The notes under the pieces: generated by a model
What the model saw: the letters and a program-made list of their open reading frames with translations, nothing else
Told to the model about the DNA's origin: nothing
The model's database searches: none
NCBI GenBank assembly: GCA_903959905.1
Contig: CAJBYO010000005.1
Span: 20,674-84,673, forward strand
Reading direction: 5' to 3'
Source of the DNA: an uncultured Bacteroidales bacterium
Lineage (GTDB): Bacteria > Bacteroidota > Bacteroidia > Bacteroidales > FEN-979
Length of the DNA: 64,000 bases
Shown here: positions 1 through 64,000 of the stretch, in pieces
How positions within the stretch are numbered: position 1 is the first letter of the stretch
How the letters are laid out: each line of letters opens with the position of its first letter
Translations under genes and position numbers: made by a program

Positions 1-1532
1 ACTCGTTTACAACAGCCAGCGACGGTTCCCTGTTCAACGAGGTGATCTCGACACTTCAGCCGGGGTGGAATGAACAATTTTATGTCAACAATGAGATCCT
101 CTATAAACAAACCCAGATGGCTGCATTAACCAAAGAAGAGTGGGGAAATCTGGCATTGGGCACAGAAGAGATCTGGGGCAATTATTATGGTGCCCTGCCC
201 GAGATACGGGAGCTGGAAAGCCGGTTCAGCAAATATGATACCACCGCCGGTGTGCTGAATATGAAAGCCATGTTGAAAATCACCAAGGCGATGAAGACCT
301 TCAAAGTGACCGATTTATTCGGGGATATTCCATTCAGCATGGCAGGGTTCGGGTTTCAGAACCTGGAATTCCTTCGCCCCCGGTTTGATAAACAAAGGGA
401 CATATACCTGGCCCTGCTGGATGATCTGAAATGGGCTGATGAAAATATTGACGCAACCGCCCCGCTGGTGGAACCTTATAAATCGTTCATCGGGTTTGAC
501 AGGCTTTTCCAGGGTGATATGAAGATGTGGAGGAAACTGGCCAATTCTCTCCGTCTGAGGCATGCCATGCGCATGGCAGAAAAAGAGCCGGTAATTGCCG
601 GTGGGATCATCAGCGATGTTATCGAAAACAACAAGCCGGTTCTCGTGGGGTATTCATTTACCGGTCCGGTGCTGGAAAGTGTCTGCCTGTGGCCTGCGGC
701 CATCGGATTCAAAAATGAAAGCCTGGTCTGGTCCTTCAGCGAGCACAAGAATCTCAGGATGGGCTCCAATATCTGGCACCTGTTTTCAAGCAACGACAGC
801 ACCAGCGGGACCGGAATCTTTGATCCCAGGGCCTGTATTTTCTTTGAAACGAACAACAAAAGCGAATGGGCGCCTTATCCGCAGATTCCTGAGGCCACCA
901 CCCCGTCAGAGGGCGGAATACCTTATGCAAGTCAGCGGGATGTGGAAGGATCTTTCAGCATTAAAGGCGAAACCTGCCTTTATTCCCCGTTTAATTATTT
1001 TATCATAGCCGATATAAATTATATGCCCATCGTCCTTTTCACAGGGGCGGAAATTCATTTTCTCAAGGCAGAAGCTTATTTCAGGGGGATCGGCGTTGCG
1101 ATGAACAAGGATTTTGCCGACAATGAATACATGAACGGGATCAATTCATCTGTTGGATGGTGGATGAAAACGGCGGAGAATTCAAAACTTCCCGGTTCCG
1201 GGATGACCTTCCCTGAAACCATCGGCATTCCCAAAGGATTGAATGCATCGTCGGTGATGAATCAATATGGAAGCTGGAACGCTAAAACAGAGGAGGAAAA
1301 GCTGGAATTCATTTATACCCAATGGATGCTGGATGCCTTCCGGCAACCCTGGGAGGCTTACGCACTGGCACGACGTACCGGCAAAACACCGCACGAAGGT
1401 CCTGTAATCAGCCATTACAGGTTGCCATATCCGCCGTCAGAAGTTGAGTACAATTCGGCTAATTGCGCACAGGCCATTTCCAGCCAGGGGGGCGACGGAT
1501 CCGGTATCAAAATATGGTGGATACCAAATTAA
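1..1532 (+). CDS. susD: SusD/RagB-family nutrient-binding outer-membrane lipoprotein (5' end cut by window edge)
   Basis: The frame is open from nt 3 to the stop at 1530-1532; the listed ORF 42..1532 begins at an internal GTG. Size and the W/Y-rich C-terminal part (YTQWMLDAFRQPWEAYALARRTG, YRLPYPPSE) are typical of SusD-like proteins. Confidence 0.8.
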   Translation, partial: SFTTASDGSLFNEVISTLQPGWNEQFYVNNEILYKQTQMAALTKEEWGNLALGTEEIWGNYYGALPEIRELESRFSKYDTTAGVLNMKAMLKITKAMKTFKVTDLFGDIPFSMAGFGFQNLEFLRPRFDKQRDIYLALLDDLKWADENIDATAPLVEPYKSFIGFDRLFQGDMKMWRKLANSLRLRHAMRMAEKEPVIAGGIISDVIENNKPVLVGYSFTGPVLESVCLWPAAIGFKNESLVWSFSEHKNLRMGSNIWHLFSSNDSTSGTGIFDPRACIFFETNNKSEWAPYPQIPEATTPSEGGIPYASQRDVEGSFSIKGETCLYSPFNYFIIADINYMPIVLFTGAEIHFLKAEAYFRGIGVAMNKDFADNEYMNGINSSVGWWMKTAENSKLPGSGMTFPETIGIPKGLNASSVMNQYGSWNAKTEEEKLEFIYTQWMLDAFRQPWEAYALARRTGKTPHEGPVISHYRLPYPPSEVEYNSANCAQAISSQGGDGSGIKIWWIPN

Positions 1533-1573
1533 CCAGGTTACATACACGGAATATACATTTAAATAGAAAGCCC

Positions 1574-4081
1574 ATGAAAAAGTCTACTCTCAGTTTCAGT
1601 CTGCTTCTGTTCATTTCATTGATCCTGCAGCCTTTAATGATGTTTTCGCAGACCAACCAGTACCTTCACTTTGACAAGGTCGACGATTTTGTACAGTTGC
1701 CTAACGGTTCGCAGTACGTGTCGGGTGGAAATCAACTCTCGATGACCGGCTGGTTTTTTTGCGATGCCCTTGCCTACGGACAGGGATATATGGGTTTTCG
1801 GGCAGGGTCAGGGACAGCAGAATTCTATATACTCCAGTTGAATACCGGGGTTATGGAATGCCGGCTGGTTACTACGGCAGGTTTTTTTGAATATGTTGCA
1901 CCTGCCAATACGGCGATTCCACAGGTGTGGCAACATATGGCATGGATATACGACGGGACCTCCATCAAACTCTATGTGAATGGAATACTGAAGGGCAGCA
2001 AGCCGGCATCCGGAACTTTTCTCGGCCCGGCTGTAGCATTTGGTATCGGGAAAAGCATTCTTGGCGGGTTTAACTTTGTGTATGGCGGCCGCATTGATGA
2101 GGTCTCCGTGTGGAACAAGGCCCTCACACAAAGCGAAATCCAGAATATCATGGCCAATGAACTCACAGGAACAGAGGCCAACCTCCAGCTATATTACAAG
2201 TTCAACCAGGGTGTGCCGGGTGGAAATAATACCTCCATTTCCAAGCTTGACTGTGAAATCGGAACAGGTGAACGGGATGGTGATCTGATGAACTTTGCCC
2301 TGACCGGTGCGACTTCCAATTTCAACGGAACACTTGACCCGGGTTACCAGGCCATCTCATTTCCGGTGATCCCGCATCATCTTACCACCGACCCTCCCTT
2401 TGATATCCAGGCAACAGCCACATCGGGACTTCCGGTTAGCTTTGAAGTATTATCCGGGCCGGCCACGATCAGTGGCAACACGGTTACCCTCACCGGCGCC
2501 CAGGGTGAAGTAAGCATTAAAGCGACGCAAGGTGGCAATGGCACCTTTAATCCGGCAGATCCCGTTATTAACAAGTTCATGGTCATTGATCCCATCCTGC
2601 ATGTTCCGGATATTGAAGCCAGGCACCCGCTTGCAGGCGATGTGCATGTGCCCTTGCTTTCAAAAATACTCCTGTCAACTTATTCTACCATCACCTATCC
2701 GACATTATTCAGTGTAGCGGAGGTGAAGTTCAAAATTAACAACGAAACGATACCGGCCCAAACCTTTCAAAACGGACACTTCATTGCCTGGTGGTCGCCA
2801 CCAAACTGGGGAGATTACACACTTACCATTATTTCGACAAATAACTTCGGAGCTTCTGCAGAGCAAACAGTCAACATAAAGATTGTTCCCGATGCTGTCG
2901 ACATGGAAGTGGTGGCGGCACAGGGTGTCTGGCTGAATCCAAATAATGTCACGCAAACCGTCGCTGCTAATTTGCCCTCTTACCTGGGTGCATTCAACAA
3001 GGTAACTGCCACACTGGCGGTTACATGTCCTGCGGGTGGTTGCGGCGAATGGGACAGGGTGGCCAGTGTGGATCTCAAAGGCCATGACGGGAAATGGTAT
3101 GAAATTATCCGGTATATCACACCCTATGGTGTTCCATGTTCACACAACATTGATCTTACCGACTATATGTCGCTGTTACTGGGAAAGGCAGAATTCAGGT
3201 TTAATTGCGGAACCCTCGATAATGGCTACAATTACAAACTTACCTTGCATTACACCAAGGGGACCCCTGCACATTTATACAGTACGGTTCATGAAGTGTG
3301 GAATGAAATCTATCCCTTCGGAGATTACAGCAATCTCCAGCCTGTGGAGTTGCAAACATATGAGTTTCCCGACAATGCAGTTGCCGCGAAACTGAAACTT
3401 GTCTCAACCGGCCATGGCTGGGGAGACCTGAACACAAGCAATGCTGCCGAATTTTACAATGCCATTCACCACATCTGGGTTAACAACGTGCAGACTTTTG
3501 AACAGCATAACTGGTACGACTGCAATCCGAACCCCGATGCCTGCCAGCCTCAGAACGGGACCTGGTATTATGACCGTGCCGGATGGTGTCCTGGTGCCAT
3601 TGCCCAGTGGTATGATTACGACATGACGCCTTACGTTGCAGGGAACACCGTGGATTTGAAATATGTCTTTTATGAAAATTATGTCGACCTGTGCCATCCC
3701 AGCAACCCAAATTGTGTAACGGGTGTTACCTGCACCAATTGCGCCGACGGGTTCAATCCAACCCTTGATGTAGCCTGCAACCTGGTGGTATTTTCAGAGA
3801 ACCCGGTATTGACCGGACTGGATAAGCGTAAAGCATCCTCCTCCTCATTCAGTATCAGGCCAAACCCTGCCATCAGTAGTGTTGAGGTTTATGCCTTTGG
3901 TACTCCCGCCACACAGTCGTTCCCGGTGCAACTGCTTTCCATGACCGGAACAGTATTGGGCCAGTATGAGTGGGATGGAAAATCAGTGCGACTGGATCTT
4001 TCACAATTTCCAAGGGGTATCTACCTGGTGAAGATCAGCACATCGGATAAAACGGAGATGAAGAAGCTGGTTCTTCAGTAA
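1574..4081 (+). CDS. Secreted LamG-domain protein with PNGase-F-like C-terminal region and T9SS type-A C-terminal sorting domain
   Basis: In-frame ATG at 1574 gives signal peptide MKKSTLSFSLLLFISLILQPLMMFSQ. LamG motif GRIDEVSVWNKALTQSEIQ. TGHGWGD..AEF..HHIWVNN..W..DRAGWCPG resembles the peptide-N-glycosidase F C-terminal domain (from memory). The C-terminus IRPNPA..GIYLVKI..KKLVLQ is a T9SS CTD. Lies immediately downstream of susD. Confidence 0.75.
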   Translation: MKKSTLSFSLLLFISLILQPLMMFSQTNQYLHFDKVDDFVQLPNGSQYVSGGNQLSMTGWFFCDALAYGQGYMGFRAGSGTAEFYILQLNTGVMECRLVTTAGFFEYVAPANTAIPQVWQHMAWIYDGTSIKLYVNGILKGSKPASGTFLGPAVAFGIGKSILGGFNFVYGGRIDEVSVWNKALTQSEIQNIMANELTGTEANLQLYYKFNQGVPGGNNTSISKLDCEIGTGERDGDLMNFALTGATSNFNGTLDPGYQAISFPVIPHHLTTDPPFDIQATATSGLPVSFEVLSGPATISGNTVTLTGAQGEVSIKATQGGNGTFNPADPVINKFMVIDPILHVPDIEARHPLAGDVHVPLLSKILLSTYSTITYPTLFSVAEVKFKINNETIPAQTFQNGHFIAWWSPPNWGDYTLTIISTNNFGASAEQTVNIKIVPDAVDMEVVAAQGVWLNPNNVTQTVAANLPSYLGAFNKVTATLAVTCPAGGCGEWDRVASVDLKGHDGKWYEIIRYITPYGVPCSHNIDLTDYMSLLLGKAEFRFNCGTLDNGYNYKLTLHYTKGTPAHLYSTVHEVWNEIYPFGDYSNLQPVELQTYEFPDNAVAAKLKLVSTGHGWGDLNTSNAAEFYNAIHHIWVNNVQTFEQHNWYDCNPNPDACQPQNGTWYYDRAGWCPGAIAQWYDYDMTPYVAGNTVDLKYVFYENYVDLCHPSNPNCVTGVTCTNCADGFNPTLDVACNLVVFSENPVLTGLDKRKASSSSFSIRPNPAISSVEVYAFGTPATQSFPVQLLSMTGTVLGQYEWDGKSVRLDLSQFPRGIYLVKISTSDKTEMKKLVLQ

Positions 4082-4200
4082 CTCATTTCACGGGGTAAAA
4101 CTGCACGAAGAAGAGTCAACGGTGATGCCTTCAGGAAATGTGGAGGCAGATGCACCGGTGGTTATCTCCAGTGTGATCAGGATTAGAAGCGTTTTCATGG

Positions 4201-5070
4201 TTATTGCTTCACAATTTCTACCCTGCGGTTCAGTTTCCTGCCAGCTTCGGTATCATTGGAACTCACCGGACATGCCTGGCCCACGCCCGCAGCAATGAGT
4301 CTTGAAGGATCAATTTTACCTGTGGAAACAAGGTAGTTCTTAATGTTCTCAGCCCGTGCTTTTGAGAGATTCATGTTGCCGTCGAATGTGCCGGTATTGT
4401 CGGTGTGGCCGGCCACGATGATCTTTACAGAAGGATTGTCATTCAGGTAGCCGGTGATCTGTTTCAATGTTTCAGCCGATTCGGGTTTTATTTCCGACTT
4501 GCCTACGTCAAAGAGAATGCCGTACAGGGCTACTTTCCCGTCTTTGTCAATGCCTTCCTTAAGCGTAAACTCCACCTCCTGTTTCATGCTTTTGACAACA
4601 ACAATGACCACATTATATCCTTTATCGTCAGCGTCATCCGCATTCTCAATGGCCATGAATACCTCATCTCCATTGTCGGTGAAAGAAAAAAAAGTATTCT
4701 TCAGCGACAGGCATTTGCCTTTGATTTTCGTTACCGCATTGGCATAGTTAAGCCGGATCTGGTCGCCGCTTACGGTACGCGGCTCATTTTTATCCTTCTC
4801 ATAGTTGATACGCCGGAACTCCCCGGCTTTTTTCACCCGCACAGATTTGCCGTCAAGGCCGTGATAAAAAAATTCATGTTCCTTATATTCACTTGAGGAA
4901 CAGGCTTTAATGAAAAACCCCTTCATCCGGCCCAGGTACGATGGTTCGATGTTCTTGCAGTCGGCCTTATCTGTTTGACTGTAGGAGGCCAGGGAAAAGA
5001 AAAGAAACGTTATCAGAATTATTGCTCTGACGTGCATATCGGCGTAAGCATTATTTATTTTGGTCATCAT
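4201..5070 (-). CDS. OmpA-family protein (N-terminal domain of unknown function plus OmpA-like peptidoglycan-binding domain)
   Basis: C-terminal GHTDNTG..N..LS..RA..V..YL...NRRVEI motif. Signal peptide present; the start may be the internal ATG at 5037 (MHVRAIILITFLFFSLASYSQ). Confidence 0.85.
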   Translation of the reverse strand: MMTKINNAYADMHVRAIILITFLFFSLASYSQTDKADCKNIEPSYLGRMKGFFIKACSSSEYKEHEFFYHGLDGKSVRVKKAGEFRRINYEKDKNEPRTVSGDQIRLNYANAVTKIKGKCLSLKNTFFSFTDNGDEVFMAIENADDADDKGYNVVIVVVKSMKQEVEFTLKEGIDKDGKVALYGILFDVGKSEIKPESAETLKQITGYLNDNPSVKIIVAGHTDNTGTFDGNMNLSKARAENIKNYLVSTGKIDPSRLIAAGVGQACPVSSNDTEAGRKLNRRVEIVKQ

Positions 5071-5330
5071 CGGAGTGTTTAGCGGTTGCGAAGATAATTA
5101 ATTTCGGTTTTTTGAGGCATGGTGCCGTGATCTGTATTTACCTTAAAAGTTCATTTTCCCACACTACAACCTTCATTTTTGACGCCTGGGGTAGTTAAAT
5201 TTTCCCGGGTGTGATACAACTGTGATTTTTGCAATCAAAAAAATGGTAATGAAAATAAAACATCATTTCACCTGAAATGTTCCGTAATAACAACGGCCTT
5301 TTTTACAACATAAATTTTAAAATCTATCGC

Positions 5331-6788
5331 ATGAAAAATGATTCAATTTTCTTCCTTTCACGCATCTCAGCGAAGGGAATACTGCTTGTTGGCATGATAT
5401 TGATGAGCCTTGGCACTGGCGCTGTGGCGCAGACCACGATCACCGGGGGAACATCCCTGACGGTACTTCCAGGTACCACGATGATTTCAGGAGATAATCT
5501 CAATATCAGCAGCGGTGCGACGATGGACAACCAGGGGCTTGTCGTGCTAAAGAAAAACCTGGCCAACAGCAATGTAGCGGCAAATTCAATTGGCTCCGGA
5601 ACGGTACATTTTTCCGGGACTTCTGCGCAGGCGATCAGCGGGCAGAGTATCATACAGCATATGACCGTGAACAATGCCTCCGGTGTTACTGTATCCGGGA
5701 ACACGAAAGTCAACGGTGCATTGGTGCTGACCAGCGGACTGGTCACACTCGGCAGCAGCAACCTGGTCCTGGGGCCGGCTGCGGTTGTGTCGGGAAACCC
5801 CGGGGCAGTCAACATGGTGGTGCCGACCGGGGCAGGAGAGATCCGGAAAGAGTATGCTGCCGCCGGGAGTTTTACCTTCCCGGTAGGAGATGCTACGGGT
5901 ATTGCGGAATACTCCCCTGTGACTTTGCAGTTCAACAGCGGAACATTCGTTCCAGGCAACACGGCAGGAGTCAAACTTGTAAACGCCCAGTATCCGGGCA
6001 CCGCAACAAGTTACCTGTCAAGGTACTGGACTGTTTCATCCGCGGGGATCACAGATTTTTCATGCAATGCCACTTTCCGTTATCCGGTTGCAGATGTGAA
6101 CGGAACCGAAAGCGACATCTTCAGTTTCAAAGTTGATCCGGCACAGCCATGGATCGCCTACAATTCGGCAAACACAGGAAACCATGAGATTCATGCAAAT
6201 GGCCTCTCTTCCTTCGGTATCTTCACCGGAAATGAAGGCAATGCACCTGTTCCTCCTGATGTTCGGTCGCTCCAGGACAAGATCATCACCCCCGGCATGA
6301 GCAGTTGTGCAGATGCTCAACAAACACTGCTCGTTGCCGGCAACGGAACGACGTACCTTGTACAAAACGGAGGAAGCGTAAACCACATCGCAGGCGTAAA
6401 TATCATCTACGGCCCGGGGTTCAGGGTGGAAGCGGGCGGCTACCTGCACGGGTATATCTCCAATGTTTTCTGCAACCCCTATAATCACAATCAACCGGTT
6501 GTTACCGGTACGGAGGAGCCCGGCCGTCCCACGCCGCCGCAGACCAGTCTTTTCACCGTATATCCGAACCCGACATCAGGCGAGTTTATTGTTGAATTAA
6601 AGGGTGAACCGGCTGAATCTTCGGTACAGGTTGAAATATTCGGCATTCGCGGAGAGCGGCTGCTTTCAGGGGATTTAGGGGTCGCCGGGAAGCAGGTATT
6701 TTCACTGGCATCAAAACCCACTGGGGTGTTTATTGTTCATGTTCGGTCGGGTTCGGTTTCTGAAACGGCCAGAATCATTAAAAAATAA
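5331..6788 (+). CDS. T9SS C-terminal-domain secreted protein (function unknown)
   Basis: In-frame ATG 5331 (MKNDSIFFLSRIS..). Gly/Thr/Asn-rich repeats. C-terminal FTVYPNPTSGEFIVELKG...GVFIVHV matches the T9SS type-A CTD. Confidence 0.7.
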   Translation: MKNDSIFFLSRISAKGILLVGMILMSLGTGAVAQTTITGGTSLTVLPGTTMISGDNLNISSGATMDNQGLVVLKKNLANSNVAANSIGSGTVHFSGTSAQAISGQSIIQHMTVNNASGVTVSGNTKVNGALVLTSGLVTLGSSNLVLGPAAVVSGNPGAVNMVVPTGAGEIRKEYAAAGSFTFPVGDATGIAEYSPVTLQFNSGTFVPGNTAGVKLVNAQYPGTATSYLSRYWTVSSAGITDFSCNATFRYPVADVNGTESDIFSFKVDPAQPWIAYNSANTGNHEIHANGLSSFGIFTGNEGNAPVPPDVRSLQDKIITPGMSSCADAQQTLLVAGNGTTYLVQNGGSVNHIAGVNIIYGPGFRVEAGGYLHGYISNVFCNPYNHNQPVVTGTEEPGRPTPPQTSLFTVYPNPTSGEFIVELKGEPAESSVQVEIFGIRGERLLSGDLGVAGKQVFSLASKPTGVFIVHVRSGSVSETARIIKK

Positions 6789-6833
6789 AAGGAGAACAGT
6801 CACCAGTCAAAATAAAAAAATTAATTGAAAAAA

Positions 6834-6910
6834 CTCTGTGGTTCTCTGTGTCTTCTCTGTGTACCTCTGTGTAACCAATTCATTACACAGAGGGTCACAG
6901 AGAAAAAGAG
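6834..6910. repeat. CTCTGTG-unit hairpin element (copy 1)
   Basis: Four tandem CTCTGTG-containing units followed by inverted TACACAGAG / CACAGAG. 6855-6863 pairs with 6884-6892. Confidence 0.7.
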
Positions 6911-6990
6911 TGTGCAAGCATTTTTTGTGCAATAATGAAGTCACAGAAAGTAATAAAGTTGTAATTTTCGGAGGATCATTTAACAAGGCT

Positions 6991-9900
6991 ATGCGGGGTA
7001 TCTTTTTATTGCTTTTTTTTATCTTTTATGGTGGCGTATTATCGGGCCAGAACCCCGACCTGGTGTTCCATCATATCACGGAACACGAGGGGCTCAGCAA
7101 CAATATCGTGAATTGTTTTCTGAAGGACAGCCGCGGATTTTTGTGGATTGGCACCTACAACGGGCTGAACCGCTATGACGGCAGCAGTTTTACCATTTTC
7201 AAACAGGGGAAAGACAGTTGTACCATGGCTGACAATACAGTTCATTCCTTGTGTGAGGATACGAATGGCAACATCTGGGGCGCCAACGAAAGGGGTATAT
7301 TCTGCTATGTGATAAAGGATAATATTTTCAGGAACTATTTCATCCCCAAAAAAGAAGATATCCCCAGCATACATAATATTCTCTGCGACCGGAAGGGTAT
7401 CATCTGGGCGGGAGGATACTCCGGATTGTACAGGTATGATTCTTCAAAAGACAGCCTGGTAGAATGCGGGAGCCAGTCATACCTGAAGCGTTCTGCCTAT
7501 GATAAACGGGTTGTTAAAAACGGCATGATTGAAGATCCTTCCGGGAATGGCTTCTGGCTTGCATCTCCAAGGGGCTTGAAATATTTTAATAAAGCGACAC
7601 AACAATATTGTGACTTTTCAACACCCGGGGGAGGCGAATTATTCAAAGATCATTTTATTTCGGCGTTGAATAAGTCGCCTGAAGGGCATTTCTGGTTTTT
7701 TGATAACATCAGCCTTCAGATTATCGGCTTTGACCCGGCCAGCAGAAAAATTCTGAAGGTGATCCGGCTGGATGATCAATACAAAAATTTTTTCGGCTCA
7801 ACCATTTTTGAAGATAATGAGCATAATATCTGGTTCTCAAGCTGGTCGTATGACATATTGAAGATTTCCTATAAAGGATCACTCAGAATGGAACTGGTCA
7901 AACACAATTCTTCAGATCGGACTACCATTGCCGGGGATTTTTTCTGGGCTGCATGGCAGGACAGTGAAAACACCATCTGGCTTGGAACCGTGGGCGGTAT
8001 TTCAAAGATCAACCTCCGGCAGTTGTTTTATAAACGGTATGATCTGTCGGAAACTGTATTTCCCGAAAAAAAAGGTGTTCAGTTCAATACACTGGTGGAG
8101 GATGATTCTGACCTCAGCTGGTGGATCGGATTTGAATATGACAACAGGCTGCTGCATTATTTTCCCGAAACGGGCTCATTTGACTTCTTTCCTTTACCTG
8201 TCAATGCCCGGGGGCAATCTCAGGGAATTTATTCAATCACAAAACTTGAAAAGGACTTGCTGCTGACTGCTGCCAGTGGCACATGGATATTTAACACAAT
8301 TCGTAAACAGTTTAAACGGTTAAATACAGGTATCCCGGCCATCGATACCCTTAAATTCAGCCGGTTATCAAAGGCGAATGATACATCATACTGGTTTAAC
8401 AATCCGTCCTTTATCATAAACTGGAATCCGGTTGCACACAGATTCCGCCGTTTTACGGCTGATCCGCAGAAAAATAAGCAGCAGGGGTACATTCGCTGCG
8501 TAAGGTCTGCCGGTAAAGATGCCGTCTGGATGGCGCTTAAATATACGGACCTGGGCTATACTTCAGGCACAAGTGACCGGATTACTCAGATTTCGCTGGA
8601 TGAAAGCGATATGGGATATCAATCAGGTTTTATCTGGGACTTATGTACTGACCGGAATGGAACGGTATGGATGGCTAATAAAGGACGCGGTTTGATCTCA
8701 TATAAACCCGTCAGCAAAAAAGTGAAAATATGGGATGAATCAAAAGGCCTTGCATTTAATCATATCCAGGCTGTCATGGCAGATGCCGACAACAGAATAT
8801 GGACGGCAGCCTATAATAAGATTTCAATTTTCAACCAGGTAACGGGTAATTTTTTTAACCTTTCACTGCCATTCACCACCAACTATTACGACTATCGCAA
8901 TGTCATGGTAACCCTTCATAACGGTCACATCATCACCAACCTGAACGGTTTGCTTTTCGAATTTTTTCCCGAACGCCTTAACACCAAACCTATTTTCAGG
9001 ACACCGTTGATAAGTTCAATCAACGATGGTTCCTCTGAAATCCTTGTTTCCGGAAAGCGCTCATTTACTTTCGCGTCGGACAGGAGATTTCTGGCTGTCA
9101 ATTTCGGCATGCTGTCAGACCCGGAGAACTTTCCGTTTTCGTTCGAATACCGGATGGATGGGTTAAGCGATCAGTGGATCGATGCCGGCAAAGCGTCGCA
9201 GGCGGTGTTTGCGCACCTGTCGCCCGGCAAGTATACATTCCGGATAAAAGCAGTGGCCAAAGACCATTCATGGCAGTCGAATGAGACCTCCATTACAGTC
9301 ATCATCAAAACACCCTTTTTCCAGCAGATCTGGTTTTTATCACTGGTAAGTATTCTGATCATTTCTGCAGTTGTTCTTTTTTTCCGGTTCAGGATCAGAC
9401 ACAAGGAAAAACTGATGATGCTGGAAAGCAGGGCCCAGATGCTGGAAAAGGAAAAGACGCTTGTGCTGTACGAAAGCCTGAAGCAACAGCTGAATCCCCA
9501 TTTTCTTTTCAATTCGCTGACCTCGCTGTCGGGACTGATTGAATCAGATCAGAACCTGGCCGGTAAATTTCTTGACCAGATGTCGCGGATCTACCGGTAC
9601 CTTCTGAAAAACCGAAACAGTGATGTGGTGACACTGAAAGAAGAAATAGATTTTGTGCGGCTGTACATTCATATACAGCAGACGCGGTTTAAAGACGGAT
9701 TAAAGGTCTCTCTGCGTGTGGAGGATGAAAACATGTACAGTAAAATTGCACCTGTCACCCTCCAGAACATGCTTGAGAATGCAATAAAGCATAATATCTG
9801 TAATCCGGATTCACCTTTATACATTGATATTTACACAGAGCAGGACTATATAGTTATTAAAAATAATATTCAGCGAAAAAAAGTTGTTGAAACTTCCAAC

Positions 9901-10008
9901 AAACAGGGTTTGCAGAACTTCAAGTCGCTGTACAAATTTATCAGCAACAACCCGATTATTGTGCTGGAGGAAGAAGAGTTTTTTTATGTAAAAATCCCGC
10001 TTGTCTAA
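6991..10008 (+). CDS. Sensor histidine kinase with periplasmic two-component-regulator propeller/Y_Y_Y domain and LytS-type His_kinase domain
   Basis: ATG 6991 (MRGIFLLLFFIF, signal/TM). Repeated GL.N..V....D..G.(I/L)W(I/F)GT propeller motifs, a TM segment FLSLVSILIISAVVLFF, then QLNPHFLFNSL (PF06580-type) and an N-box LENAIKHN. The ORF-track extension from 6838 runs through a repeat element. Confidence 0.85.
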   Translation: MRGIFLLLFFIFYGGVLSGQNPDLVFHHITEHEGLSNNIVNCFLKDSRGFLWIGTYNGLNRYDGSSFTIFKQGKDSCTMADNTVHSLCEDTNGNIWGANERGIFCYVIKDNIFRNYFIPKKEDIPSIHNILCDRKGIIWAGGYSGLYRYDSSKDSLVECGSQSYLKRSAYDKRVVKNGMIEDPSGNGFWLASPRGLKYFNKATQQYCDFSTPGGGELFKDHFISALNKSPEGHFWFFDNISLQIIGFDPASRKILKVIRLDDQYKNFFGSTIFEDNEHNIWFSSWSYDILKISYKGSLRMELVKHNSSDRTTIAGDFFWAAWQDSENTIWLGTVGGISKINLRQLFYKRYDLSETVFPEKKGVQFNTLVEDDSDLSWWIGFEYDNRLLHYFPETGSFDFFPLPVNARGQSQGIYSITKLEKDLLLTAASGTWIFNTIRKQFKRLNTGIPAIDTLKFSRLSKANDTSYWFNNPSFIINWNPVAHRFRRFTADPQKNKQQGYIRCVRSAGKDAVWMALKYTDLGYTSGTSDRITQISLDESDMGYQSGFIWDLCTDRNGTVWMANKGRGLISYKPVSKKVKIWDESKGLAFNHIQAVMADADNRIWTAAYNKISIFNQVTGNFFNLSLPFTTNYYDYRNVMVTLHNGHIITNLNGLLFEFFPERLNTKPIFRTPLISSINDGSSEILVSGKRSFTFASDRRFLAVNFGMLSDPENFPFSFEYRMDGLSDQWIDAGKASQAVFAHLSPGKYTFRIKAVAKDHSWQSNETSITVIIKTPFFQQIWFLSLVSILIISAVVLFFRFRIRHKEKLMMLESRAQMLEKEKTLVLYESLKQQLNPHFLFNSLTSLSGLIESDQNLAGKFLDQMSRIYRYLLKNRNSDVVTLKEEIDFVRLYIHIQQTRFKDGLKVSLRVEDENMYSKIAPVTLQNMLENAIKHNICNPDSPLYIDIYTEQDYIVIKNNIQRKKVVETSNKQGLQNFKSLYKFISNNPIIVLEEEEFFYVKIPLV

Positions 10009-10018
10009 CCTGAAATCT

Positions 10019-10792
10019 ATGAAAGCACTGATCATTGAGGACGAAGAAATTATCGCGAATGTCCTTCAGCAGAAGATAAAAAAAGTTGACGATTCGATTG
10101 ATATCATCGCCAAACTTCCCAGTTTAAAAACCGCACGCAAATGGTTCACCTCCAATGCGGAACCTGATATGATTTTTATGGATATCCAGTTGTCCGACGG
10201 AGTAAGTTTTGACCTGCTGGAGCAGTTTACGCTTACCTGTCCGATTGTCTTTACCACCGCATATGATGAATATGCCGTGCGGGCCATCAAGTTGAACGGA
10301 GCGGATTACCTGCTGAAGCCGGTTGATGATGAAGAGCTGAAGAGAGCGATCATCAAATGCAAAAAAATTGTTGAAAACCAGAATCGGCCGCCTTTGGACC
10401 TGATGAACCTGGTGAAGAGCATCATGCATCCAAATGAGCAAAACAGCATATTCAAAGAAAAGTTTGTTGTGAACAGCCGCAATCAGTGGGTGATCATTAA
10501 TACAAAAGAGATTGCGCTCCTTACCAAAGATGCCCTGAATTATATTTACCTCTTCAACGGGGAAAGGTACATTCTTGATTATGATACACTGGATGAGCTG
10601 GAAGAGTTGCTCGATCCGAAGCAGTTTTACCGTGCAAACCGGCAGTTTATCATCAATATCGACGCCATCGCGACGCTTAAGCCCTCTCTTAATTCCAAAC
10701 TGGTGGTTAAAATGAAAGTGCCCAACGACAAGTTCGAAATTGACATGAGCCGTGAAAAAACTCCCTTGTTCAGGAAATGGCTGAACCGGTAA
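10019..10792 (+). CDS. LytTR-family DNA-binding response regulator
   Basis: MKALIIEDEE receiver domain (D..DIQL.DG, YLLKP) plus a C-terminal LytTR-like domain. ATG lies 11 nt after the kinase stop. Confidence 0.9.
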   Translation: MKALIIEDEEIIANVLQQKIKKVDDSIDIIAKLPSLKTARKWFTSNAEPDMIFMDIQLSDGVSFDLLEQFTLTCPIVFTTAYDEYAVRAIKLNGADYLLKPVDDEELKRAIIKCKKIVENQNRPPLDLMNLVKSIMHPNEQNSIFKEKFVVNSRNQWVIINTKEIALLTKDALNYIYLFNGERYILDYDTLDELEELLDPKQFYRANRQFIINIDAIATLKPSLNSKLVVKMKVPNDKFEIDMSREKTPLFRKWLNR

Positions 10793-10911
10793 CGGCATTT
10801 TGTTAATTAATCCCCCCTTTCCTGTATTCCCTTTTCCTCTTTTTCTGATTAACCGGTAATTGCCGGTAAAATAAAACATTCTTTGTGCTACGTTAGCAGG
10901 AATAATACGAT

Positions 10912-10969
10912 CTCCGTGGTCCTCTGTGTCTTCTCCGTGTACCTCTGTGCAACAAATATTTACACGGAG
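10912..10969. repeat. CTCYGTG-unit hairpin element (copy 2, same orientation as copy 1)
   Basis: Collinear with 6834-6893. 10933-10941 (ctccgtgta) pairs with 10961-10969 (tacacggag). Confidence 0.7.
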
Positions 10970-11126
10970 TCCTGAAACACCTTATCCGGTTTCAGGCACA
11001 CTTCAGCAGCATGTTTCTACAGCTCACCGTAATATATTTCCCCTTCTCTTCTTTACGCTTCAATTTTGCTGCTGTAAATTTCAACATCCGTGAAATTATA
11101 AGCGTAAAAACCTAAAAAAAGAAAAC

Positions 11127-11864
11127 ATGAAAAGATCAATCCTGTCCATACTTTTATCGTTACTTATTTCCGGAGCTGTGCTTGCGCAGGTTGCAGTTAA
11201 TTCCGATGGCTCATTGCCCGATAATTCGGCTATGCTTGACGTTAAATCCACGACGAAAGGATTCCTGCCTCCCCGCATGACGACCGCCCAACGCAACCTG
11301 ATCGGTACACCTGCAGCAGGCCTCACAATTTTTAACACTTCCAAAAACGGAAATGAAACATATAATGGCACCTTCTGGGTAAGCAATACACATTACATCG
11401 GCGAAAGCTATGGCGGAGGTATCGTGTTTTATGTATACGACAACGGGCAGCATGGCTTAATAGCAGCCCCTGACGACCAAAGTGCAGGGATCAGGTGGTT
11501 TGGTGGTTCATTAACTAATACGCGTGCCCGGGCAGATGGTGTTGGAGCCGGATTAAAAAATACGGCAATAATCCTATCCAACCAGGGACCGGTTGATGGT
11601 GCTGCATTTGCAGCAACCATGTGCAACGAATTATCGGTAACGTTTGGTGGTGTTACCTATGGTGACTGGTATCTGCCTTCAAAATATGAATTGAATTTAT
11701 TGTACCTGCAAAAAGCTGTTGTTGGCGGCTTTACCACTGGCTACTATTGGAGTTCCACCGAGTTCAGCGCTTCCAACGCGTGGGACCAGTACTTCTTCAA
11801 TGGCTCCCAGGGCAACTACGGTAAGGGCGACACAGACCATGTGCGTGCTATCCGTGCTTTTTAA
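11127..11864 (+). CDS. Secreted DUF1566 (Lcl C-terminal domain) protein, paralog 1
   Basis: Signal peptide. Conserved [23 protein letters not shown] block. C-terminal [13 protein letters not shown]...YWSSTE...VRAIRAF is typical of DUF1566. Confidence 0.75.
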
Positions 11865-11890
11865 CATTTTTACCATCAAAAAAAAGAACC

Positions 11891-12628
11891 ATGAAAATAC
11901 GTTCCCTTTGTATTACAATGCTTCTGCTTGTCAGCAGCGCATTATCAGCCCAGTTTGGCATCAATAGCGACAACAGTTCCCCCGATCCTTCAGCCATGCT
12001 TGATGTTAAATCGACCAGTAAAGGGTTTTTGCCTCCACGAATGACTACAGCACAACGCGATTTGATAGTTTCGCCTGCTTCCGGACTGACCGTCTATAAC
12101 ATTACCTACAACCGTAATGAAACCTATAGTGGCTCATCCTGGGTGGGAAATATGCATTACATCGGCGAAAACTATGGCGGCGGTATCGTGTTTTACGTTT
12201 ATGATAAGGGGCAGCACGGGTTAATCGCTGCAACTGCCGACCAGAGTGCAGGAATCAGGTGGGAGGGTGGTACCTGGGAAAATACGCGTGCCCGGGCGGA
12301 TGGTATTGGCGCAGGAATAAAAAATACATCCATCATCATCGCCAACCAGGGTGCAATAGACGGCGCTGCATTTGCGGCCACTGTGTGCAACGAATTTTCA
12401 GTAACGGAAGGTGGTGTAACATATGATGGCTGGTATCTGCCTTCATTATATGAATTAAATTTATTGTACTTACAAAAAAACCTGGTGGGAAGCTTTGTCA
12501 TTGACATCTATTGGTCTTCCACCGAGCGCAATGAGACGACCGCATATCTCAAGTCCTTCAACAGTGGCTCCACCATTTACGCGAGTAAGGGTGGCAGCTT
12601 CCTTGTACGCGCTATCCGGGCTTTTTAA
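11891..12628 (+). CDS. Secreted DUF1566 (Lcl C-terminal domain) protein, paralog 2
   Basis: Same 245-aa length and collinear with 11127..11864 (about 70% identical by eye). Confidence 0.75.
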   Translation: MKIRSLCITMLLLVSSALSAQFGINSDNSSPDPSAMLDVKSTSKGFLPPRMTTAQRDLIVSPASGLTVYNITYNRNETYSGSSWVGNMHYIGENYGGGIVFYVYDKGQHGLIAATADQSAGIRWEGGTWENTRARADGIGAGIKNTSIIIANQGAIDGAAFAATVCNEFSVTEGGVTYDGWYLPSLYELNLLYLQKNLVGSFVIDIYWSSTERNETTAYLKSFNSGSTIYASKGGSFLVRAIRAF

Positions 12629-12731
12629 CAATTTATCATACTCTTATTAGCATAGTAAAAATTATTTACCATGAGCTTGCACATAGCGCAGGACACCCTA
12701 AACGATTGAACCGGTTTTAAACACAGTCCCG

Positions 12732-12935
12732 ATGATCCTGGGCAGAAAAGCAGTGGCAGGTTCCGTCATCGGGGGCATTGCTGAGACACAGGAATTACTG
12801 GATTTCTGCGGGGAACACAACATCGTGTCGGAGATTGAAACCATCAATATTCAGGATATCAACGAGGCCTACGAAAGAATGCTGAAAAGTGATGTTCGCT
12901 ACCGTTTCGTCATCGACATGGCATCTTTGAAATAG
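12732..12935 (+). pseudogene. 3' remnant of a zinc-type NAD(P)-dependent alcohol dehydrogenase (last ~67 codons only)
   Basis: [34 protein letters not shown]....[20 protein letters not shown] matches only the C-terminal end of YahK/AdhA-like dehydrogenases. Upstream frames are closed by stops. Confidence 0.6.
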
Positions 12936-12988
12936 TAATTTGTCTGATAATTTTTTAAATACCTTTACTGAAATCAATTTTTTCGTCC

Positions 12989-13582
12989 ATGAAACATCTC
13001 CTAATCACCCTTTGCCTTATTTTTCTGATATTCCCGTCCATGAAGGCACAAACATCCTGGAAATCGTCTGACTACAAACCGGAACCGTACCGTAAGGTGA
13101 TGGTTTATGCAAAAGTATCTGATGTTGCCGCCCGGAAGCAGCTTGAGGATTTTTCGGTAAAATTCCTCACCGATAAAGGAATAATTGCCATTCCGGCCTA
13201 TGCCAACATCCGGAAAACGGAGGGAATGACCCGGGAGGCTTTCCTGGTCATTGCCGACTCGCTGCAGGTGGATGCCTTACTTGTCTATTCGGTAAACGGA
13301 GCGGAACGCCAGGTTGAAAACACCCCAACCGTAAGCGTAGGTGTTGGTGTAGGCATGTATGGCGGTTATGCAGGCGCCAGTGTTCCCATTGCGGGCGGTG
13401 CAAAGATGGTTACCGTGGTAAAACTTACTGTTGATTTCTACAACCGGGCATCCAAAGATGAACAGTGGTCCATGCAACTGAGCGGTAAACTTGACAACGG
13501 CACCGACAAACTGGCTTATACCTTTGCAAAGGCAACAGTTAAAGCCATGGTGAAAGACGGGATGTTTGTGGCGAAGAAATAA
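12989..13582 (+). CDS. Hypothetical secreted protein / lipoprotein
   Basis: Clean signal peptide MKHLLITLCLIFLIFPSMKAQ and coding-like composition. No family recognised. Confidence 0.6.
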   Translation: MKHLLITLCLIFLIFPSMKAQTSWKSSDYKPEPYRKVMVYAKVSDVAARKQLEDFSVKFLTDKGIIAIPAYANIRKTEGMTREAFLVIADSLQVDALLVYSVNGAERQVENTPTVSVGVGVGMYGGYAGASVPIAGGAKMVTVVKLTVDFYNRASKDEQWSMQLSGKLDNGTDKLAYTFAKATVKAMVKDGMFVAKK

Positions 13583-13596
13583 AGCCATGTGCAGGT

Positions 13597-14310
13597 CTAT
13601 TTTTTAATCCTCATCCTTGTTTTCATGTAAGCAGCCCAGGCCTTATAGCATGCATGATTCACATGGAGCGAATCAGCCTCAAAATAGTCTTTTCGCAGGT
13701 TTCCTTCCCGATCGAACATTACCTTCCTGATGTCAATAAACCCGGTGTTTGAACGTTTCCGGGTGAGTTTTTTAAGGCGCCGGTTGATCTCGTTCTGTTC
13801 CGGTAAATATTTCAGCCTGGCAAAGGATGGTTTAACCGCCATGAACCAGATCATGGTTCCCGGCAACTGGTTGTGCACCGTTTGAATAAATGTATCACAC
13901 TGGGCTACAATTTCGACAGGATTGGTACCCTTCAGCAGGTCATTGTCTCCCTCGTAGACAACAATTGTATCCGGCTTGTACGGGAGAACAATATACCTGG
14001 TGTAATAGTTCAGGCCGTTCATGGTTGAACCGCCAAATCCCCGCTGAATCAAGGTTATTTCCTTAAAGTCAGTGGCAAGGCTGTCCCATTTTCTGATGGT
14101 TGAACTGCCTGTGAATAATACGGCCCCGGCCGGAGGAAAGGATATCGAATCCTGCCGGAGGAAATTGTTGATTTCAGACTCAAATCCGGCAGGGGTTTTT
14201 CCCGGGATAAAACGAACGGTTGATGGCGTCTGCGAAAATGAGATTTCACAGAGCAGCATGAAAAGGATGACAGAAACGATTCCGGACCTTGATTTCAAAT
14301 TCAGAAGCAT
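13597..14310 (-). CDS. SGNH/GDSL-family hydrolase (secreted)
   Basis: Blocks FTGSSTIR, GFGGST, EGDNDL, DSLHVN. The ORF-track start 14316 is a TTG; the first ATG is at 14310. Confidence 0.75.
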   Translation of the reverse strand: MLLNLKSRSGIVSVILFMLLCEISFSQTPSTVRFIPGKTPAGFESEINNFLRQDSISFPPAGAVLFTGSSTIRKWDSLATDFKEITLIQRGFGGSTMNGLNYYTRYIVLPYKPDTIVVYEGDNDLLKGTNPVEIVAQCDTFIQTVHNQLPGTMIWFMAVKPSFARLKYLPEQNEINRRLKKLTRKRSNTGFIDIRKVMFDREGNLRKDYFEADSLHVNHACYKAWAAYMKTRMRIKK

Positions 14311-14358
14311 ATTCAAAATTACACCTATTTTTCCGGATTTCGCTTTCTGAATTGTATC

Positions 14359-14366
14359 TACATTTG
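14359..14366 (+). promoter_or_regulatory. Bacteroidota -7 box (TAnnTTTG)
   Basis: tacatttg, ending 15 nt upstream of the small-ORF ATG at 14381. Confidence 0.4.
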
Positions 14367-14380
14367 TGAACCTGTTTCAA

Positions 14381-14467
14381 ATGGACTGTTTTTGTTCTGA
14401 CTATCAAGGTTCATTGGAGTGTAAATTTCTGACCTGTCGCCATTACGTTGAAAAACCACACGCATGA
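14381..14467 (+). CDS. Candidate 28-aa Cys-rich small ORF (MDCFCSDYQGSLECKFLTCRHYVEKPHA) coupled to the ATP-grasp gene
   Basis: ATG 14381. Stop TGA 14465-14467 overlaps ATP-grasp ATG 14464 (ATGA). A -7 box tacatttg at 14359-14366 ends 15 nt upstream of this ATG. No homology evidence is available. Confidence 0.3.
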   Translation: MDCFCSDYQGSLECKFLTCRHYVEKPHA

Positions 14468-15636
14468 TCATCCTTGAAAAACCTTACGTATCCGAATTCC
14501 TTCAGCAAACCGTTGTTCGGCTCGGGGTTCCTGTGCTGTCAACCGAATATTCACGGAGCCTGGCGTTTGCCGGGGAGATGAATATGCTGGAACCAGGGGT
14601 TTTCTTTGCAGCGCTTAAAGAGATGAGTCAACCGCTCTTGTACAGCAATTCAGAGAACTCCACGGAACTTCTTAACCGATACGGGCCGGAACTGGAGGTA
14701 ACAAAAACGTTAAATTTCTTCAAGGATAAAACCAGGTTGCGCGAGATTTTCTCAAAGCTCAATCCCGATGTGTGGTATCTGAAATTCTCATTGGAGGAGC
14801 TTGATGGCCTGGATATTTCAACGGTAAAGATGCCCTTTGTCATTAAACCTGTGCGGGGTTTTGCCAGTATCGGAATTCATTCCGTACACAGTGCGAATGA
14901 CTGGAATTCAGCACTGCAGGGAATAAAGAAAGAGGTCATCCTGATGCGGAATGTCTTTCCAGATGTGGTGGTCAGCCTGGATGAATTTATCATTGAACGT
15001 TTCATCGGGGGCACTGAAATTGCCATTGATGCCTACTTCAATGCGTCGGGAGAACCGGTGATCCTCAACATTCTCACCCATCTGTTCGGGTCAAAATCTG
15101 ATATGAGCGACCGCCTGTACCTGACTTCCGCCGAGATTGTAAGAAAATACCATGGGCCCATTCACCGGTACCTCGAAGAAATTGCAAAACTGCGGGAGCT
15201 TCGCAACTTCCCGTTTCACCTGGAAATGAGGGAAGAGTCGGCAGGTAAGTTTGTGCCGATTGAAATTAACCCGATGCGGTTCATGGGCTTCTGTGTGGCC
15301 GATGTGGAACATTACTTCTACGGCATAAACCCCTATGAATATTACTTCCTGCAGAAAAAACCCGACTGGGATCAGATTCTGAGTACGCGGAATGATAAGT
15401 TTTACGGCATGTTCGGCATTGACATCCCAAAACACCTTGATAAAAGCAAGATCAGGTTCAACTACGAAAAATTCATCGGTCATTTCTCAAAGGTTCTTCA
15501 CTTTCTCAAAACAGATTACACAAAACTCCCGGTGGCAATCTATCTGTTTGCTGAAGTTCAGAAAGAAAATTTCGCTGAATTTGAATCCATACTGTATTCC
15601 GACTTGTCTGAATTTATTGAGTTGGAACAGTGCTAA
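14464..15636 (+). CDS. ATP-grasp domain-containing protein (carboxylate-amine/peptide ligase-like)
   Basis: PFVIKPVRGFASIGIHSV, ..ERFIGGTEIAIDAYF.., and PIEINPMRF are typical ATP-grasp fold blocks. Confidence 0.75.
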   Translation: MIILEKPYVSEFLQQTVVRLGVPVLSTEYSRSLAFAGEMNMLEPGVFFAALKEMSQPLLYSNSENSTELLNRYGPELEVTKTLNFFKDKTRLREIFSKLNPDVWYLKFSLEELDGLDISTVKMPFVIKPVRGFASIGIHSVHSANDWNSALQGIKKEVILMRNVFPDVVVSLDEFIIERFIGGTEIAIDAYFNASGEPVILNILTHLFGSKSDMSDRLYLTSAEIVRKYHGPIHRYLEEIAKLRELRNFPFHLEMREESAGKFVPIEINPMRFMGFCVADVEHYFYGINPYEYYFLQKKPDWDQILSTRNDKFYGMFGIDIPKHLDKSKIRFNYEKFIGHFSKVLHFLKTDYTKLPVAIYLFAEVQKENFAEFESILYSDLSEFIELEQC

Positions 15637-15722
15637 TGCGTTGAAATAAATAATCTGATGGAACGAAATCAAATTGTAAAATGAACTCTTCCAATGCAAT
15701 TTGAGATCACTGAAATCATTTT

Positions 15723-15824
15723 AACCACAAAGGCGTCAAAGGATGCACAAAGTCGCACAAAGGGTTGGTGAAAAGGAGTAAGTTTCGTGCGCCTTCGTGA
15801 CGTACTTTGTGCGCCTTCGTGGTT
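15723..15824. repeat. AACCAC...GTGGTT long hairpin (CACAAAGG / CCTTCGTG units)
   Basis: Left arm aaccacaaaggcgtcaaagg..cacaaagtcgcacaaagg; right arm ttcgtgcgccttcgtg..ctttgtgcgccttcgtggtt. Lies between convergent genes. Confidence 0.7.
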
Positions 15825-15937
15825 TAATTTTAGTTGACCATGCGTATATGCAGAGGTGGACGATTAATCAAAGAATCATCACAACGACTCTTACCGTATG
15901 CTGAAATTCAGCTTGTAAACAGGTAAAATACCTTTGT

Positions 15938-16840
15938 CTAAGGTAAATCCCTGCCCGTGGATGCATTATATATTTTATACCACTGCTCCAGGGTCATCTC
16001 AATATTGGCAGCCTCAACAGCCAGCCTGAGCCGGTCAATCCGGCCTGAGCCCACGATCGGTAGAATGGTTGCCGGATGTTTCATCAACCAGCTGTATATA
16101 ATCTTATCTGTTGAATCAACCTGAAGCGCATTGGCAACCTCCCACAATGCGCTGGCAATTTTACCGCTTTTTTCATCCTGCGGATTTATCAGCCGGCCAC
16201 CTGCAAGGGGCGACCAGGCCATAGGTTTTATTCTCTCTTTCAGGAAATAATCCATGTTCCCATTGTCGAAATGGTCAAGGCAGTAGGGAGATATCTCCAC
16301 CTGGTTCGTTACCAGTTTATCATCCAGGTATGCATTGAGCATGTCAGATTGCATCGGGTTGAAATTGGAAACCCCGAAATGCAGGACTTTCCCCTGTGAT
16401 TTCAACACTGAAAATGCTTTTGCAACGGCCTCCGGGTCAAAAAACGGAGCCGGGCGGTGAAGGAGGAGCAGGTCAATGTGGTCGGTGCCAAGATTTTCCA
16501 GGGAGTTCTCTACCGATGAAATGATATGTTCAAAGCTATAGTCATAGGTCTTGATCTGCCTTTCAGGATACCTCCCCGATTTCAGTTTTATGCCGCATTT
16601 GGTCACGATCTCAATCTGGTTCCGGATACCGGGATCCAGCCTTAATGCATCGCCAAAAAGCTTTTCGCAGCTGTAATCGCCATAAATATCGGCGTGATCA
16701 ATGGTGGTGATTCCAAGTTCAATGGCCTGCCGGGTGAGGTTAAGCAGTTCCTGAGCAGGTAAATTCCAGCTGGCGAGTCGCCAGTGACCGTGCACGATCC
16801 GTGATAATTCAAGGTCAGCGGTAAGTTTTATTCTGTGCAT
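15938..16840 (-). CDS. Aldo/keto reductase (YdhF-like oxidoreductase)
   Basis: GITTIDHADIYGDY, LLLHRPAP, GVSNF and other AKR signature blocks. Confidence 0.9.
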   Translation of the reverse strand: MHRIKLTADLELSRIVHGHWRLASWNLPAQELLNLTRQAIELGITTIDHADIYGDYSCEKLFGDALRLDPGIRNQIEIVTKCGIKLKSGRYPERQIKTYDYSFEHIISSVENSLENLGTDHIDLLLLHRPAPFFDPEAVAKAFSVLKSQGKVLHFGVSNFNPMQSDMLNAYLDDKLVTNQVEISPYCLDHFDNGNMDYFLKERIKPMAWSPLAGGRLINPQDEKSGKIASALWEVANALQVDSTDKIIYSWLMKHPATILPIVGSGRIDRLRLAVEAANIEMTLEQWYKIYNASTGRDLP

Positions 16841-16930
16841 TTTTACGACATATTAGGATTAGAGGAGCAAAAGTAAGGGTTTTGCGAACTAGGATTAAGG
16901 ATTGCATGAGAAATCCGGAAGCGATTTTTT

Positions 16931-17094
16931 TACCGCAGAGACGCAGAGACGCTGAGAAAAGGAGTTAATTGAGGTGTGTAATTAAGTCCATGTTTCAGGG
17001 TTTACCAAACAAAAAAGAAAAGGTTATACCTTTCTTATGTTAACTCTGTCCCTCTGCGCCTCTGCGGTTATATATTCTGCGTCTCTGCGGTTAA
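16931..17094. repeat. ACCGCAGAG...CTCTGCGGT hairpin element with ~85-nt loop and an extra right-arm copy
   Basis: Left arm taccgcagagacgcagagacgctgagaa at 16931-16958. Right arms 17044-17070 and 17075-17094 (..tctctgcggttaa). Confidence 0.65.
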
Positions 17095-17174
17095 ATTTTC
17101 TGCTATTTACTTATCCTCAATAAAATTTTTTACCTTCCACTGCAATAAAACCATCCCACCCCGTCTATAACATC

Positions 17175-17720
17175 ATGGAAAAGGAAATTCAAAAAAAGTC
17201 GCTTGACAAATTCTTCCGCAATGAGTACCAGAAACTGGTGGGCTATATCAGGAAGAACCTTGACGACCGCTATTTTGAAGCCTCCCCGGAAGACATCATA
17301 CAGGACGTTGCACTGGGACTGATCGATAAACTTGACCTGGATGTCCAGATCAGCAACCTCACCGGCTACATCTACCGGTCGGTGAAGAACAGGATCATCG
17401 ATTACCAGAAGAAAAAACAGCGGAATGTATCGATTGAGCGCTTCACGGACAAAAACAACGAGAATTATTTACATAATACACTGACTGATGAAACCTTAGA
17501 AGAAAACAAATATGAAAATATAGCACCGGAAATGCTCCGGCAGGCTATATCGGAACTGAGGCCCGATGAACAGGCGCTGATCATGGCCACCGAATTTGAT
17601 CATCAAACCTATGAAGAACTTTCGGAGGAGTGGGATGTACCGATGGGTACACTGCTGTCGCGCAAGCACCGGACCTTATCAAAATTACATAAGATATTAT
17701 TAAACATTCAAAAACAATAA
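17175..17720 (+). CDS. RNA polymerase sigma-70 family (ECF-type) sigma factor
   Basis: Region 2 (IIQDVALGLIDK..YIYRSVKNRIIDYQKK) and region 4 (YEELSEEWDVPMGTLLSRKHRTLSKL). Confidence 0.85.
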   Translation: MEKEIQKKSLDKFFRNEYQKLVGYIRKNLDDRYFEASPEDIIQDVALGLIDKLDLDVQISNLTGYIYRSVKNRIIDYQKKKQRNVSIERFTDKNNENYLHNTLTDETLEENKYENIAPEMLRQAISELRPDEQALIMATEFDHQTYEELSEEWDVPMGTLLSRKHRTLSKLHKILLNIQKQ

Positions 17721-17722
17721 TC

Positions 17723-18139
17723 ATGGAAACAATTGAAAATAAATATAATCACAGGCATTGCGGCAGCGGAAAACGCCGTGCTGGCTGGATCATCCTCGGA
17801 ATAATCGGATTTACAGCCTTTGCCTTCCTTTTCGGGGCAGTGGTGATGTGGCTCTGGAACTGGCTGATGCCTGTCATCTTCCACCTCGGAGTGATCAGTT
17901 ACTGGCAGGCAGTTGGACTGGCCATCCTTGGCAGGCTCCTGTTCGGAAGCTTCCATCATGGCGCGCACAGCAAGGGCCGCCACAATTTCGGTCCCTGGAA
18001 ACAAAGGCATCACATGCATGGCAACCAGAACTGCAAAGACGGGGCAAACGGATCAAAATGGAGCCACTATGAGCAGTACTGGCAGGAAGAGGGAGAAAAG
18101 TCATTCAATGATTACTTACAGCGGAAAGCCGGGCAATAA
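17723..18139 (+). CDS. His-rich two-TM membrane protein, possible cognate anti-sigma/partner
   Basis: ATG lies 2 nt after the sigma stop. Two hydrophobic helices followed by HHGAHSKGRHNFGPWKQRHHMHG. Confidence 0.6.
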   Translation: METIENKYNHRHCGSGKRRAGWIILGIIGFTAFAFLFGAVVMWLWNWLMPVIFHLGVISYWQAVGLAILGRLLFGSFHHGAHSKGRHNFGPWKQRHHMHGNQNCKDGANGSKWSHYEQYWQEEGEKSFNDYLQRKAGQ

Positions 18140-18168
18140 ACCGGCCAATTGACCCACAGGCATTGAAT

Positions 18169-18219
18169 TCAGCGTATTTTACTGTAAATAAGTTGTACAT
18201 TTATATGAAAATACGCTGA
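18169..18219 (+). promoter_or_regulatory. 12-bp stem hairpin ending 2 nt before the preT start codon
   Basis: tcagcgtatttt 18169-18180 / aaaatacgctga 18208-18219, with a 27-nt AT-rich loop. Confidence 0.4.
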
Positions 18220-18221
18220 CA

Positions 18222-19559
18222 ATGAAACTCGTTGATACTCGTAAGATCAGGCAATTTCAAGCAATGCGTGATCCGATGTCACTGCAGGCATCGATAAAGG
18301 AATCAAATCGCTGCCTGCTTTGTCATGATGCCCCCTGCAGCCAGGCTTGTCCCGCAGGTACCGATCCGGCAAAATTCATCCGGCAGATAAAATTCCTTAA
18401 CTACAAAGGAGCAGCCAGGACCATCAGGAACAACAACATCCTGGGAACTGTCTGCTCTTTCATTTGTCCCGTTGAAAAGCTATGCGAGAAGGCCTGCAGC
18501 ATAAAAGCACTGGAAGACCCCATTGACATCAGGGGTCTGCAGTGCTTTGCTGCTGAATACGGGAACAGGTTCAAACTGGAACCACAGGAAAAAAGCCTTA
18601 AAACAAAAGCGAAAATAGCCGTGATCGGCTGCGGACCGGCAGGGATGTCGTGCGCCGCGGAACTGGCAAAAATGGACTACGATGTAACCATATTTGAACG
18701 TGAAGCGAAATCAGGTGGCGTCGGGCGATGGAACATCCCAGATTTTAGGCTCCCGGGCAGCGCCATTGACCAGGATTTTCAGAACCTGCAGAACCTCGGG
18801 GTTGAAATAAAGTTCAATTCCGCCATTGATGCGGGAGATTCCATTTCGGTCTTATTGGCAGAAGGGTTTGAGGCAATTTTCATTGGCTGCGGCCTCTCTT
18901 CTCCCTTTACCCTCAAAATGTTTGAAGGATTTACCAATACCTATGATTACAACTCTTTCCTCAGGATGGTCAAAGTCAACAGGGAAAGCCTGCAGCTGCA
19001 GGATAAAAGCGTGGTGGTGATCGGTGGCGGAAGCGTGGCCATTGATTCAGCCGTTTCGGCCAAAGCCTGCGGGGCAGCGAAGGTGTACCTTGTATTCCTT
19101 GAAAGCCTGGAGGAACTGCCTGCCGACCAGGAAGAGATTGAACTGGCCCGTACGATGGGAATCCTCTTCAGGCCTGCTTCACAGGTTTCTGCTGTTATTT
19201 CAGACGGGAACAGGATTACAGGATTGACCGGCTGTGAAATTGAATGGCTGGAACCCGGGAAGTTTGTTCCCTCCAATGCCACGCAGGTTCCGGGTACGGA
19301 GTTCAGCCTGAAGGCTGATGTGGTTATCCAGGCCATTGGCACATCACCGGGGAAAGAGGTATCGCAATTATCCAAGGGTATGAAAACATCAGGCAAAGGC
19401 GTTATCCGGGTGGGCGAAACCTTTGAAACCAGTATCCCCGGACTGTTTGCCGGCGGTGATGTGGTGAATGGCGGGGCTACTGTTGTGCAGGCCGTTGGTG
19501 AAGGAAAAAAAGCCGCTGTGGCCATTGATCACTATTTAACCGGGAGGAAAGCGATATGA
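18222..19559 (+). CDS. preT: NAD-dependent dihydropyrimidine dehydrogenase subunit PreT (glutamate-synthase small-subunit-like)
   Basis: N-terminal Fe-S motif CLLCHDAPCSQACP, dinucleotide fold IAVIGCGPAGMSCAAELAK, and a second GG.VA.D fold. Confidence 0.85.
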   Translation: MKLVDTRKIRQFQAMRDPMSLQASIKESNRCLLCHDAPCSQACPAGTDPAKFIRQIKFLNYKGAARTIRNNNILGTVCSFICPVEKLCEKACSIKALEDPIDIRGLQCFAAEYGNRFKLEPQEKSLKTKAKIAVIGCGPAGMSCAAELAKMDYDVTIFEREAKSGGVGRWNIPDFRLPGSAIDQDFQNLQNLGVEIKFNSAIDAGDSISVLLAEGFEAIFIGCGLSSPFTLKMFEGFTNTYDYNSFLRMVKVNRESLQLQDKSVVVIGGGSVAIDSAVSAKACGAAKVYLVFLESLEELPADQEEIELARTMGILFRPASQVSAVISDGNRITGLTGCEIEWLEPGKFVPSNATQVPGTEFSLKADVVIQAIGTSPGKEVSQLSKGMKTSGKGVIRVGETFETSIPGLFAGGDVVNGGATVVQAVGEGKKAAVAIDHYLTGRKAI

Positions 19560-20797
19560 AAACAAAAGCCGATCTGAGCATTGATTTTTGCGGGGTAAGA
19601 TTTGAGAACCCTTTCTGCCTCTCCTCCTCACCGGTGAGCAACAGCGCTGAAATGTGCGCCAGGGCCTATGATGCAGGCTGGGGCGGCATCGTATTTAAAA
19701 CGCTGGGCGTTGAGACGAGTTTCAAGGTCGTCATGCCGTCGCCGCGGCTGAATGCCTATAATTTAGGGGATAAACGCTTCGCCGGACTGCAGAATGCTGA
19801 GCAGATCTCCGACCGCTCGGTCGCTGATAACATCGCCGATATCGCCTGGCTTAAGAAAAAACATCCTGACAAGGTGTTGATATCAAGCATCATGGGCTAT
19901 ACCGACCCCGATTGGGCGTTGCTGGCAAAAATGTCGGAAGATGCCGGCGCCGACCTGCTGGAACTCAATTTCTCCTGTCCCCAGATGGCCTATAAATTCT
20001 CGGGGTACCGCGTTGGCCAGGACTTCCATGCGGTGGAAGCCTACACCGAAGTGGTGAAAAAAGCCAGCAAACTGCCTGTTATTGCCAAGATGACGCCGAA
20101 TATAACCGACATGGTTAAGGTGGCGATGGCGGCAAAGGCCGGCGGGGCAGATGCCATCTCGGCCATCAACACCATCCGGGCGATCAGCGACATCAACATT
20201 GACACATTTATTCCACTTCCCAATATTCACGGACATTCAGCCGCAACCGGTTTTTCAGGCCCCATGGTTAAGCCCGTTGCCATGCGGTTCATCTCTGACC
20301 TGTATAATGCAAAGGAGCTGGGGCTGCCGATCAGTGGCATTGGCGGCATAGAGACCTGGGTTGATGCGCTGCATTTCCTGTTGCTTGGCGCCACCAACCT
20401 GCAGGTCACCACCGGTATCATGCGGTATGGTTACAGGATTGTGGAGGATATGATAGAAGGGCTGACCGATTACATGACCGACAGGAACATCATTTCACTG
20501 AGTGAGATCATTGGCAAAGCCTCGCAGAAATTGGTTGATCCCTCCGAATTTAACACCCGTTACCAGGTTGTCTCCGTGATTGACGACACCAAGTGCATCG
20601 GTTGCGGTCAGTGCTATATCTCCTGCCACGACGGCGCCAACCAGGCCATTGTGTTTGATTCCCTGGAAAGAAAGGCCTCCGTTGATGAAACACGGTGTGT
20701 TGGCTGCCTCCTGTGCAAACACGTGTGCCCGGTGTGGGACTGTGTGACCAGCAAGGAAGTTGATACAAGTGTGGTAAAGCATGCCGCGATCTTCTAG
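19556..20797 (+). CDS. preA: Dihydropyrimidine dehydrogenase subunit PreA (DHODH-like domain plus 2x[4Fe-4S])
   Basis: ATGA overlap with preT. GVRFENPF..SSSP, ELNFSCPQ, and C-terminal CIGCGQCYISC / CVGCLLCKHVCP. Confidence 0.9.
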   Translation: MKTKADLSIDFCGVRFENPFCLSSSPVSNSAEMCARAYDAGWGGIVFKTLGVETSFKVVMPSPRLNAYNLGDKRFAGLQNAEQISDRSVADNIADIAWLKKKHPDKVLISSIMGYTDPDWALLAKMSEDAGADLLELNFSCPQMAYKFSGYRVGQDFHAVEAYTEVVKKASKLPVIAKMTPNITDMVKVAMAAKAGGADAISAINTIRAISDINIDTFIPLPNIHGHSAATGFSGPMVKPVAMRFISDLYNAKELGLPISGIGGIETWVDALHFLLLGATNLQVTTGIMRYGYRIVEDMIEGLTDYMTDRNIISLSEIIGKASQKLVDPSEFNTRYQVVSVIDDTKCIGCGQCYISCHDGANQAIVFDSLERKASVDETRCVGCLLCKHVCPVWDCVTSKEVDTSVVKHAAIF

Positions 20798-20846
20798 CAT
20801 TTGATCTGCCTGACCAGGTATTTGCTGTTACATTGTGTGTCGGAAA

Positions 20847-21779
20847 TTATTCCTGCATGCTTGTGAATGGGATAAACCGGCTCACCCTCTTCTGATAACC
20901 CGCATATTCCGGGTACTTCCCTGCACTGATCTCCTCGCTGAAATTTGAACTTCCCTGGAAAAGCACAACCAGCAGCAGGCACCCGGCAATGCTCCAGTTG
21001 AACCATTGTCCGCTGGCAGCAACGCTGAAAAGGTAGAAGCAGACCCAGATGGACTGCTCCGCGAAGTAGTTCGGATGGCGGCTGTAAGCCCACAAGCCTT
21101 TATCCAGGAATCCCTTTTTATAATCACCGGTAAGTTCTTTCCCGGCATTGATCAATACATGCTTGGCGCTTTGAAAATTCCATTGCTGGATGTCGGCCAG
21201 CGTTTCAAAGACGATGAAAAAGAACATCAGGGCGGCAGCAGTATAATCAAAAACACCCAACGGCACAGCGTTGTACTGAAGGGCAACGACAGCGGGCAAA
21301 GTAAACAGCAAGATCAACGCATTCTGGTATGCGGAAATAAAAAACAGGTTGAAAAGGGTCCATTTCCACCGTGGATTGAATTCCGGTTTCTGTCGCAATA
21401 CCAGCCAGCGGTAATCCTCTTCACCGGTCCAGAACCGCCACTGGTAGGCCCCTTTCAGCGCGAAATTCACGGTGAGGCGCACGCCCCAGAGGGTTACCAG
21501 CATGCTCATGATGACGAGCCGTGGCGCGTAGTCGCCGTAACAGGTAACAACCCAGGAATAGACAATGGGGAGGAGGCTCCATAATTTGTCGACCTGGCTG
21601 TTGTTGTTGGTCAGTTCCCCTACGATAAAGGAGTATGCTGTAACAACGGCTGCAATGATGATCAGGGTGTTAAGCGCTTTCCATTCTGCAAGACCGAGGG
21701 CGGTGCCAAAAAAGAAAGTGAATATCGGGACGGCCAGCAGGGTGATGGCCAGCATGACGGCGGTGGTGACTATTTTCAT
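20847..21779 (-). CDS. DUF1295 membrane protein (steroid 5-alpha-reductase/ICMT-like)
   Basis: Multi-TM protein with the C-terminal YSRHPNYFAEQSIW motif. Confidence 0.8.
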   Translation of the reverse strand: MKIVTTAVMLAITLLAVPIFTFFFGTALGLAEWKALNTLIIIAAVVTAYSFIVGELTNNNSQVDKLWSLLPIVYSWVVTCYGDYAPRLVIMSMLVTLWGVRLTVNFALKGAYQWRFWTGEEDYRWLVLRQKPEFNPRWKWTLFNLFFISAYQNALILLFTLPAVVALQYNAVPLGVFDYTAAALMFFFIVFETLADIQQWNFQSAKHVLINAGKELTGDYKKGFLDKGLWAYSRHPNYFAEQSIWVCFYLFSVAASGQWFNWSIAGCLLLVVLFQGSSNFSEEISAGKYPEYAGYQKRVSRFIPFTSMQE

Positions 21780-21866
21780 GAATTCTGGAGATCGTTAAAG
21801 GATTAAAAATGAGTAATGATGTATTGACTTGTTGTTTTCCTAGTATATATCAATGATTATTAAAAT

Positions 21867-21970
21867 AAACCACGAAGGCGACAAAGGATGGCACGAAGGC
21901 GCACGAAGGAGGGTTCCAAATCAGAAAAACTTTGTGCGACTTAGTGTGTACTTTGTCGCCTTTGTGGTTT
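21867..21970. repeat. AACCAC...GTGGTT long hairpin, inverted orientation relative to 15723-15824
   Basis: The outer 20 nt (21867-21886 / 21951-21970) pair with a single G.T. Inner unit 21901-21908 pairs with 21930-21937. Confidence 0.7.
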
Positions 21971-22000
21971 AAATACCATCAGTGGTCCCAACAATCCAAA

Positions 22001-22996
22001 TTAAAAATCGGAAATGGTGAGGTGCAACTCCGGCAAGGGCTCTTTGAGCATGGATAAATTAAGGTAATCAAAGGTGGCAAGCGCGATCATCGCTGCATTG
22101 TCGGTTGACCATTTCACCGGCGGAAGGCACAATTCTATCTTCAGGTCATGGCTCAGTTTTGCCGCGGCCGATCTCAGCTGCGGACTGGCTGCAACCCCGC
22201 CCACAATGGCAAACGACTTCGCAGGATAGGTTTTGATCGCCAGCTGCGACTTTTTGACCAGGATTTCCATGACCGACTGAACGAACGAGGCGGCGACATC
22301 CTCATATACGGGGTTTTCACAATTGTCAAGATACCTGGATACCGAGGATTTCAGCCCGGAGAATGAAAACTCAAAGCCTGTTCTCAGCAACGGGCGGGGA
22401 AAAGCGATGGTTGGATGGCCGGTTGCGGCAAGTTTGTCAACCGCCGGCCCGCCGGGATATCCCAGGCCAAGCATGCGGCCCACTTTATCATACGTTTCAC
22501 CAACCGAATCATCCCGGGTAGATCCGAGGAGCGTGATGTTGGTGGTGCTTTCCATGTATGCCAGGAAAGTATGGCCGCCCGATACCAGCAGGATGATGGC
22601 CGGATATTTTACCCGTTGCTGATCCAGGTCGGCGCTTCGCAAATGTCCGCGAAGATGGTTGATTCCGATCACCGGTTTGTTCCAGCCAAGGCCCAATCCT
22701 GCGGCAGTGTTCAGCCCAACCAGCAAGGAGCTGATCAGCCCCGGCCCGCGGGTAACCCCGATCGCCAGGAGCTGTTCCGGCTTTACATCGGCACGGTGCA
22801 TGGCCTCGTGAACAGTGGGAATGATGGATGAGATATGGGCACGGGCCGCAAATTCGGGGTAAATTCCACCGAAAGCGCTGTGAATATCCAGCTGCGAGGC
22901 AACAACCGACGACAGTACCTGTCCGGCCGAGTTGACCAGCGCCACGGCTGTGTCATCACAGGATGTTTCAATGCCTAAAACGATATCGTTATTCAT
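22001..22996 (-). CDS. tsaD: tRNA N6-adenosine threonylcarbamoyltransferase TsaD
   Basis: LGIETSCDDTAVALV, GPGL..SLLVG, NHL.GH, SGGHT, DNAAMIA. ATG 22996 overlaps the tsaC stop by 8 nt; the track start 23020 is probably too long. Confidence 0.9.
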   Translation of the reverse strand: MNNDIVLGIETSCDDTAVALVNSAGQVLSSVVASQLDIHSAFGGIYPEFAARAHISSIIPTVHEAMHRADVKPEQLLAIGVTRGPGLISSLLVGLNTAAGLGLGWNKPVIGINHLRGHLRSADLDQQRVKYPAIILLVSGGHTFLAYMESTTNITLLGSTRDDSVGETYDKVGRMLGLGYPGGPAVDKLAATGHPTIAFPRPLLRTGFEFSFSGLKSSVSRYLDNCENPVYEDVAASFVQSVMEILVKKSQLAIKTYPAKSFAIVGGVAASPQLRSAAAKLSHDLKIELCLPPVKWSTDNAAMIALATFDYLNLSMLKEPLPELHLTISDF

Positions 22997-23615
22997 GTAG
23001 CAGGTTAAAAAGTGTTTCATAGGAGATCCTGCCGGTTCGTTCGATCACGGGAGGATCAGCATGACAATTGACAATCGTGGACGGGATGTTTTCAACGATA
23101 CCGCCATCCACAACCATATCAGGGGTTCCGTTTAATTCGGCAAGTATATCTGCCACATTATTCGGTGTTACCGGTGTTCCGTGCCGGTTGGCACTTGTCA
23201 CCAGCAGCGGGCCGGTCTTCCGGAGTATTTCAAGTAACGGTTCGTCGTCCGGGATCCTGATGGCGCATTCGCTTCTTCCTTTCAACCAGGGAAGCAGCGG
23301 CTCAGGCTTGAACCCTAATACAATGGTCAGGTCTCCCGGCACCAGCGAGGAGTTGAAGAGCCTCATGGCTGCGGGGTGTAAATCAACACCGAACACCTTT
23401 AAATCGTTCACGGAGGCAACCATAATCGGCAAATTAACCCTGTCGGGCCGCGATTTAAGCTCAAAGATTCTTTTCACAGCAGTTTCATGGGCAGGATTGG
23501 CAGCCAGTCCATACACAGTGTCGGTGGGAAGAAGTACAACGCCCCCGGCCAATAAACATTCAGCGATGCTGTCGGGGCTTTTTTTCAGACTGTGGTTAAA
23601 ATCGGCTTCAGTCAT
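22989..23615 (-). CDS. tsaC: L-threonylcarbamoyladenylate synthase (TsaC/YrdC-domain protein)
   Basis: LPTDTVYGLAANP, K.R....LPIMV, LVTSANRHG: a YrdC/Sua5 domain. At 208 aa there is no SUA5 C-terminal domain. Confidence 0.85.
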   Translation of the reverse strand: MTEADFNHSLKKSPDSIAECLLAGGVVLLPTDTVYGLAANPAHETAVKRIFELKSRPDRVNLPIMVASVNDLKVFGVDLHPAAMRLFNSSLVPGDLTIVLGFKPEPLLPWLKGRSECAIRIPDDEPLLEILRKTGPLLVTSANRHGTPVTPNNVADILAELNGTPDMVVDGGIVENIPSTIVNCHADPPVIERTGRISYETLFNLLHE

Positions 23616-23620
23616 GGTCG

Positions 23621-24256
23621 CTAAAGGGTTTTTTCAGTAATGGGTGTGGCATACTGCGGAAAAGAAACCGCCCTGTCAAGGAACAGGTCACTTTTTTCTG
23701 CCAGGATCCGTGCATTGCCGAACAACTTCCCGCTGTCGGTGATTTTCAGTTCCGGGAACATCTCCCTGATCTGGTCGCGGTGGTATCCAACCACCACAAT
23801 TTCATCTGTTCCCTCAGTAAACTTTGTAACAATATTTTTCAGGTTTCCGTATTCAATCCCAACCAGTTTGCCGTTGTTGAAAAAACCGATATAGGCGTTA
23901 CCCCCGATGGATTTGACCGTGGCGATCACGGGAAGTGAAAATTCCGCCCATGCATCAAGCCCGGCAAGTTCCATGGATGAAACGGGACAAACCGAAATGC
24001 CCAGACTGTAGGCGAGGCTGTTGGCGAAGGCAATACCGGTTCTCACCCTGCTTGTTCCACCCGGGCCGATATCAACAATGATATTTGAAATGTCGCGAAC
24101 CGATTTTGCTGTCACCTCCAGTCCTTTTAACATCAGTTCGGTGATATCTTTGTTCGCTGAAAACTGCAATTCGTCCGAGTTGAAAAGCAGCTTGTTGTTC
24201 TCCCCGAAAACCAAAGCAAACTGACCGGAAGAAGTTGAAATACCTAGTGTTAGCAT
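23621..24256 (-). CDS. tsaB: tRNA threonylcarbamoyladenosine biosynthesis protein TsaB
   Basis: MLTLGISTSS.., GPGGTSRVRTGIAFANSLAYSLGI (inactive Kae1/TsaD-like fold). Confidence 0.8.
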   Translation of the reverse strand: MLTLGISTSSGQFALVFGENNKLLFNSDELQFSANKDITELMLKGLEVTAKSVRDISNIIVDIGPGGTSRVRTGIAFANSLAYSLGISVCPVSSMELAGLDAWAEFSLPVIATVKSIGGNAYIGFFNNGKLVGIEYGNLKNIVTKFTEGTDEIVVVGYHRDQIREMFPELKITDSGKLFGNARILAEKSDLFLDRAVSFPQYATPITEKTL

Positions 24257-24741
24257 GAAATGAGGTTTGGGAGCTTTTGAGCGATGGAATTCATGGTTGC
24301 AATGTGTTTTTCACCGGTACACGACAGGGTGATTTCGCGTGCGTCTTTTTTATCACTGCAATAGGCCAGCGATACCGAAAAATAGTCGTCAAAAATGCCC
24401 GCGAATTTCATTCCCCATTCAATAACAGTGATTGTCTGCGGAAAAAAATCGGTTAATCCCAGGTCGTTGAATTCATCAACGCTTTCCACCCGGTAAAGAT
24501 CAATGTGTAGCAATTCCATCCCGTTGCGTGCAGAATAAAAGTTGGCAAGGCTGAAAGTAGGGCTTGTCACCGGGTCGGCAGAGCCGATGCCTTCGGCGAA
24601 TCCTTTGACAAAGTATGTTTTGCCCGTGCCAAGATCTCCGTCGAGCAGGATCAAATCCCCCAGGTTGAAACAGGAAGCAATGGTTTGTGCAATATGCTTT
24701 GTTTCATGTTCACTTTTAGAGATCGTACGAAGTTTCATCAT
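24250..24741 (-). CDS. tsaE: tRNA t6A ATPase TsaE
   Basis: Walker A GDLGTGKTYFVKG, SPTFSL, HIDLYR. Confidence 0.85.
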   Translation of the reverse strand: MMKLRTISKSEHETKHIAQTIASCFNLGDLILLDGDLGTGKTYFVKGFAEGIGSADPVTSPTFSLANFYSARNGMELLHIDLYRVESVDEFNDLGLTDFFPQTITVIEWGMKFAGIFDDYFSVSLAYCSDKKDAREITLSCTGEKHIATMNSIAQKLPNLISC

Positions 24742-24845
24742 TATCCCGGTTAAGTATGCAAATGAGGTTGACGGAATTGAGGTTGCAAATTTATTGATTT
24801 TTCTAACACCGGGTTTTCATCTCAATTAACAAGGATTTCTCGCAG

Positions 24846-24934
24846 ATTTGCGCGGTTTTATGCGCAAATTCACCCAGAGGCGCAGGGAAAAGTATTGTAT
24901 ATCAATCCTCTGCGTCTCTGCGTCTCTGCGGTTA
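24846..24934. repeat. Small palindrome plus a degenerate ACCCAGAGG...CTCTGCGGT element
   Basis: atttgcgc 24846-24853 / gcgcaaat 24862-24869. acccagaggcgcaggg 24872-24887. cctctgcgtctctgcgtctctgcggtta 24907-24934. Confidence 0.6.
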
Positions 24935-24975
24935 TCTAAGATTTTTGGCGAAAAGAAAGTAATCTTGTTTTCGCG

Positions 24976-27900
24976 TTACCTCGTTTTAACCAGTTTGGCA
25001 GTTAAAACCTTATTACCAGCCACAACCTTGATCAGATAGATCCCGGCAGGATTGTCAGATAATGAAAATTCATGTCTGAATTCTCCTGTAATTTGCGCTG
25101 AAAGAACTTTATCACCCCGCATTCCGAATATTTCCACCCTGATCATTTCCTGCTGAATGTCGCCGGGCAGCACCATGGTGAACCTGTCGTTTGTCGGATT
25201 AGGATAGATCTTTAGCGCTGTCTGATCTGCAACCATGGGTTTTTCCTCATCTCCTGTGCCTGCAGTGACCATAACGGCTGGCGGTCCGCCGCAATAGGGT
25301 CCGCCGGGTGCGATTTTGCCATCCATATATCCTCCAGGCATCACCCGTGTTCCGGGCAGATAGTCAATTTTCAGCCCGGCAATCATCGTAACGTTCCCTG
25401 TTGGCTGAACCAGGAAGGTTGTTCCGCCACCGGCAACTGTGATGATCTGTGTTGCATCAAAACAGGTGGTTTGCCCCGCCTGAATGGTGGTATTCTGGAG
25501 CGTCAGATTAACCGGCGGCCCTGAAGGAATGATGCAGGTATCCAGTGTTGTTACGGTGGCATTGACTACCTGAACCCCGGGAACACTTTTGGTGACATAA
25601 CCGGTTAAACTGAATTCCACATTATAGGTTCCGACAGGCATGTTCAGAAACTGGTATGCCCCGGATGCATTGGTGGTGGTTGTATTTGCCCCCAAAGTAA
25701 CTGTAACTCCTTCAAGGAAACCAGCGGTGATACAATCAGTAACAACGCCCTGGAGGGTGCCGGACTGCGGCACTCCGGTAAGTACAATGTCATCAATTTG
25801 CCAGGTGCCGATATCCCAGGAATAGCCATTTACGGCAAAGGCGAACTGGAATGTAGCCGAGCCGACATCAGCTGTTGAAATAGAGAGGCTAATCGTTTCA
25901 GGACCTGTTATACCAGGCTGGGAATATGACCAAACAGAAGACCAACTGATTCCTCCATCACTTGTAGTCCATATTTCACAGGATGATGTGGCGCTGTAAA
26001 CATTGATATATTGCTTAAACGTAAGGTCCAGTGAAGCCTGTCCTGTCGTATTAATTACCGGAGAAGTCAAAAAAGATCTGCCATTGTAAAAATAGGGGTT
26101 ATCAGGGACAAACATGAGTTGGGGAAATTCGCCCCCGGCATAGTTGTTCAAATCAACGATCCAGTTTGAGGGGGCACCGTAATTATGTACCTGCCAGCAC
26201 TGAGGCGTGGTTCCGATATACTGTGAAATAAAGTCCTCGGCATAGGGCAACGAAACGGAAGGACAGGGGACATAAAAGGTATACGGCCCCGACCAGCTGC
26301 TTGTGGTGCCACTTCCGCAATCGCTTTGTACATAGTAGCTGTAGGCATTACCCATCGTAAGCCCGGCCAGGTGATAGGGGTTTGAACCTGTCCCGGTGAT
26401 CATTGTTCCTGTTCCCTTCGTAAATCCGAACGGCCCCCATTCAATATTCCACATGGATGCAGTGGAGGTCCAGGTAAGGTCGGCCGAAGAAGTGGTGAGA
26501 TTGATCGCGTCCAGTCCGGTGGGACTGAGACAGTAATTATATTCGAGCTTGAGCCAGTACCGGCTCAAAGAGTCGCATACCACCTGTTCGGAATAGGATG
26601 GTGCAGCATATACAAAATATGAACCGGCCGATCCCAGCCGCGCGCCGGTAACATTATCATAGCCGGGGGCGGTGAATGCTGTGGCGTAGAAATAGTTTGT
26701 TGAACAGGGCACAGCGCGAATACCCATAACGCTTGTGAACTCAGCTTTGAATGATAAGGTAACATCAGCGGGTGCTGTCAGGGAGAAGGAGTAAAAGTCT
26801 TCATCACGGTGTGTTCTTGTCAGCCAGACAGTGCCACATTTAGTTTCACCTGATGCAATGGATTCAGAAGGAGGGGGAACTGCATCGCAACCATTGGCAT
26901 TGGTGCCGCAGGTTTCTGCTTCAGGAACAGAGCCCGCCGGGCAGTTAAAGTAATGGGTACGGAAGGTTTTCTTCACCCAGGCACTTGCATCTGTTAAACT
27001 GCATCGTGTTCTGATGTAAACGTCGTACTCAGCCCCGGCGAGCAGTCCCGACATGGTATACTGTGGTGTAGTGATGACGGTGGCGGTATTTCCCATTCCA
27101 TGGCTGAATCCGGAAAGTCCCCATTCAAGTTCCCATTCCAGTGCTGACGACATAGTTGACGGAGTCCATAAAATTTCAGCCGAAGTGGTAGCCAGTGATG
27201 AATTTGGAACCGCAAGGCCGGTTGGCGGAAAGCATGTATAAATATCAACATGTACAGGCCCTGTCCTGACTGATTCGCCATTATCATATTGCGCTGAAAC
27301 TTCATAATCGTAGCCGCCTTTAGCGAGGGTAAGGTCATCAAAGGAAAGACCGGTGATGTTGGATGCGAGGATGTTGTTGTCGCGGTAAACATTGTAACCG
27401 GTCAGGGTTGTTAAAGGGGATGATGGAGCGGGGGTAACAGGTATCCGACCCATTGTAGCAGTTGCAGGCCGGTTTATGTCGGGTGTTGGTAAAAGCGACT
27501 GATCAAACTTCATGATCCGGGGCACCGCCAGGGGGTTCATCGGCAAGGGCTGCGGAGTTGAGCTTTCAGCAATGGGGATAATCTGAAGCGGAGCCAGCAT
27601 GGGGCTCTCAGAAACGAATCCCTTCAGGGTCCAGTTAAACTCATAACCCCAGGCCTCTTTCATGGAGAACCAGCCATAACCGCTGTTGATCATGTCGCCT
27701 TTTCCTGTCACGGCAGGGCCAGGCCCCAGGCCTGCCGGATACCCGGTGGTTTGAACTATTTCGTAACCAAACCACAACTCCTGGGTTCCGTCAATGAGGA
27801 TGGGAGTTGCCAGGGTCACTTCGTTCCAGCCTGAAATGATAGGATCTATGACAGCCTGCGAAAGGAGTAGTGTTGAGGCATTGCTGCCTTTCCATACTTT

Positions 27901-30108
27901 CAGGGTGTAGGAGGCTGTGGCTTCAGTTGGGACGAAACTGATCTTTTTCAGGTATGTTCCATTGTATGGGGCAATATCCTGAACAGGCCATCGGGAAGCA
28001 ACAGTAAATGTAAAGGGTCCGTTGTATCCGAGACCGCCGTACATGTTTCCCGGACCCCAGAAAATCCATTGATCGGCCACCGAACCCGGTGCCATCCAGG
28101 TCAGGTGCACATTATTAAGATTGGATCCGGTTACAGTTGCCTGCAGGTTGACCGGCGGGGCAAGATATGGCTGAAGGCAAAAATCCCGGTATAGGGTATC
28201 GCCGGATGTGATCTGAAGGGACGGCAATGTCTGACTTGATTCATGGTACATAGCTGTTATATTGCTGTAGTTCCCGGCGGGTAAATTCAGCTGGTAATGC
28301 CCGGCAGCATCAGAAGTGGTAGAATAAAGGCCGGCTATGATTGTTGCACCTTCAATGGGAATGGTACAACCTGGTTGTTCGGTTACAAAACCATCAATGG
28401 CACCGACTATGGTGTCAATCTGGAGCTGAACCTGGTCAATGTCCCATTTTGGGCCTTCACTGGCAGGCGGGGGGGCGACCGGATCGGGGTTGAAGTTGTC
28501 GTCAAAGTATACCAGTCCGCGCGCTGTATCACAATGGAATGTGCCCCACTGGGCAGAACAGTCCCATCCGCTGGAATTTTCATCCACGGCCACTACCAGG
28601 TTGTTGCCGGAATAATAAAACGGGGGGGAGAAATTGATTTCCAGCCATTGCCCGTCAACAGCATCAGGGATTTGTCCTGAAAAGACCTGCTTCATCCCGG
28701 CAACGGGAACCCAGTCATCATTTCCGGCAAACTCTGTTTTGGAGGTGTTGCCAAGATAAACGGTCCAGTTCTTCCAGTTGGGAAGTGCGGAACCGCCACC
28801 GACATAGAGGAACCTGAGTTTGGAAATAAGTCCCTGCGATCCGCCGCCCGTAGTTATTTCAGTGCCAAGGTAAAGCTGCTGGCTGTAACTGAAATTATAA
28901 CATGATTTGATCGGCAGGTTATCCATGTAATCAGAACCTGAACCAACCTGCACACTGATCCCGGTGCCCGCACCAAACTCATAGGCCCCCATGTCAATGG
29001 AGTAGTCAAATACCCGCATATTTCCGTCCAGATCAGTAGGCTCGGTGTTATAGATATAGTCTCCTGCGTTGATACAGGGACTTCCGGTTTGGAGCCGGAA
29101 GTTGCCGGAAACCGGGTCGACGAACATCGGGCCTGATGAAATATTTCCGCTGCCTGCAGGAAGTGGGTCAGAACAGCAGTTATAAAATGCATTGCCGTCA
29201 TAATTGGAGATATTGCCATTACCGTCGGTATTGCCCCAGATGATGCAATTCCGGAAGTCACCGCCTTCAATCACATAACCAACACCCCCAACGGCAAGAG
29301 CAGTGTTGTTGACGATCGTGCATCCGGTGATGAAAATGGTTTGGTAACCGCTGATGAGATTGCCCCAGTCACAGTATACACCGCCTCCGCCAACAGGTGC
29401 GTTAGGTGCGCTGTTATTGGCGATCAGGCAGTTCACGAGTTTCCCGGTGTGGTAAAGGTTCACTCCGCCACCGCCGCCATTGAAATCGCAGGTGCATGTG
29501 ATCGTGTTGCCGGTAATGATACAGTCAACAATCTCCGCATCCGTACCGCAGTCACCCATGAAAATCCCGCCGCCAAAGCTGGATGCGGTATTGTTCCGGA
29601 TGGTACAGTTTTTTACAACAGCTCCGGAAGATCCCCCATAGATGGCGAGTCCGCCTCCGTTATCGGGTGCATGGTTATCCTGAATGACACAGTTAAGGAT
29701 CCGTGGGGATGAATCCAGCATCAGGATCCCGCCGCCATACCACATAAATGTTTCCATGTCCGTATTTCCATGTTGAATGGTAAATCCGATCACCTGGCAG
29801 CCAGGACCCTCACTCTGATCAATGGTAATGACCCTGCCGTAATTACTGCCGTCAATGATCGTACTGGAAATAAATGATGTATCACCGGTTGTAAAGAATT
29901 TGGAGCACAGGATGATATTCTTCCCGTTCATGCTAAGGTTCTCAAAATAGGTGCCTGGTTCCACCAGCACCATATCGCCGTTCACTGCCGCATAAATGGC
30001 ATCCTGGATGTAGCTGTAATCAGCAGGTACATGAAGAATTGCGCTCATTCCCCGGAATGGGAAAAGGGTGATTAAAAAGAGGAATGCTAAAAAGTAGGTT
30101 TTTTTCAT
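24976..30108 (-). CDS. Giant (1710-aa) T9SS cargo protein: right-handed beta-helix, several FN3-like modules, choice-of-anchor/MAM-like and CarboxypepD_reg-like domains, type-A CTD
   Basis: ATG 30108 (MKKTYFLAFLFLITLF). N-terminal G-G-G(I/V) beta-helix repeats. FN3-type LxWT..WxxEWG modules. GTLQGVVTD..NASGAYQF..PVGTY. C-terminal KIYPNPTNDRFTM..GIYLIKV. Confidence 0.85.
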   Translation of the reverse strand: MKKTYFLAFLFLITLFPFRGMSAILHVPADYSYIQDAIYAAVNGDMVLVEPGTYFENLSMNGKNIILCSKFFTTGDTSFISSTIIDGSNYGRVITIDQSEGPGCQVIGFTIQHGNTDMETFMWYGGGILMLDSSPRILNCVIQDNHAPDNGGGLAIYGGSSGAVVKNCTIRNNTASSFGGGIFMGDCGTDAEIVDCIITGNTITCTCDFNGGGGGVNLYHTGKLVNCLIANNSAPNAPVGGGGVYCDWGNLISGYQTIFITGCTIVNNTALAVGGVGYVIEGGDFRNCIIWGNTDGNGNISNYDGNAFYNCCSDPLPAGSGNISSGPMFVDPVSGNFRLQTGSPCINAGDYIYNTEPTDLDGNMRVFDYSIDMGAYEFGAGTGISVQVGSGSDYMDNLPIKSCYNFSYSQQLYLGTEITTGGGSQGLISKLRFLYVGGGSALPNWKNWTVYLGNTSKTEFAGNDDWVPVAGMKQVFSGQIPDAVDGQWLEINFSPPFYYSGNNLVVAVDENSSGWDCSAQWGTFHCDTARGLVYFDDNFNPDPVAPPPASEGPKWDIDQVQLQIDTIVGAIDGFVTEQPGCTIPIEGATIIAGLYSTTSDAAGHYQLNLPAGNYSNITAMYHESSQTLPSLQITSGDTLYRDFCLQPYLAPPVNLQATVTGSNLNNVHLTWMAPGSVADQWIFWGPGNMYGGLGYNGPFTFTVASRWPVQDIAPYNGTYLKKISFVPTEATASYTLKVWKGSNASTLLLSQAVIDPIISGWNEVTLATPILIDGTQELWFGYEIVQTTGYPAGLGPGPAVTGKGDMINSGYGWFSMKEAWGYEFNWTLKGFVSESPMLAPLQIIPIAESSTPQPLPMNPLAVPRIMKFDQSLLPTPDINRPATATMGRIPVTPAPSSPLTTLTGYNVYRDNNILASNITGLSFDDLTLAKGGYDYEVSAQYDNGESVRTGPVHVDIYTCFPPTGLAVPNSSLATTSAEILWTPSTMSSALEWELEWGLSGFSHGMGNTATVITTPQYTMSGLLAGAEYDVYIRTRCSLTDASAWVKKTFRTHYFNCPAGSVPEAETCGTNANGCDAVPPPSESIASGETKCGTVWLTRTHRDEDFYSFSLTAPADVTLSFKAEFTSVMGIRAVPCSTNYFYATAFTAPGYDNVTGARLGSAGSYFVYAAPSYSEQVVCDSLSRYWLKLEYNYCLSPTGLDAINLTTSSADLTWTSTASMWNIEWGPFGFTKGTGTMITGTGSNPYHLAGLTMGNAYSYYVQSDCGSGTTSSWSGPYTFYVPCPSVSLPYAEDFISQYIGTTPQCWQVHNYGAPSNWIVDLNNYAGGEFPQLMFVPDNPYFYNGRSFLTSPVINTTGQASLDLTFKQYINVYSATSSCEIWTTSDGGISWSSVWSYSQPGITGPETISLSISTADVGSATFQFAFAVNGYSWDIGTWQIDDIVLTGVPQSGTLQGVVTDCITAGFLEGVTVTLGANTTTTNASGAYQFLNMPVGTYNVEFSLTGYVTKSVPGVQVVNATVTTLDTCIIPSGPPVNLTLQNTTIQAGQTTCFDATQIITVAGGGTTFLVQPTGNVTMIAGLKIDYLPGTRVMPGGYMDGKIAPGGPYCGGPPAVMVTAGTGDEEKPMVADQTALKIYPNPTNDRFTMVLPGDIQQEMIRVEIFGMRGDKVLSAQITGEFRHEFSLSDNPAGIYLIKVVAGNKVLTAKLVKTR

Positions 30109-30533
30109 GGGGATTGATTTTGAACTTATCAATGAATCAAATTAATGACACCAGATTATCTATAATTCGTTATTATTATTGACAAAAGAAATGAACTCAG
30201 CTGGTTGGGTGCAGGCTCGACCCTGTTTCAAGAGATATCAATGCTCAGCTAAAAGTATCTTGATCTGAAGGCGTCTTCAAAATCCTGATATTGTAGGAAA
30301 TGTCGTGTTTGGTTATAGTTAGACCAGTTATGAACAAAAGTAGGCAATAAATAACCGATGGCTGAAAACTTTAACTTTTGTTAACAAAAATTGAAACTGC
30401 ATCCAAACATCCATGATCTGATGAATCAATCTGTGTAAACTGCCGGTTAAAATATCCCGCAAAGAGTGCCGTTATTAAATCCTGATAAAAGGAGGGTTTG
30501 GTGTTCAAACGTGTGCCTCCCGCACAGAAATGT

Positions 30534-30541
30534 TAATTTTG
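30534..30541 (+). promoter_or_regulatory. Bacteroidota -7 box (TAnnTTTG)
   Basis: taattttg, ending 15 nt upstream of ATG 30556. Confidence 0.45.
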
Positions 30542-30555
30542 CAAAAAACAGACAT

Positions 30556-31587
30556 ATGAAATACAACATATTAGGAAATACCGGCGTACTTGTTTCAGAA
30601 TTGTGCCTGGGTGCCATGACCTTCGGTGGCAAGGGATTCTGGAAATCAATCGGTGAAATGCCCCAGGATGAGGTGAACCAGTTGATTAAAACAGCAGTTG
30701 ACCATGGAATTAATTTTATTGATACCGCCAATGTTTATTCCGAAGGCCTGTCGGAGACCATGACAGGAAAGGCGCTGCAGACGCTTGGAGTCAACCGGCA
30801 GCAGGTTTTCCTCGCCACAAAGGTGAGGGGAAGGATGGGACCGGGCCCGAACCAGGTCGGACTGTCGCGGTTGCACATCATTGATTCGGTGGATGACAGC
30901 CTTACCCGGCTTGGACTTTCACATATTGACCTGCTTTATATCCATGGTTTTGACCCCATTACGCCGCTGGACGAGACCATGCGCGGACTGGAGGAGGTGG
31001 TGAGGGCAGGCAAGGTGAGATATCTCGGTATCAGCAACCACCCGGCCTGGATGGTGATGAAAGCCAATGCCATTGCCGATAAAATGGGCTGGTCAAAGTT
31101 TGTGGCCCTTCAGAACTATTATTCTGTGGCTGGCAGGGATGTGGAACGGGAACTCGTCCCCCTCGCACTGAGCGAAGGGCTGGGTTTGATGCCCTGGAGC
31201 CCACTGGCCGGGGGGTTCCTGTCAGGAAAATTCACCCGCGGGAAATTGAAGGCAGGCGACAGCCGCAGGGATGACTTTGACTTCCCTCCTGTAAACAAAG
31301 AAAAAGCCTGGGAAATTATTGATGTGATGTCAGAAATTGCTGCTCAACACGGAGTATCGGTGGCACGGGTGGCGCTCACATGGCTCCTGCAAAAACCGGC
31401 AGTTACCAGCATCATTATCGGCGCAAAGCGGAATGACCAGTTGCTCGACAATATTGAGGCAACCAGCCTGCAATTGACGGTTGAGGACATGAATAAGATT
31501 GACCAGGTGAGTGCACTGGTGCCCGAATACCCGGGATGGATGGTGGAAAGGCAGATGGCTGGGAGATTTCCTGAGACTAACTCATAA
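30556..31587 (+). CDS. Aldo/keto reductase
   Basis: ATG 30556 (MKYNILGNTGVLVSELCLGAMTFGG) lies 15 nt after a -7 box. INFIDTANVY, LYIHGFD, GISN. Confidence 0.9.
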   Translation: MKYNILGNTGVLVSELCLGAMTFGGKGFWKSIGEMPQDEVNQLIKTAVDHGINFIDTANVYSEGLSETMTGKALQTLGVNRQQVFLATKVRGRMGPGPNQVGLSRLHIIDSVDDSLTRLGLSHIDLLYIHGFDPITPLDETMRGLEEVVRAGKVRYLGISNHPAWMVMKANAIADKMGWSKFVALQNYYSVAGRDVERELVPLALSEGLGLMPWSPLAGGFLSGKFTRGKLKAGDSRRDDFDFPPVNKEKAWEIIDVMSEIAAQHGVSVARVALTWLLQKPAVTSIIIGAKRNDQLLDNIEATSLQLTVEDMNKIDQVSALVPEYPGWMVERQMAGRFPETNS

Positions 31588-32953
31588 GGAAACTGACGAT
31601 CCGGGTCTTTAACTTTGAGTAAGGCGGGTACCTGAGCCAGATGTCGAACAGGTTCGATTTATCCAGTACCGACCGCATGTTTGAAAAGGTCTCAAACGAC
31701 TTTTTCCCATGGTACCTGCCGATTCCGCTGGGTCCTATGCCGCCGTACGGCAGGTAGGGAGAGGCGATCTGCATGACCGTTTCATTCACGCTGGCATTGC
31801 CCGACTGGGTTTTTCGCAGGAAATCCCTGATAAGTTTCTTGTCCTGTGAAAAGATATAGGTTGCCAGCGGTTTGGGATGCTGTTCTATGATGGCATATAC
31901 CTCGTCAAAATTTTCAAAGTCAATGACCGGCAATACAGGCCCGAAGATTTCATCCTGCATGACCGGATCGCCAGGCTTCACATTTTTGATCACCGTAGGC
32001 TCTACATAGCGCGTTCCTGGATCTGTTTTGCCCCCTGTAACAATCTCTCCGCATTTCATCAGTCCGGCAAGCCTGTGTGCGCTTGCCACGCTGATAACCC
32101 TTGCAAAATCGGGGCTGTTCTGCGGGTCGCCCTGGTAGAATTTGCTTATTTCCGCTGAAATAAGCTCAAGAAACCTCTCTTTCACCCGTTTGTCAATCAG
32201 CACATAGTCGGGGCTCACACATGTCTGCCCGCAATTGATGAGTTTACCCCAGGCGATTCGCCTTGCAGCAAAGTCAAGCCTGGCATCCGCTGCCACAACA
32301 CACGGATTTTTGCCGCCCAGCTCAAGTGAGAACGGCGTTAAATGCACCGATGCTTTCTGCATCACATGTTTTCCGACACCCGGACTGCCGGTGAAAAAGA
32401 TGTAGTCAAATTTCTGGTCGAGAAGGTATTCGCTGACATCGTGGTCACCATCAATCATCGCCACCAGTTCATTCGGGAACCTGCTGAGGATTTTAGCCAT
32501 CACGGCAGCTACATTGGGCACCTGGGCAGACACTTTCATGATCACGCAGTTTCCTGCTGCAAGCGCACCCACCAGCGGCATGAAGGCAAGCTGAAAGGGG
32601 AAATTCCAGGGAGAAAGGATCAGTACTTGTCCGTAAGGCTGTGGCAGCACATAACTGTGTGAAAGAAAATGAACGATCGGCGTCCTGACACCCTTTGGTT
32701 TTGCCCAGCGCCGGAGGTTGCTGATCACATGGTTCAGCTCTTTGATCACAAACCTTGTTTCGGTGCCGATCACTTCAAATTCGGGCTTGTGAAAGTCCTT
32801 CCAAAGCGCTTCTGCAATCTCCTGTTCATGCTGGATGATCAGCGAACGCAACCGCTTCAGCATGTCAACCCTGAAGGCTGTGTCAAACGTTTTCCCTGTG
32901 GAAAAAAACCTGCGTTGCGATGCCATGATGGCGCCAATTACTTCTTTTTCCAT
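31577..32953 (-). CDS. NAD(P)-dependent aldehyde dehydrogenase (class-3/fatty-aldehyde type)
   Basis: FFTGSPGVGK, ELGGKNPCVV, catalytic CGQTCVSPDY, EIFGPVLP. Alternative start ATG 32926. Confidence 0.9.
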   Translation of the reverse strand: MEKEVIGAIMASQRRFFSTGKTFDTAFRVDMLKRLRSLIIQHEQEIAEALWKDFHKPEFEVIGTETRFVIKELNHVISNLRRWAKPKGVRTPIVHFLSHSYVLPQPYGQVLILSPWNFPFQLAFMPLVGALAAGNCVIMKVSAQVPNVAAVMAKILSRFPNELVAMIDGDHDVSEYLLDQKFDYIFFTGSPGVGKHVMQKASVHLTPFSLELGGKNPCVVAADARLDFAARRIAWGKLINCGQTCVSPDYVLIDKRVKERFLELISAEISKFYQGDPQNSPDFARVISVASAHRLAGLMKCGEIVTGGKTDPGTRYVEPTVIKNVKPGDPVMQDEIFGPVLPVIDFENFDEVYAIIEQHPKPLATYIFSQDKKLIRDFLRKTQSGNASVNETVMQIASPYLPYGGIGPSGIGRYHGKKSFETFSNMRSVLDKSNLFDIWLRYPPYSKLKTRIVSFLMS

Positions 32954-34557
32954 TCCTCTTCAAGCTGCATTAGTTGTGTGGAAATTTCATTTACCGGAGT
33001 GCCCGCCCTGGATGGGATCCCGCTCATGCTGTATTCTGCCATGGCGGTGATGGTAAGGCTCGGGTTGACCCCGATGTTGCCCTGTATGACGGATCCGCCG
33101 GTAATGTAGAAATCCGGATATCCGTGAACTTTCAGATTGCTGTCAACAACCCCGCCATCCGGTGTTTCTGCCATGGGGCACCCTCCGAGGATATGGGCCG
33201 TGGTGGGCCTGTTGAAAAACACTTCCAGCAGGATGTTCTGAGCCACGCCGGTCACTTTCCGGGCATACCGTTCCATCACCTCCTGGCCGATGGGAATGAA
33301 GGCGGGCACCCTCTTGTTCCCGCTGTTGTCAATCTTCATTTTTCCGCCAAAAAGCGTTTTTTTCCACACCATCTTCATGGCATTGTCGGTGGTTTGCATC
33401 ACCAGGAAAATAACCGATCCTGTAGACCATCTAAAATTGAAAACGGTTTTTAGAAATTGCCAGGGATGGGTAACGGTTTTCTTCAGCAGCATCCACGACC
33501 TTCTGGCTGTGGAACCGGCGCCAGCCACAGAAAGTCCGAAAAACCACTTCATGGCATTTGAATCATCGGGGTATTTGACCACCTCCACATGCGTATATGC
33601 GTCGGGGCTGAATACAGAGGTGATGGCAAGCCCGTTATTCATTTTTTCTTTTGCCCCCGACACGGCACAAAGCGTTTCTGCATTCGTTCGTAAATCGCAG
33701 CCTAGTTTTTCAGACAGCAGGGGCAGGGTTTTGTATTTATACTTCTGTTTGAGCAACAGGTCGAGCGTGCCCAGGGCCCCGGCTGCAACGACGATCCCCT
33801 TTGCTTTATAAACCTGCCGGCTCATGGAGAAAAATGACGTTAACCTTCTGGTTTCCACATGATAGAGATTGTTGTGGAAGGTGATTTTTCCGGCTTTTGT
33901 TTCCGGCAGGATCACTGCGCCCAGCTTTTCAGCAAACCATAAATAGTTCCTGTCAAGCGTATTTTTTGCATTTTCCCTGCATCCAACCATACAACCTGCG
34001 CATTCTATACATCCTTTCCGCATGGGGCCCAGCCCGTTGAAATAGGGATCTGTCTCGTTTTCAACACCGTCGATGTTGACACCGACAAAAACGCTTTCGA
34101 AGGATTCATGTGCCCCCATTTCTTTTGAAACCTCTTCCAGCAAGCGGTCTTCAAGATTCTTCTTCGTGTATTTCTTACGCCCCAGCATGAAGGAAGCCTT
34201 ATCGTAAAAGGGCCCCAGGATCTTTTTCCAGTCGCCGAACCGGTGCCACGAAGGGTTGTCAAAAAAGGCATCGGGTGGCACGTACAGTGTGTTGGCATAC
34301 ACCAGGCTTCCTCCGCCAACACCGGTGCCGCTCATGATGCTGGCGGTGGTATAGAACGAGAGTTTCTGGAATCCGAAAAACCTCAGTGCCGGTACCCACA
34401 GGTATTTCGGCAGGTTCCAGTTGGTCTTCGGAAAATCTTTCGGGTTATATCGTTTACCCTGTTCAATCGTGAGAACGGAATATCCTTTCTCAGCAAGGCG
34501 GAGGCTGGCAACGCTGCCGCCAAAACCGGACCCGATAACAATGTAGTCGTAGATCAT
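32938..34557 (-). CDS. GMC-family FAD oxidoreductase (cholesterol/long-chain-alcohol oxidase-like)
   Basis: ATG 34557 gives MIYDYIVIGSGFGGSVASLRLAEKGYSVLTIEQG. C-terminal TTAHILGGC..HG..NF and GGSVIQGNIGVNPSLTI. Confidence 0.85.
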   Translation of the reverse strand: MIYDYIVIGSGFGGSVASLRLAEKGYSVLTIEQGKRYNPKDFPKTNWNLPKYLWVPALRFFGFQKLSFYTTASIMSGTGVGGGSLVYANTLYVPPDAFFDNPSWHRFGDWKKILGPFYDKASFMLGRKKYTKKNLEDRLLEEVSKEMGAHESFESVFVGVNIDGVENETDPYFNGLGPMRKGCIECAGCMVGCRENAKNTLDRNYLWFAEKLGAVILPETKAGKITFHNNLYHVETRRLTSFFSMSRQVYKAKGIVVAAGALGTLDLLLKQKYKYKTLPLLSEKLGCDLRTNAETLCAVSGAKEKMNNGLAITSVFSPDAYTHVEVVKYPDDSNAMKWFFGLSVAGAGSTARRSWMLLKKTVTHPWQFLKTVFNFRWSTGSVIFLVMQTTDNAMKMVWKKTLFGGKMKIDNSGNKRVPAFIPIGQEVMERYARKVTGVAQNILLEVFFNRPTTAHILGGCPMAETPDGGVVDSNLKVHGYPDFYITGGSVIQGNIGVNPSLTITAMAEYSMSGIPSRAGTPVNEISTQLMQLEEEWKKK

Positions 34558-34801
34558 TAGGTATGTTTTAACCAGGATGGGGCGGTGTAAATTTAGGAAG
34601 TTTACAGCATTATGCGGAAAAAATGTCCGCAGGTTCATTTTCCGGGAACTTTTCTATATTTGTCGGTCAGGGTACAGGTGTATACTTTCCCTGTCTCCCT
34701 TTTCCGGAATCGCGGGTGTGATTGCCGGATCACTTCACTGCCACAGAAGTCCTGACGAATCCAGAGATTCATGGACCACCTTTTTTTATACCAAAAGAAC
34801 A

Positions 34802-34809
34802 TATATTTG
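34802..34809 (+). promoter_or_regulatory. Bacteroidota -7 box (TAnnTTTG) for the L,D-transpeptidase gene
   Basis: tatatttg, 110 nt upstream of ATG 34919. Confidence 0.3.
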
Positions 34810-34918
34810 TGTTAAGTTGAAGCGAAAGAATAAACCATGGCCCAAAGCAGATGGTTTTGTGATCCGGACGTTAAAAATAGCTGACTGAAAAGAACAAAAA
34901 ATCTATCAAAGAAATATT

Positions 34919-36520
34919 ATGAGAAAATTGAATCTGCTTATTCCCTTGCTTGGAATTGTGCTTGCCTTTGCAGCCGGTTCATGCACGTCAAAAAAAATCT
35001 CGCACAATTCCAGGTCCTCAGCCGATCAGTTGAATGTAGCTGTAAATCATCAGAGCAACATTCCCTTTGACAGCGGCCAGGTTTCTGTTTTTTATACATC
35101 ACACCCTGAACTGGAGAAATACCGGGAGGATGCGACAACAGTGTACCGTGAACATCATTATTGCTATATATGGTATGATAATACAGGTGTGGTTGAATTT
35201 GGCCAGACCCTTTATAACAAGGTTAAGGACCTTGCCACGGAAGGAATCCCGGTTAAATTTCCCTATGAGCAACAGGTGGAAGGTGTTTTCAACAATGATA
35301 TCGAAAATACCCTGTCCAAAACTGAAACCGAACTGATGCTGACCAACCTCTACCTCTTCTATGCCGAAAAAGTATACAAGGGAATTGATGAAGACAGCAC
35401 AACCGCGATTGGCTGGTTGCTTCCACGCAAGCAAATGACCTACACCGGGCTGCTTGACTCAATCATGCTCAATCAGCAACTGCTCAACCGCGACGAAAAA
35501 GTTCTTTTCAACCAGTATTACAAATTGCGGGAAGTATTGCAACAGTACCGCGAGATTGAGAAAAACGGGGGATGGAATCCCGTTGACCTTGACCCCAAAC
35601 TGAAAGCATACAAGCCGGGCGATACGGCAAAGGCAATCGCCCAGATCAGGGAACGGCTCTTCATTACAGGCGACATCAAACAAAACAGCAAGAGCAATAA
35701 ATATGACCCTGAACTTGTTGAAGCCGTGAAAAGATACCAGAAACGGAATGGGAACAAACCCGACGAATTGATCCTGCCCAGACACATCAAAGAGATGAAC
35801 GTACCCATCGGGGAGCGGATTAAAAAAATCATGGTCAACATGGAGCGTTGCCGCTGGATTTCACCTGACCTTGTGAAAGCAAAGGAGATGATCGTTGTTA
35901 ACATACCTTCGTTCAAACTGAATTTTTACCGCGACGGAAAAAGTGAACTTGAATCTCCTGTGATCGTTGGGAAGAATGTAACGAAAACAGTCATTTTCAG
36001 CGGTACGTTGAGTTATATCGTATTCAGCCCGTACTGGAATGTGCCGCATAGCATCATTGTTAAAGAGATTAAACCGGGTATGGCGAAAAACCCGAATTAC
36101 CTGGAAAAACATAACATGGAGTGGAACAACGGCCAGGTAAGGCAAAAACCCGGTAAGAGCAATTCGCTGGGCCTGGTCAAATTTATCTTTCCTAACTCCA
36201 ACGATATATACCTGCACGATACCCCTTCAAAAAGCCTGTTTGAACAGGAAAGCAGGGCCTTCAGCCACGGCTGTATCCGCGTCGGCAAACCACGGGACCT
36301 GGCTTTATGCATCCTGAAGGATGACAAAAACTGGACCCCGGCAAAAATAGATGCTGCCATGAATGCGGGGAAAGAAAACAGCTACCCGATAAAAAATAAA
36401 ATGCCGGTTTACATCGGCTACTTTACAGCTTTTGTGGATGAGCAGGGCATGATCAATTTTTACGAAGATATTTATGACCGTGATGCACGGCTGGCGGGAC
36501 TTCTATTTAACAATCAATGA
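34919..36520 (+). CDS. L,D-transpeptidase family protein (YcbB-like, with peptidoglycan-binding repeat)
   Basis: Lipoprotein signal (..FAAGSC). AVKRYQKRNG PG-binding motif. YkuD catalytic HDTPSKSLF....AFSHGCIRV. Confidence 0.85.
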   Translation: MRKLNLLIPLLGIVLAFAAGSCTSKKISHNSRSSADQLNVAVNHQSNIPFDSGQVSVFYTSHPELEKYREDATTVYREHHYCYIWYDNTGVVEFGQTLYNKVKDLATEGIPVKFPYEQQVEGVFNNDIENTLSKTETELMLTNLYLFYAEKVYKGIDEDSTTAIGWLLPRKQMTYTGLLDSIMLNQQLLNRDEKVLFNQYYKLREVLQQYREIEKNGGWNPVDLDPKLKAYKPGDTAKAIAQIRERLFITGDIKQNSKSNKYDPELVEAVKRYQKRNGNKPDELILPRHIKEMNVPIGERIKKIMVNMERCRWISPDLVKAKEMIVVNIPSFKLNFYRDGKSELESPVIVGKNVTKTVIFSGTLSYIVFSPYWNVPHSIIVKEIKPGMAKNPNYLEKHNMEWNNGQVRQKPGKSNSLGLVKFIFPNSNDIYLHDTPSKSLFEQESRAFSHGCIRVGKPRDLALCILKDDKNWTPAKIDAAMNAGKENSYPIKNKMPVYIGYFTAFVDEQGMINFYEDIYDRDARLAGLLFNNQ

Positions 36521-36571
36521 GTTCCGAAGAGTATATATGGAGGTTTATAAATATATTCGTATCTTTGCCGG

Positions 36572-37252
36572 ATGAAAAAGCTATTGTTATATCTCATATT
36601 GCTGCTTGTGCCCGTCATCAACAAGGCTGAAGCAGACAAGGTCCTTTTTGCGACTGAAGGGAAGAATGACATTTATGCTGCCCTGAAATTGTCGGAAAAA
36701 GGGCTGTCACAGGAAGTATTCCAGATGGTCCTGAAGGGATACAAAAAACTTGAGTCCATTGGTAAACTGCAGAATGCCAATATTCTGACCATTGTTGATT
36801 TTTCGCAGTCGAGCAAACAGAAACGGCTGTATGTGATTGACCTGATCCATAAAGCACTCCTGTTCAATACCTATGTAGCCCATGGAAGAAATACCGGTGA
36901 TGAGTTTGCAAAGTTTTTCTCCAATAAAGCAGGTTCGTGTAAAAGCAGCCTTGGATTTTACATCACGAAAAATCCTGCTGTCGGATCCAGTGTCGGCCTG
37001 TCGCTGATCATTGACGGTGTTGAAAAAGGGTTCAACGACAATGCTGAAAGGAGGGAGATCATCATGCATGGCGCCCGGTATGCCACCGAAAACTTTATCA
37101 GGCAAACCGGCAGGCTCGGAAGAAGTTTTGGCTGCCCCGCCCTGCCACCCGACCTGATCAAGCCGGTTATTGAAACCATCAAGAAAGGGACCTGCCTTTT
37201 CATTTACCACCAGGACGATTATTATATCCACCACTCTTCACTCCTGAATTAA
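36572..37252 (+). CDS. Murein L,D-transpeptidase catalytic-domain family protein (YkuD_2-like)
   Basis: KRLYVIDL, VAHGRNTG, SLGFYIT, MHGA.Y, GRSFGCPAL. Confidence 0.8.
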   Translation: MKKLLLYLILLLVPVINKAEADKVLFATEGKNDIYAALKLSEKGLSQEVFQMVLKGYKKLESIGKLQNANILTIVDFSQSSKQKRLYVIDLIHKALLFNTYVAHGRNTGDEFAKFFSNKAGSCKSSLGFYITKNPAVGSSVGLSLIIDGVEKGFNDNAERREIIMHGARYATENFIRQTGRLGRSFGCPALPPDLIKPVIETIKKGTCLFIYHQDDYYIHHSSLLN

Positions 37253-38233
37253 AGGGGCAGATTCCGGAAAGTATTCTGATTTATTTTGAGAGGGAAAGAA
37301 CCTTCCCAGCCTCTGGCCCCTCACCCTGAAAGGGCTTGGGGCAGAGCTGAAGAAGCCATTAGAACCAACCAACGGAAAATTATGAACAGCAGGGATTATC
37401 ACATTCCCTGGTAAAGACAACCTGATTGGATAATCTGCCTGTATATTACAAATTTTGTGCCACCCTTTGGCTGTAAGGCGATACCGTGCTTTGCCTTCCC
37501 TTTTCTTGTCCCTCCGCGTTTTCCAGGGCAGAATGAACTGATACAATTCCTGAAAGCAGTCTGTTGCTTTTATATTGTTGATAAACTGCGAGTTAAAAAA
37601 TTGATAAATAAAAGACTGTCTGCACTAAGCACCGGGAAAAAAAAGGTTGTTGATGATGTGTCGGAAATAATTAACCAGGGAGTGTTTTTTGAACCAGGCA
37701 CGCAACCTCCCCCGAAAATCAGTGGAACAGATAAACCACCGGCATATTTTATGTTCAGAATAGTGAAGCATAAGCCTATGAAAGTAATACGTTTGAATAG
37801 AATGATCGGTTATTGATATGCAAATATTATGCCATAGAAACCGGTCGCCGCCGGCCCGGAGGCATAAGAATTCAAACCTTTTGTATTTGCGGGGGAAACC
37901 GGGAATAAAATTATTGGAGGGGGATTTGTTTCACGCAAATCCTGTTTCTTGTCCCTTATCGCACCGAAAAAATCGCGTAAATACGCGAAAATATTGTGCG
38001 ATATTTTATTTTCCGAGCCATTCCTTAAAATCACCAACCCGCTCCCGGCTGACAATGGCGTTGTCATCTTTTAGCTGTAAGGAGATGACTTTCAGCCTAC
38101 TGTTAAAATATGACCCGGTGTTTTGAATGGCATTGATGTTGATAATGACTGCACTGTATCCCACACTCATGGCCAGGTGCACCATGATCCGCTTCCTGGG
38201 TAATGCGGATATGGTCGTAGGGTGCGAATTTAC

Positions 38234-38710
38234 TCAGGTTTTCAACTTAAATTCAAGGGTTTGATTCCTGAACTCAACATCTGTGAACCCTTTTCCGTTA
38301 CCCAGGGAGGTTGCCAGTTTACAGAGGATTGAATCATGGCGTGAAAAGTAATTCAACTCAAAATACATGGTCTGGTCCCGCTGACCTGCCTTTCCGTCGT
38401 AATCGGGGTGCATGCGGTGGAGTGTTTTAACCGACTTCCACAGGTTGTCATACCTTTTTTGCATGACGCTGAACTGGTAGTCATAGTTGGCGGCCCGTTC
38501 CCATTTTTCATCGGCGTAGCGATATGCGATGCTGGTACCGTTCCATATGATGGTGTAGGTGTCTTCTGCAACCACCTGGGATGTTAACGGAACGATGACC
38601 TTGTTGGAGACGGAACATCCTGACAACCAGAAGAGGGCAATAATGGAGATAAAATAAAGTGACTTTTTCATTGGGATTGGTTTTGATTTATGAATGGAGT
38701 TGTTGGACAT
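38234..38710 (-). CDS. Hypothetical lipoprotein
   Basis: Lipobox (LFWLSGCS). No family recognised. Confidence 0.55.
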   Translation of the reverse strand: MSNNSIHKSKPIPMKKSLYFISIIALFWLSGCSVSNKVIVPLTSQVVAEDTYTIIWNGTSIAYRYADEKWERAANYDYQFSVMQKRYDNLWKSVKTLHRMHPDYDGKAGQRDQTMYFELNYFSRHDSILCKLATSLGNGKGFTDVEFRNQTLEFKLKT

Positions 38711-38739
38711 AATTTTACACTGGCTGCTAAGCCTATTTT

Positions 38740-38840
38740 AACCACTGAGGCACGGAGGGCACTTAGAAACACTGAGAATTTGTTGTATACGGGTTGAGTT
38801 ATTCTTAGTGGTCCTCGGTGCCCTCCGTGCCTCAGTGGTT
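38740..38840. repeat. AACCAC...GTGGTT long hairpin (CACTGAGG/CACGGAGG units)
   Basis: 38740-38762 is perfectly complementary to 38818-38840 (23 bp). Further imperfect pairing continues inward. A T-run follows on the + strand. Confidence 0.75.
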
Positions 38841-38957
38841 TTTTTATTGTGTCCTGCAAAATTGTGGCAATAAAACCGGGTGTGAAACAGGAAAATGGCT
38901 GAACTGTTGAAAATGGCTGTTGAACTGTAATTCAACCCTACGAACCCGGTGGCTTGA

Positions 38958-39353
38958 TCAGTTTTTCTTCAGGATCAGCACCAGCATGAGGAGAGAAAGT
39001 ACGATTGTAACGGGGGTGAAAATGATCTTTTCAAGATGGTTTTCGGAGAGAATATTCCCAAGCGTATTAAATAAGAAGAGGCAAAACATCACCCAGAGGG
39101 ATGAGGTGATAACCCATATCGGAATACGGATTGAAAGGATACCGGATTTCACAAGTACAATAAACGTGAATAAAAGGTTCAGTCCAAGCGAAACAAATTC
39201 GAAGCGGTACATATCTGCATCCGACTGCAACCTGCCGCCCCATACCATGGTATACGGGATCACTTTGATCATGACCAGCAAATGGAAAACAACGGTCAGC
39301 GAAAAGATCAGCAGGATGATCTGTGCCGCCAGTTTTTTTGTCAGGAAACGCAT
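38958..39353 (-). CDS. Hypothetical 4-TM membrane protein
   Basis: Four hydrophobic segments. Sits 22 nt downstream of the NAD(P)H oxidoreductase gene on the same strand. Confidence 0.55.
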   Translation of the reverse strand: MRFLTKKLAAQIILLIFSLTVVFHLLVMIKVIPYTMVWGGRLQSDADMYRFEFVSLGLNLLFTFIVLVKSGILSIRIPIWVITSSLWVMFCLFLFNTLGNILSENHLEKIIFTPVTIVLSLLMLVLILKKN

Positions 39354-39375
39354 GCCTGAATTTTTAAATTGAACA

Positions 39376-39951
39376 CTAACGAGCCTTTCCGGCTTGCTCT
39401 GCCTTGAGCAGCCACTTGTTCCGCATCTCCGGTGTTGATGATTTTACCGGGCCAAAGAACGTCACTTTTACCGGTTTTACCCCACAAAATTCCAGGGTAG
39501 ATTTTTTTAACTGGTTTACACTCGGCTGGCCATACATAAACCGGTAATACCATCCCGGCTGATCCATGGTGGTTAAAATGTGCGCAGTTTTTCCGCTCAG
39601 CAACTTATCCCACCAAACAGAGTTTTCACGGTATTGAAATGCAAAGCCGGGGAGGAAAACCCGGTCGATAAAGCCTTTCGCGATGGCCGGCATTCCGCCC
39701 CACCACACCGGGTGTACCCAAACCAGGTGATCTGCCCATTTTATTTTTTCCCAGGCATCAAGCAGATCAGGCTCCAGTTCTGTCCTTTTCTGATAACCGG
39801 ATTTTAAGTTGGGGTTGAACTGCAGGTCGCTGATGATGATTTCCTTCACCTCCGCACCTGTTTGCAGGGCGCCTTTTTTACAGGCTCCGGCCAGGGCAAA
39901 GTTGAAACTTTCTTTATTCGGATGGCCGTTGATGATCAGTATTTTTTTCAT
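39376..39951 (-). CDS. NAD(P)H-dependent oxidoreductase (Flavodoxin_2 / quinone reductase fold)
   Basis: MKKILIINGHPNKESFN.., ADHLVWVHPVWWGGMPAIAKGFIDRV. Confidence 0.85.
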   Translation of the reverse strand: MKKILIINGHPNKESFNFALAGACKKGALQTGAEVKEIIISDLQFNPNLKSGYQKRTELEPDLLDAWEKIKWADHLVWVHPVWWGGMPAIAKGFIDRVFLPGFAFQYRENSVWWDKLLSGKTAHILTTMDQPGWYYRFMYGQPSVNQLKKSTLEFCGVKPVKVTFFGPVKSSTPEMRNKWLLKAEQAGKAR

Positions 39952-40000
39952 GTCAATCTTTAATCACAAGGTGAAGGATGAAGGAACGGCCGGGAGGCTC

Positions 40001-40207
40001 TTAAAATTGTATTTTGTATATAAAATTAGGATAAAAACCAATCTGGTACAAGGTGTTAATCTTATGGGTGGCCGGGTTGTACTGTTGTGCAAAGATGTTC
40101 TGATGGCCGGTCACATTTTGAACACTCCCATTGATATTGGTATTTTCGGTGCTCCGGTCAATAAAAACAACATGGGAAAACCCTTGCTGCTGCAACGGAT
40201 TAAACAC
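40001..40207 (-). pseudogene. Possible 3' remnant of an outer-membrane beta-barrel protein
   Basis: The short ORF ends ..YQIGFYPNFIYKIQF-stop (alternating aromatic pattern with a terminal Phe, typical of OMP barrels). Upstream frames in 40208-40470 are broken and there is no N-terminus. Confidence 0.25.
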
Positions 40208-40473
40208 ACCAAAAAGGAAAACGAGTTTACCTTCAGGCTGAAATCAAAACCGTACCAGGCTGGTATTGACCCATACAATTATCTGATTGACAGAAACCCT
40301 GAGGCACCTATGAACTGTTTTGCCCGCATTGCGGCCGGTCAGGATTCAATACGAAGGGAGGTTGACAGCATCGGGTTGAAGAAGTATGTTGACAAGAACT
40401 TTGCAAAATATAGCTGGGCCACGAAGCTGCTTTTGTAAAATCACGAAGAGATAATTGGATACCGGAAAGCAGG

Positions 40474-41868
40474 TCAGAGTTTGATTAACTGCATGGTTTC
40501 TGAATACTTGCGGGAGATAATTTTCAGGAAGTACACCCCGGCGCTCAATTCTGAAAAATCAGTGTTCTCAATATGACTGCCTGCCCAGATGGTTTTTCCG
40601 GTCAGATCAGCAAGCATAAACTGCTCATCACTTCCAAGGTTTTTCGGGTTGATATGGCTGGTAAATGGATTAGGATAGACCTGGAAATGATTTTTCACCA
40701 GGTCCGGTTGCTCATCAACTCCCGTGATCATGCCTTGCCCAAACCCGGTTTCACACTGGTGCAACCTGAAAACAGGTTCATTGCTGTAGGGTCCGATAAC
40801 TTCTGTATAAAACACAAGCAGCTTTTCATTTGTACCCAGTGTTTCCGGATCAGTCCGGATTCCAATGGCTGTGTCAGATACCATCCTGAACACCGGTTGC
40901 AGGCTGTCGACCTTCACAACCCAGATCTGTGCAGGCTGATAGGATGTTTCAGCGGGAGAGGAGGATACCATGAATGAAATGTAGGATTGACCCTGGTAAA
41001 CGACAGGCTCCGGAGAGGCAAATGTCTGGTAGTTGGCGTCAGGTGATGGGCTCTTAAAAGTGAGGTAAAGCCCGAAATTGTTGCTGTTGGGAACAGTTTC
41101 CTTATATACGTTGATGGTATCATAGCCAGCCCGCGCAAAGAACATCCTTGCATTTCCATGTTCCGGCGCGCGCCACATATATGGCTGGGAGAAGTGCACA
41201 GCAGTATCATTGGTTAACTGAACAGGTGTTGCGGGATGCACAGGGTCAAATATTCCAACCTGGTGATTGATTAATATTCCTGTCAGCAGCTGGTCCTCGT
41301 CAAACCAATGTGTATCTTTAAAACAGGTTACGGAATGTTCTACATCCGGGTGATCAAGAAACTTGAATTTTGTATTCACACTGAACGGGCTCCGGATATA
41401 GAAGATGGCCGCAACGCTGTCGGAAGGATTACGGGATGCATGCGGATTCATCCGGTGTGGGGAGTCAGTAAGCGTGAGGAGTGTCCATGTCTGACCCGTT
41501 TCATTGGCAACCGCTACAAATCTCTTTCTGTTGATCTCCTTATTGTAAACGAGGAAGGTGTGGCTCTGGTCAAAACCCCATTCACCACCGTTGTGGGAGT
41601 TTTTTAAAGGAACGAGCAAAGAGTCAATCAAGGACTCTTTGCCGTCAGGGACAGTGAGCCCCCACGTAACCGTATCCAGGTTACAGACCCATAATTTATC
41701 ATCAGTGATGGATTGCCAGCAAATTCTTTTATGGTAAGGATCTATTTCAATGTCGCCAATCTGCGCATCCGGTGAACTGACAAGGGTATCATGGATCACA
41801 AACGATTGTGAGACGACCCTGCCAACAACACAAACAAAAAGTACCACCAGCAAATACTTTCCCTTCAT
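40474..41868 (-). CDS. T9SS C-terminal-domain secreted protein (function unknown)
   Basis: Signal peptide. C-terminal FQVYPNPFTSH...GVYFLKIISRKYSETMQLIKL. Confidence 0.7.
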   Translation of the reverse strand: MKGKYLLVVLFVCVVGRVVSQSFVIHDTLVSSPDAQIGDIEIDPYHKRICWQSITDDKLWVCNLDTVTWGLTVPDGKESLIDSLLVPLKNSHNGGEWGFDQSHTFLVYNKEINRKRFVAVANETGQTWTLLTLTDSPHRMNPHASRNPSDSVAAIFYIRSPFSVNTKFKFLDHPDVEHSVTCFKDTHWFDEDQLLTGILINHQVGIFDPVHPATPVQLTNDTAVHFSQPYMWRAPEHGNARMFFARAGYDTINVYKETVPNSNNFGLYLTFKSPSPDANYQTFASPEPVVYQGQSYISFMVSSSPAETSYQPAQIWVVKVDSLQPVFRMVSDTAIGIRTDPETLGTNEKLLVFYTEVIGPYSNEPVFRLHQCETGFGQGMITGVDEQPDLVKNHFQVYPNPFTSHINPKNLGSDEQFMLADLTGKTIWAGSHIENTDFSELSAGVYFLKIISRKYSETMQLIKL

Positions 41869-42063
41869 TCTGAAATTTTTATCATCCCTACCTTAAAAAG
41901 CCGGTAATACCAAATCTGAATTTCAGAAACAAAGATTCAGCAAAGCGATTTACTTTACAGACAGGACTTTAACATATATGGGTGTTTAAATAGCGCAACT
42001 ATCAAACAGGCAAAGATAAAAAAATATTCTTATTTGGGTACGGCTATACCAAAAATGTGCAGG

Positions 42064-42137
42064 CAGGCCAGACCTTCCGGTTTTCATTTCCCAGGTAGCA
42101 GGCCAGACCTTCCAGGTTTTTAAAACCTGGAAGGTCT
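42064..42137. repeat. 21-22-nt direct repeat, the second copy extended into a perfect 33-nt palindrome
   Basis: caggccagaccttccggtttt at 42064-42084 and caggccagaccttccaggtttt at 42099-42120. Palindrome agaccttccaggtttt-t-aaaacctggaaggtct at 42105-42137. Confidence 0.7.
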
Positions 42138-42219
42138 TATTCCCCCTGTCCTTGCTATAAGAATAGAAATATGTTTATGTTAACGCGAAAATTTATCGGT
42201 ATCTTAATCCGATCAAACA

Positions 42220-43086
42220 ATGGCGAAGCTGAAAAAAAGTAAAATCAGCATCATCGTTTTAATTCTCTCAATTATGGCTATGGTAACTTCATTTTTCCAT
42301 TCCTTAAAGGATGATTTCATTGAAAAAGTTGAAACTGAGTTTGTAAAGAAACCGCTTCAGCAGGAGGAAAACCTGACCATGGTAGACATAGAACACCTGC
42401 CGCGGAATGTGCAGAAGTACATTGTTCTGACAGGAGCTGTGGGGAAACCGAAAATTCAGAACCTGCGGCTGGAGTTTGATGCAGAGATGTTCAGCAAACC
42501 GGGCGCAAAGCCGATGATTTCCGATGTGGTGCAGTATAGCTTCTTCGGGTCATACAGCCGGGTATTCTTCCTCAAAACAAGCATGTTCATGATCCCGACA
42601 CAAGTACTGCATGCCTACATTGGCAGCAGTGCTTCCATGGTTGTGCGCATTGCGTCACTTTTCAGCATCGTTCATCTTTCCGGGCCTGAATTGACATCCA
42701 CCGAAACCGTCACCGTGCTGAATGACCTGTGCGTATTTGCGCCCTCTGCCATGACAGACAGGAGGCTGACCTGGCGGGAAATAGATTCACTGCGAACGGA
42801 GGTTACTTTCCTTAACAACCAGTTTACAGTGAAAGCATTGCTGATTTTTAATGAAAGGGGGGAGCTGGTGGATTTTGAGTCGGACGACAGGCCGGATGTA
42901 ACCGGTAAGCCGGGAAGGCAGAGGGTAAAATGGTCAACGCCACTGCGTGATTATAAAGAAACAGGAGGGATGTTTCTGACCAGTGTCGGAGAAGCTGTTT
43001 ATCACCTTCCGGAAGGGAATTTTTCCTACGGAACCTTCAGGCTCAGGAAAATTGAATTCAACCTTAAGGAATTCAGAGACAAGTAG
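42220..43086 (+). CDS. Hypothetical membrane-anchored protein
   Basis: N-terminal TM segment (ISIIVLILSIMAMVTSFF) and coding-like composition. No family recognised with confidence. Confidence 0.6.
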   Translation: MAKLKKSKISIIVLILSIMAMVTSFFHSLKDDFIEKVETEFVKKPLQQEENLTMVDIEHLPRNVQKYIVLTGAVGKPKIQNLRLEFDAEMFSKPGAKPMISDVVQYSFFGSYSRVFFLKTSMFMIPTQVLHAYIGSSASMVVRIASLFSIVHLSGPELTSTETVTVLNDLCVFAPSAMTDRRLTWREIDSLRTEVTFLNNQFTVKALLIFNERGELVDFESDDRPDVTGKPGRQRVKWSTPLRDYKETGGMFLTSVGEAVYHLPEGNFSYGTFRLRKIEFNLKEFRDK

Positions 43087-43167
43087 CCCTGGTCTTTGTC
43101 ATTATGCGAATATCAGGCGGGGGGGATTTTGCGCACCAAAGTTGTAAAGTGGGGCCCGGGATGTGTT

Positions 43168-44295
43168 TTACACCTGTTCCCAGAAAGTATCTGCATCCGT
43201 GGCATCGAATAATTCATTTATCCAAAACACAGTGTAGAGCTCGTCGTTTCCGGTGTTGGTGATGTTGTGGGTGTACCAGGTTGGCATGTCAATGAAGGAG
43301 GGCTCTGTTCCGGAGAGGTGGAATTCAAGGACCTCACCTGTGCCGATCCTGCGGAGCTGGATGCGGGCCTGGCCTTTGATTACCGAAAAGCGTTCAATTT
43401 TGCGGGTGTGGAAATGGTTGCCACGGGTGAAACCGGGATTGGTGGTTGAAAAGCTGACCTGTCCGCCGGTGTTCAGCCGGATGAGTTCCACAAACGAGCC
43501 GCGGTTGTCGGCATGCTGCACGTATTTCACCGGGTTGTGTTTGCGGATGTCCGTATAACTCCGGAAGGTATTGAAGAGGTTCATTTCAAAGGTGTTACGG
43601 AGGGGTGGGATGGTTCCTTTTTCAAGGTAAACGGTTTTCCAGTCAAGCAGGATCTCAAGCAGTCCGGAAACGCTGATGGTGGCGGTGTGATCCACCCGAA
43701 TTTCGGAAATGATCTCTTTATCCCTGTAATTCCTGATCCGTTGGATAAACTGTTGCACCAGTTCGCCCACGTGGATCAGTTTGAGCTCTGCGTCCACTTC
43801 AATCTTCGGGGTTTCTCCATGGTTGAGCTGGTGGGAGAATGTTGCAATAACGGAATTGTAAAACGGGTTGCCGAAGGGGCCGAATACGTTGGGGATCACC
43901 ATTCCTGAGAAGCCGCCGCCATTGGCTTCAGCCCATTGGGAGAGGAGGATGCGCCCTTCTTTCTTGGATCTGCCATAGGGATTGTCCCGTTCTTCCTGGG
44001 TGGAGGAGGAGAAGAGGATGTGTGGCTTGCTATGTGTGGCTTCCAGGGCCCGGATCAGGTCGGTTACCAGCTGAATGTTGGTTTCGTAAATAACAGCGGG
44101 ATCAGCATGCCTGTTAACGGCGGCAAGATGAACAATGACATCACAGGAGGCGACGAATTTTTCAAGCTGATCGGGATTTTCAAAAAAGGCATCTTCAAAG
44201 GGGAGGACCAGGAATTCCTCCCTGTACAGGGAGATGGTGTTGCATAGATGACTGCCGATGAACCCGGATTGGCCGGTGATTCCGATTTTGAGCAT
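43168..44295 (-). CDS. fnlB: CapF/FnlB-like bifunctional SDR reductase plus C-terminal cupin (UDP-L-FucNAc / L-PneNAc pathway, step 2)
   Basis: N-terminal ITGQSGFIGSHL Rossmann fold. C-terminal cupin RG.HFH....E.F.V..G. The domain order matches S. aureus CapF. Confidence 0.85.
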   Translation of the reverse strand: MLKIGITGQSGFIGSHLCNTISLYREEFLVLPFEDAFFENPDQLEKFVASCDVIVHLAAVNRHADPAVIYETNIQLVTDLIRALEATHSKPHILFSSSTQEERDNPYGRSKKEGRILLSQWAEANGGGFSGMVIPNVFGPFGNPFYNSVIATFSHQLNHGETPKIEVDAELKLIHVGELVQQFIQRIRNYRDKEIISEIRVDHTATISVSGLLEILLDWKTVYLEKGTIPPLRNTFEMNLFNTFRSYTDIRKHNPVKYVQHADNRGSFVELIRLNTGGQVSFSTTNPGFTRGNHFHTRKIERFSVIKGQARIQLRRIGTGEVLEFHLSGTEPSFIDMPTWYTHNITNTGNDELYTVFWINELFDATDADTFWEQV

Positions 44296-44307
44296 GGTTA
44301 TAGGGTA

Positions 44308-45001
44308 GGTTAATGGAACACAGGTGACGCTGATGTGGCAGATTTACACTGTTTTGGGGGACCGAAGAAAGTTGACTGGGATAGATCTGAACTGTGATTT
44401 AGTTAAATATGTTACCATTATCAGCAAATAGACAGAAATCACTTATGGGTGAATATTTTGCGGCGGATTTCGGGTTCTTTGCCGAAATTAAGGAGTAAAC
44501 CGATTTCAAAATCAGTTGCCTTTAGGTAATTAATCAGTTGAGCTTCATGTTCGGGTCGCAATGATTCTGCTGCTTTGATTTCAACAATGATTTTGTCTTC
44601 AACAGTCAGGTCGGCGTAATAATCCCCAACGACCTGGTTGGCATAATAGACTGAAATTGGTTTCTGTTTTTCAACTTTGAAGCCAAAATTTTCAAGTTCT
44701 ATTCTCAGAGAATTTTCATATACCTTTTCGAGGAATCCATAACCAAGTTTATTGTATACAGTGTAAAAGCACCTGATTATTTCTGAGGATAGATCCTGAT
44801 GCAGGTATTCCATGGTTTAATCAGCTAAAAATTGAAAGTGATGATTAATATAAATGGAAGGAATTAGGATTAATGGAACACAGATGACGCTGGTGATACA
44901 GATTTTCACTGATTTATTTCTTGGTTGACAGGTAGAATAACTATTTTTAGATCTTCACGAACCAAACAGTGTCATCAGTTCAATCAGTGTCATCTGTGTT
45001 C
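44308..45001. mobile_element. Repeat-bounded cassette carrying the GxxExxY ORF
   Basis: A ~44-nt direct repeat (44308-44351 and 44868-44911). Arm gaacacaggtgacgctg at 44316-44332 and gaacacagatgacgctg at 44876-44892 are both complementary to cagtgtcatctgtgttc at 44985-45001. Confidence 0.5.
44439..44813 (-). CDS. GxxExxY protein (PD-(D/E)XK-like, PDDEXK_3 family)
   Basis: LGYGFLEKVYENSL (GxxExxY motif), ADLTVEDKIIVEIKA, EAQLINYLKAT. Confidence 0.85.
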   Translation of the reverse strand: MEYLHQDLSSEIIRCFYTVYNKLGYGFLEKVYENSLRIELENFGFKVEKQKPISVYYANQVVGDYYADLTVEDKIIVEIKAAESLRPEHEAQLINYLKATDFEIGLLLNFGKEPEIRRKIFTHK

Positions 45002-45003
45002 TA

Positions 45004-46020
45004 TTACATCGCAATATCTGATCGGATGCTCTCAAGTTCTAACAACAGTTCCATCGTTTGTTCAACATCAAGCTGCCTTGTATTATGCGAAGTATAATCA
45101 TCTGAACCAGCAACCTTCTGCTCTCCTTCTGTAAAAAACTTGTTGTAATTCAAATCGCGGTTATCTGCCGGGATGCGGAAGTAGGCGTCCATGTCGATGG
45201 CTTTCACCATCTCTTCCCGGTTTACCAGGGTCTCATAGAGTTTTTCGCCATGGCGTGTACCGATTATACTGACGGGATTGGAGGCCTTGTACAGCCCGAG
45301 AAGTGCCCGGGCAAGCACATCAATGGTGGCGGCGGGTGCCTTCTGAACAAAGATATCCCCGTTCGAACCGTGCTCAAAGGCAAACAGCACCAGGTCGACG
45401 GCGCTTTCAAGGGTCATCATGAACCGGGTCATGTTCGGGTCGGTGAGGGTGAGGGGCTGGCCGCTTTTGATCTGGTCAATGAGTAGCGGGATCACCGAGC
45501 CACGGGAGGCCATCACGTTGCCATACCTGGTACCGCAGAAAACAGTACCGCTCCCGTTGAGGTTGCGTGAGCGGGCCACCATCACCTTTTCACTCAGGGC
45601 CTTCGACAATCCCATGGCATTAATCGGATAGACCGCCTTATCTGTGCTTAAAACAACGACGTTTTTCACCCCGTTCTCCAGGGCACTGTCAAGTACGTTC
45701 TCGCAACCCATCACGTTGGTTCTCACGGCTTCCATGGGGAAAAACTCGCAGGAAGGGACCTGCTTCAGGGCAGCGGCATGAAACACATAGTCAACACCGC
45801 GCAGGGCATTGTCAAGGCTGCGTTTGTCGCGTACGTCGCCAATATAATACTTGATCTTGTCATTCCGGTAATGCTGGCGCATGTCATCCTGCTTCTTTTC
45901 ATCCCGGCTGAAAATCCGGATCTCCCTGAAAAGGTCGGTGTGCAAAAAACGGGCAAGGGTGGCGTTGCCGAATGAACCGGTGCCGCCGGTTATTAAAAGA
46001 ATATCGTTGGGGGTGATCAT
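45004..46020 (-). CDS. fnlA: CapE/FnlA-like UDP-N-acetylglucosamine 4,6-dehydratase/5-epimerase
   Basis: ILLITGGTGSFGNA, IRIFSRDEKKQDDMR, YIGDVRD, VDYVFHAAALKQVPSCEFFP, GTRYGNVMASRGSVIPL. Nearly collinear with S. aureus CapE as I remember it. Confidence 0.9.
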   Translation of the reverse strand: MITPNDILLITGGTGSFGNATLARFLHTDLFREIRIFSRDEKKQDDMRQHYRNDKIKYYIGDVRDKRSLDNALRGVDYVFHAAALKQVPSCEFFPMEAVRTNVMGCENVLDSALENGVKNVVVLSTDKAVYPINAMGLSKALSEKVMVARSRNLNGSGTVFCGTRYGNVMASRGSVIPLLIDQIKSGQPLTLTDPNMTRFMMTLESAVDLVLFAFEHGSNGDIFVQKAPAATIDVLARALLGLYKASNPVSIIGTRHGEKLYETLVNREEMVKAIDMDAYFRIPADNRDLNYNKFFTEGEQKVAGSDDYTSHNTRQLDVEQTMELLLELESIRSDIAM

Positions 46021-46026
46021 TGGGTT

Positions 46027-46453
46027 CTTAGATTTAAGTTTTAAGTATTAAGTTTTAAGGTTTGGCGATTTGGGTTTTAGGGAGTTTATTAAGCCCTGGA
46101 GCATGGCGGAGATTTCTTTGGTTTCGGTGATTAATGGCCTGGTTATTTAGGAGGGTAGAATCCCGATTTTTTCTGCTAAATAGATTTGTGTTCGCCGCTC
46201 GGCTGCTGATCCTTTGGCTATATGTAAAAAACGCACATATTCTTTGGTTGTATCTCTTTCTGCACCTTCTGCTATGTTTGAAGGAATCGATATGGATAAC
46301 CTTGTCATCTGGTCCCTCAGCCCAAATTCCTTACAATCTTTTAAAACAGTATAAACTTCAACCGCAAGTTTGCAGGACCGCTTCCAAACTTCAAGATCTT
46401 CAAACGAACGATAAGCCATGCACTTAAAACTTAAAACTTAATACTTAAAACTG
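46027..46453. mobile_element. Hairpin-bounded cassette carrying the four-helix-bundle ORF
   Basis: 46037-46059 (agttttaagtattaagttttaag) is perfectly complementary to 46430-46452. The arms are built of TTAAGTTT-type octamers. The cassette fills the tviC-stop to fnlA-start junction. Confidence 0.55.
46147..46419 (-). CDS. Four-helix-bundle protein (23S rRNA intervening-sequence protein family, PF05635-like)
   Basis: MAYRSFEDLEVWKRS..LAVEVY.......F.LRDQM.R...SIPSNIAEG..R....E...FL.IA.GS..E. Confidence 0.85.
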   Translation of the reverse strand: MAYRSFEDLEVWKRSCKLAVEVYTVLKDCKEFGLRDQMTRLSISIPSNIAEGAERDTTKEYVRFLHIAKGSAAERRTQIYLAEKIGILPS

Positions 46454-47446
46454 TTTTTTCAGATTCTTCCAGTACCATTCCACCGCAATTTCCAACCCCT
46501 GCTCAAGGTTATATTCGGGCTTATATCCCAGGATTGTCACGGCTTTTTCAATGGATGCATGGGAATGGGGGATGTCGCCTTTGCGGTTGGGGCTGCAGGT
46601 GACGGGTATGCCGGCGATCGCCGGGTCAAAAGCTGCAAGATATTTTTTCAGCAGGGCGGTAAGCTGGTTGAGGTCGTTACGTTCCCCCACGGCTGTGTTG
46701 AATACCTGGTTGATGGCCAGTGGGTTTGTTGTGATGGCGGCCAGGTGGTTCATCTGGACAACGTTGTCAACAAAGGTAAAGTCGCGGGAGTTGGTGCCGT
46801 CGCCGAAAATTCCGGGGGATTCATGGGCCATCAGCAACATGGTGAATTTTGGGATCACCGCGGCATACGCACCCTGTGGGTCCTGTTTCGGGCCGTAAAC
46901 GTTGAAATAACGCAGGCCGATGGTGTCCAGTCCGTAGTTGAGGGCAAATACATGGGCATAGAGTTCATTCACATATTTGGTGACGGCATAGGGTGAGAGC
47001 GGCATTCCGATGTTTTGTTCCACCTTGGGAAGGGTCTCCGAATCGCCGTAGGTGGAGGAACTTGCGGCATAAACAAACCGCCTGACACCAGCATCACGCG
47101 AGGCAACAAGCATGTTGAGAAAGCCCCCGACGTTGACCTCGTTTGTCGTAACAGGATCAATGATGGAGCGCGGAACCGATCCAAGCGCGGCTTCGTGCAG
47201 CACAATGTCTATGCCTTCCGCGGCTTTCCGGCAATCCTCAGGGTTCCTGATGTCGCCAACAATCAGCTTGAATTTAGGATGATCACTGAAGGCTGCCAGG
47301 TTCTCTATGCGACCGGTGGAGAAGTTATCAAGGCAGATCACTTCATTTTCATTCCTGAGCAGGTCTTCACAGAGATTTGACCCGATAAAACCGGCGCCGC
47401 CGGTGACGAGGATGCGGGAGGAGGTTATTTTAGGGTAAGGATACAA
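46445..47446 (-). CDS. tviC: NAD-dependent epimerase (TviC/WbpP-like UDP-GlcNAc(A) 4-epimerase)
   Basis: ILVTGGAGFIGSNLCEDLL, VICLDNFSTGR..NL, YAASSSTYGD, SPYAVTKY. The start is a TTG at 47446 lying on the boundary of a repeat arm. Confidence 0.85.
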   Translation of the reverse strand: MYPYPKITSSRILVTGGAGFIGSNLCEDLLRNENEVICLDNFSTGRIENLAAFSDHPKFKLIVGDIRNPEDCRKAAEGIDIVLHEAALGSVPRSIIDPVTTNEVNVGGFLNMLVASRDAGVRRFVYAASSSTYGDSETLPKVEQNIGMPLSPYAVTKYVNELYAHVFALNYGLDTIGLRYFNVYGPKQDPQGAYAAVIPKFTMLLMAHESPGIFGDGTNSRDFTFVDNVVQMNHLAAITTNPLAINQVFNTAVGERNDLNQLTALLKKYLAAFDPAIAGIPVTCSPNRKGDIPHSHASIEKAVTILGYKPEYNLEQGLEIAVEWYWKNLKKQF

Positions 47447-47610
47447 GTTTTAAGTTTTAAGTATTAAGATTTAAGGGGGTTTTGCTTTGAGGATATGGAG
47501 TTTAGGAGGCCGTGGGTGTTTTATTATAGTTCGTATCTTTTCAAGATTTCAGTCTTTTCAAACGCCCGATAAGCCCTACTTAAAACTTAAATCTTAAAAC
47601 TTAAAACTTC
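47445..47610. repeat. Cargo-less copy of the TTAAGTTT hairpin cassette with a remnant of the four-helix-bundle gene 5' end
   Basis: Arms 47445-47478 and 47574-47610 (~28/31 complementary). 47540-47576 (ttcaagatttcagtcttttcaaacgcccgataagccc) is homologous to 46390-46419, but the ATG is lost. Confidence 0.6.
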
Positions 47611-47612
47611 TT

Positions 47613-48953
47613 CTATACCCTTCCTGATATCTCGCTCCGGTCAACAATCCCTTTAATATCGTAAAGTACGGATGGGGTTTTTCGTAATTTTTTAAGGTTG
47701 AGTTTCTTGAACTTATCGTGGGCGACTGCGAGGATAACGGCGTCGTAGTGGGAAACGCGTGACGCGTGACGCGTGACAGGTGACGGTAGTTCAGTGAGAA
47801 GGTCAAGAGCATATTCATGTTTGACTTCGGCTGGGCTGGCCCAGGGGTCGTATATGTCGACCCGGCAGCCGTAGTCCTGCAGTTCGGTGATAACATCAAT
47901 GACTTTGGAGTTGCGGATGTCGGGGCAGTTCTCCTTAAACGTGATCCCGAGAACCAGCACATGACTTTTATTTACAGGGATCTCCTGCCTGATCATCAGT
48001 TTGACAACCTGACCTGCGATCCAGGCGCCCATCGTATCGTTCATCCTGCGACCCGCCAGGATAATCTCAGGATGATAACCGGCCTCCTGTGCCCTTTGGG
48101 CTAGATAGTATGGGTCAACGCCGATACAATGTCCGCCTACCAGGCCGGGTTTGAATTTAAGGAAGTTCCATTTGGTTCCGGCGGCTTCCAGCACATCACC
48201 AGTGTCAATTTTAAAGTGGCTGCATATCCTGGCGATCTCGTTCACGAACGCGATGTTGATGTCGCGCTGTGAATTTTCAATGACTTTCGCCATTTCAGCC
48301 ACCCTGATGGAGGCGGCCTTGAAAGTGCCGGCTTTTACGACGGTATTGTATAGGTCATCAACAAAGCTGGCTACCTGCGGGGTTGATCCGGAGGTGACTT
48401 TTCGGATGGTTGTGAAGGTATGTTCCTTGTCGCCCGGGTTGATCCTTTCGGGAGAATACCCGGCAAAAAAATCTTTGTTGAATTTCAAGCCGGAACTCTT
48501 TTCAATCATGGGGATGCAGTCATCTTCAGTACATCCCGGGTATACCGTTGATTCATAAATTACCACAGCGCCCCGTGAAATTACTTTGCCGATGGCTTCA
48601 CTCGCCTTGATCAGGGGTGTAAGATCCGGTCTGTTGTTCTTGTCGACCGGTGTGGGTACAGTGACAATGAATACGTTACATGCTTTCAGGTGATCCGGGT
48701 CTGACGTGATCAGTAACCCGTTGGCCGAGTTTTTATTTTTCTTTTCTGTCCGCAGCACAGATACGAGATTGTCGTCTGACACTTCCAGTGTTGAATCGTG
48801 GCCGTCGTTCAGTTCCCTGACTCTGCCGGCATTGATATCATAACCTGCAACCGGGAATTTCTTTGCGAATTCCACGGCCATGGGAAGTCCAACGTAACCA
48901 AGGCCGATAACGGCGATAACGGGTTCTTTGATGAGGGGGAGGGTTGGTGTCAT
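47613..48953 (-). CDS. tviB: Nucleotide-sugar dehydrogenase (TviB/WbpO-like UDP-GlcNAc/GalNAc 6-dehydrogenase)
   Basis: ATG 48953 (MTPTLPLIKEPVIAVIGLGYVGLPMAVEF). GGHCIGVDPYYL. The track extension to 49049 runs through a tandem-repeat leader. The C-terminal part contains an in-frame heptad array (47757-47784). Confidence 0.85.
   Translation of the reverse strand: MTPTLPLIKEPVIAVIGLGYVGLPMAVEFAKKFPVAGYDINAGRVRELNDGHDSTLEVSDDNLVSVLRTEKKNKNSANGLLITSDPDHLKACNVFIVTVPTPVDKNNRPDLTPLIKASEAIGKVISRGAVVIYESTVYPGCTEDDCIPMIEKSSGLKFNKDFFAGYSPERINPGDKEHTFTTIRKVTSGSTPQVASFVDDLYNTVVKAGTFKAASIRVAEMAKVIENSQRDINIAFVNEIARICSHFKIDTGDVLEAAGTKWNFLKFKPGLVGGHCIGVDPYYLAQRAQEAGYHPEIILAGRRMNDTMGAWIAGQVVKLMIRQEIPVNKSHVLVLGITFKENCPDIRNSKVIDVITELQDYGCRVDIYDPWASPAEVKHEYALDLLTELPSPVTRHASRVSHYDAVILAVAHDKFKKLNLKKLRKTPSVLYDIKGIVDRSEISGRV
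47757..47784. repeat. Four tandem heptamers (GCGTGAC x3, AGGTGAC) inside the tviB coding sequence
   Basis: Read directly. On the - strand they encode ..PVTRHASRV.. within the C-terminal part of TviB. Confidence 0.8.
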
Positions 48954-48961
48954 AAGGATGA

Positions 48962-49038
48962 GCTGATGTGTTAACGTGTTGATATGCTGATGTGTTGATG
49001 AACTGATAGCTAATGGCTGACAGCTGACAGCTGACAGC
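48962..49038. repeat. Tandem short-unit repeats in the tviB leader (GCTGATGTGTT x2, GCTGACA x3)
   Basis: 48962-48972 and 48986-48996; 49016-49038 gctgacagctgacagctgacagc. Confidence 0.75.
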
Positions 49039-49107
49039 TTCCAGGGCATAGCTTCGCCCGGTCGGTCACAGGGCCAATACCAAGTATCAAAGATTTTTTA
49101 CTGATGG

Positions 49108-49115
49108 CAAAGTTA
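49108..49115 (-). promoter_or_regulatory. Bacteroidota -7 box (TAnnTTTG) for the tviB operon
   Basis: The reverse complement reads taactttg. The ~150-nt leader would contain the tandem GCTGACA/GCTGATG units. Confidence 0.3.
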
Positions 49116-49139
49116 ATTATTTTGAAGGGCTGGCAAATG

Positions 49140-49718
49140 CTAATAGTTTGATTCGCGCATTTGCATGTAGGCTTTCGGGTGTAGGCACGCGGGGCAGTTT
49201 TCGAGCGCTTTCTCCGACTCATACACATAGCCGCAATTGAGGCATTTCCACCACACTTTGCCATCTTTCATGAACACTTTGTCTTCTGAAACATTCTGCA
49301 GCAGTTTAAGATATCGGCGTTCATGTTCAGCCTCAACTTTTGCGATCATTTTAAATGCGGTGGCTACTTCCATGAAACCTTCCTCTTTTGCAACTTCGGC
49401 AAAATGGGGGTAGAGTTCAACCCACTCTTCGTGTTCGCCCTCGGCGGCAGCTTTCAGGTTTTCCTTTGTGGTGCCGATGATGCCGGCAGGGAACCCGGCT
49501 GTGATTTCGGTCAGACCTCCCTCAAGGAATTTGAAAAACCTCTTTGCATGTTCCTTCTCCTGGTTTGAAGTTTCCATGAAGATGGCAGCAATTTGCTCAT
49601 ATCCTTCCTTTTTTGCCACACTGGCGAAAAATTCGTAGCGGTTGCGCGCCTGCGATTCACCGGCAAAAGCCTTGAGCAGGTTAAGTTCGGTGAGAGTCCC
49701 TTTAAGTGATTTTGACAT
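49140..49718 (-). CDS. rbr: Rubrerythrin
   Basis: Ferritin-like E..E..H pairs plus a C-terminal rubredoxin CxxC...CxxC (CLNCGY..CPAC). Confidence 0.9.
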
Positions 49719-49741
49719 AGTGTTGGGTTTTAGTGAAAGGA

Positions 49742-49873
49742 ATTTACGATTGGACGATTGAGAGATTGCAGATTGAATTGTTAAATTTCCGATTGACGAT
49801 TGATAGCGCTATCAATCGTAGATCATCAATCGTTAAATTCAATCTGCAATCTCTCAATCGTCTAATCGTAAAT
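49742..49873. repeat. 132-nt near-perfect palindrome (TTTACGATTG-type units)
   Basis: 49742-49779 pairs with 49836-49873 (38 nt, 1 G.T). Central palindrome tgatagcgctatca is centred at 49807/49808. The element ends 3 nt before the pspC stop codon. Confidence 0.8.
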
Positions 49874-49876
49874 CAA

Positions 49877-50074
49877 TTAGTTTCTTGTCGGTTCTTCCGG
49901 AATAATGATCCACGATATCAGGTAGGCGAGGAATCCCATTCCAAAGGCAAAAAATGAAACTGCCCAGAGTACCCTTACGAGCACCGGGTCGAGGGTGAAA
50001 AAGTTTCCAAGTCCGCCGCATACCCCGCCAAGGATGCGGTCGTTTTTTGAACGGTAAAGTCTTTTTGGTTCCAT
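49877..50074 (-). CDS. pspC: PspC-domain membrane protein
   Basis: From ATG 50074: MEPKRLYRSKNDRILGGVCGGLGNFFTLDPVLVRVLW followed by a TM segment. Confidence 0.7.
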   Translation of the reverse strand: MEPKRLYRSKNDRILGGVCGGLGNFFTLDPVLVRVLWAVSFFAFGMGFLAYLISWIIIPEEPTRN

Positions 50075-50211
50075 GGTGATATGATAATTTGAATGTGATT
50101 GATTGAGGGTTAGATGCACCTTCATTTTATCCGTTACAAATCTAATCAAATAAATTATTTGTTTTATGGGGCAGTCAAGCCATGGGTAAATGGCATTCTC
50201 AAAAGTTTTTT

Positions 50212-50298
50212 TACCGCAGAGGCGCAGAGTCGCAGAGGATTTTGGTATTGTTTATAATAAAGTTGAATCTGCTTTGCGTATCTGCGTCTCTGCGGTTA
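50212..50298. repeat. ACCGCAGAG...CTCTGCGGT hairpin element
   Basis: Left arm taccgcagaggcgcagagtcgcagagg at 50212-50238; right arm tctgctttgcgtatctgcgtctctgcggtta at 50268-50298. Confidence 0.7.
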
Positions 50299-50329
50299 TT
50301 AAAAATAATTGCCATTTGAGACAACCTGT

Positions 50330-50337
50330 TACATTTG
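50330..50337 (+). promoter_or_regulatory. Bacteroidota -7 box (TAnnTTTG)
   Basis: tacatttg, ending 14 nt upstream of ATG 50351. Confidence 0.45.
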
Positions 50338-50350
50338 CAAAAAAAACATC

Positions 50351-50683
50351 ATGGAGTGGATTGAAAAATTAGACGGCAATGTGATCGTCAGCGATGCGCA
50401 GGGAAAGATCATTTACATGAATGAAAAAGCACTTGCCCATTATGAGAAGGACGGAGGCAGCACCCTGATCGGGCAGGACCTGCTTGAATGCCATAATGAA
50501 GCATCCCGAAAGAAGATCATGGAAATAATGACAAGCGGGGAGAAGAATGTTTATACCATCGAAAAGCGCGGGCAGAAGAAAATCATATACCAGTCGCCGT
50601 GGTTCAGGGATGGCGAATTCAGGGGAATTATCGAGCTTTCACTCGTAATTCCCGCTGAAATGCCTCATTTTGTAAGGGGATAA
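50351..50683 (+). CDS. Small PAS-domain protein
   Basis: ATG 50351 lies 14 nt after a -7 box. The ..VIVSDAQGKIIYMNEKA..H....GG..LIGQDL..CH pattern is PAS-like. Confidence 0.6.
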   Translation: MEWIEKLDGNVIVSDAQGKIIYMNEKALAHYEKDGGSTLIGQDLLECHNEASRKKIMEIMTSGEKNVYTIEKRGQKKIIYQSPWFRDGEFRGIIELSLVIPAEMPHFVRG

Positions 50684-50685
50684 TG

Positions 50686-52761
50686 TTATTTGGCTGCCTT
50701 CTTTTCGTCGGCGATCTTCTTTAACACATCATCCTGGAGTTGTTTTGGAAGCGGGGTGTATTTGAAGAACTCCATGGAGTAGTTGGCGCGTCCGCTGGAA
50801 ATATTCCGCAACTGGGTTGCATAACCGAACATCTCCATCAGGGGAACAAAAGCATTCACTTTCTGTGATCCCTTCCTGTGACGGCGCATGGCTTCAATCT
50901 TGCCACGTCGGCGGTTCAGGTTGCCCACCACATCGCCGATGTATTCGTCGGGGGTGTTCACCTCCACTTTCATCATCGGTTCAAGGAGTACGGGGTCAGC
51001 TTTCATAAAGCCTTGCTTGAAGCCGATGGAAGCACAGGTCTGGAAGGCCATGTCGGAGCTGTCGACCGGGTGGAAACTGCCGTCGAGCAGCACCACTTTC
51101 ACGTCAACAACAGGGTACCCGGCAAGTACGCCGCGTTCCAGTGTTTTAAGGATCCCTTTATTAACAGATGGGATATATTCCGCAGGAATGTTTCCGCCCT
51201 TGATCTTTTCAACGAACTCATAACCGTTTCCTTCGTTCGGCTCCATGCGCATGAGGACATGGGCAAACTGGCCTTTACCCCCTGTTTGTTTGGAGTGCTT
51301 GTAGTTGGTTTCAACCTCGCTGGTGATGGTTTCACGGAAAGCAACGGCAGGTTCTCCCACAATGGCTTCAACCTTGAATTCAGTGAGCAGGCGGTCGACC
51401 ATGATCTCCAGGTGAAGTTCACCCATGCCGGAGATCACTGTTTCTTCGGTTTCTTCATCAAAACGAACATTGAAGGAAGGGTCTTCCATCGTCAGTTTAT
51501 GAAGCGCTTCGCCAAGTTTTCCCAGGTCGGCACGTTTTGCCGGGTTGATCTTGAGCTCAATAACACTGGGCGGAACGTGGATGGTTTCAAGCAGCAGGCG
51601 ATGTTCGTCACTGCACAAGGTATCCCCGGTTTTGGTCACTTTCATGCCGATGAGGGCAACAATGTCGCCGGGGCCTGCCTCGGAGATCTCCTCACGGTCT
51701 TTGGCATGGATGCGGAAAATACGGCCTACACGTTCGTGTTTACCTTTTGTGGCATTGTAAACCTGCATACCGCTTCTGACGGTGCCGGAAAAGATCCGGG
51801 TGAATGTTTGCTGGCCTACGAACGGGTCGTGGATCAGTTTGAAGGCGAGTGCAGAAAAAGGTTCTTTCGGAGAAGGATGTATGGTGTGAAGCTTTTCGGG
51901 ATCGTCAAGGTCGGTACCGGTTACGGCGCCAACATCAATCGGAGAAGGAAGGTAGTCAACGACTGAATCGAGGAGCATCTGAACGCCTTTGTTTTTGTAG
52001 GCAGCACCGCAGAATACCGGTGTGATCAGCAGTTTGAGGGTTGCCTCGCGAAGTGCTTTTTTCATCAGTTCCGGAGCCACCTCTTTATCTTCCATGAAGA
52101 GATCCATCATCTCATCATTGAACTCGGCCAGTTTTTCAACTGCCCAGGCGCGTGCCTCTTCGGTTTTTTGTTTGTATTCTTCCGGAATTTCGGTTTCAAT
52201 CTGCTCCATTTCCTGGAACATGTAGGCCTTGCGAAAGATGATATCAATGATCCCGGTGAAGTGTTCTTCAGCACCCATCGGAAGGTGGAACGGAACTGCG
52301 TTGGCGTCAAGGTATTTGTTCATCTGGGCAACGACAGCGGGGAAATCGGCACCTGTGCGATCCATCTTGTTGATGAAGGCAAAGCGGGGCACCCGGTAGC
52401 GGTCGGCCTGGTTCCATACCGTTTCACTCTGGGGTTCCACACCGCCAACGGCGCAGAACACGGCAACCATTCCATCAATTACACGCAGGGAGCGCTCCAC
52501 CTCGATGGTGAAGTCAACGTGGCCCGGGGTGTCAATGAGGTTGATCTGGTGGCCTTTCCATGCACAGGTGATGGCGGCGGAGGCAATGGTGATCCCACGC
52601 TCCTGTTCCTGCTTCATGAAGTCCATGGTGGCAGCTCCGTCGTGGACCTCGCCCATCTTGCGGTTTGTACCTGAAAAGAACAGGATACGTTCGGTAACAG
52701 TAGTCTTTCCGGCATCAATGTGCGCCGCAATTCCTATATTTCTAAACTTGTTTAATGGCAT
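50686..52761 (-). CDS. fusA: Elongation factor G family GTPase (stand-alone copy, not in a str operon within this window)
   Basis: ATG 52761: [34 protein letters not shown]. Full five-domain length. A -7 box lies at 52787-52794. Confidence 0.9.
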
Positions 52762-52786
52762 ATTGTATTGATTTTTTAAGGGGGTG

Positions 52787-52794
52787 CAAAGGTA
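52787..52794 (-). promoter_or_regulatory. Bacteroidota -7 box (TAnnTTTG) for the EF-G gene
   Basis: The reverse complement reads tacctttg, 26 nt upstream of ATG 52761. Confidence 0.4.
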
Positions 52795-52858
52795 CAATAA
52801 TATTCTGAACTACAGCAAGAAGGCAATATTAAATTATCGTTAACACTAAAAAGAAGGG

Positions 52859-52882
52859 ATTTACGATCGTCCAATCGTAAAT
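52859..52882. repeat. Mini hairpin of the TTTACGAT family
   Basis: atttacgat 52859-52867 / atcgtaaat 52874-52882. Overlaps the -7 box of the K+ channel gene. Confidence 0.6.
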
Positions 52883-52885
52883 TTG
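52878..52885 (+). promoter_or_regulatory. Bacteroidota -7 box (TAnnTTTG) for the K+ channel gene
   Basis: taaatttg, 33 nt upstream of ATG 52918. Confidence 0.35.
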
Positions 52886-52917
52886 CTTTACTTTGTTTAC
52901 CAATCATAGCAGCACAG

Positions 52918-53781
52918 ATGAGTTTTCGATTTAAAACCCGCGAAGTCCTCCTGTTCATCCTGATCTCCCTCGCTGTATACATTGTATTCATCTTCGGTTT
53001 TGCATGGATCTATTACTCGACAGGAAGCATTGAGATGACGCCCTACACTACACCATACAACCATCCGTCGGCATCCCCGGTTTCGGAAAAGATCAACTTT
53101 GAAAAAGCAGTGTACTTCAGCATCGTATCTTTTCATACGATCGGGTTTGGCGACATACATCCGAATACCCAATTGGGGAGGCAGGTAGTGATGGTGCAGT
53201 CAACGCTTTCCCTGTTTTTTACCGCCATCTTCTCAGGATTCCTGGTGTATTTTGTGATCAAGCGGCCACAGGATGTGTTTACCACTAAAAAGGTTTATAT
53301 CCGCATTCGGAAGGACCGGTATATCCTTTCACTCCGTTTAGGGAACAAGGGGCGCGACATCATTGACCTGAAGAGCAAATTTGAGGCCTGGACCATTGAA
53401 AACAACACCCGGGTGCGTGCTTTCCGCTACGAGGAAGAGCTGCCCGACCTGGAGAAGATACTTTATTATGACCTGGATCTTGACAGTGATGACAACCGGA
53501 GTCTGCGAATAGCAATTAACGATGCCCTTCTCAACGGAACCCTGCTTCACATGAAGTTCTCGTTTATCGGCAACGATATGAAAACAGGTGAACAGGTTGC
53601 ATTTGCCAAGTATTACGATTCACGGCACCTGAGTTTCGGCAAAATGTTCCTGAACGTTTATTCCTGGGATACCAACGGCAGGAGAAAGAACTTCCGGTGG
53701 GGTAATTTTGAGCGGATAGAGGCCATGGAGAAGGAAAAAGTTGCGGGATTTGCAGGCAAGGTACAAGTTACAAATGACTAA
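52918..53781 (+). CDS. Two-TM potassium channel with beta-rich cytoplasmic C-terminal domain (KirBac-like)
   Basis: Selectivity filter SFHTIGFGD between two TM helices. A ~170-aa C-terminal domain follows. The last 5 codons lie in a repeat arm. Confidence 0.75.
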   Translation: MSFRFKTREVLLFILISLAVYIVFIFGFAWIYYSTGSIEMTPYTTPYNHPSASPVSEKINFEKAVYFSIVSFHTIGFGDIHPNTQLGRQVVMVQSTLSLFFTAIFSGFLVYFVIKRPQDVFTTKKVYIRIRKDRYILSLRLGNKGRDIIDLKSKFEAWTIENNTRVRAFRYEEELPDLEKILYYDLDLDSDDNRSLRIAINDALLNGTLLHMKFSFIGNDMKTGEQVAFAKYYDSRHLSFGKMFLNVYSWDTNGRRKNFRWGNFERIEAMEKEKVAGFAGKVQVTND

Positions 53782-53852
53782 TTACAAATGGCGGAGGAAA
53801 CTAACCGGGTCGGAAAGCTCCCCACTTGTCATTTGTAATTAGTCACTTGTAA
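53768..53852. repeat. Hairpin between convergent K+ channel and msrAB genes
   Basis: ttacaaatgactaattacaaatg at 53768-53790 vs catttgtaattagtcacttgtaa at 53830-53852 (22/23 complementary). The left arm contains the channel stop codon. Confidence 0.75.
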
Positions 53853-53856
53853 TTTC

Positions 53857-54804
53857 TCAGAACCGTTTCACATATCCATGACAATACGGCGTCGTTCCTT
53901 TATGGTCGTAATAATCCTGGTGATAATCCTCGGCTTTCCAGAACGGTTTCGCAGGAATTACTTCAGTAACCACCTTAAACCCTTTCCCCTTTAATTCGGC
54001 AATCAGTTTTTCTGTGGTTGCTTTCTGTGCCTCGTACCGATAAAACACAGCCGAACGGTATTGTTCACCCCAGTCGGGCCCCTGGTGGTTCCATTGGGTT
54101 GGGTCGTGCGTTTCAAAGAACATCTTGGCAACCGCTTCAAAGGAGGTTTGTGCAGGGTCAAAAACCACTTCGATGGCTTCGTAATGGCCTGTTTTTCCTG
54201 CGCAGACTTCCTGGTAGGTCGGATGGTCCTTGTGCCCGCCGGTATAACCGACTTCGGTTGAAATAACGCCTTTGATCTTATTCATATAATATTCAACGCC
54301 CCAGAAACATCCGCCTGCAAAGATGGCGGTATCGGTGGCGGCAGCTTTGGAAGCAGGCATGAACTCAAGTGAAACCGAGTTGACACAATGGCGCGTGTCC
54401 TTTTCCGTCAGGCTTTCCCCGAGAAAGACATGTCCGAGATGGGCGCCGCATGCCGCACATTCAATCTCAGTGCGCATGCCGTCCGCATCCGGGATGCGTT
54501 TGACCGCTCCAGGGATTTCATCGTCAAATGCCGGCCAGCCGCAATGAGCATCAAATTTATCTGACGAACGGTAAAGGGGCGTACCACATCTTTTGCACAC
54601 ATAGGTTCCGGTTTCAGTGAATTTATCATATTTCCCGGTGAAGGGGGCCTCGGTTCCCTTGTGAACGATCACCCGCTCTTCTTCAGGAGTTAATTGCTTG
54701 AATTTCATGTTATTTTGCTTTAATGCTGCTTTCTGTTGCGGGTTCTGCGTACAACCAGTCATCGTCAGAATTACACAAACAAAGATAAGCATACTGGTTT
54801 TCAT
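53857..54804 (-). CDS. msrAB: Exported bifunctional methionine sulfoxide reductase MsrB-MsrA (lipoprotein)
   Basis: ATG 54804: MKTSMLIFVCVILTMTGC lipobox. MsrB: CxxC...GWPAF...RTEI.C..CG.HLGHVF. MsrA: GGCFWGVE. The track start 54810 is a TTG. Confidence 0.9.
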   Translation of the reverse strand: MKTSMLIFVCVILTMTGCTQNPQQKAALKQNNMKFKQLTPEEERVIVHKGTEAPFTGKYDKFTETGTYVCKRCGTPLYRSSDKFDAHCGWPAFDDEIPGAVKRIPDADGMRTEIECAACGAHLGHVFLGESLTEKDTRHCVNSVSLEFMPASKAAATDTAIFAGGCFWGVEYYMNKIKGVISTEVGYTGGHKDHPTYQEVCAGKTGHYEAIEVVFDPAQTSFEAVAKMFFETHDPTQWNHQGPDWGEQYRSAVFYRYEAQKATTEKLIAELKGKGFKVVTEVIPAKPFWKAEDYHQDYYDHKGTTPYCHGYVKRF

Positions 54805-54895
54805 AGTCAATGAAAATTATTTAGTCTTAATAAAAACGACTGAATGAAGAGATTGTTACACATCCGCGAAAAATTAAATGATCAAAAAAAACTGC

Positions 54896-54947
54896 CCCGT
54901 CCGCCCATCTACCCGTCCGCCCGTCCGCCCGCTCACCCGTTCACCCA
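54896..54947. repeat. Tandem C-rich ~8-11-nt units (CCCGTCCGCC-type) upstream of the kinase gene
   Basis: cccgtccgcccatctacccgtccgcccgtccgcccgctcacccgttcaccc. Confidence 0.7.
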
Positions 54948-54962
54948 ATTGAAATAATATCG

Positions 54963-54970
54963 TAATTTTG
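54963..54970 (+). promoter_or_regulatory. Bacteroidota -7 box (TAnnTTTG) for the kinase gene
   Basis: taattttg, 39 nt upstream of ATG 55009. Confidence 0.35.
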
Positions 54971-55008
54971 CCCTCTTACTTTACATTTTACACCCTACAT
55001 TTTACATC

Positions 55009-55983
55009 ATGAAAAAGATCCTCGGAATGGGCAATGCCCTGGTTGACATTATGATCCCGATTGAAGGAGACAACATCCTTGAACTTCTTGCACTACCGAA
55101 AGGCAGCATGCAACTTGTTGATATTGACCGCAGCAATGCAGTGCTGGACGCCCTTAAGAGTTACCAGAAAAGCCATTCGGCAGGAGGGTCGGCAGCCAAC
55201 ACCATCCACGGACTCGCCATGCTGGGTGCAAAAACCGGCTATATCGGCGTTGTGGGAGAGGACGAACTGGGCGGCTACTTTGTACGCGACCTTATCAAGG
55301 CTGGTGTTGACCCGCTTATGGTACACAGCAGGCAGGAAACCGGGCGGGCGGTTGCGCTCGTAACCCCCGATTCTGAGAGAACTTTTGCCACCTTTCTAGG
55401 AGCCGCCATTGAATTGTCGCCCGAACACCTTACTTCGGGTATGTTTAAGGGCTACAGTTTTTTTCACATTGAGGGCTACCTGGTTCAAAATCATGAACTG
55501 ATATTGCGTGCGGTTGAACTGGCGAAGGAAAACGGATTGCTAGTGTCTCTTGACATGGCCAGTTACAATGTCGTGGAGGCAAACAGGGAGTTTTTGCACG
55601 ACATTATTGTAAAATATGTTGATATTCTCTTTGCCAATGAAGAGGAGGCCCTTGCTTTCACAGGCCACGTTCCCGAAAATGCCGTTCATGAGATCTCAAA
55701 ATTTGTGGAGATCGCGGTCGTTAAGACCGGCGGCAACGGATCGCTGGTAAAAACAAATGCGGAGTACTGCGAGATTGGGGTTATTCCTGTCCAACCGATT
55801 GATACGACTGGTGCAGGCGATCTTTATGCTTCAGGTTTCCTTTTTGGCCTGTCCAAAGGACTTCCAATTCAGGTATGTGGTGAACTTGGTGCCCTCCTGG
55901 CCGGAAATGTTATTGAGTTTATGGGATCAAAAATGACGGAAGAACGCTGGGAGAAAATCAGGGGTGAAGTGTTAAATAGTTAA
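55009..55983 (+). CDS. PfkB-family carbohydrate/adenosine kinase
   Basis: GGSAANT, ..FANEEEA.., DTTGAGDLYASGFLFG. Confidence 0.8.
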   Translation: MKKILGMGNALVDIMIPIEGDNILELLALPKGSMQLVDIDRSNAVLDALKSYQKSHSAGGSAANTIHGLAMLGAKTGYIGVVGEDELGGYFVRDLIKAGVDPLMVHSRQETGRAVALVTPDSERTFATFLGAAIELSPEHLTSGMFKGYSFFHIEGYLVQNHELILRAVELAKENGLLVSLDMASYNVVEANREFLHDIIVKYVDILFANEEEALAFTGHVPENAVHEISKFVEIAVVKTGGNGSLVKTNAEYCEIGVIPVQPIDTTGAGDLYASGFLFGLSKGLPIQVCGELGALLAGNVIEFMGSKMTEERWEKIRGEVLNS

Positions 55984-55990
55984 CGACGAC

Positions 55991-56039
55991 AGGTGACGCG
56001 TGACGCGTGACAAGTGACAAGTGACAAGTGACAAGTGAC
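55991..56039. repeat. Seven tandem heptamers (AGGTGAC, GCGTGAC x2, AAGTGAC x4)
   Basis: Starts 8 nt after the adenosine-kinase stop. The same heptamer family occurs in-frame inside tviB (47757-47784). Confidence 0.8.
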
Positions 56040-56071
56040 TTCAGGTTATGCAATCATTTGTATAAGACCCT

Positions 56072-56116
56072 CATTATCTGCATTGTCTGCATTGTTTACA
56101 TTGCCTGCATTTCATT
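56072..56116. repeat. Tandem ~9-nt units (CTGCATTGT-type)
   Basis: cattatctgcattgtctgcattgtttacattgcctgcatttcatt. Confidence 0.6.
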
Positions 56117-56160
56117 CTTAATTCCTTTGTGCGTATCTTGGTTAATTGCAGAATAATTCA

Positions 56161-56168
56161 TAATTTTG
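56161..56168 (+). promoter_or_regulatory. Bacteroidota -7 box (TAnnTTTG) for the EF-G paralog
   Basis: taattttg, with a TTG-like -33 element ~20 nt upstream (cttg 56137-56140), 56 nt before ATG 56224. Confidence 0.35.
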
Positions 56169-56223
56169 TGGTCCTTTCACGAAAATTATAGTTCTCAATC
56201 ACTTATATAATTATCTAGCTGTC

Positions 56224-58359
56224 ATGAAGGTATACCAAACCAACGAAATCCGAAACATTGCCCTCATCGGGGGCGCCAAGTCAGGTAAAACAACATTAGC
56301 CGAAGCCATGCTGTTTGAAGGGGGCGTTATCAGCCGCCGTGGATCTGTGGAAGACAAGAATACGGTTTCCGACTATCGTCCGATTGAACTCGAGCGTCAG
56401 AACTCTGTATCAGCAACGATCCTTTACACATTGTTTGACAATAAGAAGATAAACATCATTGACACTCCCGGGTTTGATGATTTTTGCGGTGAGGTGATTT
56501 CTGCGCTTCGTGTGGTTGATACAGCTGTGATGCTGGTCAACGGGCAGAACGGTGTGGAAGTAGGTACTGAAATTACCTGGAGGTATGCCAACCGCGCAAA
56601 CACCCCGGTTATTTTCGTGATGAACCATCTTGACCAGGAAAATGCCAATTTTGATGAGACCCTCCGCCAGATGAAGGCCCAGTTTGGCAAGAATGTCACA
56701 CTGATGCAATATCCTGTCAATGCAGGATCAGGGTTTAATACCGTGATTGACCTGCTGAAGATGAAACAAATCAAATACACATCGGGCGGCGGCAAACCTG
56801 AAATTTCCGACATCCCGGCAGGCGAAAAAGACAAGGCAGAAGAGATGTATGCTTCCCTGATGGAAGAGCTTGCTTCCAAGGATGAAGCCCTCATGGAGAT
56901 TTTCTTTGACAAGGGAATTCTTACCGAAGAGCAGATGCTACAGGCACTCAAAACAGGATTGATCAACCGCACCATTTTCCCGGTTATGTTGACCTGTGCA
57001 AAGCAGGATATGGGCGTTGGCCGCCTGCTGGAGTTCATCACAGGCAGTGTTCCCGCACCAAACGAAATGCCCGGCATCAAAACCAAGGATGGCAAGGTAA
57101 TGACCTGCAAGTCAACTGATCCTACCTCGGCATTTATTTTCAAAACATCTATTGAACAGCACCTTGGTGAGATTTCCTATTTCAAGATCTACGCCGGCGA
57201 AGTAACCGAAGCGATGGATATGGTTAACCCTGTCCGTCAGTCAAAAGAACGCCTTTCACAGTTGTTTGTGATCAATGGCAAGAACCGCGAAAAGGTGGAA
57301 AAAATGGTTGCCGGTGACCTTGGCGCCACCATCAAACTAAAGAATTCGTTTACCAACAATACACTGAACTCCCTCAAGAACCCGGATGATGTGATCGAGC
57401 CGATCACCTATCCTGATCCAAAGTTCAGAACTGCTGTAAAGGCAAAGAACACCGCTGATGATGAGAAGATCAACGGAATCCTCAATGAACTGGCCAAAAT
57501 GGACCCGACGCTCATCATGGGATTTTCCCGCGAGTTGAAGCAGATGATCCTCCAGGGACAGGGTGAACTTCACCTCAACCTGGCCAAATGGCATGTTGAA
57601 ACCCTTGAAAAGATCCCGATGGAATTTTATGCCCCGAGGATCCCGTATCGTGAAACCATCACCAAATCAGCCAAAGCCACTTACCGTCACAAAAAACAGT
57701 CAGGCGGTTCAGGACAGTTCGGCGAGGTTCATATGATGATCCAGCCGTACCGTGAAGGCATGACCGAGCAAACGGAATTCCCGATCCGCGGCCGCGATGT
57801 GGTTGATCTCGAATGGGGCGGAAAACTCCAGATGAACACCTGTATCGTGGGTGGTGCCATTGATGCACGTTTCCTTCCGGCTATCATGAAAGGTGTTATG
57901 GAGAAGATGGAAGAGGGCCCGTTAACCGGATCATACGCCCGTGATATCGTTTTCAACGTGTATGACGGTAAAATGCACCCGGTTGACTCCAATGAAATCT
58001 CGTTCAAACTTGCCGGACGTAATGCATTCCGGGAGGCTTTCAGAAATGCCGGTCCGAAGATTATGGAGCCGATTTACGATGTGGAAGTGATTGTACCCGA
58101 AGATAAGATGGGTGAAGTCATGACCGACCTTCAGGGTCGCCGTGCTGTGATCATGGGCATGGACAGTGAAGGCAACTATCAGAAAATCATGGCGAAAGTG
58201 CCTCTTGCAGAAATGAACCGTTACTCCACAGCGCTGAGTTCCATCACCAGCGGCCGTGCAACCTACGGAATGAAATATGCCGAATATGCACAGGTTCCGA
58301 CCGACATCCAGGAAAAGTTGCTGAAGGCATACGAAGACCAGGAAAAAGAAGAAGAATAG
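56224..58359 (+). CDS. Elongation factor G paralog with divergent G1 motif
   Basis: IALIGGAKSGKTTL replaces the canonical AHxDAGKT. DTPGFDDF, NHLD. Domains II-V are recognisable (HLGEISYFKIYAGE, YRETI, GGSGQFG). Confidence 0.85.
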   Translation: MKVYQTNEIRNIALIGGAKSGKTTLAEAMLFEGGVISRRGSVEDKNTVSDYRPIELERQNSVSATILYTLFDNKKINIIDTPGFDDFCGEVISALRVVDTAVMLVNGQNGVEVGTEITWRYANRANTPVIFVMNHLDQENANFDETLRQMKAQFGKNVTLMQYPVNAGSGFNTVIDLLKMKQIKYTSGGGKPEISDIPAGEKDKAEEMYASLMEELASKDEALMEIFFDKGILTEEQMLQALKTGLINRTIFPVMLTCAKQDMGVGRLLEFITGSVPAPNEMPGIKTKDGKVMTCKSTDPTSAFIFKTSIEQHLGEISYFKIYAGEVTEAMDMVNPVRQSKERLSQLFVINGKNREKVEKMVAGDLGATIKLKNSFTNNTLNSLKNPDDVIEPITYPDPKFRTAVKAKNTADDEKINGILNELAKMDPTLIMGFSRELKQMILQGQGELHLNLAKWHVETLEKIPMEFYAPRIPYRETITKSAKATYRHKKQSGGSGQFGEVHMMIQPYREGMTEQTEFPIRGRDVVDLEWGGKLQMNTCIVGGAIDARFLPAIMKGVMEKMEEGPLTGSYARDIVFNVYDGKMHPVDSNEISFKLAGRNAFREAFRNAGPKIMEPIYDVEVIVPEDKMGEVMTDLQGRRAVIMGMDSEGNYQKIMAKVPLAEMNRYSTALSSITSGRATYGMKYAEYAQVPTDIQEKLLKAYEDQEKEEE

Positions 58360-58379
58360 TCAACTTTTTACAACCATTG

Positions 58380-58408
58380 AAAACCCGGTCATTTGGCCGG
58401 GTTTTTTT
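58380..58408 (+). terminator. Rho-independent terminator after the EF-G paralog
   Basis: aaaacccgg-tcatttgg-ccgggttttttt. A 9-bp stem (including A-U pairs) followed by a T-run, 20 nt after the stop codon. Confidence 0.75.
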
Positions 58409-58424
58409 GAATTCAGATGTAACC

Positions 58425-59687
58425 GTGCCAGACAATGATACCTCTTCTGTAAAGCATGATGCCTACGCGGTGCTGAAGGTCGGTGATTTCAGGTTGTTCC
58501 TGTCTTTCCGCTTTTTTACCACCATTGCTTTCCAGATGCAGGGGCTCATCGTTGGCTGGCAGATGTATGAACTTACCAGGGACCCGCTGGCACTCGGGCT
58601 CATCGGACTTGCTGAAGCCTTGCCGAATATTGCCACCGCCCTATTTGCCGGTCATGCCGCCGACCGCTACAACCGGAAACGGATCATCGTATTGTTCACG
58701 CTTTTGTTCCTGGTGGGGACCACCATGCTTTTTTTGTTCTCCATAAAATCACTGGGAATCATTGCAGCATTCGGTGTGTTCCCGATCTATCTTGTGGTGA
58801 TGATCTCCGGCATCTCACGGTCTTTCCTGTATCCTGCAATTGTAGCGATGATGTCGCAACTCATTCCAAGGCAGCTGTACACAAACGCCTCCACCTGGAG
58901 CAGCACGATGTGGCATATTGCAGCCATCACCGGCCCGGCACTGGGCGGACTGATTTACGGATTTTTTGGGGTAAGGGCCGCATACATGAGTGTGCTTGTT
59001 TTTCTGATGATCTCCCTTCTTTTGCTTGGCTTTGTGAAGAACCGGCCGATGCCGCAGTTTGTTCCGGGAGAAAGCCTCTACCATCGGCTTTCATCCGGGC
59101 TTAAATTTGTATTTAACAACCAGGTTCTCCTGGGAGCGATGTCGCTTGATATGTTTGCCGTGCTCTTTGGTGGCGCGGTTGCCATGCTGCCTGTATTTGC
59201 CGCGGAAGTGCTGAAGGTTGGTCCCCAGGGACTGGGTTTTTTACGTGCCGCCCCGATGCTGGGTGCCGTGATGATGTCGCTGGTGATGGCCCACCGTCCT
59301 CCCATGGTCCATGCAGGCCGGTACCTGATGATCGGCGTGGCGGGATTCGGGTTAAGCATCATCTGTTTTGCCCTGTCGCGAAATTTCTATCTTTCGCTCG
59401 GACTGCTCATGCTCAGCGGGATGTTCGACAACATCAGCGTAATCATCCGTGCAACGGCCATGCAACTGCTTACCCCCGACGAGATGCGCGGCCGGGTGGC
59501 CTCCGTCAACGCCATCTTCATCGGCTCGTCGAACGAGATCGGGTCCTTCGAATCGGGCGTTGCGGCAAAGCTGATGGGACTGATCCCTTCCGTGATCTTC
59601 GGCGGCATCATGACGCTGGGGATCGTTGGGTTTACGACACGGTTTGCGCCGAAGCTGAGGAGGTTGAACCTGCAGGAGATCGGTTGA
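58425..59687 (+). CDS. MFS transporter
   Basis: 12-TM pattern with D-R-x-x-R-K-like loop (ADRYNRKR). The start is uncertain (TTG 58407 or GTG 58425). The track start 58377 overlaps the upstream terminator. Confidence 0.8.
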   Translation: MPDNDTSSVKHDAYAVLKVGDFRLFLSFRFFTTIAFQMQGLIVGWQMYELTRDPLALGLIGLAEALPNIATALFAGHAADRYNRKRIIVLFTLLFLVGTTMLFLFSIKSLGIIAAFGVFPIYLVVMISGISRSFLYPAIVAMMSQLIPRQLYTNASTWSSTMWHIAAITGPALGGLIYGFFGVRAAYMSVLVFLMISLLLLGFVKNRPMPQFVPGESLYHRLSSGLKFVFNNQVLLGAMSLDMFAVLFGGAVAMLPVFAAEVLKVGPQGLGFLRAAPMLGAVMMSLVMAHRPPMVHAGRYLMIGVAGFGLSIICFALSRNFYLSLGLLMLSGMFDNISVIIRATAMQLLTPDEMRGRVASVNAIFIGSSNEIGSFESGVAAKLMGLIPSVIFGGIMTLGIVGFTTRFAPKLRRLNLQEIG

Positions 59688-59704
59688 CAGGGTAAAAGTG
59701 CCCC

Positions 59705-62700
59705 TTACCGCAGCAAAGTTATTGACCCGTTTGCATGGTACGTTTCTCCCGATGATTCATCCAGGTTATAGGTGGCAATGAACATATACACCCCGTCGGA
59801 GCACATTTCACCCTTGATCCTCCCGTCCCATCCAGGTTCGATTTCGTTGGATTCATAGATCTTCAGTCCCCATCGGTCATAGATCATGATGTTGTATTTG
59901 GTGACGCCGAGCCCGACAGGGTGGAAGGTCTCATTCAGCCCGTCGCCGTTCGGGGTGAACACATTCGGGAACCAGAGCGGCGACACACATTCGCCGATGG
60001 CGATGCTGTCGCGGGCTGTACAGCCGTCTTTGGTCACGATCACCCAATAATCACCTGGGGAGTAAACGGCATAGGTTGAGTCTGTTGAGCCATCTGGCCA
60101 GAGATATCCTGCGCCCGGGACGCCAGTATGCAGCATGATCGGAGGGCCATTGCAGAACATGGTGTCTTTACCCAATGATACCGGGATGGCAGGTTTATAT
60201 CTGAGGGTTGTCTGGATGATGCTGTCGCAGCCGCCGCCATTCGGGATGGTATCATGATAGGTCCCCGGCTGGGTTTGCAGGGCGCCTCCGGCGAACCATG
60301 CGGTGCCTGCACAGAGTGTGGTATCAATATAAACGGGAGCGGGCCTGGCAATGACGACGATCTGCTTGCAAAGGCTGGCCTGGTCAGGCTTTCCTTCATT
60401 GACAATCAGTTGGACCTGGTAGGTGCCAGGCTGGCTGTAAGAATAGGCTGGAGGATTGTAAAGGTCCGAGGAGGCTGTGGCTGCGTTTGAACAGGAAAGG
60501 AAATGCAGCCTTGTGAGTGTGGAATTCTGGCGGTTCACTGCGTACAGGAACAGGGTATCGCCGACCCTGAAAAGTTCGGAAAAAGTATTTGGACGGGCCA
60601 GCGAGCCAATGTTACCCAGTGAATTTCCCAGGAGAGGGCCGGTAATTCCGGATGGCAAACGTAGTCGCCAGATGAGATCGGAAGATGTTGACGAATAGTG
60701 CAGCTGAAATCCTGTAATTCGCTGACAATCCCGTATGAATGAAATTTCACCGGGGGGTGACAAGGAAGGGCATGCGGTTCCGGTGTTTATGCCAGTGGGG
60801 GTGTTCAGCAGCGAATTCCCAAATGTCAGCCGGGTGATAGTATTATCCCCGTTATTGACAACCATGCAGTACCATACTCCGTTTTCCTTCAGAAACTGAA
60901 AAGCAGCGGGGTTGTTCATTGCTCCCAATGGCCCTAAGTCGGTAAGCACAGGGGCATTCAAAAGGCTGTTGCCAAAATCCATTCGGATCATCCTGTTGGT
61001 CTGGTTTGAGGTGATAAAGCCGAGCCAGGTGCTGCCTTCCTTGATTATTTCAAGGCCCCGGGCGACATAGAGCATGGAATATGGGCCAAGAAGCGTGGCA
61101 GAAGGAGTGTTCGCAAGGGAGGTGCCGAAATTCAGTCTTACCAGCCTGTTGTTGTTGTTCACGATCCCGATCCACTGCCCGTTGTCGTACCGGATCTTAA
61201 TCCCCATGACAGTATCGCTCAGCAAGCCGAAACCACCTAGGTTTGTCCATGAAACCGGTTTGTTGTTAAAGCTCGTTCCATGACTGTATCTTACCACCGA
61301 TTTGCTGGCCTGGTTTGTAATAAACGAATGGCAATTGTTCCCGTCCTTTACAAGTGTACAATACCCGGGCACGTTCAGCATGTTTCCGGGATTGCCGATA
61401 TTGGAGCCCAACGGGTTCGGCAGGGTATCCCCGGTGCAAAAACTCCAGTAAAACGATTCTCCTCCAACAGTCTGGTTTAAAATATTTACCGGCATACCAA
61501 CACAAACGGTATCCGGTGCAGAAAATGCAGCATTCAGATTTACCGGACAGGCTTTTACCACAATGCTCTTGCACACAGTCGCCTGGGTTGGCATTCCTTC
61601 ATTGACGATCAGCTGAATATTGTATGTTCCGGGCTGACTGTAAGAAAAGGATGGAGGGGAGTACTGGCCGGATGAAGGGACTGAGGCGTTGGTGCAAGGC
61701 AGAAATCGCAACCGGGTCAGGCTGGGAGTCAACCGGTTGGTCGCATAAAGAAACAGCGTATCCCCCGACCGGAAGAGTTCCGAAAAACGCAGGGGCTGGC
61801 TCAGGTTACCGATATTTCCCAGTGAAGTGCCTGTGACAGGCCCCGTGATACCGCTGGGGAAATTCAGGCGCCAGATCAGGTCGGGGGAGGTTACGGAAGT
61901 GTTGAGTTGATACCCGACTGTGTTTTCACAGTCCCGGATAAGGGCAATGCCGGCAGCAGTAATCGAAGGGCACACATTGCCAAGATTAACGCCATCCGGG
62001 GGATTTAGCAATGAACTGCCAAAAGAAAACCGGGTGAGGGTGTTATCCCCGTAATTTACCACGATCCCGGTCCAACTACCGGATTCTTTTATGATACAGA
62101 ATGTGGTGGGCATATTCATGGCCCCGGGAGTTCCAAGGTCTGTCAGGACAGGGGAATTTAAAAGACTGTTGCCAAAATTCAACCTCACCAGCCTGTTTCC
62201 CCAGGAACAGGTTACAAAGCCGATCCAATTACCTCCTTCGTAAAACAGGTCGAGGCCATGGGCAAAATAGAGCAGGGAATATGTTCCCAGCATGGTTGCT
62301 GTTGGCGTATTTCCCACGGATGATCCGAAATTCAGCCTGACAATCTTGGTGTTGTCAACCACAATTCCGATCCATGTCCCGTTGTCGTTGCGGATTTTAA
62401 TGCCCTGGACAGTATCGCTGATCATGCTAAAATCCCCGAGGTTCGTCCATGAAACCGGGTTGTTATTGAAGCTGGCGCCATGATTATACCTCACCACCCT
62501 GTTGCTACCATGGGTGGTGATGAAAGAGTAACATGTTCCACCGTCTTTCACCATGGTGATATATCCCGGGATATTGAGCAGGTTACCGGGATTGCCGATA
62601 TTGATCCCGGCCGGATCTGACACAACATTGCCTGAGCAGAAATTCCAGTAGCAGCTGCTCACGCCTGCCGAGGTGTTGGTAATGCTGACCGGTTGATTCA

Positions 62701-62827
62701 CGCAAACGGTATCAGGCGAGAGGAATGCCGCCACCTGGGCCTGGAGAAAAGGGCCGGACAGGATCTGGAGCAGGACAAGGGCAACAGCAGCGATCAGCGG
62801 TCTTGCAGCGTTCATGAGTGAGGGCAT
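59705..62827 (-). CDS. T9SS type-B (gliding-motility-associated C-terminal domain) surface protein with two ~390-aa tandem modules
   Basis: C-terminal FPNVFTPNGDGLNETF...YDRWG..IYES...WDG. Residues ~35-425 and ~430-820 are collinear paralogous modules. Confidence 0.85.
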   Translation of the reverse strand: MPSLMNAARPLIAAVALVLLQILSGPFLQAQVAAFLSPDTVCVNQPVSITNTSAGVSSCYWNFCSGNVVSDPAGINIGNPGNLLNIPGYITMVKDGGTCYSFITTHGSNRVVRYNHGASFNNNPVSWTNLGDFSMISDTVQGIKIRNDNGTWIGIVVDNTKIVRLNFGSSVGNTPTATMLGTYSLLYFAHGLDLFYEGGNWIGFVTCSWGNRLVRLNFGNSLLNSPVLTDLGTPGAMNMPTTFCIIKESGSWTGIVVNYGDNTLTRFSFGSSLLNPPDGVNLGNVCPSITAAGIALIRDCENTVGYQLNTSVTSPDLIWRLNFPSGITGPVTGTSLGNIGNLSQPLRFSELFRSGDTLFLYATNRLTPSLTRLRFLPCTNASVPSSGQYSPPSFSYSQPGTYNIQLIVNEGMPTQATVCKSIVVKACPVNLNAAFSAPDTVCVGMPVNILNQTVGGESFYWSFCTGDTLPNPLGSNIGNPGNMLNVPGYCTLVKDGNNCHSFITNQASKSVVRYSHGTSFNNKPVSWTNLGGFGLLSDTVMGIKIRYDNGQWIGIVNNNNRLVRLNFGTSLANTPSATLLGPYSMLYVARGLEIIKEGSTWLGFITSNQTNRMIRMDFGNSLLNAPVLTDLGPLGAMNNPAAFQFLKENGVWYCMVVNNGDNTITRLTFGNSLLNTPTGINTGTACPSLSPPGEISFIRDCQRITGFQLHYSSTSSDLIWRLRLPSGITGPLLGNSLGNIGSLARPNTFSELFRVGDTLFLYAVNRQNSTLTRLHFLSCSNAATASSDLYNPPAYSYSQPGTYQVQLIVNEGKPDQASLCKQIVVIARPAPVYIDTTLCAGTAWFAGGALQTQPGTYHDTIPNGGGCDSIIQTTLRYKPAIPVSLGKDTMFCNGPPIMLHTGVPGAGYLWPDGSTDSTYAVYSPGDYWVIVTKDGCTARDSIAIGECVSPLWFPNVFTPNGDGLNETFHPVGLGVTKYNIMIYDRWGLKIYESNEIEPGWDGRIKGEMCSDGVYMFIATYNLDESSGETYHANGSITLLR

Positions 62828-62908
62828 GCCAAGTAAGTACCCGGTAAAGTTAGCAAAGATATGCGGAAGGTGGGTGGAATGTGAAAATCTTTTATCTCAC
62901 CCCCTGGC

Positions 62909-63085
62909 GCCATCTTCATCGGATCCTCCAACGAGATCGGGTCATTTGAATCGGGGGTTGCGGCCAAACTGATGGGACTGATCCCCTCGGTGATCTTCGG
63001 CGGCATCATGACACTTGGGATTGTGGGCTTTACCACGAGGTTTGCACCAAGGTTGAGGAAGTTGAATCTGAAGGAGTTGGGGTGA
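62909..63085 (+). pseudogene. Orphan 3' fragment (58 codons plus stop) of an MFS transporter allele
   Basis: Aligns without gaps to 59511-59687. About 30 of 177 nt differ but 54 of 58 codons encode the same amino acid. No upstream coding continuation. Confidence 0.7.
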
Positions 63086-63086
63086 A

Positions 63087-63660
63087 ATACCTCACCCCCC
63101 TGCCCCCTCTCCGCCCTGAGAGGGGGAGGATTCGCCATAAATGGTTTGGCGTGATTGCATACTTTTTCAGTGCTATGAAAGTTATTGCTCTTTTAAAGAA
63201 GTTGATTGATTTTAAAATGCAAATTCATGGCGTTTATTAAAACAAGTTACCGGAACGATTTTTATTTTGGAGCTTCACGGGAATTGATAACGCGAGCCAA
63301 AAAATTGAGAAAGGTTGAAACAAACGCAGAGCGGATTTTATGGGATGCTTTGCGAAATAAACGATTTTCTCATCTGAAATTCAGAAGACAACACCCGGTA
63401 AAATGGTTTATTGCAGATTTTTATTGTCATGAGATCAAGCTTATCATTGAGGTTGACGGTGGGATTCACAACCAAGAAGACAAGGCAGCATATGACACGG
63501 GCCGGATGCATGAAATAGAAAGTTTAGGACTTATTGTCATTCGTTTTTCAAACGACGAAATCCTGAATAACCTGACATCTGTTCTCAATCAAATTCAACG
63601 AACCATTCAAAGCGAATCCTCCCCCTCTCAGGGCGGAGAGGGGGCAGGGGGGTGAGGTAT
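63087..63660. mobile_element. 574-bp element: DUF559 ORF bounded by perfect 49-bp terminal inverted repeats
   Basis: 63087-63135 (atacctcacccccctgccccctctccgccctgagagggggaggattcgc) is the exact reverse complement of 63612-63660. Each arm contains its own palindrome, ccccctct/agaggggg. Confidence 0.6.
63227..63655 (+). CDS. DUF559 endonuclease-domain protein (Vsr/restriction-endonuclease-like fold)
   Basis: AR.LRK..T.AE..LW..LR......KFRRQHP.....ADFYC.E.KL.IEVDG..H........D..R......G..V.RF.N.E. The last ~15 codons lie inside the right inverted repeat. Confidence 0.8.
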   Translation: MAFIKTSYRNDFYFGASRELITRAKKLRKVETNAERILWDALRNKRFSHLKFRRQHPVKWFIADFYCHEIKLIIEVDGGIHNQEDKAAYDTGRMHEIESLGLIVIRFSNDEILNNLTSVLNQIQRTIQSESSPSQGGEGAGG

Positions 63661-63661
63661 A

Positions 63662-64000
63662 TTACAAATACAACCTTATCAACGCCGCATAATCATCTTC
63701 CTTCATCTTTACATTCCCACCGCTTACTTTGCTGTGTACCATGGCATCAAACAGGGGCTCGCGATGGTCGCCGGGTATGTTCATGTCTGACAGGCGGGTC
63801 GGACAGTCGAGTGATTTGAAGAACGATTCAATACGGTTAATGGATTCATCGGCTGATAGCGGTTCATCAAATAACTGTGATCCCAGTTGTGCGATCCGGT
63901 CGCCGATCCGGTTTTTGAAGTGGCGCATCCAGGCGGGGTAAACGATTGTAAGCGACGCTCCGTGAGGTACGTCATAAAGCAGTGAAAGGCAATGGCCGGC
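63662..64000 (-). CDS. Iron-containing alcohol dehydrogenase, C-terminal part (gene continues beyond window)
   Basis: The frame is open to the window edge: ..GHCLSLLYDVPHGASLTIVYPAWMRH.., a typical Fe-ADH C-terminal region. Confidence 0.8.
   Translation of the reverse strand, partial: AGHCLSLLYDVPHGASLTIVYPAWMRHFKNRIGDRIAQLGSQLFDEPLSADESINRIESFFKSLDCPTRLSDMNIPGDHREPLFDAMVHSKVSGGNVKMKEDDYAALIRLYL

Follow-up and report, generated by a model that had tools for sequence, protein, structure and literature searches.

Eight intergenic hairpins in an uncultured Bacteroidales bacterium are probably, with odds that we put at about 60%, ORF-less members of a widespread class of selfish hairpin cassettes of the 23S rRNA IVS type, whose mechanism of mobility we infer. 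We read them as empty copies of a tiny selfish element, and not as an RNA structure built for a purpose, because gene-carrying relatives enclose a nuclease gene and resemble the IVS, the intervening sequences that split 23S rRNA. The hairpins lie in a stretch of 64,000 nt (GCA_903959905.1, contig CAJBYO010000005.1, positions 20,674-84,673 of the forward strand), referred to here as the window, and none of the eight carries an ORF. The interpretation given in an initial annotation of this DNA proved right in part.

Hairpins and cassettes in the window

All eight hairpins are real and were found again with the units described for them (Table 1), including the outer 23 bp of 38740-38840, which are perfectly complementary. 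For 6834-6910 and 10912-10969, described as CACAGAG paired with CTCTGTG, the units were right and the polarity was opposite, as the CTCTGTG arm lies 5' and the outer left end reads GGTT. Fold energies were 4-13 standard deviations below those of dinucleotide shuffles in seven of the eight (z about -6.6 to -6.9 for 6834-6910, -10.6/-8.2 for 21867-21970, -9.7/-13.1 for 38740-38840 and -8.7/-8.8 for 50212-50298); the exception was 10912-10969, which folds weakly (z -1.8 to -2.5). Tandem CRCNRAGR arrays numbered nine in the window and 0.1 in shuffles. The neighbouring genes vary: a T9SS-tailed protein gene and a histidine kinase gene flank 6834-6910, convergent ATP-grasp (+) and aldo-keto reductase (-) genes flank 15723-15824, and divergent AKR (-) and ECF sigma (+) genes flank 16931-17094, which has two copies of its right module (17052-17069 and 17076-17094). 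Hairpin 24872-24934 lies approximately 130 nt upstream of tsaE (-), and a relative (L002) also has a related hairpin upstream of tsaE. A T7 run directly follows 38740-38840, the sole member of the eight with a terminator-like T-tract.

The earlier reading had passed over five hairpins that are built alike but from unrelated units (44867-45005, 46030-46453, 47445-47609, 49742-49873 and 53757-53855). The gene-bearing form of the element class is represented by 44439-44813, a gene bracketed by 44308-44351 and the arm 44967-45005. Its product matches PF13366 (E 1.6e-42, 145 bits, cut-off 22) and TIGR04256 (E 2.9e-41, 140.5 bits, cut-off 35) and retains the GxxExxY motif and the D...ExK catalytic motif, with invariant residues G24, E29, Y32, D68, E78 and K80. 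The top PDB matches of its AF2 model (pLDDT 91) are Cas4 SSO0001, the LHK and lambda exonucleases and Hjc resolvases (TM 0.45-0.59), and the product is predicted from this model to have a PD-(D/E)XK nuclease fold. This resident gene has CRCNGAT-like arms, and no nuclease gene of the CRCNRAG clade was found in the 64-kb window. The product of the IVP gene, 46147-46419, is about 30 aa short at its C terminus. The same contig contains many unrelated unit families and lone arrays.

Table 1. Hairpins, arms and cassette genes in the window (window coordinates).
Coordinates	Strand	Feature	Family or structure match
6834..6910	.	Hairpin, CTCTGTG x4 / CACAGAG x2, inverse polarity (pyrimidine arm 5')	
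10912..10969	.	Decayed homologue of 6834-6910; four CTC[C/T]GTG units, one CACGGAG partner	
15723..15824	.	AACC-CACAAAGG-type hairpin, four units per arm	
16931..17094	.	ACCGCAGAG-type hairpin, loop ~100 nt	
21867..21970	.	AACC-CACGAAGG-type hairpin, tsaD (-) and DUF1295 gene (-) on either side	
24872..24934	.	CGCAGAG-type hairpin, left arm decayed	
38740..38840	.	AACC-CACTGAGG/CACGGAGG hairpin, outer 23 bp perfect	
44308..44351	.	Second direct copy of arm 44867-44911, downstream of GxxExxY gene	
44439..44813	-	GxxExxY / PDDEXK_3 nuclease gene, 124 aa	TIGR04256, PF13366
44867..45005	.	Hairpin, ACAGATGAC/ACTGAT units, just upstream of GxxExxY gene; arms 44867-44911, 44967-45005	
46030..46060	.	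AAGTTTT heptamer arm, left bracket of IVP gene	
46147..46419	-	23S_rRNA_IVP gene (four-helix-bundle, Avd-like)	PF05635 E 1.2e-28; PDB 2GSC
46421..46453	.	AAAACTT heptamer arm, right bracket, abuts IVP start codon	
47445..47609	.	ORF-less AAGTTTT/AAAACTT hairpin, loop 103 nt	
49742..49873	.	132-nt palindrome, CGATTGA-type units, loop absent	
50212..50298	.	ACCGCAGAG-type hairpin, three units per arm	
53757..53855	.	TTACAAATGAC-type unit hairpin, convergent genes either side	

A common module and its covariation

The module from which these hairpins are built consists of a TTnAC terminus followed by two to four tandem 7-nt cores at 8-11-nt spacing, and two inverted modules surround one small gene or a short loop of unrelated sequence. 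The core is CRCNRAG in the eight named hairpins and CRCNGAT, AAGTTTT or others elsewhere. Across 531 modules the TTnAC terminus is conserved and the period is mostly 8-9 nt, with about 40% of termini reading ...AAC / GTT.... The same modules (TTnAC-CRCNRAG-n-CRCNRAG...), with unrelated loops, occur in Bacteroidota, Acidobacteriota, Cyanobacteria, Planctomycetota, Chloroflexota, Proteobacteria and Verrucomicrobiota and in Methanothrix, and complete isolate genomes are among the hosts; overall they were found in more than ten phyla, the archaea being represented by one genus, and in 19 viral contigs. The elements are distributed across phyla rather than confined to one genome, and the proposal of a superfamily with common termini is borne out. 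The accompanying idea, that selection sees the fold and not the sequence, is not supported: across phyla, both the 7-nt core and the terminus have kept their sequence. Array density was 0.14 per kb in the window and 0.018 per kb, approximately eightfold lower, in 844 kb of DNA from relatives. The elements are scattered patchily among relatives, and their abundance is lineage-specific.

The arms co-vary, as the initial annotation had claimed: across a set of 77 distinct hairpins drawn from many phyla, pairing was seen in 86.5% of cells compared with 73.6% in shuffles, and 301 cells had changed on both sides compared with 131 in shuffles, a count that none of 500 shuffles reached. This covariation is real, but it lies between families that inherit both arms together. 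Inside a family we found no covariation of the second unit and second spacer, and the differences are single uncompensated transitions, each read as G.T on one strand and as A.C on its complement. In the compensatory pair proposed for 6834-6910 and 10912-10969, the complementarity is as stated: 6855-6863 (CTCTGTGTA) matches 6884-6892 in reverse complement, and so does 10933-10941 (CTCCGTGTA) with 10961-10969. The pairing register is ambiguous, however, because the minimum-energy fold of 6834-6910 pairs 6884-6892 with the adjacent unit 6865-6874. The mismatches from which opposite orientations of 15723-15824 and 21867-21970 had been deduced are present as described (A/C at 15729/15818, 15749/15796 and 15759/15786; G/T at 21874/21963 and 21905/21933). 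The deduction itself is not supported: the G.U-favoured strand bears no relation to the direction of flanking genes (8 versus 10 and 9 versus 9), and this polarity is therefore more likely to be neutral drift than orientation.

The covariation, together with the very stable stems, the T7 run after 38740-38840 and the placement of the cross-phylum hairpins between convergent (32) more often than divergent (10) gene pairs, would suit bidirectional terminators or mRNA 3'-end stabilisers whose RNA fold is under selection. We regard this as distinctly unlikely. Seven of the eight hairpins have no T-run directly after the stem, and a terminator scan, which scores loops of 3-8 nt only, called none of the eight and returned counts equal to those of shuffles. 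The divergent genes around 16931-17094, the G.U pairs without sense-strand bias, the uncompensated differences within families and the eightfold lower density in relatives also argue against it. Plain intrinsic terminators were rejected, as only 38740-38840 has a T-run, 16931-17094 is divergent and the scan gave no enrichment.

Small genes between the arms

Loop lengths are bimodal, with classes below 150 nt and at 350-500 nt. F...R pairs 380-430 nt apart, with CGCAGAG, CACAGAG or CACAAAG arms, enclose TIGR04256 GxxExxY ORFs, and the bracketed gene encodes a PD-(D/E)XK 'GxxExxY' protein of approximately 125 aa (PF13366). The initial annotation had suggested a search for an associated transposase or nuclease; the arms proved to bracket nuclease genes, and no Y1 transposase was found in the window. 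In an unbiased sample of 80 GxxExxY loci picked on the protein motif alone, 51 of 77 had inverted tandem-unit flanks, compared with 1.8% of cross-locus controls (median score 37 versus 18). Among small ORFs bracketed by strong inverted flanks at all loci, 27 of 38 encode GxxExxY proteins. Proteins of one arm class were 49-52% identical and those of different classes 39%, and in 30 of 32 cases the nearest neighbour shared the arm class, irrespective of host phylum; judged by these sequence comparisons, the nuclease clade tracks arm type. The PDDEXK_3/GxxExxY family is very large, with at least 7,989 database clusters at E <= 1e-8, and its function was given as unknown in a 2012 survey (PMC3424549).

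Empty hairpins outnumber gene-bearing ones by about 30:1, and nuclease-gene remnants were detected in just 1 of 103 empty loops, so that the empty hairpins are not simple internal-deletion derivatives. Both observations would make sense if the hairpins were primary host structures, such as insulators, processing sites or tandem-unit terminators, and the nuclease and IVP genes were secondary parasites homing into their loops. The nuclease clade would then track arm type because the nuclease is target-specific, a cause with which the protein-arm correlation is equally compatible, and IVP genes do lie between operon genes in several isolates. This explanation nevertheless seems unlikely to us: hairpins are patchy among relatives, they also occupy divergent promoter regions (16931-17094 and locus L060), and they have exact sequence in common across phyla, as structures that evolve in place would not.

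A further possibility is that the hairpins are mutational by-products with neither mobility nor function, replication slippage building the tandem units and intrastrand template switching perfecting the quasi-palindromes. The unrelated unit families and lone arrays in the same contig, the duplicated right module of 16931-17094 and the differing heptamer copy number of Coxiella strains (PMC4990558) are consistent with such processes, and slippage probably modulates unit number. As a full account it is very improbable, as it has no means of explaining why 7-nt cores and TTnAC termini are identical in more than ten phyla, why one protein family is linked to them and why the protein clade tracks arm type.

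The loop gene usually encodes a GxxExxY PD-(D/E)XK nuclease; in some cassettes its product is instead a four-helix-bundle protein of the 23S_rRNA_IVP/Avd-like kind. If the hairpins are selfish elements, as we favour, the arms would be the recognition substrate of the cognate nuclease. Cassettes may spread by copying or repair after the nuclease makes a break or the extruded hairpin or cruciform is cleaved, and empty hairpins may be non-autonomous copies or products of gene loss. Among strains, every copy found was 100% identical, and neither transposition nor homing was seen to occur. Such elements would persist mainly where harm is small, at the 3' ends of genes. Once transcribed, stems of 20-30 bp are expected to be cut by RNase III, by analogy with the homologous 23S rRNA IVS, for which this is proven; effects on host transcripts, such as processing or 3'-end protection, would then be secondary. 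The enrichment at convergent ends and the hairpin upstream of tsaE in two genomes could, counter to the selfish reading, reflect host function. More speculatively, and with less confidence than in the class assignment, it is possible that GxxExxY proteins are sequence- and structure-specific endonucleases for the tandem cores of their own extruded arms. Protein and arms together would then be the smallest autonomous palindromic mobile element known (about 450 bp), crossing phyla and domains, with the empty hairpins as MITE-like offspring and the 23S rRNA IVS as copies that landed in rRNA helices.

Significance and comparison with known systems

The origin and mobility of the 23S rRNA IVS have been a puzzle since about 1990. 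One hairpin architecture with a common 7-nt core joins hundreds of empty intergenic hairpins, and across phyla it also houses the cassettes of the nuclease and of the IVS protein. Architecture, cassettes and clade-arm match together offer one testable hypothesis for three puzzles, and it names an enzyme and a substrate. In genomes of this kind as much as a third of the larger spacers consists of these repeats, which will mislead the annotation of terminators, sRNAs and repeats and can break metagenome assemblies.

Like integron attC sites, the hairpins are imperfect, 60-140 nt long, with conserved ends and a variable centre, and the ...AAC / GTT... reading of about 40% of termini is a further likeness; unlike them, they have no cassette arrays or integrase and their stems are tandem repeats. 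Identity with attC was rejected: in place of cassettes in one orientation, each ending in an attC and usually near intI, the hairpins are surrounded by core genes such as tsaD, fusA and kinases, which point either way. In MITEs and foldback transposons, terminal inverted repeats dominate and non-autonomous copies outnumber gene-bearing ones, and the arms of foldback elements are tandem subrepeats. The hairpin family shares dominant inverted repeats, an excess of empty copies and tandem-subrepeat arms, but has no target-site duplications and no DDE transposase, and its internal sequences are unrelated. Direct flank repeats of at least 5 nt were present in 13.7% of hairpins and 15.9% of permuted pairs, and, with this lack of excess, the unrelated loops and gene remnants in 1 of 103, MITEs of a DDE transposon were rejected. 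The cyanobacterial STRR heptamers and the TAACTGA repeats of Beggiatoaceae, Cyanobacteria and Bacteroidetes, for which horizontal spread is suspected, are likewise intergenic arrays of 7-nt units, scattered sporadically among similar taxa, which have large genomes and are often filamentous (PMC4679880). They have been described as direct arrays that in many cases lie shortly before a start codon, whereas the hairpin family has inverted pairs, a defined terminus and a nuclease gene.

REPINs are also short intergenic inverted doublets that form long hairpins, in many copies per genome and mostly at gene ends, and they too are linked to a single-copy enzyme gene with the same repeats on its flanks. 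Mobilisation of our hairpins as REP/REPIN elements by a RAYT (an IS200-like Y1 transposase) gains something from this likeness and from one Y1_Tnp gene (locus L170) with strong inverted repeats on either side, but we find it scarcely credible. The enzyme of the hairpin family is a PD-(D/E)XK nuclease and that of REP-RAYT an HUH Y1 transposase; bracketed genes are overwhelmingly GxxExxY; and the window arms, ACC-(CRCNRAG-n)x2-4, are tandem cores that are individually not self-complementary, whereas REP units are imperfect palindromes with a conserved 5' GTAG, which the arms lack. No Y1 transposase was found within the 64-kb window, and the arm sequences are common across phyla. The initial label 'REP/MITE-like' and the suggestion of an associated nuclease were good guesses.

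The 23S rRNA IVS of Coxiella, Leptospira, Salmonella and others differ in location, as they sit in helix 25 or 45 of 23S rRNA and the window hairpins between protein genes (the window has no rRNA genes), and in cargo, usually a PD-(D/E)XK GxxExxY nuclease in the hairpin family rather than S23p. In Coxiella the IVS, built along the same lines as the window cassettes, forms a hairpin of 428 nt that carries an S23p ORF, with three tandem GACAGAT heptamers, variable in copy number among strains, ahead of the start codon; RNase III cuts its stem (PMC4990558). The functionality and origin of IVS are still called unclear; their sporadic distribution suggests horizontal transfer, and they have been termed selfish (PMC4990558). 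They share with the hairpin family inverted ends, a long stem and a variable centre, which is either empty or holds one ORF of about 120 aa, in the IVS from the PF05635 family; the window has a PF05635 gene, 46147-46419, between AAGTTTT arms.

Hairpins of the window and the pairing of their arms

The initial annotation of the window, which described eight intergenic hairpins with co-varying stems, is confirmed and greatly extended here. Inspection showed that all eight elements exist at their coordinates (see the table); that the 23 outer pairs of 38740-38840 are perfect; and that the A/C and G/T positions from which opposite orientations of 15723-15824 and 21867-21970 had been proposed are present. 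Seven of the eight fold 4-13 s.d. better than dinucleotide shuffles; the exception, 10912-10969, folds weakly and is a decayed copy of 6834-6910, and in these two the arm order is reversed. A compensatory pair had been claimed between them: the change from T/A (6855-6863/6884-6892) to C/G (10933-10941/10961-10969) is there, but the pairing depends on a choice of partner among several identical units. Tandem CRCNRAGR arrays number nine in the window, compared with 0.1 in shuffles, and are confined to the eight elements.

Inverted-repeat and tandem-repeat scans, together with a fold of every spacer in the window, yielded additional hairpins that are built as the eight elements are, from unrelated units. 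The same scans gave a loop-free palindrome and a 29-nt relative of it, neither with an identified ORF, and several lone arrays of 7-9-nt units (GCTGACA, CCCGTCCG, TTTACAT, GACAAGT repeated 7.4 times and CATTGTCTG repeated 4.4 times) that have no inverted partner nearby. Several of these arrays lie directly upstream of start codons, as do the TAACTGA repeats of Beggiatoaceae. An NAD-dependent epimerase gene is bracketed by AAGTTTT-family arms that are parts of two neighbouring elements, so that distant arms could pair across a housekeeping gene.

Repeat elements and associated genes of the window
Feature	Position	Strand	Units or arms	Remarks
Hairpin	6834-6910			Arm order reversed
Hairpin	10912-10969			Arm order reversed
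Hairpin	15723-15824
Hairpin	16931-17094
Hairpin	21867-21970
Hairpin	24872-24934
Hairpin	38740-38840
Hairpin	50212-50298
Hairpin	44867-45005		ACAGATGAC/ACTGAT
Hairpin	46030-46453		AAGTTTT
Hairpin	47445-47609		AAGTTTT
Hairpin	53757-53855		TTACAAATGAC
Palindrome	49742-49873		CGATTGA-type	132 nt, loop-free; adjoins rubrerythrin gene
Palindrome relative	52856-52884		GGGATTTACGATCGTCCAATCGTAAATTT	29 nt; upstream of gene at 52918
Lone array	48961-49039
Lone array	54896-54946
Lone array	54980-55007
Lone array	55988-56039
Lone array	56072-56111
GxxExxY gene	44439-44813		ACAGATGAC-family	E 2.9e-41
IVP gene	46147-46419	-	AAGTTTT/AAAACTT	PF05635 '23S rRNA-intervening sequence protein', E 1.2e-28
Epimerase gene	46445-47446	-	AAGTTTT-family	Arms 46421-46453 and 47445-47475
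DUF559 gene	63227-63655	+	CCCCCTCTCC...GAGAGGGGG	Inverted repeat 63086-63133/63612-63659, 48/48 perfect

Co-variation of the arms was borne out. Across the outer 24 nt of each arm in 77 distinct hairpins, 86.5% of cells were paired, compared with 73.6% in shuffles and 34-52% with a slid partner, and 301 cells carried double changes (131 in shuffles; none of 500 shuffles was equally high). Among 129 hairpins retrieved with one arm only, the two arms agreed at the family-defining positions in 122 and 118 cases (70 expected), so the arms co-vary. The further proposal, that selection acts on the fold alone, is unsupported: in the CGCAGAG family co-variation is seen in the outermost spacer (54 of 81, compared with 38.6 expected) but in neither the second spacer nor the second unit's variable base. 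Differences in this family are A/G transitions, which read as G.T on one strand and as A.C on its complement, and the better-folding strand as judged from this G.U asymmetry bore no relation to the direction of flanking genes (8 versus 10 in ++ and 9 versus 9 in --). The pattern is consistent with arms that arise, or are maintained, as a complementary unit and drift afterwards, and inconsistent with selection on one RNA strand. In two fetched loci, L102 and L294, there are mixed hairpins, with CGCAGAG or CACAAAG units on one arm paired to CTTTGCG or CTCTGTG units on the other, so that one strand of the stem is full of G.U pairs and the other of A.C pairs.

The surrounding DNA is that of a member of the Bacteroidota: T9SS sorting domains are present, tsaD is 81% and 77% identical to that of Bacteroidales/Marinilabiliales-like bins, and GC skew climbs across the whole window. 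No tRNA genes were found in the window, and an Rfam scan of it gave no family reaching the gathering score, with chance-level matches only at E<=5, around 15600-17200. JGI metagenome contigs match the window at 100% identity. Presence/absence polymorphism was not seen, the three metagenome contigs with the same tsaE being 100% identical to the window, and a look-up for strain variants with 59705-62827 returned no match. Orthologous spacers were compared by position only, since the nearest genomes are only ~80% identical in protein. Two possible likenesses, of the 3'-arm units to the RNA polymerase elemental pause motif and of the GGTTCAAAT flanks to tRNA T-loops, were dropped as probable coincidence.

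Distribution across phyla and arm architecture

With one genome taken per species, the exact pattern ACCGCAGAGNCGCAGAGNCGC has at least 120 matches, compared with ~4 expected by chance. Those listed come from Acidobacteriota, Planctomycetota, Cyanobacteria, Chloroflexota, Verrucomicrobiota, Spirochaetota, Bacteroidota, Alpha-, Beta-, Gamma- and Deltaproteobacteria and candidate phyla, and 19 viral contigs were matched as well. Three CACAAAG units likewise gave at least 120 matches, those listed including the complete isolate genomes of Calothrix NIES-4105, Calothrix PCC 7716, Desulfonema magnum and Alkalitalea saponilacus, as well as Methanothrix bins. Draconibacterium orientale is a further complete genome with elements of the family. 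A blastn search of PLSDB with repeat units alone as query gave no match, probably owing to low-complexity filtering. Among the matches listed, the CGCAGAG pattern occurred in metagenome bins only, whereas the CACAAAG scan gave several cultured isolates; ecology, scan order or assembly behaviour at repeats could account for this contrast. In the literature searched, the tandem strings appear in no paper, the repeat and hairpin topics giving work on TAACTGA and STRR only.

The cross-phylum elements are hairpins of 52-295 nt with identical arms and unrelated loops, and genomes with one unit type hold others (CGCGGAG, CACAGAG, CGCAAAG, CGCCAAG and more). A TTnAC terminus before the first core is common to 531 modules, the period is mostly 8-9 nt, and three units are usual. 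The purine-rich arm comes first in 117 cases versus 13, and the inverse form, whose inner part is GGTT-loop-AACC, is characteristic of Pyrinomonadaceae. In three loci from Pyrinomonadaceae and other Acidobacteriota (L055, L060 and L161), head-to-head modules (units-GGTT, a 12-43-nt loop, AACC-units) fill convergent, tandem or divergent spacers up to ~7 nt from the flanking stop codons.

Two observations speak for a host function of the hairpins. Cross-phylum hairpins lie in convergent spacers in 32 cases and in divergent spacers in 10, and a related hairpin stands upstream of tsaE both in the window and in L002, a locus of another genome; both observations may also stem from chance and from selection against disrupting promoters. 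Arguing against a purely host function, a T-run follows the stem in 38740-38840 only, 16931-17094 sits between divergent genes, terminator-like sites show no excess over shuffles, and array density per kb is ~8-fold lower in relatives of the organism.

Nuclease genes bracketed by arms

Arm pairs spaced 380-430 nt apart enclose an ORF of ~125 amino acids that belongs to TIGR04256 'GxxExxY'/PF13366 PDDEXK_3 (E 7e-45), with examples between CGCAGAG (L108, L137), CACAGAG (L093) and CACAAAG (L285, L270) arms. When the ORFs lying up to 8 kb from 139 elements were compared all against all with blastp, no family was enriched; GxxExxY escaped notice because it is present in only about 3 loci, and the link emerged only when arm pairs at this spacing were examined. 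As a control for ascertainment bias, 80 GxxExxY loci were fetched on protein motif alone, and the 220-nt upstream flank of each gene was aligned with its 220-nt downstream flank in reverse complement. Inverted flanks scoring at least 30 were found at 51 of 77 loci, compared with 1.8% of cross-locus controls. These arms consist of tandem units, predominantly CRCNGAT, with CACGAAG, CACAGAG, CGCCGAG, ACAGGAT and others also represented, and a distance of 4-100 nt separates them from the start and stop codons. Conversely, 27 of the 38 small ORFs with strong inverted flanks in all fetched DNA are GxxExxY.

The clade of the protein tracks arm type. Identity is 49-52% within an arm class and 39% between classes, and in 30 of 32 cases a protein and its nearest neighbour share the arm class, irrespective of host phylum. 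The protein of the window falls in the CRCNGAT clade, those of L108 and L285 in the CRCNRAG clade. The D...ExK motif is invariant, and an AlphaFold model (pLDDT 91) has as its top structural matches Cas4 SSO0001, lambda-type exonucleases and Hjc Holliday-junction resolvases (TM 0.45-0.59). A sequence search for a relative with a solved structure found none, and PADLOC gave only a marginal Cas4 match. In a 2012 survey the function of PDDEXK_3 is given as unknown, and the family is annotated 'multiple transfers, mixed clades' (PMC3424549).

In the window, a DUF559 (Vsr-like PD-(D/E)XK endonuclease) gene lies inside a G+C-rich inverted repeat without tandem units, the downstream copy of which forms the 3' end of the gene. 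It is the third small nuclease-type gene with a hairpin bracket in one 64-kb window.

Loop lengths are bimodal, with empty and gene-bearing hairpins at roughly 30:1. Spread by classical transposition is argued against by the hairpins' lack of target-site duplications, their unrelated loop sequences, the absence of nuclease-gene remnants from empty loops and the absence of a DDE or Y1 transposase from the window. In another genome, very strong inverted repeats (score 110) stand on either side of a RAYT-like gene for an IS200-like Y1 transposase (L170, 6015-6476); this genome also has CGCAGAG hairpins, so both kinds of element can coexist.

IVP genes and 23S rRNA intervening sequences

The same inverted-flank screen of small ORFs found the IVP gene of the window, whose start codon is touched by an arm. 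The gene is short of ~30 C-terminal residues, and its product matches PDB 2GSC. Homologues in isolates (Reichenbachiella, Salegentibacter, Mesonia, Rhodohalobacter and an archaeon) are positioned between operon genes, and heptamer arrays flank them, inverted in 3-4 of 6 cases and direct in one, which gives qualitative support for a link to 23S rRNA intervening sequences (IVSs). No IVP relatives were found in viral contigs.

In Salegentibacter, Rhodohalobacter and a metagenome scaffold (L507, L509 and L511), the IVP gene, which encodes a four-helix-bundle protein, has a fadB-like gene on one side and a thiolase gene on the other, and this shared spacer suggests an old insertion or a preferred site; the flanks in Mesonia (L508) are near-identical, with no neighbouring genes called. 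A Saprospiraceae bin (L452) carries a GxxExxY cassette (1501-1863) and, 1.1 kb away, an IVP gene (2984-3346) with ATGAGAT heptamers in front of it.

On the observed architecture, distribution, gene bracketing and correlation of clade with arm type, the best reading of the eight hairpins is as empty representatives of a family of IVS-type hairpin cassettes; where a cassette has a gene, it encodes a GxxExxY nuclease or an IVP. The nuclease may act on the arms, which would drive their spread, and transcripts of the hairpins would be cut by RNase III.

Homology links the PF05635 family to Avd, a protein of diversity-generating retroelements (PMC10053308). The Coxiella 23S IVS, of unknown origin, is described as a selfish hairpin of 428 nt with an S23p ORF in decay and a stem that is cut by RNase III; three tandem GACAGAT heptamers precede the S23p start codon, their copy number varying among strains (PMC4990558).

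Follow-up and report, generated by a model that had tools for sequence, protein, structure and literature searches.

An inverted-repeat element lies in each junction of tviB-tviC-fnlA-fnlB

The window analyzed here is a 64,000-nt stretch of DNA from an uncultured Bacteroidales bacterium, whose minus strand carries the operon tviB-tviC-fnlA-fnlB, called with Pfam and NCBIfam profiles (Table 1). An element bounded by inverted repeats lies in each of the three junctions, as the first-pass annotation had reported, albeit with the corrections given below, and all called genes are on the minus strand, in line with the co-orientation of cargo and operon that it had described. The likely start of the tviB-like gene is the ATG at 48953. 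The 13 contigs that encode the exact proteins come from different samples and all have this single arrangement.

Table 1. Genes and junction elements of the operon, in order of transcription (positions in the window)
Feature	Position	Strand	Basis
tviB-like UDP-GlcNAc 6-dehydrogenase, first operon gene	47613..48953	-	NCBIfam NF011729, 5e-163; homologue alignment
Shell 5' arm, heptamer array AAGTTTT, 4.6 copies	47578..47609	-	TRF; inverted repeat
Shell interior, 4HB gene remnants	47476..47577	-	Alignment, 500 shuffles, direct repeats
Shell 3' arm; last 2 nt overlap the tviC TTG start	47445..47475	-	Sequence, inverted repeat, TRF
tviC-like UDP-GlcNAcA 4-epimerase	46445..47446	-	Pfam, NCBIfam
4HB cassette 5' arm, heptamer array, 4.4 copies	46422..46452	-	Inverted-repeat scan, TRF
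PF05635 four-helix-bundle (4HB) gene with in-frame TAA	46048..46419	-	Pfam 1.2e-28, homologue alignment, translation
4HB cassette 3' arm	46030..46063	-	Inverted-repeat scan, TRF
fnlA (UDP-GlcNAc 4,6-dehydratase/5-epimerase)	45004..46020	-	TIGR04130, 3e-167
GxxExxY cassette 5' arm: GAACACAGATGACACTG, then 9-nt units	44967..45006	-	Inverted repeats, motif count, TRF
Internal second copy of the 3'-type arm	44870..44915	-	46-nt direct repeat, 85%
GxxExxY protein (PF13366, PD-(D/E)XK fold), 124 aa, full length	44439..44813	-	Pfam 1.6e-42; TIGR04256 2.9e-41
GxxExxY cassette 3' arm	44310..44355	-	Direct and inverted repeats, motif count
fnlB/wbcJ-like reductase, last operon gene	43168..44295	-	Pfam, NCBIfam

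A truncated 4HB gene and its internally deleted sister

The perfect 23-bp inverted repeat previously described at the tviC/fnlA junction (46037-46059/46430-46452) is present and can be extended to 27 nt at 96% or 30 nt at 90%. Its arms had been read as built from octamers, but TRF resolves them into 7-nt tandem arrays of about 4.4 copies, of the AGTTTTAAG type. The 5' arm supplies the tviC stop codon (46445-46447), and the opposite repeat block adjoins the fnlA ATG (46018-46020) at a distance of 6-9 nt, both as annotated. Between the arms of this cassette, about 430 nt in size, the 90-aa ORF initially taken as cargo (46147-46419) does belong to the 4HB family, matching profile positions 1-85 of 106, but it is not intact: the in-frame TAA at 46147-46149 truncates it, and past this nonsense codon the same frame runs on for 32 more codons, which make up the missing fourth helix, before closing at TAA 46048-46050 within the 3' arm. 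The homologues aligned to the window protein measure 115-120 aa, and nearly all of the best 120 homologues listed fall between 114 and 127 aa. MFE and centroid structures alike contain the closed long-range stem of the cassette. One 4HB homologue, 2GSC, was deposited with 5 chains and is described as a toroidal homopentamer (PMC4990558); we record this ring-shaped pentamer of one PF05635 member alongside the roughly 4-5 repeats of the arms.

The tviB/tviC junction holds a cargo-less shell, 3 nt from the tviB stop (TAG, 47613-47615). Its arms (47445-47475/47579-47609) are complementary at 28 of 31 positions, as estimated before, but enclose 103 nt instead of the 95 nt given then, and the 5' arm is identical to that of the 4HB cassette at 29 of 31 positions. 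The TTG start of tviC (47444-47446) indeed sits at the arm boundary. A remnant of the cargo 5' end, recognized in the first pass as having lost its ATG, is found at 47557-47577, where the first 21 nt of the ORF match at 18 of 21 positions with ATG changed to AGG; what had been overlooked is a 21-nt 3' piece from the region of the C-terminal helix (47495-47515, 16/21). The gene has lost about 270 nt, and the local alignment score of the shell interior exceeds those of all 500 shuffles. The shell is an internally deleted sister of the tviC/fnlA cassette, and both 4HB copies in the operon are decaying, one through a nonsense codon and the other through an internal deletion. The earlier view that the hairpin outlives its gene holds for this internal-deletion derivative, and more decayed or empty shells are present in two other loci (L008, L081).

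A GxxExxY cassette with a distinct arm family

At the fnlA/fnlB junction, 44316-44332 and 44876-44892 are each complementary to 44985-45001 and bracket a GxxExxY ORF, in agreement with the initial description. The first two segments belong to a 46-nt direct repeat of 85% identity; the core of the third lies 2 nt from the fnlA stop, and 14 nt separate the end of the 3' arm from the fnlB ATG (44295) that follows it. The centroid fold pairs the 3' arm with the 5' arm, and upstream of the ORF the internal arm copy and the 5' arm together form a local, fnlA-proximal hairpin about 137 nt long (fold z -5.3). These arms, of the CACAGAT type (CACNGAT-like units), make up a sequence-conserved family distinct from the 4HB arms that had previously gone unseen. 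The same family is found at 74 GxxExxY loci of other phyla. At other places in the window it forms at least 6-7 hairpins that have no cargo, and the window has 27 copies of its double-unit motif where 1.9 would be expected.

Arms flank both gene families across phyla and follow the cargo

We counted 12 occurrences of the 4HB-arm 17-mer (up to 3 mismatches allowed) where 0.13 were expected, and 4 of the GxxExxY arm where 0.12 were expected. We then compared the cassettes with about 400 other loci, in which the families were drawn from many phyla and 444 neighboring genes from the same loci served as controls. The median flanking inverted-repeat score was 16 for 4HB genes (n=71) and 13 for GxxExxY genes (n=74) versus 7 for controls (Mann-Whitney, p = 5e-28 and 6e-24, respectively), and scores of at least 15 were reached by 55%, 46% and 2%; about a quarter to half of family members have no detectable flanking repeat. 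Self-hairpins within single flanks were no commoner than in controls (10%).

A second set comprised 82 4HB ORFs, obtained with a query (P0003) that is 80% identical to the window protein and that the loci matched at 56-86%. Their hosts are Bacteroidales, Desulfobacterales, Verrucomicrobiota, Planctomycetota, Gammaproteobacteria, Nitrospira and one actinobacterium. A flanking inverted repeat scoring at least 13 is present in 76% of them, and nearly all arms are AGT[GT]TT[AC]AG heptamers. Of 82 4HB cassettes, 78% score above all 20 shuffles; the first-pass annotation had called for this comparison with shuffled controls and for one of codon-level conservation. The latter is present for the 4HB cargo: among the closest 25 pairs listed, dN/dS is 0.04-0.28 except in one near-identical tandem pair, with dS at 0.3-2.3. 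Arm tracts have a median length of 31 nt, or 4.4 units.

Arm 6-mer sharing is 0.02 where the proteins are 35-45% identical and climbs to 0.65 once identity exceeds 80% (Spearman 0.51), the arm unit follows the lineage of the cargo protein across phyla (Mantel 0/300), and in the window three cargo families have three unrelated arm types. In the closest 25 pairs listed the unit is unchanged, with AGTTTTAAG-type heptamers kept, although synonymous sites are near saturation. Because arm units track cargo lineage and stay constant as synonymous sites saturate, the comparison places the arms with the element and not with the host locus. Arm sequences kept this constant suggest that they may be recognized by the cargo protein itself; simple linkage could also give rise to arm-cargo covariation.

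Cassettes occupy junctions that are tight in relatives

In 42 of 88 fnl operons the fnlA/fnlB gap is at most 30 nt, often with overlapping genes; in the nearest complete relative (L001) the two genes overlap by 8 nt, and L014 and L077 have tviC/tviB/fnlA gaps of 18-28 nt. By this comparison the ancestral fnlA/fnlB junction is tight, and the cassettes are inserted where genes normally lie close together. Relatives, whose comparison had been proposed at the outset, vary in both presence and position of cassettes: in the nearest relative (L081), members of the same families lie at different junctions and are bounded by different arms, and L008 carries, in the same operon, the decayed remains of GxxExxY and, at fnlA/fnlB, an empty hairpin of the arm family of the window GxxExxY cassette. 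Empty hairpins are found at fnl junctions of L008, L006, L100 and L081. A homologue of 80% identity with the same arm type lies between wzm and wzt.

The genes upstream of cassettes belong to 166 Pfam families. Cassettes sit between co-oriented genes (87% upstream, 82% downstream), the stop of the preceding gene falling at the 5' arm or within it (median 5 nt before the arm; within it in 28 of 101) and the next start just past the 3' arm (median 13.5 nt). Stops in all three frames are found in 51% of 5' arms versus 9% in shuffles, which could be a by-product of C-poor heptamers. We found no transposase, no target-site duplication and no empty/filled allele pair among close strains (the 13 exact-protein contigs being alike), so that the case for mobility comes from comparison rather than from direct observation. 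The initial idea of selfish cassettes targeting stop/start sites gains support in its first part from presence/absence, the tight ancestral fnlA/fnlB junction and arms that travel with cargo, but not as regards targeting: the tight packing may instead reflect selection on where insertions are tolerated.

Selfish cassettes and alternative explanations

In the reading that we favor, with a probability of roughly 0.6, the three spacers contain members of two small selfish cassette families of the intervening-sequence type, inserted at stop/start junctions and now decaying in this operon. Sequence comparison suggests that these elements spread horizontally and are built like the ORF-bearing intervening sequences (IVSs) of 23S rRNA; we found no published link between PF05635 or GxxExxY genes and their arms. 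Each cassette would consist of one short gene with inverted arms, about 25-45 nt long, at its two ends, the first family combining a 4HB gene with 4-5 tandem heptamers (AGTTTTAAG type in the window), and the second a GxxExxY nuclease-fold gene with CACNGAT-like units and many cargo-less hairpins in the genome. Such cassettes would ride on transcription of the operon, and would be tolerated because heptamers bearing a stop triplet close all three frames, ending the upstream gene at any landing site, and because pairing of the arms can place the cargo in a loop; like the stems of rRNA IVSs and Correia elements, the stem so formed, at least 23 bp long, could plausibly serve as a substrate for RNase III. 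Candidate routes of movement are arm-guided recombination or gene conversion, possibly nuclease-driven in the GxxExxY and DUF559 types.

The stems might instead serve the host as elements of the operon mRNA (RNase III sites, stabilizers or insulators setting tviB/tviC/fnlA/fnlB expression), the ORFs being incidental. Stems of 23-30 bp are long enough for RNase III and stand exactly at cistron boundaries, those of the shell are 90% complementary despite gene loss, empty hairpins recur at fnl junctions, arms carry three-frame stops, and RNase III cuts both the Coxiella IVS (PMC4990558) and Correia elements (PMC2649163), precedents by which processing of the stems is plausible. However, most fnl operons work without stems, with tight or overlapping junctions; arm units track the lineage of the cargo, neither host nor operon; neighboring genes are very diverse in function; and the cargo is under strong purifying selection, so that the proteins are more than passengers. 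Moreover, G:U mismatches are not in excess on the sense strand of 131 arm pairs (25 vs 47, 22 vs 18 and 23 vs 19), and transversions are numerous. Folding on both strands, as first proposed, gave strong values for the shell, but better on the antisense (z -5.6) than on the sense strand (-4.3), and only -1.7 for the whole 4HB cassette. Given the missing G:U excess and the better antisense fold, an RNA-level role of the stems lacks support in the sequence, and we regard this explanation as improbable. That nothing special is at work, and that slippage-prone low-complexity DNA, ordinary terminators or assembly artefacts flank these genes by coincidence, is scarcely credible: short-period tandem arrays do abound across the window, and heptamer arrays are over-represented in some bacteria (PMC4692102, PMC4679880), but arm matches exceed chance 30- to 90-fold, the flanking repeats mark 46-55% of family genes versus 2% of controls, the 13 contigs agree, and the arms have no trailing T-runs and bracket whole genes; the shuffle tests and the arm-cargo Mantel result already contradict it.

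Hairpins may also have come first, spreading alone in the manner of REP, STRR or MITE sequences, with nuclease or 4HB genes homing into their loops later, for example by cleavage of an empty hairpin and repair from a filled copy with the arms as homology. The abundance of cargo-less hairpins with the GxxExxY arm motif in the window fits this scenario, as do the empty fnlA/fnlB hairpin of L008 with arms of this family, a window GxxExxY cassette resembling an empty hairpin plus ORF and extra arm, the PD-(D/E)XK nuclease folds of GxxExxY and DUF559 proteins, with an intron homing endonuclease among the DUF559 relatives (PMC3424549), and the richness of Xanthomonas in inverted heptamer pairs, for which cargo is unreported (PMC4692102). 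We nonetheless consider it rather unlikely: the sole analyzable 4HB shell arose from a filled cassette by deletion, single-flank hairpins are no commoner than in controls, and arm units are specific to cargo subfamilies across phyla, which fits arms moving with their gene better than genes entering host hairpins.

Comparison with known systems

The selfish-cassette reading can be set against several known systems. The window 4HB protein matches the PHROG Avd at 1e-5, and Avd, the accessory protein of diversity-generating retroelements, has a homologous four-helix-bundle fold (PMC10053308) and is a pentamer that binds nucleic acid and reverse transcriptase. The genes examined, those of the operon and its flanks, include no reverse transcriptase, and a repeat scan of the operon region turned up no template/variable repeat pair; unlike Avd, the 4HB cassette stands alone. 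Its arms share a 7-nt period and intergenic location with the heptamer arrays of Xanthomonas (GGGAATC), where each genome has about 70 pairs that are inverted and convergent (PMC4692102), of cyanobacteria (STRR) and of Beggiatoaceae (TAACTGA), arrays that also occur in Bacteroidetes (PMC4679880), and the Xanthomonadales 4HB genes in our sample (L227, L223) have GGGAAT-like arms. Those reports describe free-standing arrays of unassigned function and do not link them to an enclosed PF05635 gene.

In REPtrons, a small RAYT gene lies between inverted copies of a repeat that is also scattered as gene-less hairpins, a design best matched by the GxxExxY type with its flanked small gene and scattered gene-less hairpins. 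The cassette cargo, however, is not a Y1 (IS200/IS605-like) transposase, and the cassette arms pair across the gene, whereas each REP is its own small palindrome. Correia elements (NEMIS, CREE) of Neisseria and similar MITEs are, like the cassettes, short and bounded by terminal inverted repeats; Correia elements are intergenic and co-transcribed, forming mRNA hairpins that RNase III can cut or protect (PMC2649163; reviewed in PMC3184786, PMC2229807). Hairpins of the CRCNGAK pattern elsewhere in the window resemble Correia-type elements, as does the cargo-less tviB/tviC shell. Correia elements have TA target duplications and no coding version; the cassettes have coding versions from which shells derive, and we identified no target duplication for them.

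The 23S rRNA IVSs of Coxiella burnetii and Leptospira, with their S23p/PF05635 ORF, have the protein family in common with the 4HB cassette. RNase III excision has been shown for IVSs, which lie in helix 25 or 45 of 23S rRNA; the cassettes lie between mRNA cistrons, and their arms differ in being tandem arrays of a heptamer that follows the protein subfamily. Both consist of a terminal-repeat stem of about 23-30 bp around an ORF prone to decay, and both are distributed sporadically, suggesting horizontal transfer (PMC4990558). The Coxiella IVS, 444 nt with a 28-bp stem and a decaying S23p ORF (PMC4990558), is also close in size (428-444 nt against about 430 nt), and the description of the 4HB cassette as an IVS-like module is thus supported by its size, its PF05635 ORF and its 23-30-bp stem.

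Arm-Bounded Elements at the Three Junctions of the Operon

Each of the three junctions of the tviB-tviC-fnlA-fnlB operon holds an element bounded by inverted arms, and all of the repeats reported in the first-pass annotation are present where it had placed them. At the tviC/fnlA junction, the inverted repeat extends to 27-30 nt (27 nt at 96%) around a PF05635 four-helix-bundle (4HB) gene; the 5′ arm contains the tviC stop codon, and the fnlA ATG lies 6 nt beyond the end of the 3′ repeat block. The repeat unit had been taken for an octamer, while Tandem Repeats Finder resolves all four TTAAGT-type arms into 7-nt arrays of 4.4-4.6 copies. At the tviB/tviC junction, arms complementary at 28 of 31 positions enclose 103 nt and no cargo gene (a shell), with one arm 3 nt from the tviB stop and the end of the other overlapping the TTG start of tviC. 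At the fnlA/fnlB junction, a GAACACAGATGAC-type arm starts 2 nt past the fnlA stop; a direct repeat (46 nt, 85% identity) supplies two sequences complementary to it, one on either side of a GxxExxY gene. The 17-mer of the 4HB-cassette arm occurs 12 times vs 0.13 expected and the GxxExxY-cassette arm 4 times vs 0.12 expected, TTTAAGT arms being confined to the tviB/tviC and tviC/fnlA junctions.

Features of the window, with positions and, where given, strand
Feature	Position	Strand	Description
Six-gene operon	43168-48953	minus	TviB-like dehydrogenase, TviC-like epimerase, PF05635 4HB ORF, FnlA, GxxExxY (PF13366) ORF, FnlB/WbcJ-like reductase
4HB cassette arms, tviC/fnlA junction	46037-46059 / 46430-46452		perfect 23-bp inverted repeat
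Nonsense codon in 4HB gene	46147-46149		in-frame TAA
Arm pair around tviC	46423-46452 / 47446-47475		cassette 5′ arm / shell 3′ arm
Array within tviB	47755-47785		GTGACGC heptamers
Spacer between rubrerythrin gene and tviB	48954-49139		tandem arrays (8-nt units, 48961-49015; GCTGACA, 49016-49039)
DUF559 cassette	63087-63655		whole element
DUF559 ORF	63206-63655		149 aa, Vsr-like nuclease fold
DUF559 cassette arms	63087-63131 / 63611-63655		perfect 45-bp inverted repeat
Cargo-less intergenic hairpins	6834-6902, 15746-15821, 16934-17066, 21892-21946, 24908-24930, 38743-38837, 50215-50294		CRCNGAK-type arms
Hairpin with GATTG/CAATC-containing units	49740-49880		~140 nt
Gene flanked by arrays	55009-55983		arrays at 54896-54946, 54980-55007, 55988-56039, 56072-56111

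Folding, which had been proposed as a check on the elements, gave z = -4.3 (sense) and -5.6 (antisense) for the shell and -5.3 for a local hairpin near fnlA. The stability of the whole 4HB cassette is unexceptional (z = -1.7); the MFE and centroid structures alike contain its closed long-range stem. Rfam searches returned no family, either for the whole window at gathering thresholds or for 44200-47700 at E up to 1, and no rRNA.

The 5′ arm of the cassette and the 3′ arm of the shell also form a 30-nt, 90% inverted pair around the whole of tviC, 993 nt apart, which could permit alternative long-range pairing or recombination. Other repeats lie nearby: within the tviB coding sequence, a GTGACGC array of 4.4 copies encodes PVTRHASRV within a loop of variable length among homologues, and tandem arrays of two kinds, neither of them paired, lie in the spacer upstream of tviB (GCTGACA, 3.4 copies, and 8-nt ATCAACAC-like units). 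The listed start of the tviB ORF, at 49049, is probably too far upstream.

Both 4HB Copies in the Operon Are Decaying

The 4HB ORF of the window matches Pfam PF05635 (1.2e-28) and NF008912 (5e-40; PF05635 / TIGR02436 family), and its 90 aa are not an intact product. The ORF is truncated by a nonsense codon, beyond which ITRPLITETKEISAMLQGLINSLKPK in the same frame corresponds to the missing fourth helix, and the frame ends at a TAA within the 3′ arm; homologues measure 114-127 aa, compared with 90 aa here. The exact 90-aa product was found in 37 blocks of the collection, showing that the nonsense allele is genuine rather than the result of a sequencing error. The shell had been described as carrying a remnant of the cargo 5′ end with its ATG destroyed, and it does retain the first 21 nt of the gene at 18/21 (ATG to AGG), together with a previously overlooked 21-nt piece of the C-terminal-helix region at 16/21. 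The similarity of the shell interior to the 4HB cassette exceeds that of 500/500 shuffles. These gene remnants identify the shell as an internal-deletion derivative of a sister cassette, and both 4HB copies in the operon are decaying.

Inverted Arms Accompany the Cargo Families Across Phyla

We sampled 80 loci with diverse 4HB genes and 80 with GxxExxY genes from many phyla, and scored the best inverted repeat between the two flanks of each gene (flank score), using the other genes of the same loci as controls. The median flank score was 16 for 4HB genes (n=71; 55% scoring 15 or more) and 13 for GxxExxY genes (n=74; 46%), compared with 7 for controls (n=444; 2%), with p = 5e-28 and 6e-24, respectively. 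The pairing runs across the cargo gene, and a REP-like reading, with each arm forming its own small hairpin, is ruled out because self-pairing within a single flank is no commoner than in controls. Among the arms of 4HB genes, arrays with a 7-nt period predominate, and the median tract measures 31 nt (4.4 units). The arms of GxxExxY genes consist of the unit GAACACGGATGACACGGAT and variants, conserved across phyla; the window's GxxExxY arm belongs to this set, and an arm from Draconibacterium is almost identical to it.

The 90-aa 4HB protein of the window has matches in more than 4,000 database clusters at E below 1e-10, the best at 70-81% identity and in unrelated taxa; a homologue 80% identical to it lies between wzm and wzt, with TTAAGTG arms. 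For the locus search we used a 4-sequence 4HB alignment, a 9-sequence one being too diverse. For the close subfamily, we analysed 82 ORFs from Bacteroidales, Desulfobacterales, Verrucomicrobiota, Planctomycetota, Gammaproteobacteria, Nitrospira and one actinobacterium, of which 76% have a flanking repeat score of 13 or more, and AGT[GT]TT[AC]AG heptamers are present in nearly all of the arms. Across 109 cassettes, the sharing of arm 6-mers increases steadily with cargo identity (Spearman 0.51, Mantel 0/300): it is 0.02 for pairs at 35-45% and reaches 0.65 for those above 80%. With the exception of one near-identical tandem pair, close 4HB pairs show dN/dS of 0.04-0.28 at dS 0.3-2.3, indicating that the protein is under purifying selection, and the arm unit is kept in such pairs despite near-saturated neutral sites. 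In the window itself, three cargo families come with three unrelated arm types (4HB with TTTAAGT, GxxExxY with CACAGAT, DUF559 with its 45-bp repeat). Judging by these sequence comparisons, the arms belong to the cargo and not to the host. They would be parts of each element with a specific sequence, and the simplest candidate for recognising them is the element's own protein.

In L373, a Gemmataceae locus, two adjacent 4HB genes (1082-1435 and 1501-1854) are 96% identical with dS 0.01, as though a cassette had been duplicated in tandem very recently. The contigs that carry close homologues of the window's 4HB protein are mostly very short (0.5-3 kb), as would be expected if repeat arms break metagenome assemblies. 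No solved structure was found for GxxExxY. A role in defence was also considered and rejected, PADLOC giving a weak Cas4-like match for GxxExxY only and nothing for 4HB.

Occupancy of Gene Junctions Differs Among Relatives

The first-pass annotation had proposed that selfish cassettes occupy these junctions, and the orthologous loci agree with this view, since the presence of cassettes differs among relatives. The fnlA/fnlB gap is 30 nt or less in 42 of 88 fnl operons, with frequent overlap, and the fnl junctions are empty in most genomes; fnlA and fnlB overlap by 8 nt in the nearest complete relative, and two further genomes have tviC/tviB/fnlA gaps of 18-28 nt. In L081, the locus of the closest relative found (FnlA 81%), a 4HB cassette with different arms lies upstream of fnlA, an empty hairpin occupies fnlA/fnlB, and a GxxExxY cassette follows fnlB. 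In L008, a Bacteroidia locus, a GxxExxY gene in decay (3291-3583) lies between tviC and tviB with CACGAAT-type arms on both sides; it has kept its N-terminal 45 codons and C-terminal LGLLINFG region and lost its middle, and fnlA/fnlB holds an empty hairpin with the window's arm family. The same locus has several CACGGAT hairpins after fnlB (7340-7720). Gaps of ~440 nt between fnlA and fnlB, seen in ~15 fnl loci, were ruled out as cassettes because they contain a cupin/WxcM-like operon gene. The best relatives in FnlA scans of genomes and metagenomes were 79-81% identical, so that the comparison lies above strain level; exact-protein look-ups gave one single arrangement in every carrier, with no within-species polymorphism among them.

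Among 153 4HB cassettes, 87% of upstream and 82% of downstream neighbours are co-oriented, and the upstream neighbours represent 166 Pfam families. The median distance from the upstream stop codon to the 5′ arm is 5 nt, and in 28 of 101 cases the codon falls inside the arm, as in the loci L012 and L006, where the upstream gene reads into the arm and stops within it; the next gene starts a median of 13.5 nt past the 3′ arm. In half of the 5′ arms (vs 9% of shuffles), a stop codon occurs in each of the three reading frames, as expected when a stop triplet is part of a 7-nt unit. Comparison shows the elements to be horizontally spreading units of arms and gene, inserted between co-oriented genes and, here, decaying.

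As to the identity of upstream neighbours, queA (Queuosine_synth) is the commonest single one (11 of 124 4HB cassettes, loci L161-L240 and L321-L402), with sugar-nucleotide enzymes and ABC-2 permeases of wzm type recurring as well.

Other Hairpins and Arrays in the Window

The window contains a third cassette type, whose cargo is a DUF559 ORF. Its arms, ATACCTCACCCCCCTGCCCCCTCTCCGCCCTGAGAGGGGGAGGAT, each include a small palindrome, and the 3′ arm encodes the C terminus of the ORF. The arms of the cargo-less hairpins are made of tandem CRCNGAK units (CGCAGAG, CACGAAG, CACTGAG, CACAGAG), often ending AACC...GGTT; these hairpins share their motif class with the GxxExxY arms and occur whether their neighbouring genes are convergent, divergent or co-oriented. 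The double-unit motif of GxxExxY type occurs 27 times in the window vs 1.9 expected, and at least 6-7 of its clusters are two-strand hairpins. An apparent uniform “polarity” of the cargo-less hairpins was discarded as meaningless, an inverted repeat being identical on both strands.

Another hairpin, with GATTG/CAATC-containing units, separates the rubrerythrin gene from a PspC-domain gene. Further along, one gene is flanked by arrays of CCCGTCCG (4.5 copies), TTTACAT (4), GACAAGT (7.4, preceded by GTGACGC units) and CATTGTCTG (4.4), for which no partner arm was identified.

Discussion

The cassettes would be transcribed together with the operon, their arms would end the upstream reading frame in any phase, and pairing of the arms would loop the cargo out, leaving a stem of a size suited to RNase III. 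Such stems are cut by RNase III in 23S IVSs (PMC4990558), as are those of Correia elements (PMC2649163). Among the mismatches of 131 arm pairs, a sense-strand G:U excess is absent and transversions are many, so that complementarity looks to be kept in the DNA itself or through recent copying, and not by selection for RNA pairing. Searches against transposase families gave no match for the cargo, which matched PF05635 or PF13366 only, and no target-site duplication was evident by eye at the window cassettes, whose arms, being tandem repeats, have ill-defined ends.

We tentatively propose, at a probability of roughly 0.3, that PF05635 “IVS proteins” form rings that bind sequence-specifically to the 4-5 tandem heptamers beside their own genes, and that protein and arms together form an unrecognised class of autonomous mobile cassettes without a canonical transposase, in most bacterial phyla. 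Nucleases would drive the corresponding GxxExxY and DUF559 cassettes, the abundant intergenic heptamer/CACNGAT hairpins would be empty shells of these cassettes, and 23S rRNA IVSs would be copies of an element with a far wider range, for which rRNA is just one landing site. Both PF05635 and GxxExxY are very large families to which no function has been assigned, and intergenic heptamer arrays have been repeatedly described and left unexplained. Linking the genes to the arrays would give both a role that can be tested: the arrays would form the termini of the cassette that carries the gene, and the likely ligand of the protein would be its own flanking repeat. The link would also account for the unusual length of many spacers, in operons for polysaccharides and for other functions, explain some breaks in metagenome assemblies, and provide annotators with a rule for spotting such inserts and their decayed shells. 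As for this operon, its three long spacers are insertions, two of them already degenerating.

Comparison with Known Systems

The closest known system is the ORF-bearing 23S rRNA IVS, and the initial description of the elements as IVS-like modules fits the 4HB cassette, which shares its cargo family, size and terminal stem. An S23p-type IVS has a terminal stem of about 20-30 bp around the ORF, comparable to the perfect 23 bp found here; it sits in helix 25 or 45 of 23S rRNA, whereas the 4HB cassette is flanked by the protein-coding tviC and fnlA. Terminal inverted repeats, copies at unrelated sites and presence/absence differences between genomes are common to IS/MITE elements and these cassettes, but an autonomous IS copy has a recognised transposase and the cassettes have none; the shells resemble Correia-type MITEs. 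In REP/RAYT systems the flanked gene is a Y1 tyrosine transposase (RAYT), as opposed to a PD-(D/E)XK fold or a four-helix bundle here, and the repeat is also dispersed as gene-less hairpins, which is matched by the GxxExxY arm type and not by TTTAAGT arms; the GxxExxY type is thus similar to REP/RAYT in logic and different in enzyme.

Integron cassettes rely on a single 3′ attC and an integrase, whereas here arms on both sides pair across the ORF, and no integrase is present among the operon neighbours. Diversity-generating retroelements associate an Avd-like gene with a reverse transcriptase and a pair of template and variable repeats; here the neighbours are sugar-nucleotide enzymes, and the operon region contains no template/variable-type repeats. 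A homing endonuclease gene encodes a nuclease-fold protein within its own target site and spreads as that site is cut and repaired; GxxExxY has a PD-(D/E)XK fold. Inverted heptamer pairs were described in Xanthomonas, and heptamer arrays in Beggiatoaceae, cyanobacteria and Bacteroidetes, with no function or enclosed gene reported (PMC4692102, PMC4679880), and PDDEXK_3 is given as of unknown function (PMC3424549). In open-access text we found no literature linking PF05635 or GxxExxY genes to flanking arms, though it may exist. Taken together, these elements are best filed as IVS- or MITE-like palindromic elements.

Follow-up and report, generated by a model that had tools for sequence, protein, structure and literature searches.

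A small gene encoding a predicted Vsr-like nuclease of the DUF559 family lies between two inverted copies of a published bacterial repeat, the G/C-rich intrastrand triplex motif (TM; BoxC in E. coli), in an uncultured Bacteroidales bacterium, and gene and repeats come and go as one unit, suggesting that DUF559 may be the long-missing enzyme partner of these repeats. The feature was found in a stretch of 64,000 nucleotides (contig CAJBYO010000005.1 of assembly GCA_903959905.1), hereafter the window. No enzyme or function has been assigned to the repeat (Holder 2015, PMC4666352), and our literature searches on DUF559 in connection with repeats, hairpins and mobility, and on ycjD and BoxC, found no report linking the two; the match to the triplex motif study came only from searching the literal motif strings.

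We first re-examined the sequence features described in the initial annotation, and its observation proved correct throughout. The two arms of the 574-bp block are exact reverse complements (49/49), and an imperfect extension yields arms of 65 nt (63082-63146 and 63601-63665; 92% complementary), part of which runs inward into the last codons of the gene. The 24-nt hairpin core occurs only at these two places in the window and 0 times in 100 shuffles. Each arm folds alone into a 9-bp G/C hairpin plus 3 more pairs, with free energies of -11.1 (left) and -11.4 (right) kcal/mol and z-scores of -2.9 and -1.9. A single base separates the arm from the stop codon on either side: the TGA of the MFS remnant (63083-63085) is followed by A (63086), and the right arm is followed by A (63661) and then by TTA (63662-63664), the stop of the Fe-ADH gene on the minus strand. 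To test if the arrangement could be an assembly artefact, we read 13 contigs that carry the identical Fe-ADH protein; the two arrangements listed both have DUF559 next to it, and the other 11 were collapsed as having mostly the same neighbours, so an artefact was excluded. The features are summarized in Table 1.

Table 1. Coordinates of the TM-DUF559-TM block and its surroundings in the window
Position	Strand	Feature	Details
62885..63085	+	Left flank, 3' remnant (66 codons) of the MFS transporter gene	61/66 aa identical to the C-terminus of the full MFS gene at 58377-59687; the same C-terminus abuts Fe-ADH in L210 and L212; marks the ancestral convergent MFS/Fe-ADH junction into which the cassette was inserted
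63079..63085	+	GGGGTGA, last codons and stop of the MFS remnant	7-nt match to the third strand of the motif, directly next to the left arm; also present in the empty site of L212; may be a microhomology or target cue (significance inferred from one locus only)
63087..63135		Left arm of the perfect 49-bp inverted repeat	Complete triplex motif at 63091-63126; on the + strand: complement of the third strand (CCTCACCCCCC), linker, pyrimidine stem CCCCCTCTC, loop, purine stem GAGAGGGGG
63136..63226	+	A/T-rich leader between left arm and start codon	First ~20 nt are an imperfect inverted copy of the 3' end of the gene; promoter role presumed, no sigma-70-type consensus found
63227..63655	+	DUF559 gene, 142 aa	Intact; predicted Vsr-like PD-(D/E)XK nuclease with E75, D77, H81 and D90 intact; the ATG at 63227 agrees with the starts of close homologues
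63612..63660		Right arm of the inverted repeat	Triplex motif at 63621-63656: CCCCCTCTC, loop, GAGAGGGGG, linker CAG, third strand GGGGGGTGAGG; encodes the last 14 residues of DUF559 (SESSPSQGGEGAGG) and the stop
63662..64000	-	Right flank, 3' end of the Fe-dependent alcohol dehydrogenase (Fe-ADH) gene	Runs off the window; identical to protein P0140 over 112 aa

One feature had been overlooked: outside each hairpin lies a G-rich third segment that mirrors the purine stem, which makes each arm a formal intrastrand triplex motif. Using a motif finder requiring 8-nt stems with at most 1 mismatch, we obtained calls at the two arms only, with no other call in 64 kb and none in shuffles, whereas related contigs carry additional distant copies of the same variant. 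The literal TM_ECO pattern (CCCTCNCCC N3-6 GGGNGAGGG N3 GGGNGAGGG) is not matched, since the window has CCCCCTCTC N6 GAGAGGGGG CAG GGGGGGTGAGG; the architecture is the same but the register differs, and the arms are thus a variant of the class and not TM_ECO itself. TM variants are shared by DUF559-adjacent and distant copies on the same contig, each genome using its own variant, and the third strand covaries with the purine stem across genomes, which is consistent with a triplex, although triplex formation by single-stranded DNA has been shown in vitro only for TM_ECO (PMC4666352) and is inferred here. An Rfam search of the region gave only a sub-threshold chance match (RF03537, 17.8 bits against 38.3), and no known RNA family was identified.

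Next, we sought to characterize the protein. It matches the DUF559 profile (PF04480) with 119 bits against a cut-off of 20.6 (E=1e-34; profile positions 4-108 of 109), the only other Pfam hit being a weak MTES_1575 match. Its profile also hits PDB 3HRL, from which the fold is known (E=6e-27), and the Vsr-like homing endonuclease I-Bth0305I (PDB 3R3P; E=2e-5 over 74 residues; PMC3239194). Residues E75, D77, H81, D90, R93 and N109 are invariant across 30 homologues and present in the window protein, and by alignment the conserved acidic and histidine residues were assigned to Vsr D51/H69/D97; nuclease activity itself is inferred from sequence. The protein core is under purifying selection (dN/dS about 0.11), which argues only that the protein is functional. 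The tail SSPSxGGEGAGG is conserved in homologues of 66-80% identity, and in the comparison with L001, a homologous locus, none of 12.3 synonymous sites of the arm-coded tail changed, against 57 of 80 in the core, while nucleotide identity was about 90% for the arm and 69% for the gene core. These data indicated that the arm-coded tail is constrained as DNA and not as peptide.

To test if TMs are associated with DUF559 genes in general, we examined 80 DUF559 loci fetched by protein similarity alone. Strict TMs occurred at 1.27/kb within 300 nt of the gene and at 0.054/kb elsewhere, a 23-fold difference; 41 loci have a TM near the gene, 26 have TMs on both sides, and 48 have one by either of two definitions. 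The second definition, with 6-nt stems and no mismatch, performed worse than the strict one and missed even the arms in the window; the strict counts and the union are reported. By eye, at least 17 more loci show a shorter C5-N3-C5-loop-G5 version in inverted repeat. In the converse test, a scan with the DNA motif alone yielded at least 120 genome stretches, and the six of these 120 that contain a DUF559 gene all have it within 171 nt of the motif; however, about 114 of the 120 have no DUF559 within 8 kb, so that TMs persist and perhaps spread without a nearby gene. The relatives returned by a metagenome scan with DUF559 were only 39-54% identical and not of the 66-80% subfamily, and the arm-level comparison within the close subfamily therefore rests on loci L001-L004, L206 and L213. 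More distant homologues on viral contigs (28-44% identical) mostly lack TMs, with 2 of 17 hits having one, and phages are therefore not an obvious vehicle.

The link reaches E. coli ycjD, whose product is 45% identical to the window protein: YcjD ends in a TM-coded SPSP tail, a 3'-end fragment of the gene is duplicated, and TM_ECO no. 9 lies about 168 nt downstream. E. coli has 23 TM loci, and Salmonella is reported to lack TM_ECO.

We then compared the MFS/Fe-ADH junction with the orthologous junctions of relatives. It is occupied in the window, L206, L001-L003 and L213; it is empty, lacking both TM and DUF559, in L210/L211 (1-nt spacer) and L212 (39-nt spacer), which have no TM in about 7 kb; L213 holds an inverted, 5'-truncated copy; and L214 retains only an arm relic. 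L001 further carries a miniature, internally deleted derivative and three tandem copies of a 78-nt unit made of the 3' end of the gene plus a TM. One contig carries two TM-bounded units of 583 nt that are 98.97% identical and 3.5 kb apart, with unrelated flanks and with identity ending inside the TMs, which shows recent copying. A single ancestral insertion with a clean monophyletic occupied clade was considered, but the Fe-ADH neighbour-joining tree does not support it, and either several losses or repeated insertion at the same site must be assumed. No convincing target-site duplication was found: only a single A flanks each end, and the ATA of a possible ATA/TAT duplication belongs to the inverted repeat in L001.

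The interpretation offered in the initial annotation, a compact, possibly autonomous mobile or homing-type unit, was supported only in part. The block does behave as a discrete unit, and most DUF559 homologues of this subfamily are flanked by inverted repeats, so that the condition set beforehand as refuting, that such homologues are never so flanked, did not hold. Yet the arms are not private terminal repeats of the element, as they belong to a widely dispersed family (intrastrand triplex motif, BoxC, PIT) that also occurs alone, in close inverted pairs, in tandem and even in frame inside genes, in many phyla. The recent activity that the perfect arms were taken to suggest, as an alternative to strong structural selection, is not required for this copy, because the same site is occupied in a lineage whose DUF559 (68% aa) and Fe-ADH (71% aa over the same C-terminal stretch, 79% full length) have diverged about equally, with synonymous sites saturated; the perfect arms therefore fit DNA-level constraint or arm-to-arm conversion at least as well as youth. 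The proposed parallel with the 4HB and GxxExxY cassettes 17 kb away is only architectural, since their flanks are A/T-rich heptamer repeats and not triplex motifs. Autonomy is unproven, as a PD-(D/E)XK nuclease cannot by itself carry out strand transfer.

We reasoned that the block is a TM-DUF559-TM cassette whose nuclease acts on TM DNA, a reading that we hold to be about as likely as not. What the analysis shows is that the arms are formal TMs, that gene and TMs are gained and lost together relative to empty orthologous sites, that the cargo can invert between the arms, lose its 5' part or vanish leaving an arm relic, that TM-bounded copies can be duplicated within a genome, that TMs are strongly concentrated at DUF559 gene borders from Bacteroidota to E. 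coli in genome-specific variants, and that the protein is kept by purifying selection. The remainder is inference, as no biochemical or genetic evidence shows that any DUF559 protein binds or cuts a TM. In this view, DUF559 would recognise and nick or cut TM DNA, the likely substrate being the motif extruded as a hairpin or triplex during replication, and the breaks would be repaired by recombination between TM copies; this would copy the gene into other TM pairs (homing-like gene conversion with TMs as homology arms), homogenise the two arms, and produce the tandem and inverted duplications of the gene 3' end plus TM seen in L001, in a further locus (L095) and in E. coli. First arrival at a TM-free site such as this junction would need another route, since these nucleases do not catalyse strand transfer; microhomology-mediated insertion at the GGGGTGA of the MFS stop region is one possibility. 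The copy in the window is intact and probably long resident rather than freshly inserted: the window and L001 elements have diverged about as much as the neighbouring Fe-ADH, which looks like long vertical residence and not the rapid invade-decay cycle typical of homing endonuclease genes. The enrichment could also partly reflect slippage-driven local duplication of TMs rather than enzyme action.

Of the alternatives, a RAYT/REP-like partnership appeared the most plausible, though unlikely. Here DUF559 would be a largely vertically inherited, domesticated nuclease that spreads or maintains the dispersed TMs (solo copies and inverted doublets, like REPINs) while the gene itself does not move and simply sits between two of its substrate repeats. 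This agrees with the flanking by inverted copies of the genome's own TM variant, with solo TMs and close inverted pairs 30-210 nt apart in many phyla (five such pairs are reported in E. coli K-12; PMC4666352), with the match of all 5,426 complete E. coli genomes to a fabI-ycjD-sapF query, 3,346 of them keeping the K-12 arrangement, and with the co-divergence and low dN/dS noted above. It is at odds with the presence or absence of gene plus TMs as a unit among close relatives, its decay in some, and the two near-identical copies on one contig, and the enzyme is not an HUH/Y1 transposase and has no known strand-transfer chemistry. Holder et al. report 1 to 29 TMs among E. coli strains while every genome searched here matched at least part of the query, but as this is not a per-genome score of ycjD presence or TM number, the contrast is only suggestive evidence against this reading. 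Less likely still is a passive association, in which unstable, slippage-prone TMs duplicate locally in direct and inverted orientation and an ordinary host repair or defence nuclease that does not act on TMs acquired one at its 3' end, the left arm arising as an inverted duplication of the gene 3' end plus TM. The imperfect extension of the inverted repeat into the last codons, the tandem duplications of this unit in L001, L095 and E. coli, the link of TMs to local instability (Holder et al.) and a rearrangement breakpoint 11-43 nt beyond the TM at the E. coli fabI-ycjD locus favour it; it does not explain why one protein family carries TMs on both sides and in both polarities in phyla from Bacteroidota to Proteobacteria, why empty sites lack TMs and gene together, or why a TM-bounded unit was copied to a second site.

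Two further readings were considered very unlikely. The arms could be bidirectional terminators or insulators between convergent genes or, once transcribed, could pair into a 49-bp RNA stem processed by RNase III, as for ORF-containing rRNA intervening sequences; they abut two convergent stop codons and are perfectly complementary, and four-helix-bundle (IVS-type) cassettes with inverted flanks exist in the same window. However, a terminator and promoter scan found no terminator-like site, because no T tract follows either hairpin; the E. coli motifs had no promoter or terminator activity in earlier work cited in PMC4666352; relatives manage with a 1-nt spacer and no hairpin; a terminator does not explain the third strand and its covariation with the purine stem; and in many homologues the two TMs differ in loop and linker, so that long-range pairing is not conserved. 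A non-autonomous MITE-like element mobilized by a transposase encoded elsewhere, with DUF559 as passenger, would account for the perfect terminal inverted repeats, the discrete insertion relative to empty sites and the miniature derivative in L001, but there is no target-site duplication beyond 1 nt and no transposase domain in the block, no transposase family is known to be associated with TMs, Holder et al. found no link to transposons, phages or plasmids, and the cargo is always the same family under strong purifying selection, which is unusual for a passenger.

Both halves of this feature are long-standing orphans. DUF559 is a very large family of small Vsr-like nucleases with no assigned role, and the triplex repeats occur thousands of times in bacterial genomes and destabilise their surroundings, yet the main study found "no specific function", no flanking-gene pattern and no link to mobile elements (PMC4666352). 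The strong physical link reported here suggests a testable enzyme-substrate pair, both partners of which E. coli carries, and a new way for a nuclease gene and a structured repeat to propagate together. A bolder possibility, which we put forward only tentatively, is that DUF559 proteins are the cognate nucleases of these repeats across bacterial phyla, forming with them a self-propagating pair, a second and mechanistically different counterpart of RAYT/REP in which a Vsr-like nuclease cuts structured repeat DNA and recombination between repeats spreads both. If true, this would give a function to a large domain of unknown function, including YcjD, and would explain the origin, spread and instability of a repeat family that has had no known enzyme since the early 1990s.

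Compared with known systems, the arms share with TM_ECO (Holder et al. 2015), the PIT motifs of Hoyne/Maher 2000 and the BoxC repeats a C-rich pyrimidine stem, a 3-6 nt loop, a complementary purine stem, a ~3-nt linker and a G-rich third segment that mirrors the purine stem with one A replaced by T, and both are intergenic, often found as inverted pairs and linked to local rearrangement; the stem register differs (CCCCCTCTC / GAGAGGGGG here against CCCTCNCCC / GGGNGAGGG), the host is Bacteroidota and not Proteobacteria or Cyanobacteria, and two copies here bracket a DUF559 gene and move with it, whereas the published work assigns no partner gene. As in REP sequences with their RAYT transposases (REPtrons, REPINs), a single small nuclease-type gene is flanked by inverted copies of a short hairpin repeat that is also dispersed as solo copies and inverted doublets, the repeat variant is genome-specific, and residence is long and under purifying selection; the enzyme, however, is a Vsr-like PD-(D/E)XK nuclease and not a RAYT, although it may work in a comparable way, the repeat has a third, mirror-repeat segment, and the gene-plus-repeat unit shows presence/absence polymorphism and duplication. 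With free-standing homing endonuclease genes of the EDxHD family (I-Bth0305I) it shares a homologous catalytic domain, a site that is occupied, empty or holds a decaying copy in related lineages, and one copy event with conversion-like boundaries inside flanking homology, but it is not in an intron or intein, no NUMOD or HTH DNA-binding domain was detected, it is rare on viral contigs, it is flanked by structured repeats, and it has been conserved for a long time at one site. Finally, E. coli YcjD (b1289) and the Neisseria gonorrhoeae protein of PDB 3HRL belong to the same family; in YcjD the TM at the stop codon is degenerate and no TM was seen upstream, and its locus was matched in all complete E. 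coli genomes searched rather than showing the gain and loss seen here.

To test if the features described in the initial annotation were present as stated, we re-examined each of them in the sequence, and every sequence statement proved to be correct. The two arms of the inverted repeat are exact reverse complements of each other, 49 of 49 nt, and a weaker extension brings the arms to 65 nt at 92% complementarity. The 24-nt hairpin core occurs only at these two places in the window and never in 100 shuffles, and each arm folds on its own into a G/C hairpin of about -11 kcal/mol. The left arm starts one base after the TGA of a 66-codon MFS-transporter remnant, while the right arm ends one base before the stop of the convergent Fe-ADH gene. 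Between the arms lies a 142-codon ORF, which matches DUF559 (PF04480) at E=1e-34, and its last 14 codons and stop lie in the right arm. We also read 13 contigs carrying the identical Fe-ADH protein; both arrangements listed have DUF559 next to it, and the other 11 contigs were collapsed as having mostly the same neighbours. Thus, the arrangement is not an assembly artefact. Coordinates of these and other features are collected in the table below.

Coordinates of the cassette, its surroundings in the window and features observed at other loci
Sequence	Position	Strand	Feature
Window	63087-63135		Left arm of the inverted repeat
Window	63612-63660		Right arm of the inverted repeat
Window	63091-63126		Triplex motif of the left arm
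Window	63621-63656		Triplex motif of the right arm
Window	63227-63655		DUF559 ORF
Window	58377-59687	+	Complete MFS gene
Window	59705-62827	-	T9SS-sorted adhesin-like gene
Window	62885-63085	+	MFS remnant (second copy of the last 66 codons)
Window	44439-44813, 46147-46419	-, -	GxxExxY protein gene and four-helix-bundle gene
Window	46024-46063 / 46423-46452 and 47445-47475 / 47579-47609		Repeats in the region of these two genes
Window	38740-38840		Inverted repeat or palindrome, 40 nt at 88%
Window	49742-49873		66-nt perfect-centre palindrome at 83%
Window	53765-53855		Inverted repeat or palindrome, 26 nt at 92%
Window	44871-45006		Inverted repeat or palindrome, 33 nt at 79%
L207 (also L208, L209)	4188-5330		AAA_14/DUF4143 gene at the MFS/Fe-ADH junction
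L005	2820-2865 and 3604-3649, within ORF 2581-4017		Two double-sided triplex motifs in frame
L066	about 5830-5880 and 6420-6470		Triplex-motif variant with interrupted purine stem
L205 (E. coli K-12)	1351163-1351240 (K-12 numbering)		fabI-ycjD locus, similarity break beyond TM_ECO no. 9
L095	73-251		Tandem 'last ~14 codons of DUF559 + triplex motif' units
L001	10360-10595		Tandem 'last ~14 codons of DUF559 + triplex motif' units
L205 (E. coli K-12)	3300-3420		Diverged copy of the same kind of unit

Next, we sought to identify the arms. The close homologues of the protein are 66-80% identical and mostly exactly 142 aa, and they all end in the same arm-coded tail, SSPSPGGEGAGG, which pointed to a conserved DNA element rather than a private repeat. 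We then retrieved 80 loci of 39-54% identical DUF559 homologues by protein similarity alone, and most of these were again bracketed by inverted repeats built from one module, i.e. (A)CCTCACCCC, about 3 nt, CCCCTCTCC, a loop, GGAGAGGGG, and variants of it. A literal search of the literature for these strings led to Holder et al. 2015 (PMC4666352), in which the module is the G/C-rich intrastrand triplex motif (TM), called TM_ECO in E. coli and earlier PIT or BoxC. It consists of a pyrimidine stem, a loop, the complementary purine stem, a 3-nt linker, and a third G-rich segment that mirrors the purine stem. A formal finder called both window arms as complete TMs, whereas it found no other TM in 64 kb and none in shuffled sequence. 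The published work reports 3,610 TM_ECO copies in 262 proteobacterial genomes, a stable triplex in vitro, and raised local genomic variability, but no promoter or terminator activity, no pattern in the flanking genes, and no link to transposons, phages or plasmids, and it does not mention DUF559 or any endonuclease. Since the register of the window stems differs from the literal TM_ECO pattern, the window motif is a variant of the class.

To test if the association between DUF559 and TMs is general, we determined the TM density in the 80 loci fetched by protein. Strict TMs occurred at 1.27 per kb within 300 nt of the gene and at 0.054 per kb elsewhere, a 23-fold difference; 41 loci have a TM near the gene, 26 have one on both sides, and 48 qualify under either of two definitions. 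By eye, at least 17 of the remaining loci show a shorter C5-N3-C5-loop-G5 version in inverted repeat. Both polarities of the module relative to the gene occur, and the gene can face either way between the arms. On single contigs, the TMs next to DUF559 and the distant ones are the same variant, while the variant differs between genomes. The third segment covaries with the purine stem, as seen on contigs L017, L010, L066, L011 and L078, examples being GGGGAAGGG with GGGATGGGG, and GGAGAAGG with GGATGAGG, in which one A is always replaced by T. This covariation supports a mirror-repeat (triplex-type) constraint.

The converse test was also performed, in which species-representative genomes were scanned at the DNA level for CCTCACCCC N2-6 CCCCTCTCC. 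This yielded at least 120 stretches, from Planctomycetota, Chloroflexota, Bacteroidota, Acidobacteriota, Cyanobacteria, Xanthomonas, Rhodanobacter, Pseudomonas and others. About half of the 159 matches in the 120 stretches are followed by a perfect complementary stem, and by eye many of the rest by an imperfect one. Only six of these stretches contain a DUF559 gene, always within 171 nt of the motif, and the other motifs are solo, in close inverted pairs 30-210 nt apart, in tandem, between ordinary operon genes, or even in frame inside a gene. In contig L005, for instance, two double-sided triplex motifs lie in frame inside a 479-aa ORF, which reads through them (..SSPPFSKGGMGG.., ..PYSSPYQGEDRRGG..).

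The link reaches E. coli K-12, where ycjD (DUF559) ends in SPSP, encoded by a degenerate TM, and is followed by a duplicated fragment of the gene's 3' end and then by TM_ECO no. 9 about 168 nt downstream. The window protein is 45% identical to YcjD, and its best NCBIfam match is the YcjD model. Of 5,426 complete E. coli genomes, 3,346 keep the K-12 fabI-ycjD arrangement, while in the others similarity breaks 11-43 nt beyond TM_ECO no. 9. Two papers mention ycjD in connection with the eefABC efflux locus, but a link between that locus and this breakpoint is only a guess. In contrast, more distant DUF559 proteins on viral contigs mostly lack TMs.

To examine if gene and arms are gained and lost together, we looked up orthologues of the window's own Fe-ADH (P0140). 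In L210/L211 the full MFS gene and Fe-ADH converge with a 1-nt spacer, and in L212 they converge with a 39-nt spacer; neither site has a TM or a DUF559. The MFS C-terminus in these relatives matches the remnant in the window. The cassette therefore sits exactly in the ancestral convergent junction, TTGGGGTGA-A-[574 bp]-A-TTA. The GGGGTGA of the MFS stop region is a 7-nt match to the TM third strand and is also present in the empty site of L212, which may be a microhomology, but the evidence is one locus. The remnant is a second copy of the last 66 codons (61/66 aa identical) of a complete MFS gene in the window, and a 1040-aa T9SS-sorted adhesin-like gene lies between the two copies. Since MFS abuts Fe-ADH directly in relatives, the adhesin gene seems to have been inserted together with a replacement MFS 3' end.

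Other lineages showed other states of this site. L001-L003 hold an intact homologue (68% aa) at the same place, 1 nt from the Fe-ADH stop, as well as an internally deleted mini-copy between arms, partial arm copies, and three tandem copies of a 78-nt 'gene 3' end + TM' unit. L213 holds a copy that is inverted relative to Fe-ADH and 5'-truncated, with the arm fused to about codon 59, and L214 holds only a truncated arm, 31 nt after the stop. In one related lineage (L207-L209) the junction is occupied by an AAA_14/DUF4143 ATPase gene instead of DUF559. This tiny convergent intergenic site repeatedly receives foreign genes. On an Fe-ADH neighbour-joining tree the occupied lineages are not monophyletic, and either several losses or repeated insertion at the same site must be assumed.

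Contig L066 carries two 583-nt TM-bounded DUF559 units that are 98.97% identical and 3.5 kb apart, with unrelated flanks and with the identity ending inside the TMs. This is what gene conversion between TM-flanked sites would leave. On the same contig, a triplex-motif variant interrupted in its purine stem by an insert of about 21 nt (TTGCGAAGCACACCTGTGGTG) appears twice, on either side of one DUF559 copy. Furthermore, tandem duplications of the unit 'last ~14 codons of DUF559 + triplex motif' recur in unrelated genomes, with three 78-nt copies in a Bacteroidales MAG (L095), three in L001, and one diverged copy in E. coli (L205), which suggests a recurrent slippage or repair product at this motif.

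Selection was then evaluated by comparing the window with L001. The DUF559 core has a dN/dS of about 0.11, with a dS of about 2.2 (saturated), indicating that the predicted nuclease has been kept functional for a long time. In the arm-coded tail none of 12.3 synonymous sites changed, against 57 of 80 in the core, whereas the non-synonymous rate of the tail equals that of the core. Thus, the tail is constrained as DNA, not as peptide. The arms are about 90% identical between the two lineages, while the gene core is 69% and the neighbouring Fe-ADH 3' end 72% identical. DUF559 (68% aa) and Fe-ADH (71% aa over the same stretch, 79% full length) have diverged about equally, which fits long co-residence. 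The perfect arms then indicate DNA-level constraint or arm-to-arm conversion rather than a recent insertion.

As for the protein, the profile of the family hits PDB 3HRL (a DUF559 protein) at E=6e-27 and 3R3P, the Vsr-like catalytic domain of the homing endonuclease I-Bth0305I, at E=2e-5. I-Bth0305I makes double-strand breaks next to its intron insertion site (PMC3239194), and the PD-(D/E)XK survey places VSR, DUF559 and 3R3P in one group (PMC3424549). The residues E75, D77, H81 and D90 are invariant.

The initial annotation interpreted the block as a compact, possibly autonomous mobile or homing-type unit, with perfect arms suggesting recent activity or strong structural selection and a placement paralleling the 4HB and GxxExxY cassettes, and this interpretation is partly supported. 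Gene and arms do behave as a unit of gain and loss, but the arms are not a private repeat, and the comparison with L001 does not point to a recent insertion. In the region of the other two cassettes, a GxxExxY protein gene (TIGR04256, E=3e-41) and a four-helix-bundle (4HB; rRNA-IVS type, TIGR02436) gene lie between sugar-nucleotide enzyme-like ORFs, and the 4HB gene lies between inverted copies of an A/T-rich TTTTAAG-heptamer repeat. These flanks are not triplex motifs, so the similarity to the DUF559 cassette is in architecture only. Four further inverted repeats or palindromes in the window (see the table) are likewise not triplex motifs by the finder.

We reasoned that the block is a TM-DUF559-TM cassette in which the nuclease acts on TM DNA, a reading that we hold with about even confidence. 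In this view, break repair between TM copies would spread the gene among TM pairs, homogenise the arms and generate the observed duplications and inversions. Our data establish the anatomy, the joint gain and loss, the enrichment, the copy event and the selection pattern, whereas nuclease activity of this protein, triplex formation by its arms, recognition and cleavage of TMs, and the route into TM-free sites are inferred. A RAYT-like, essentially stationary nuclease that services dispersed TMs is possible but less likely, and a passive association caused by TM slippage is doubtful. We regard as very unlikely a MITE moved by an unknown transposase, and equally so a terminator or RNA-stem role, since no T tract is present, no activity was found in earlier work, relatives do without any hairpin, and the third strand is left unexplained.

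The arms belong to a known repeat class and the protein to a known domain family, whereas in the searchable literature we found no report that ties DUF559 to these repeats. The evidence leaves room for DUF559 being the general partner enzyme of BoxC/TM repeats, although we put this forward only tentatively. Among known systems, the composite would work most like a RAYT/REP pair or a free-standing homing endonuclease gene, yet it lacks the defining features of both, having no HUH transposase in the first comparison and no intron or intein and no NUMOD domain in the second.
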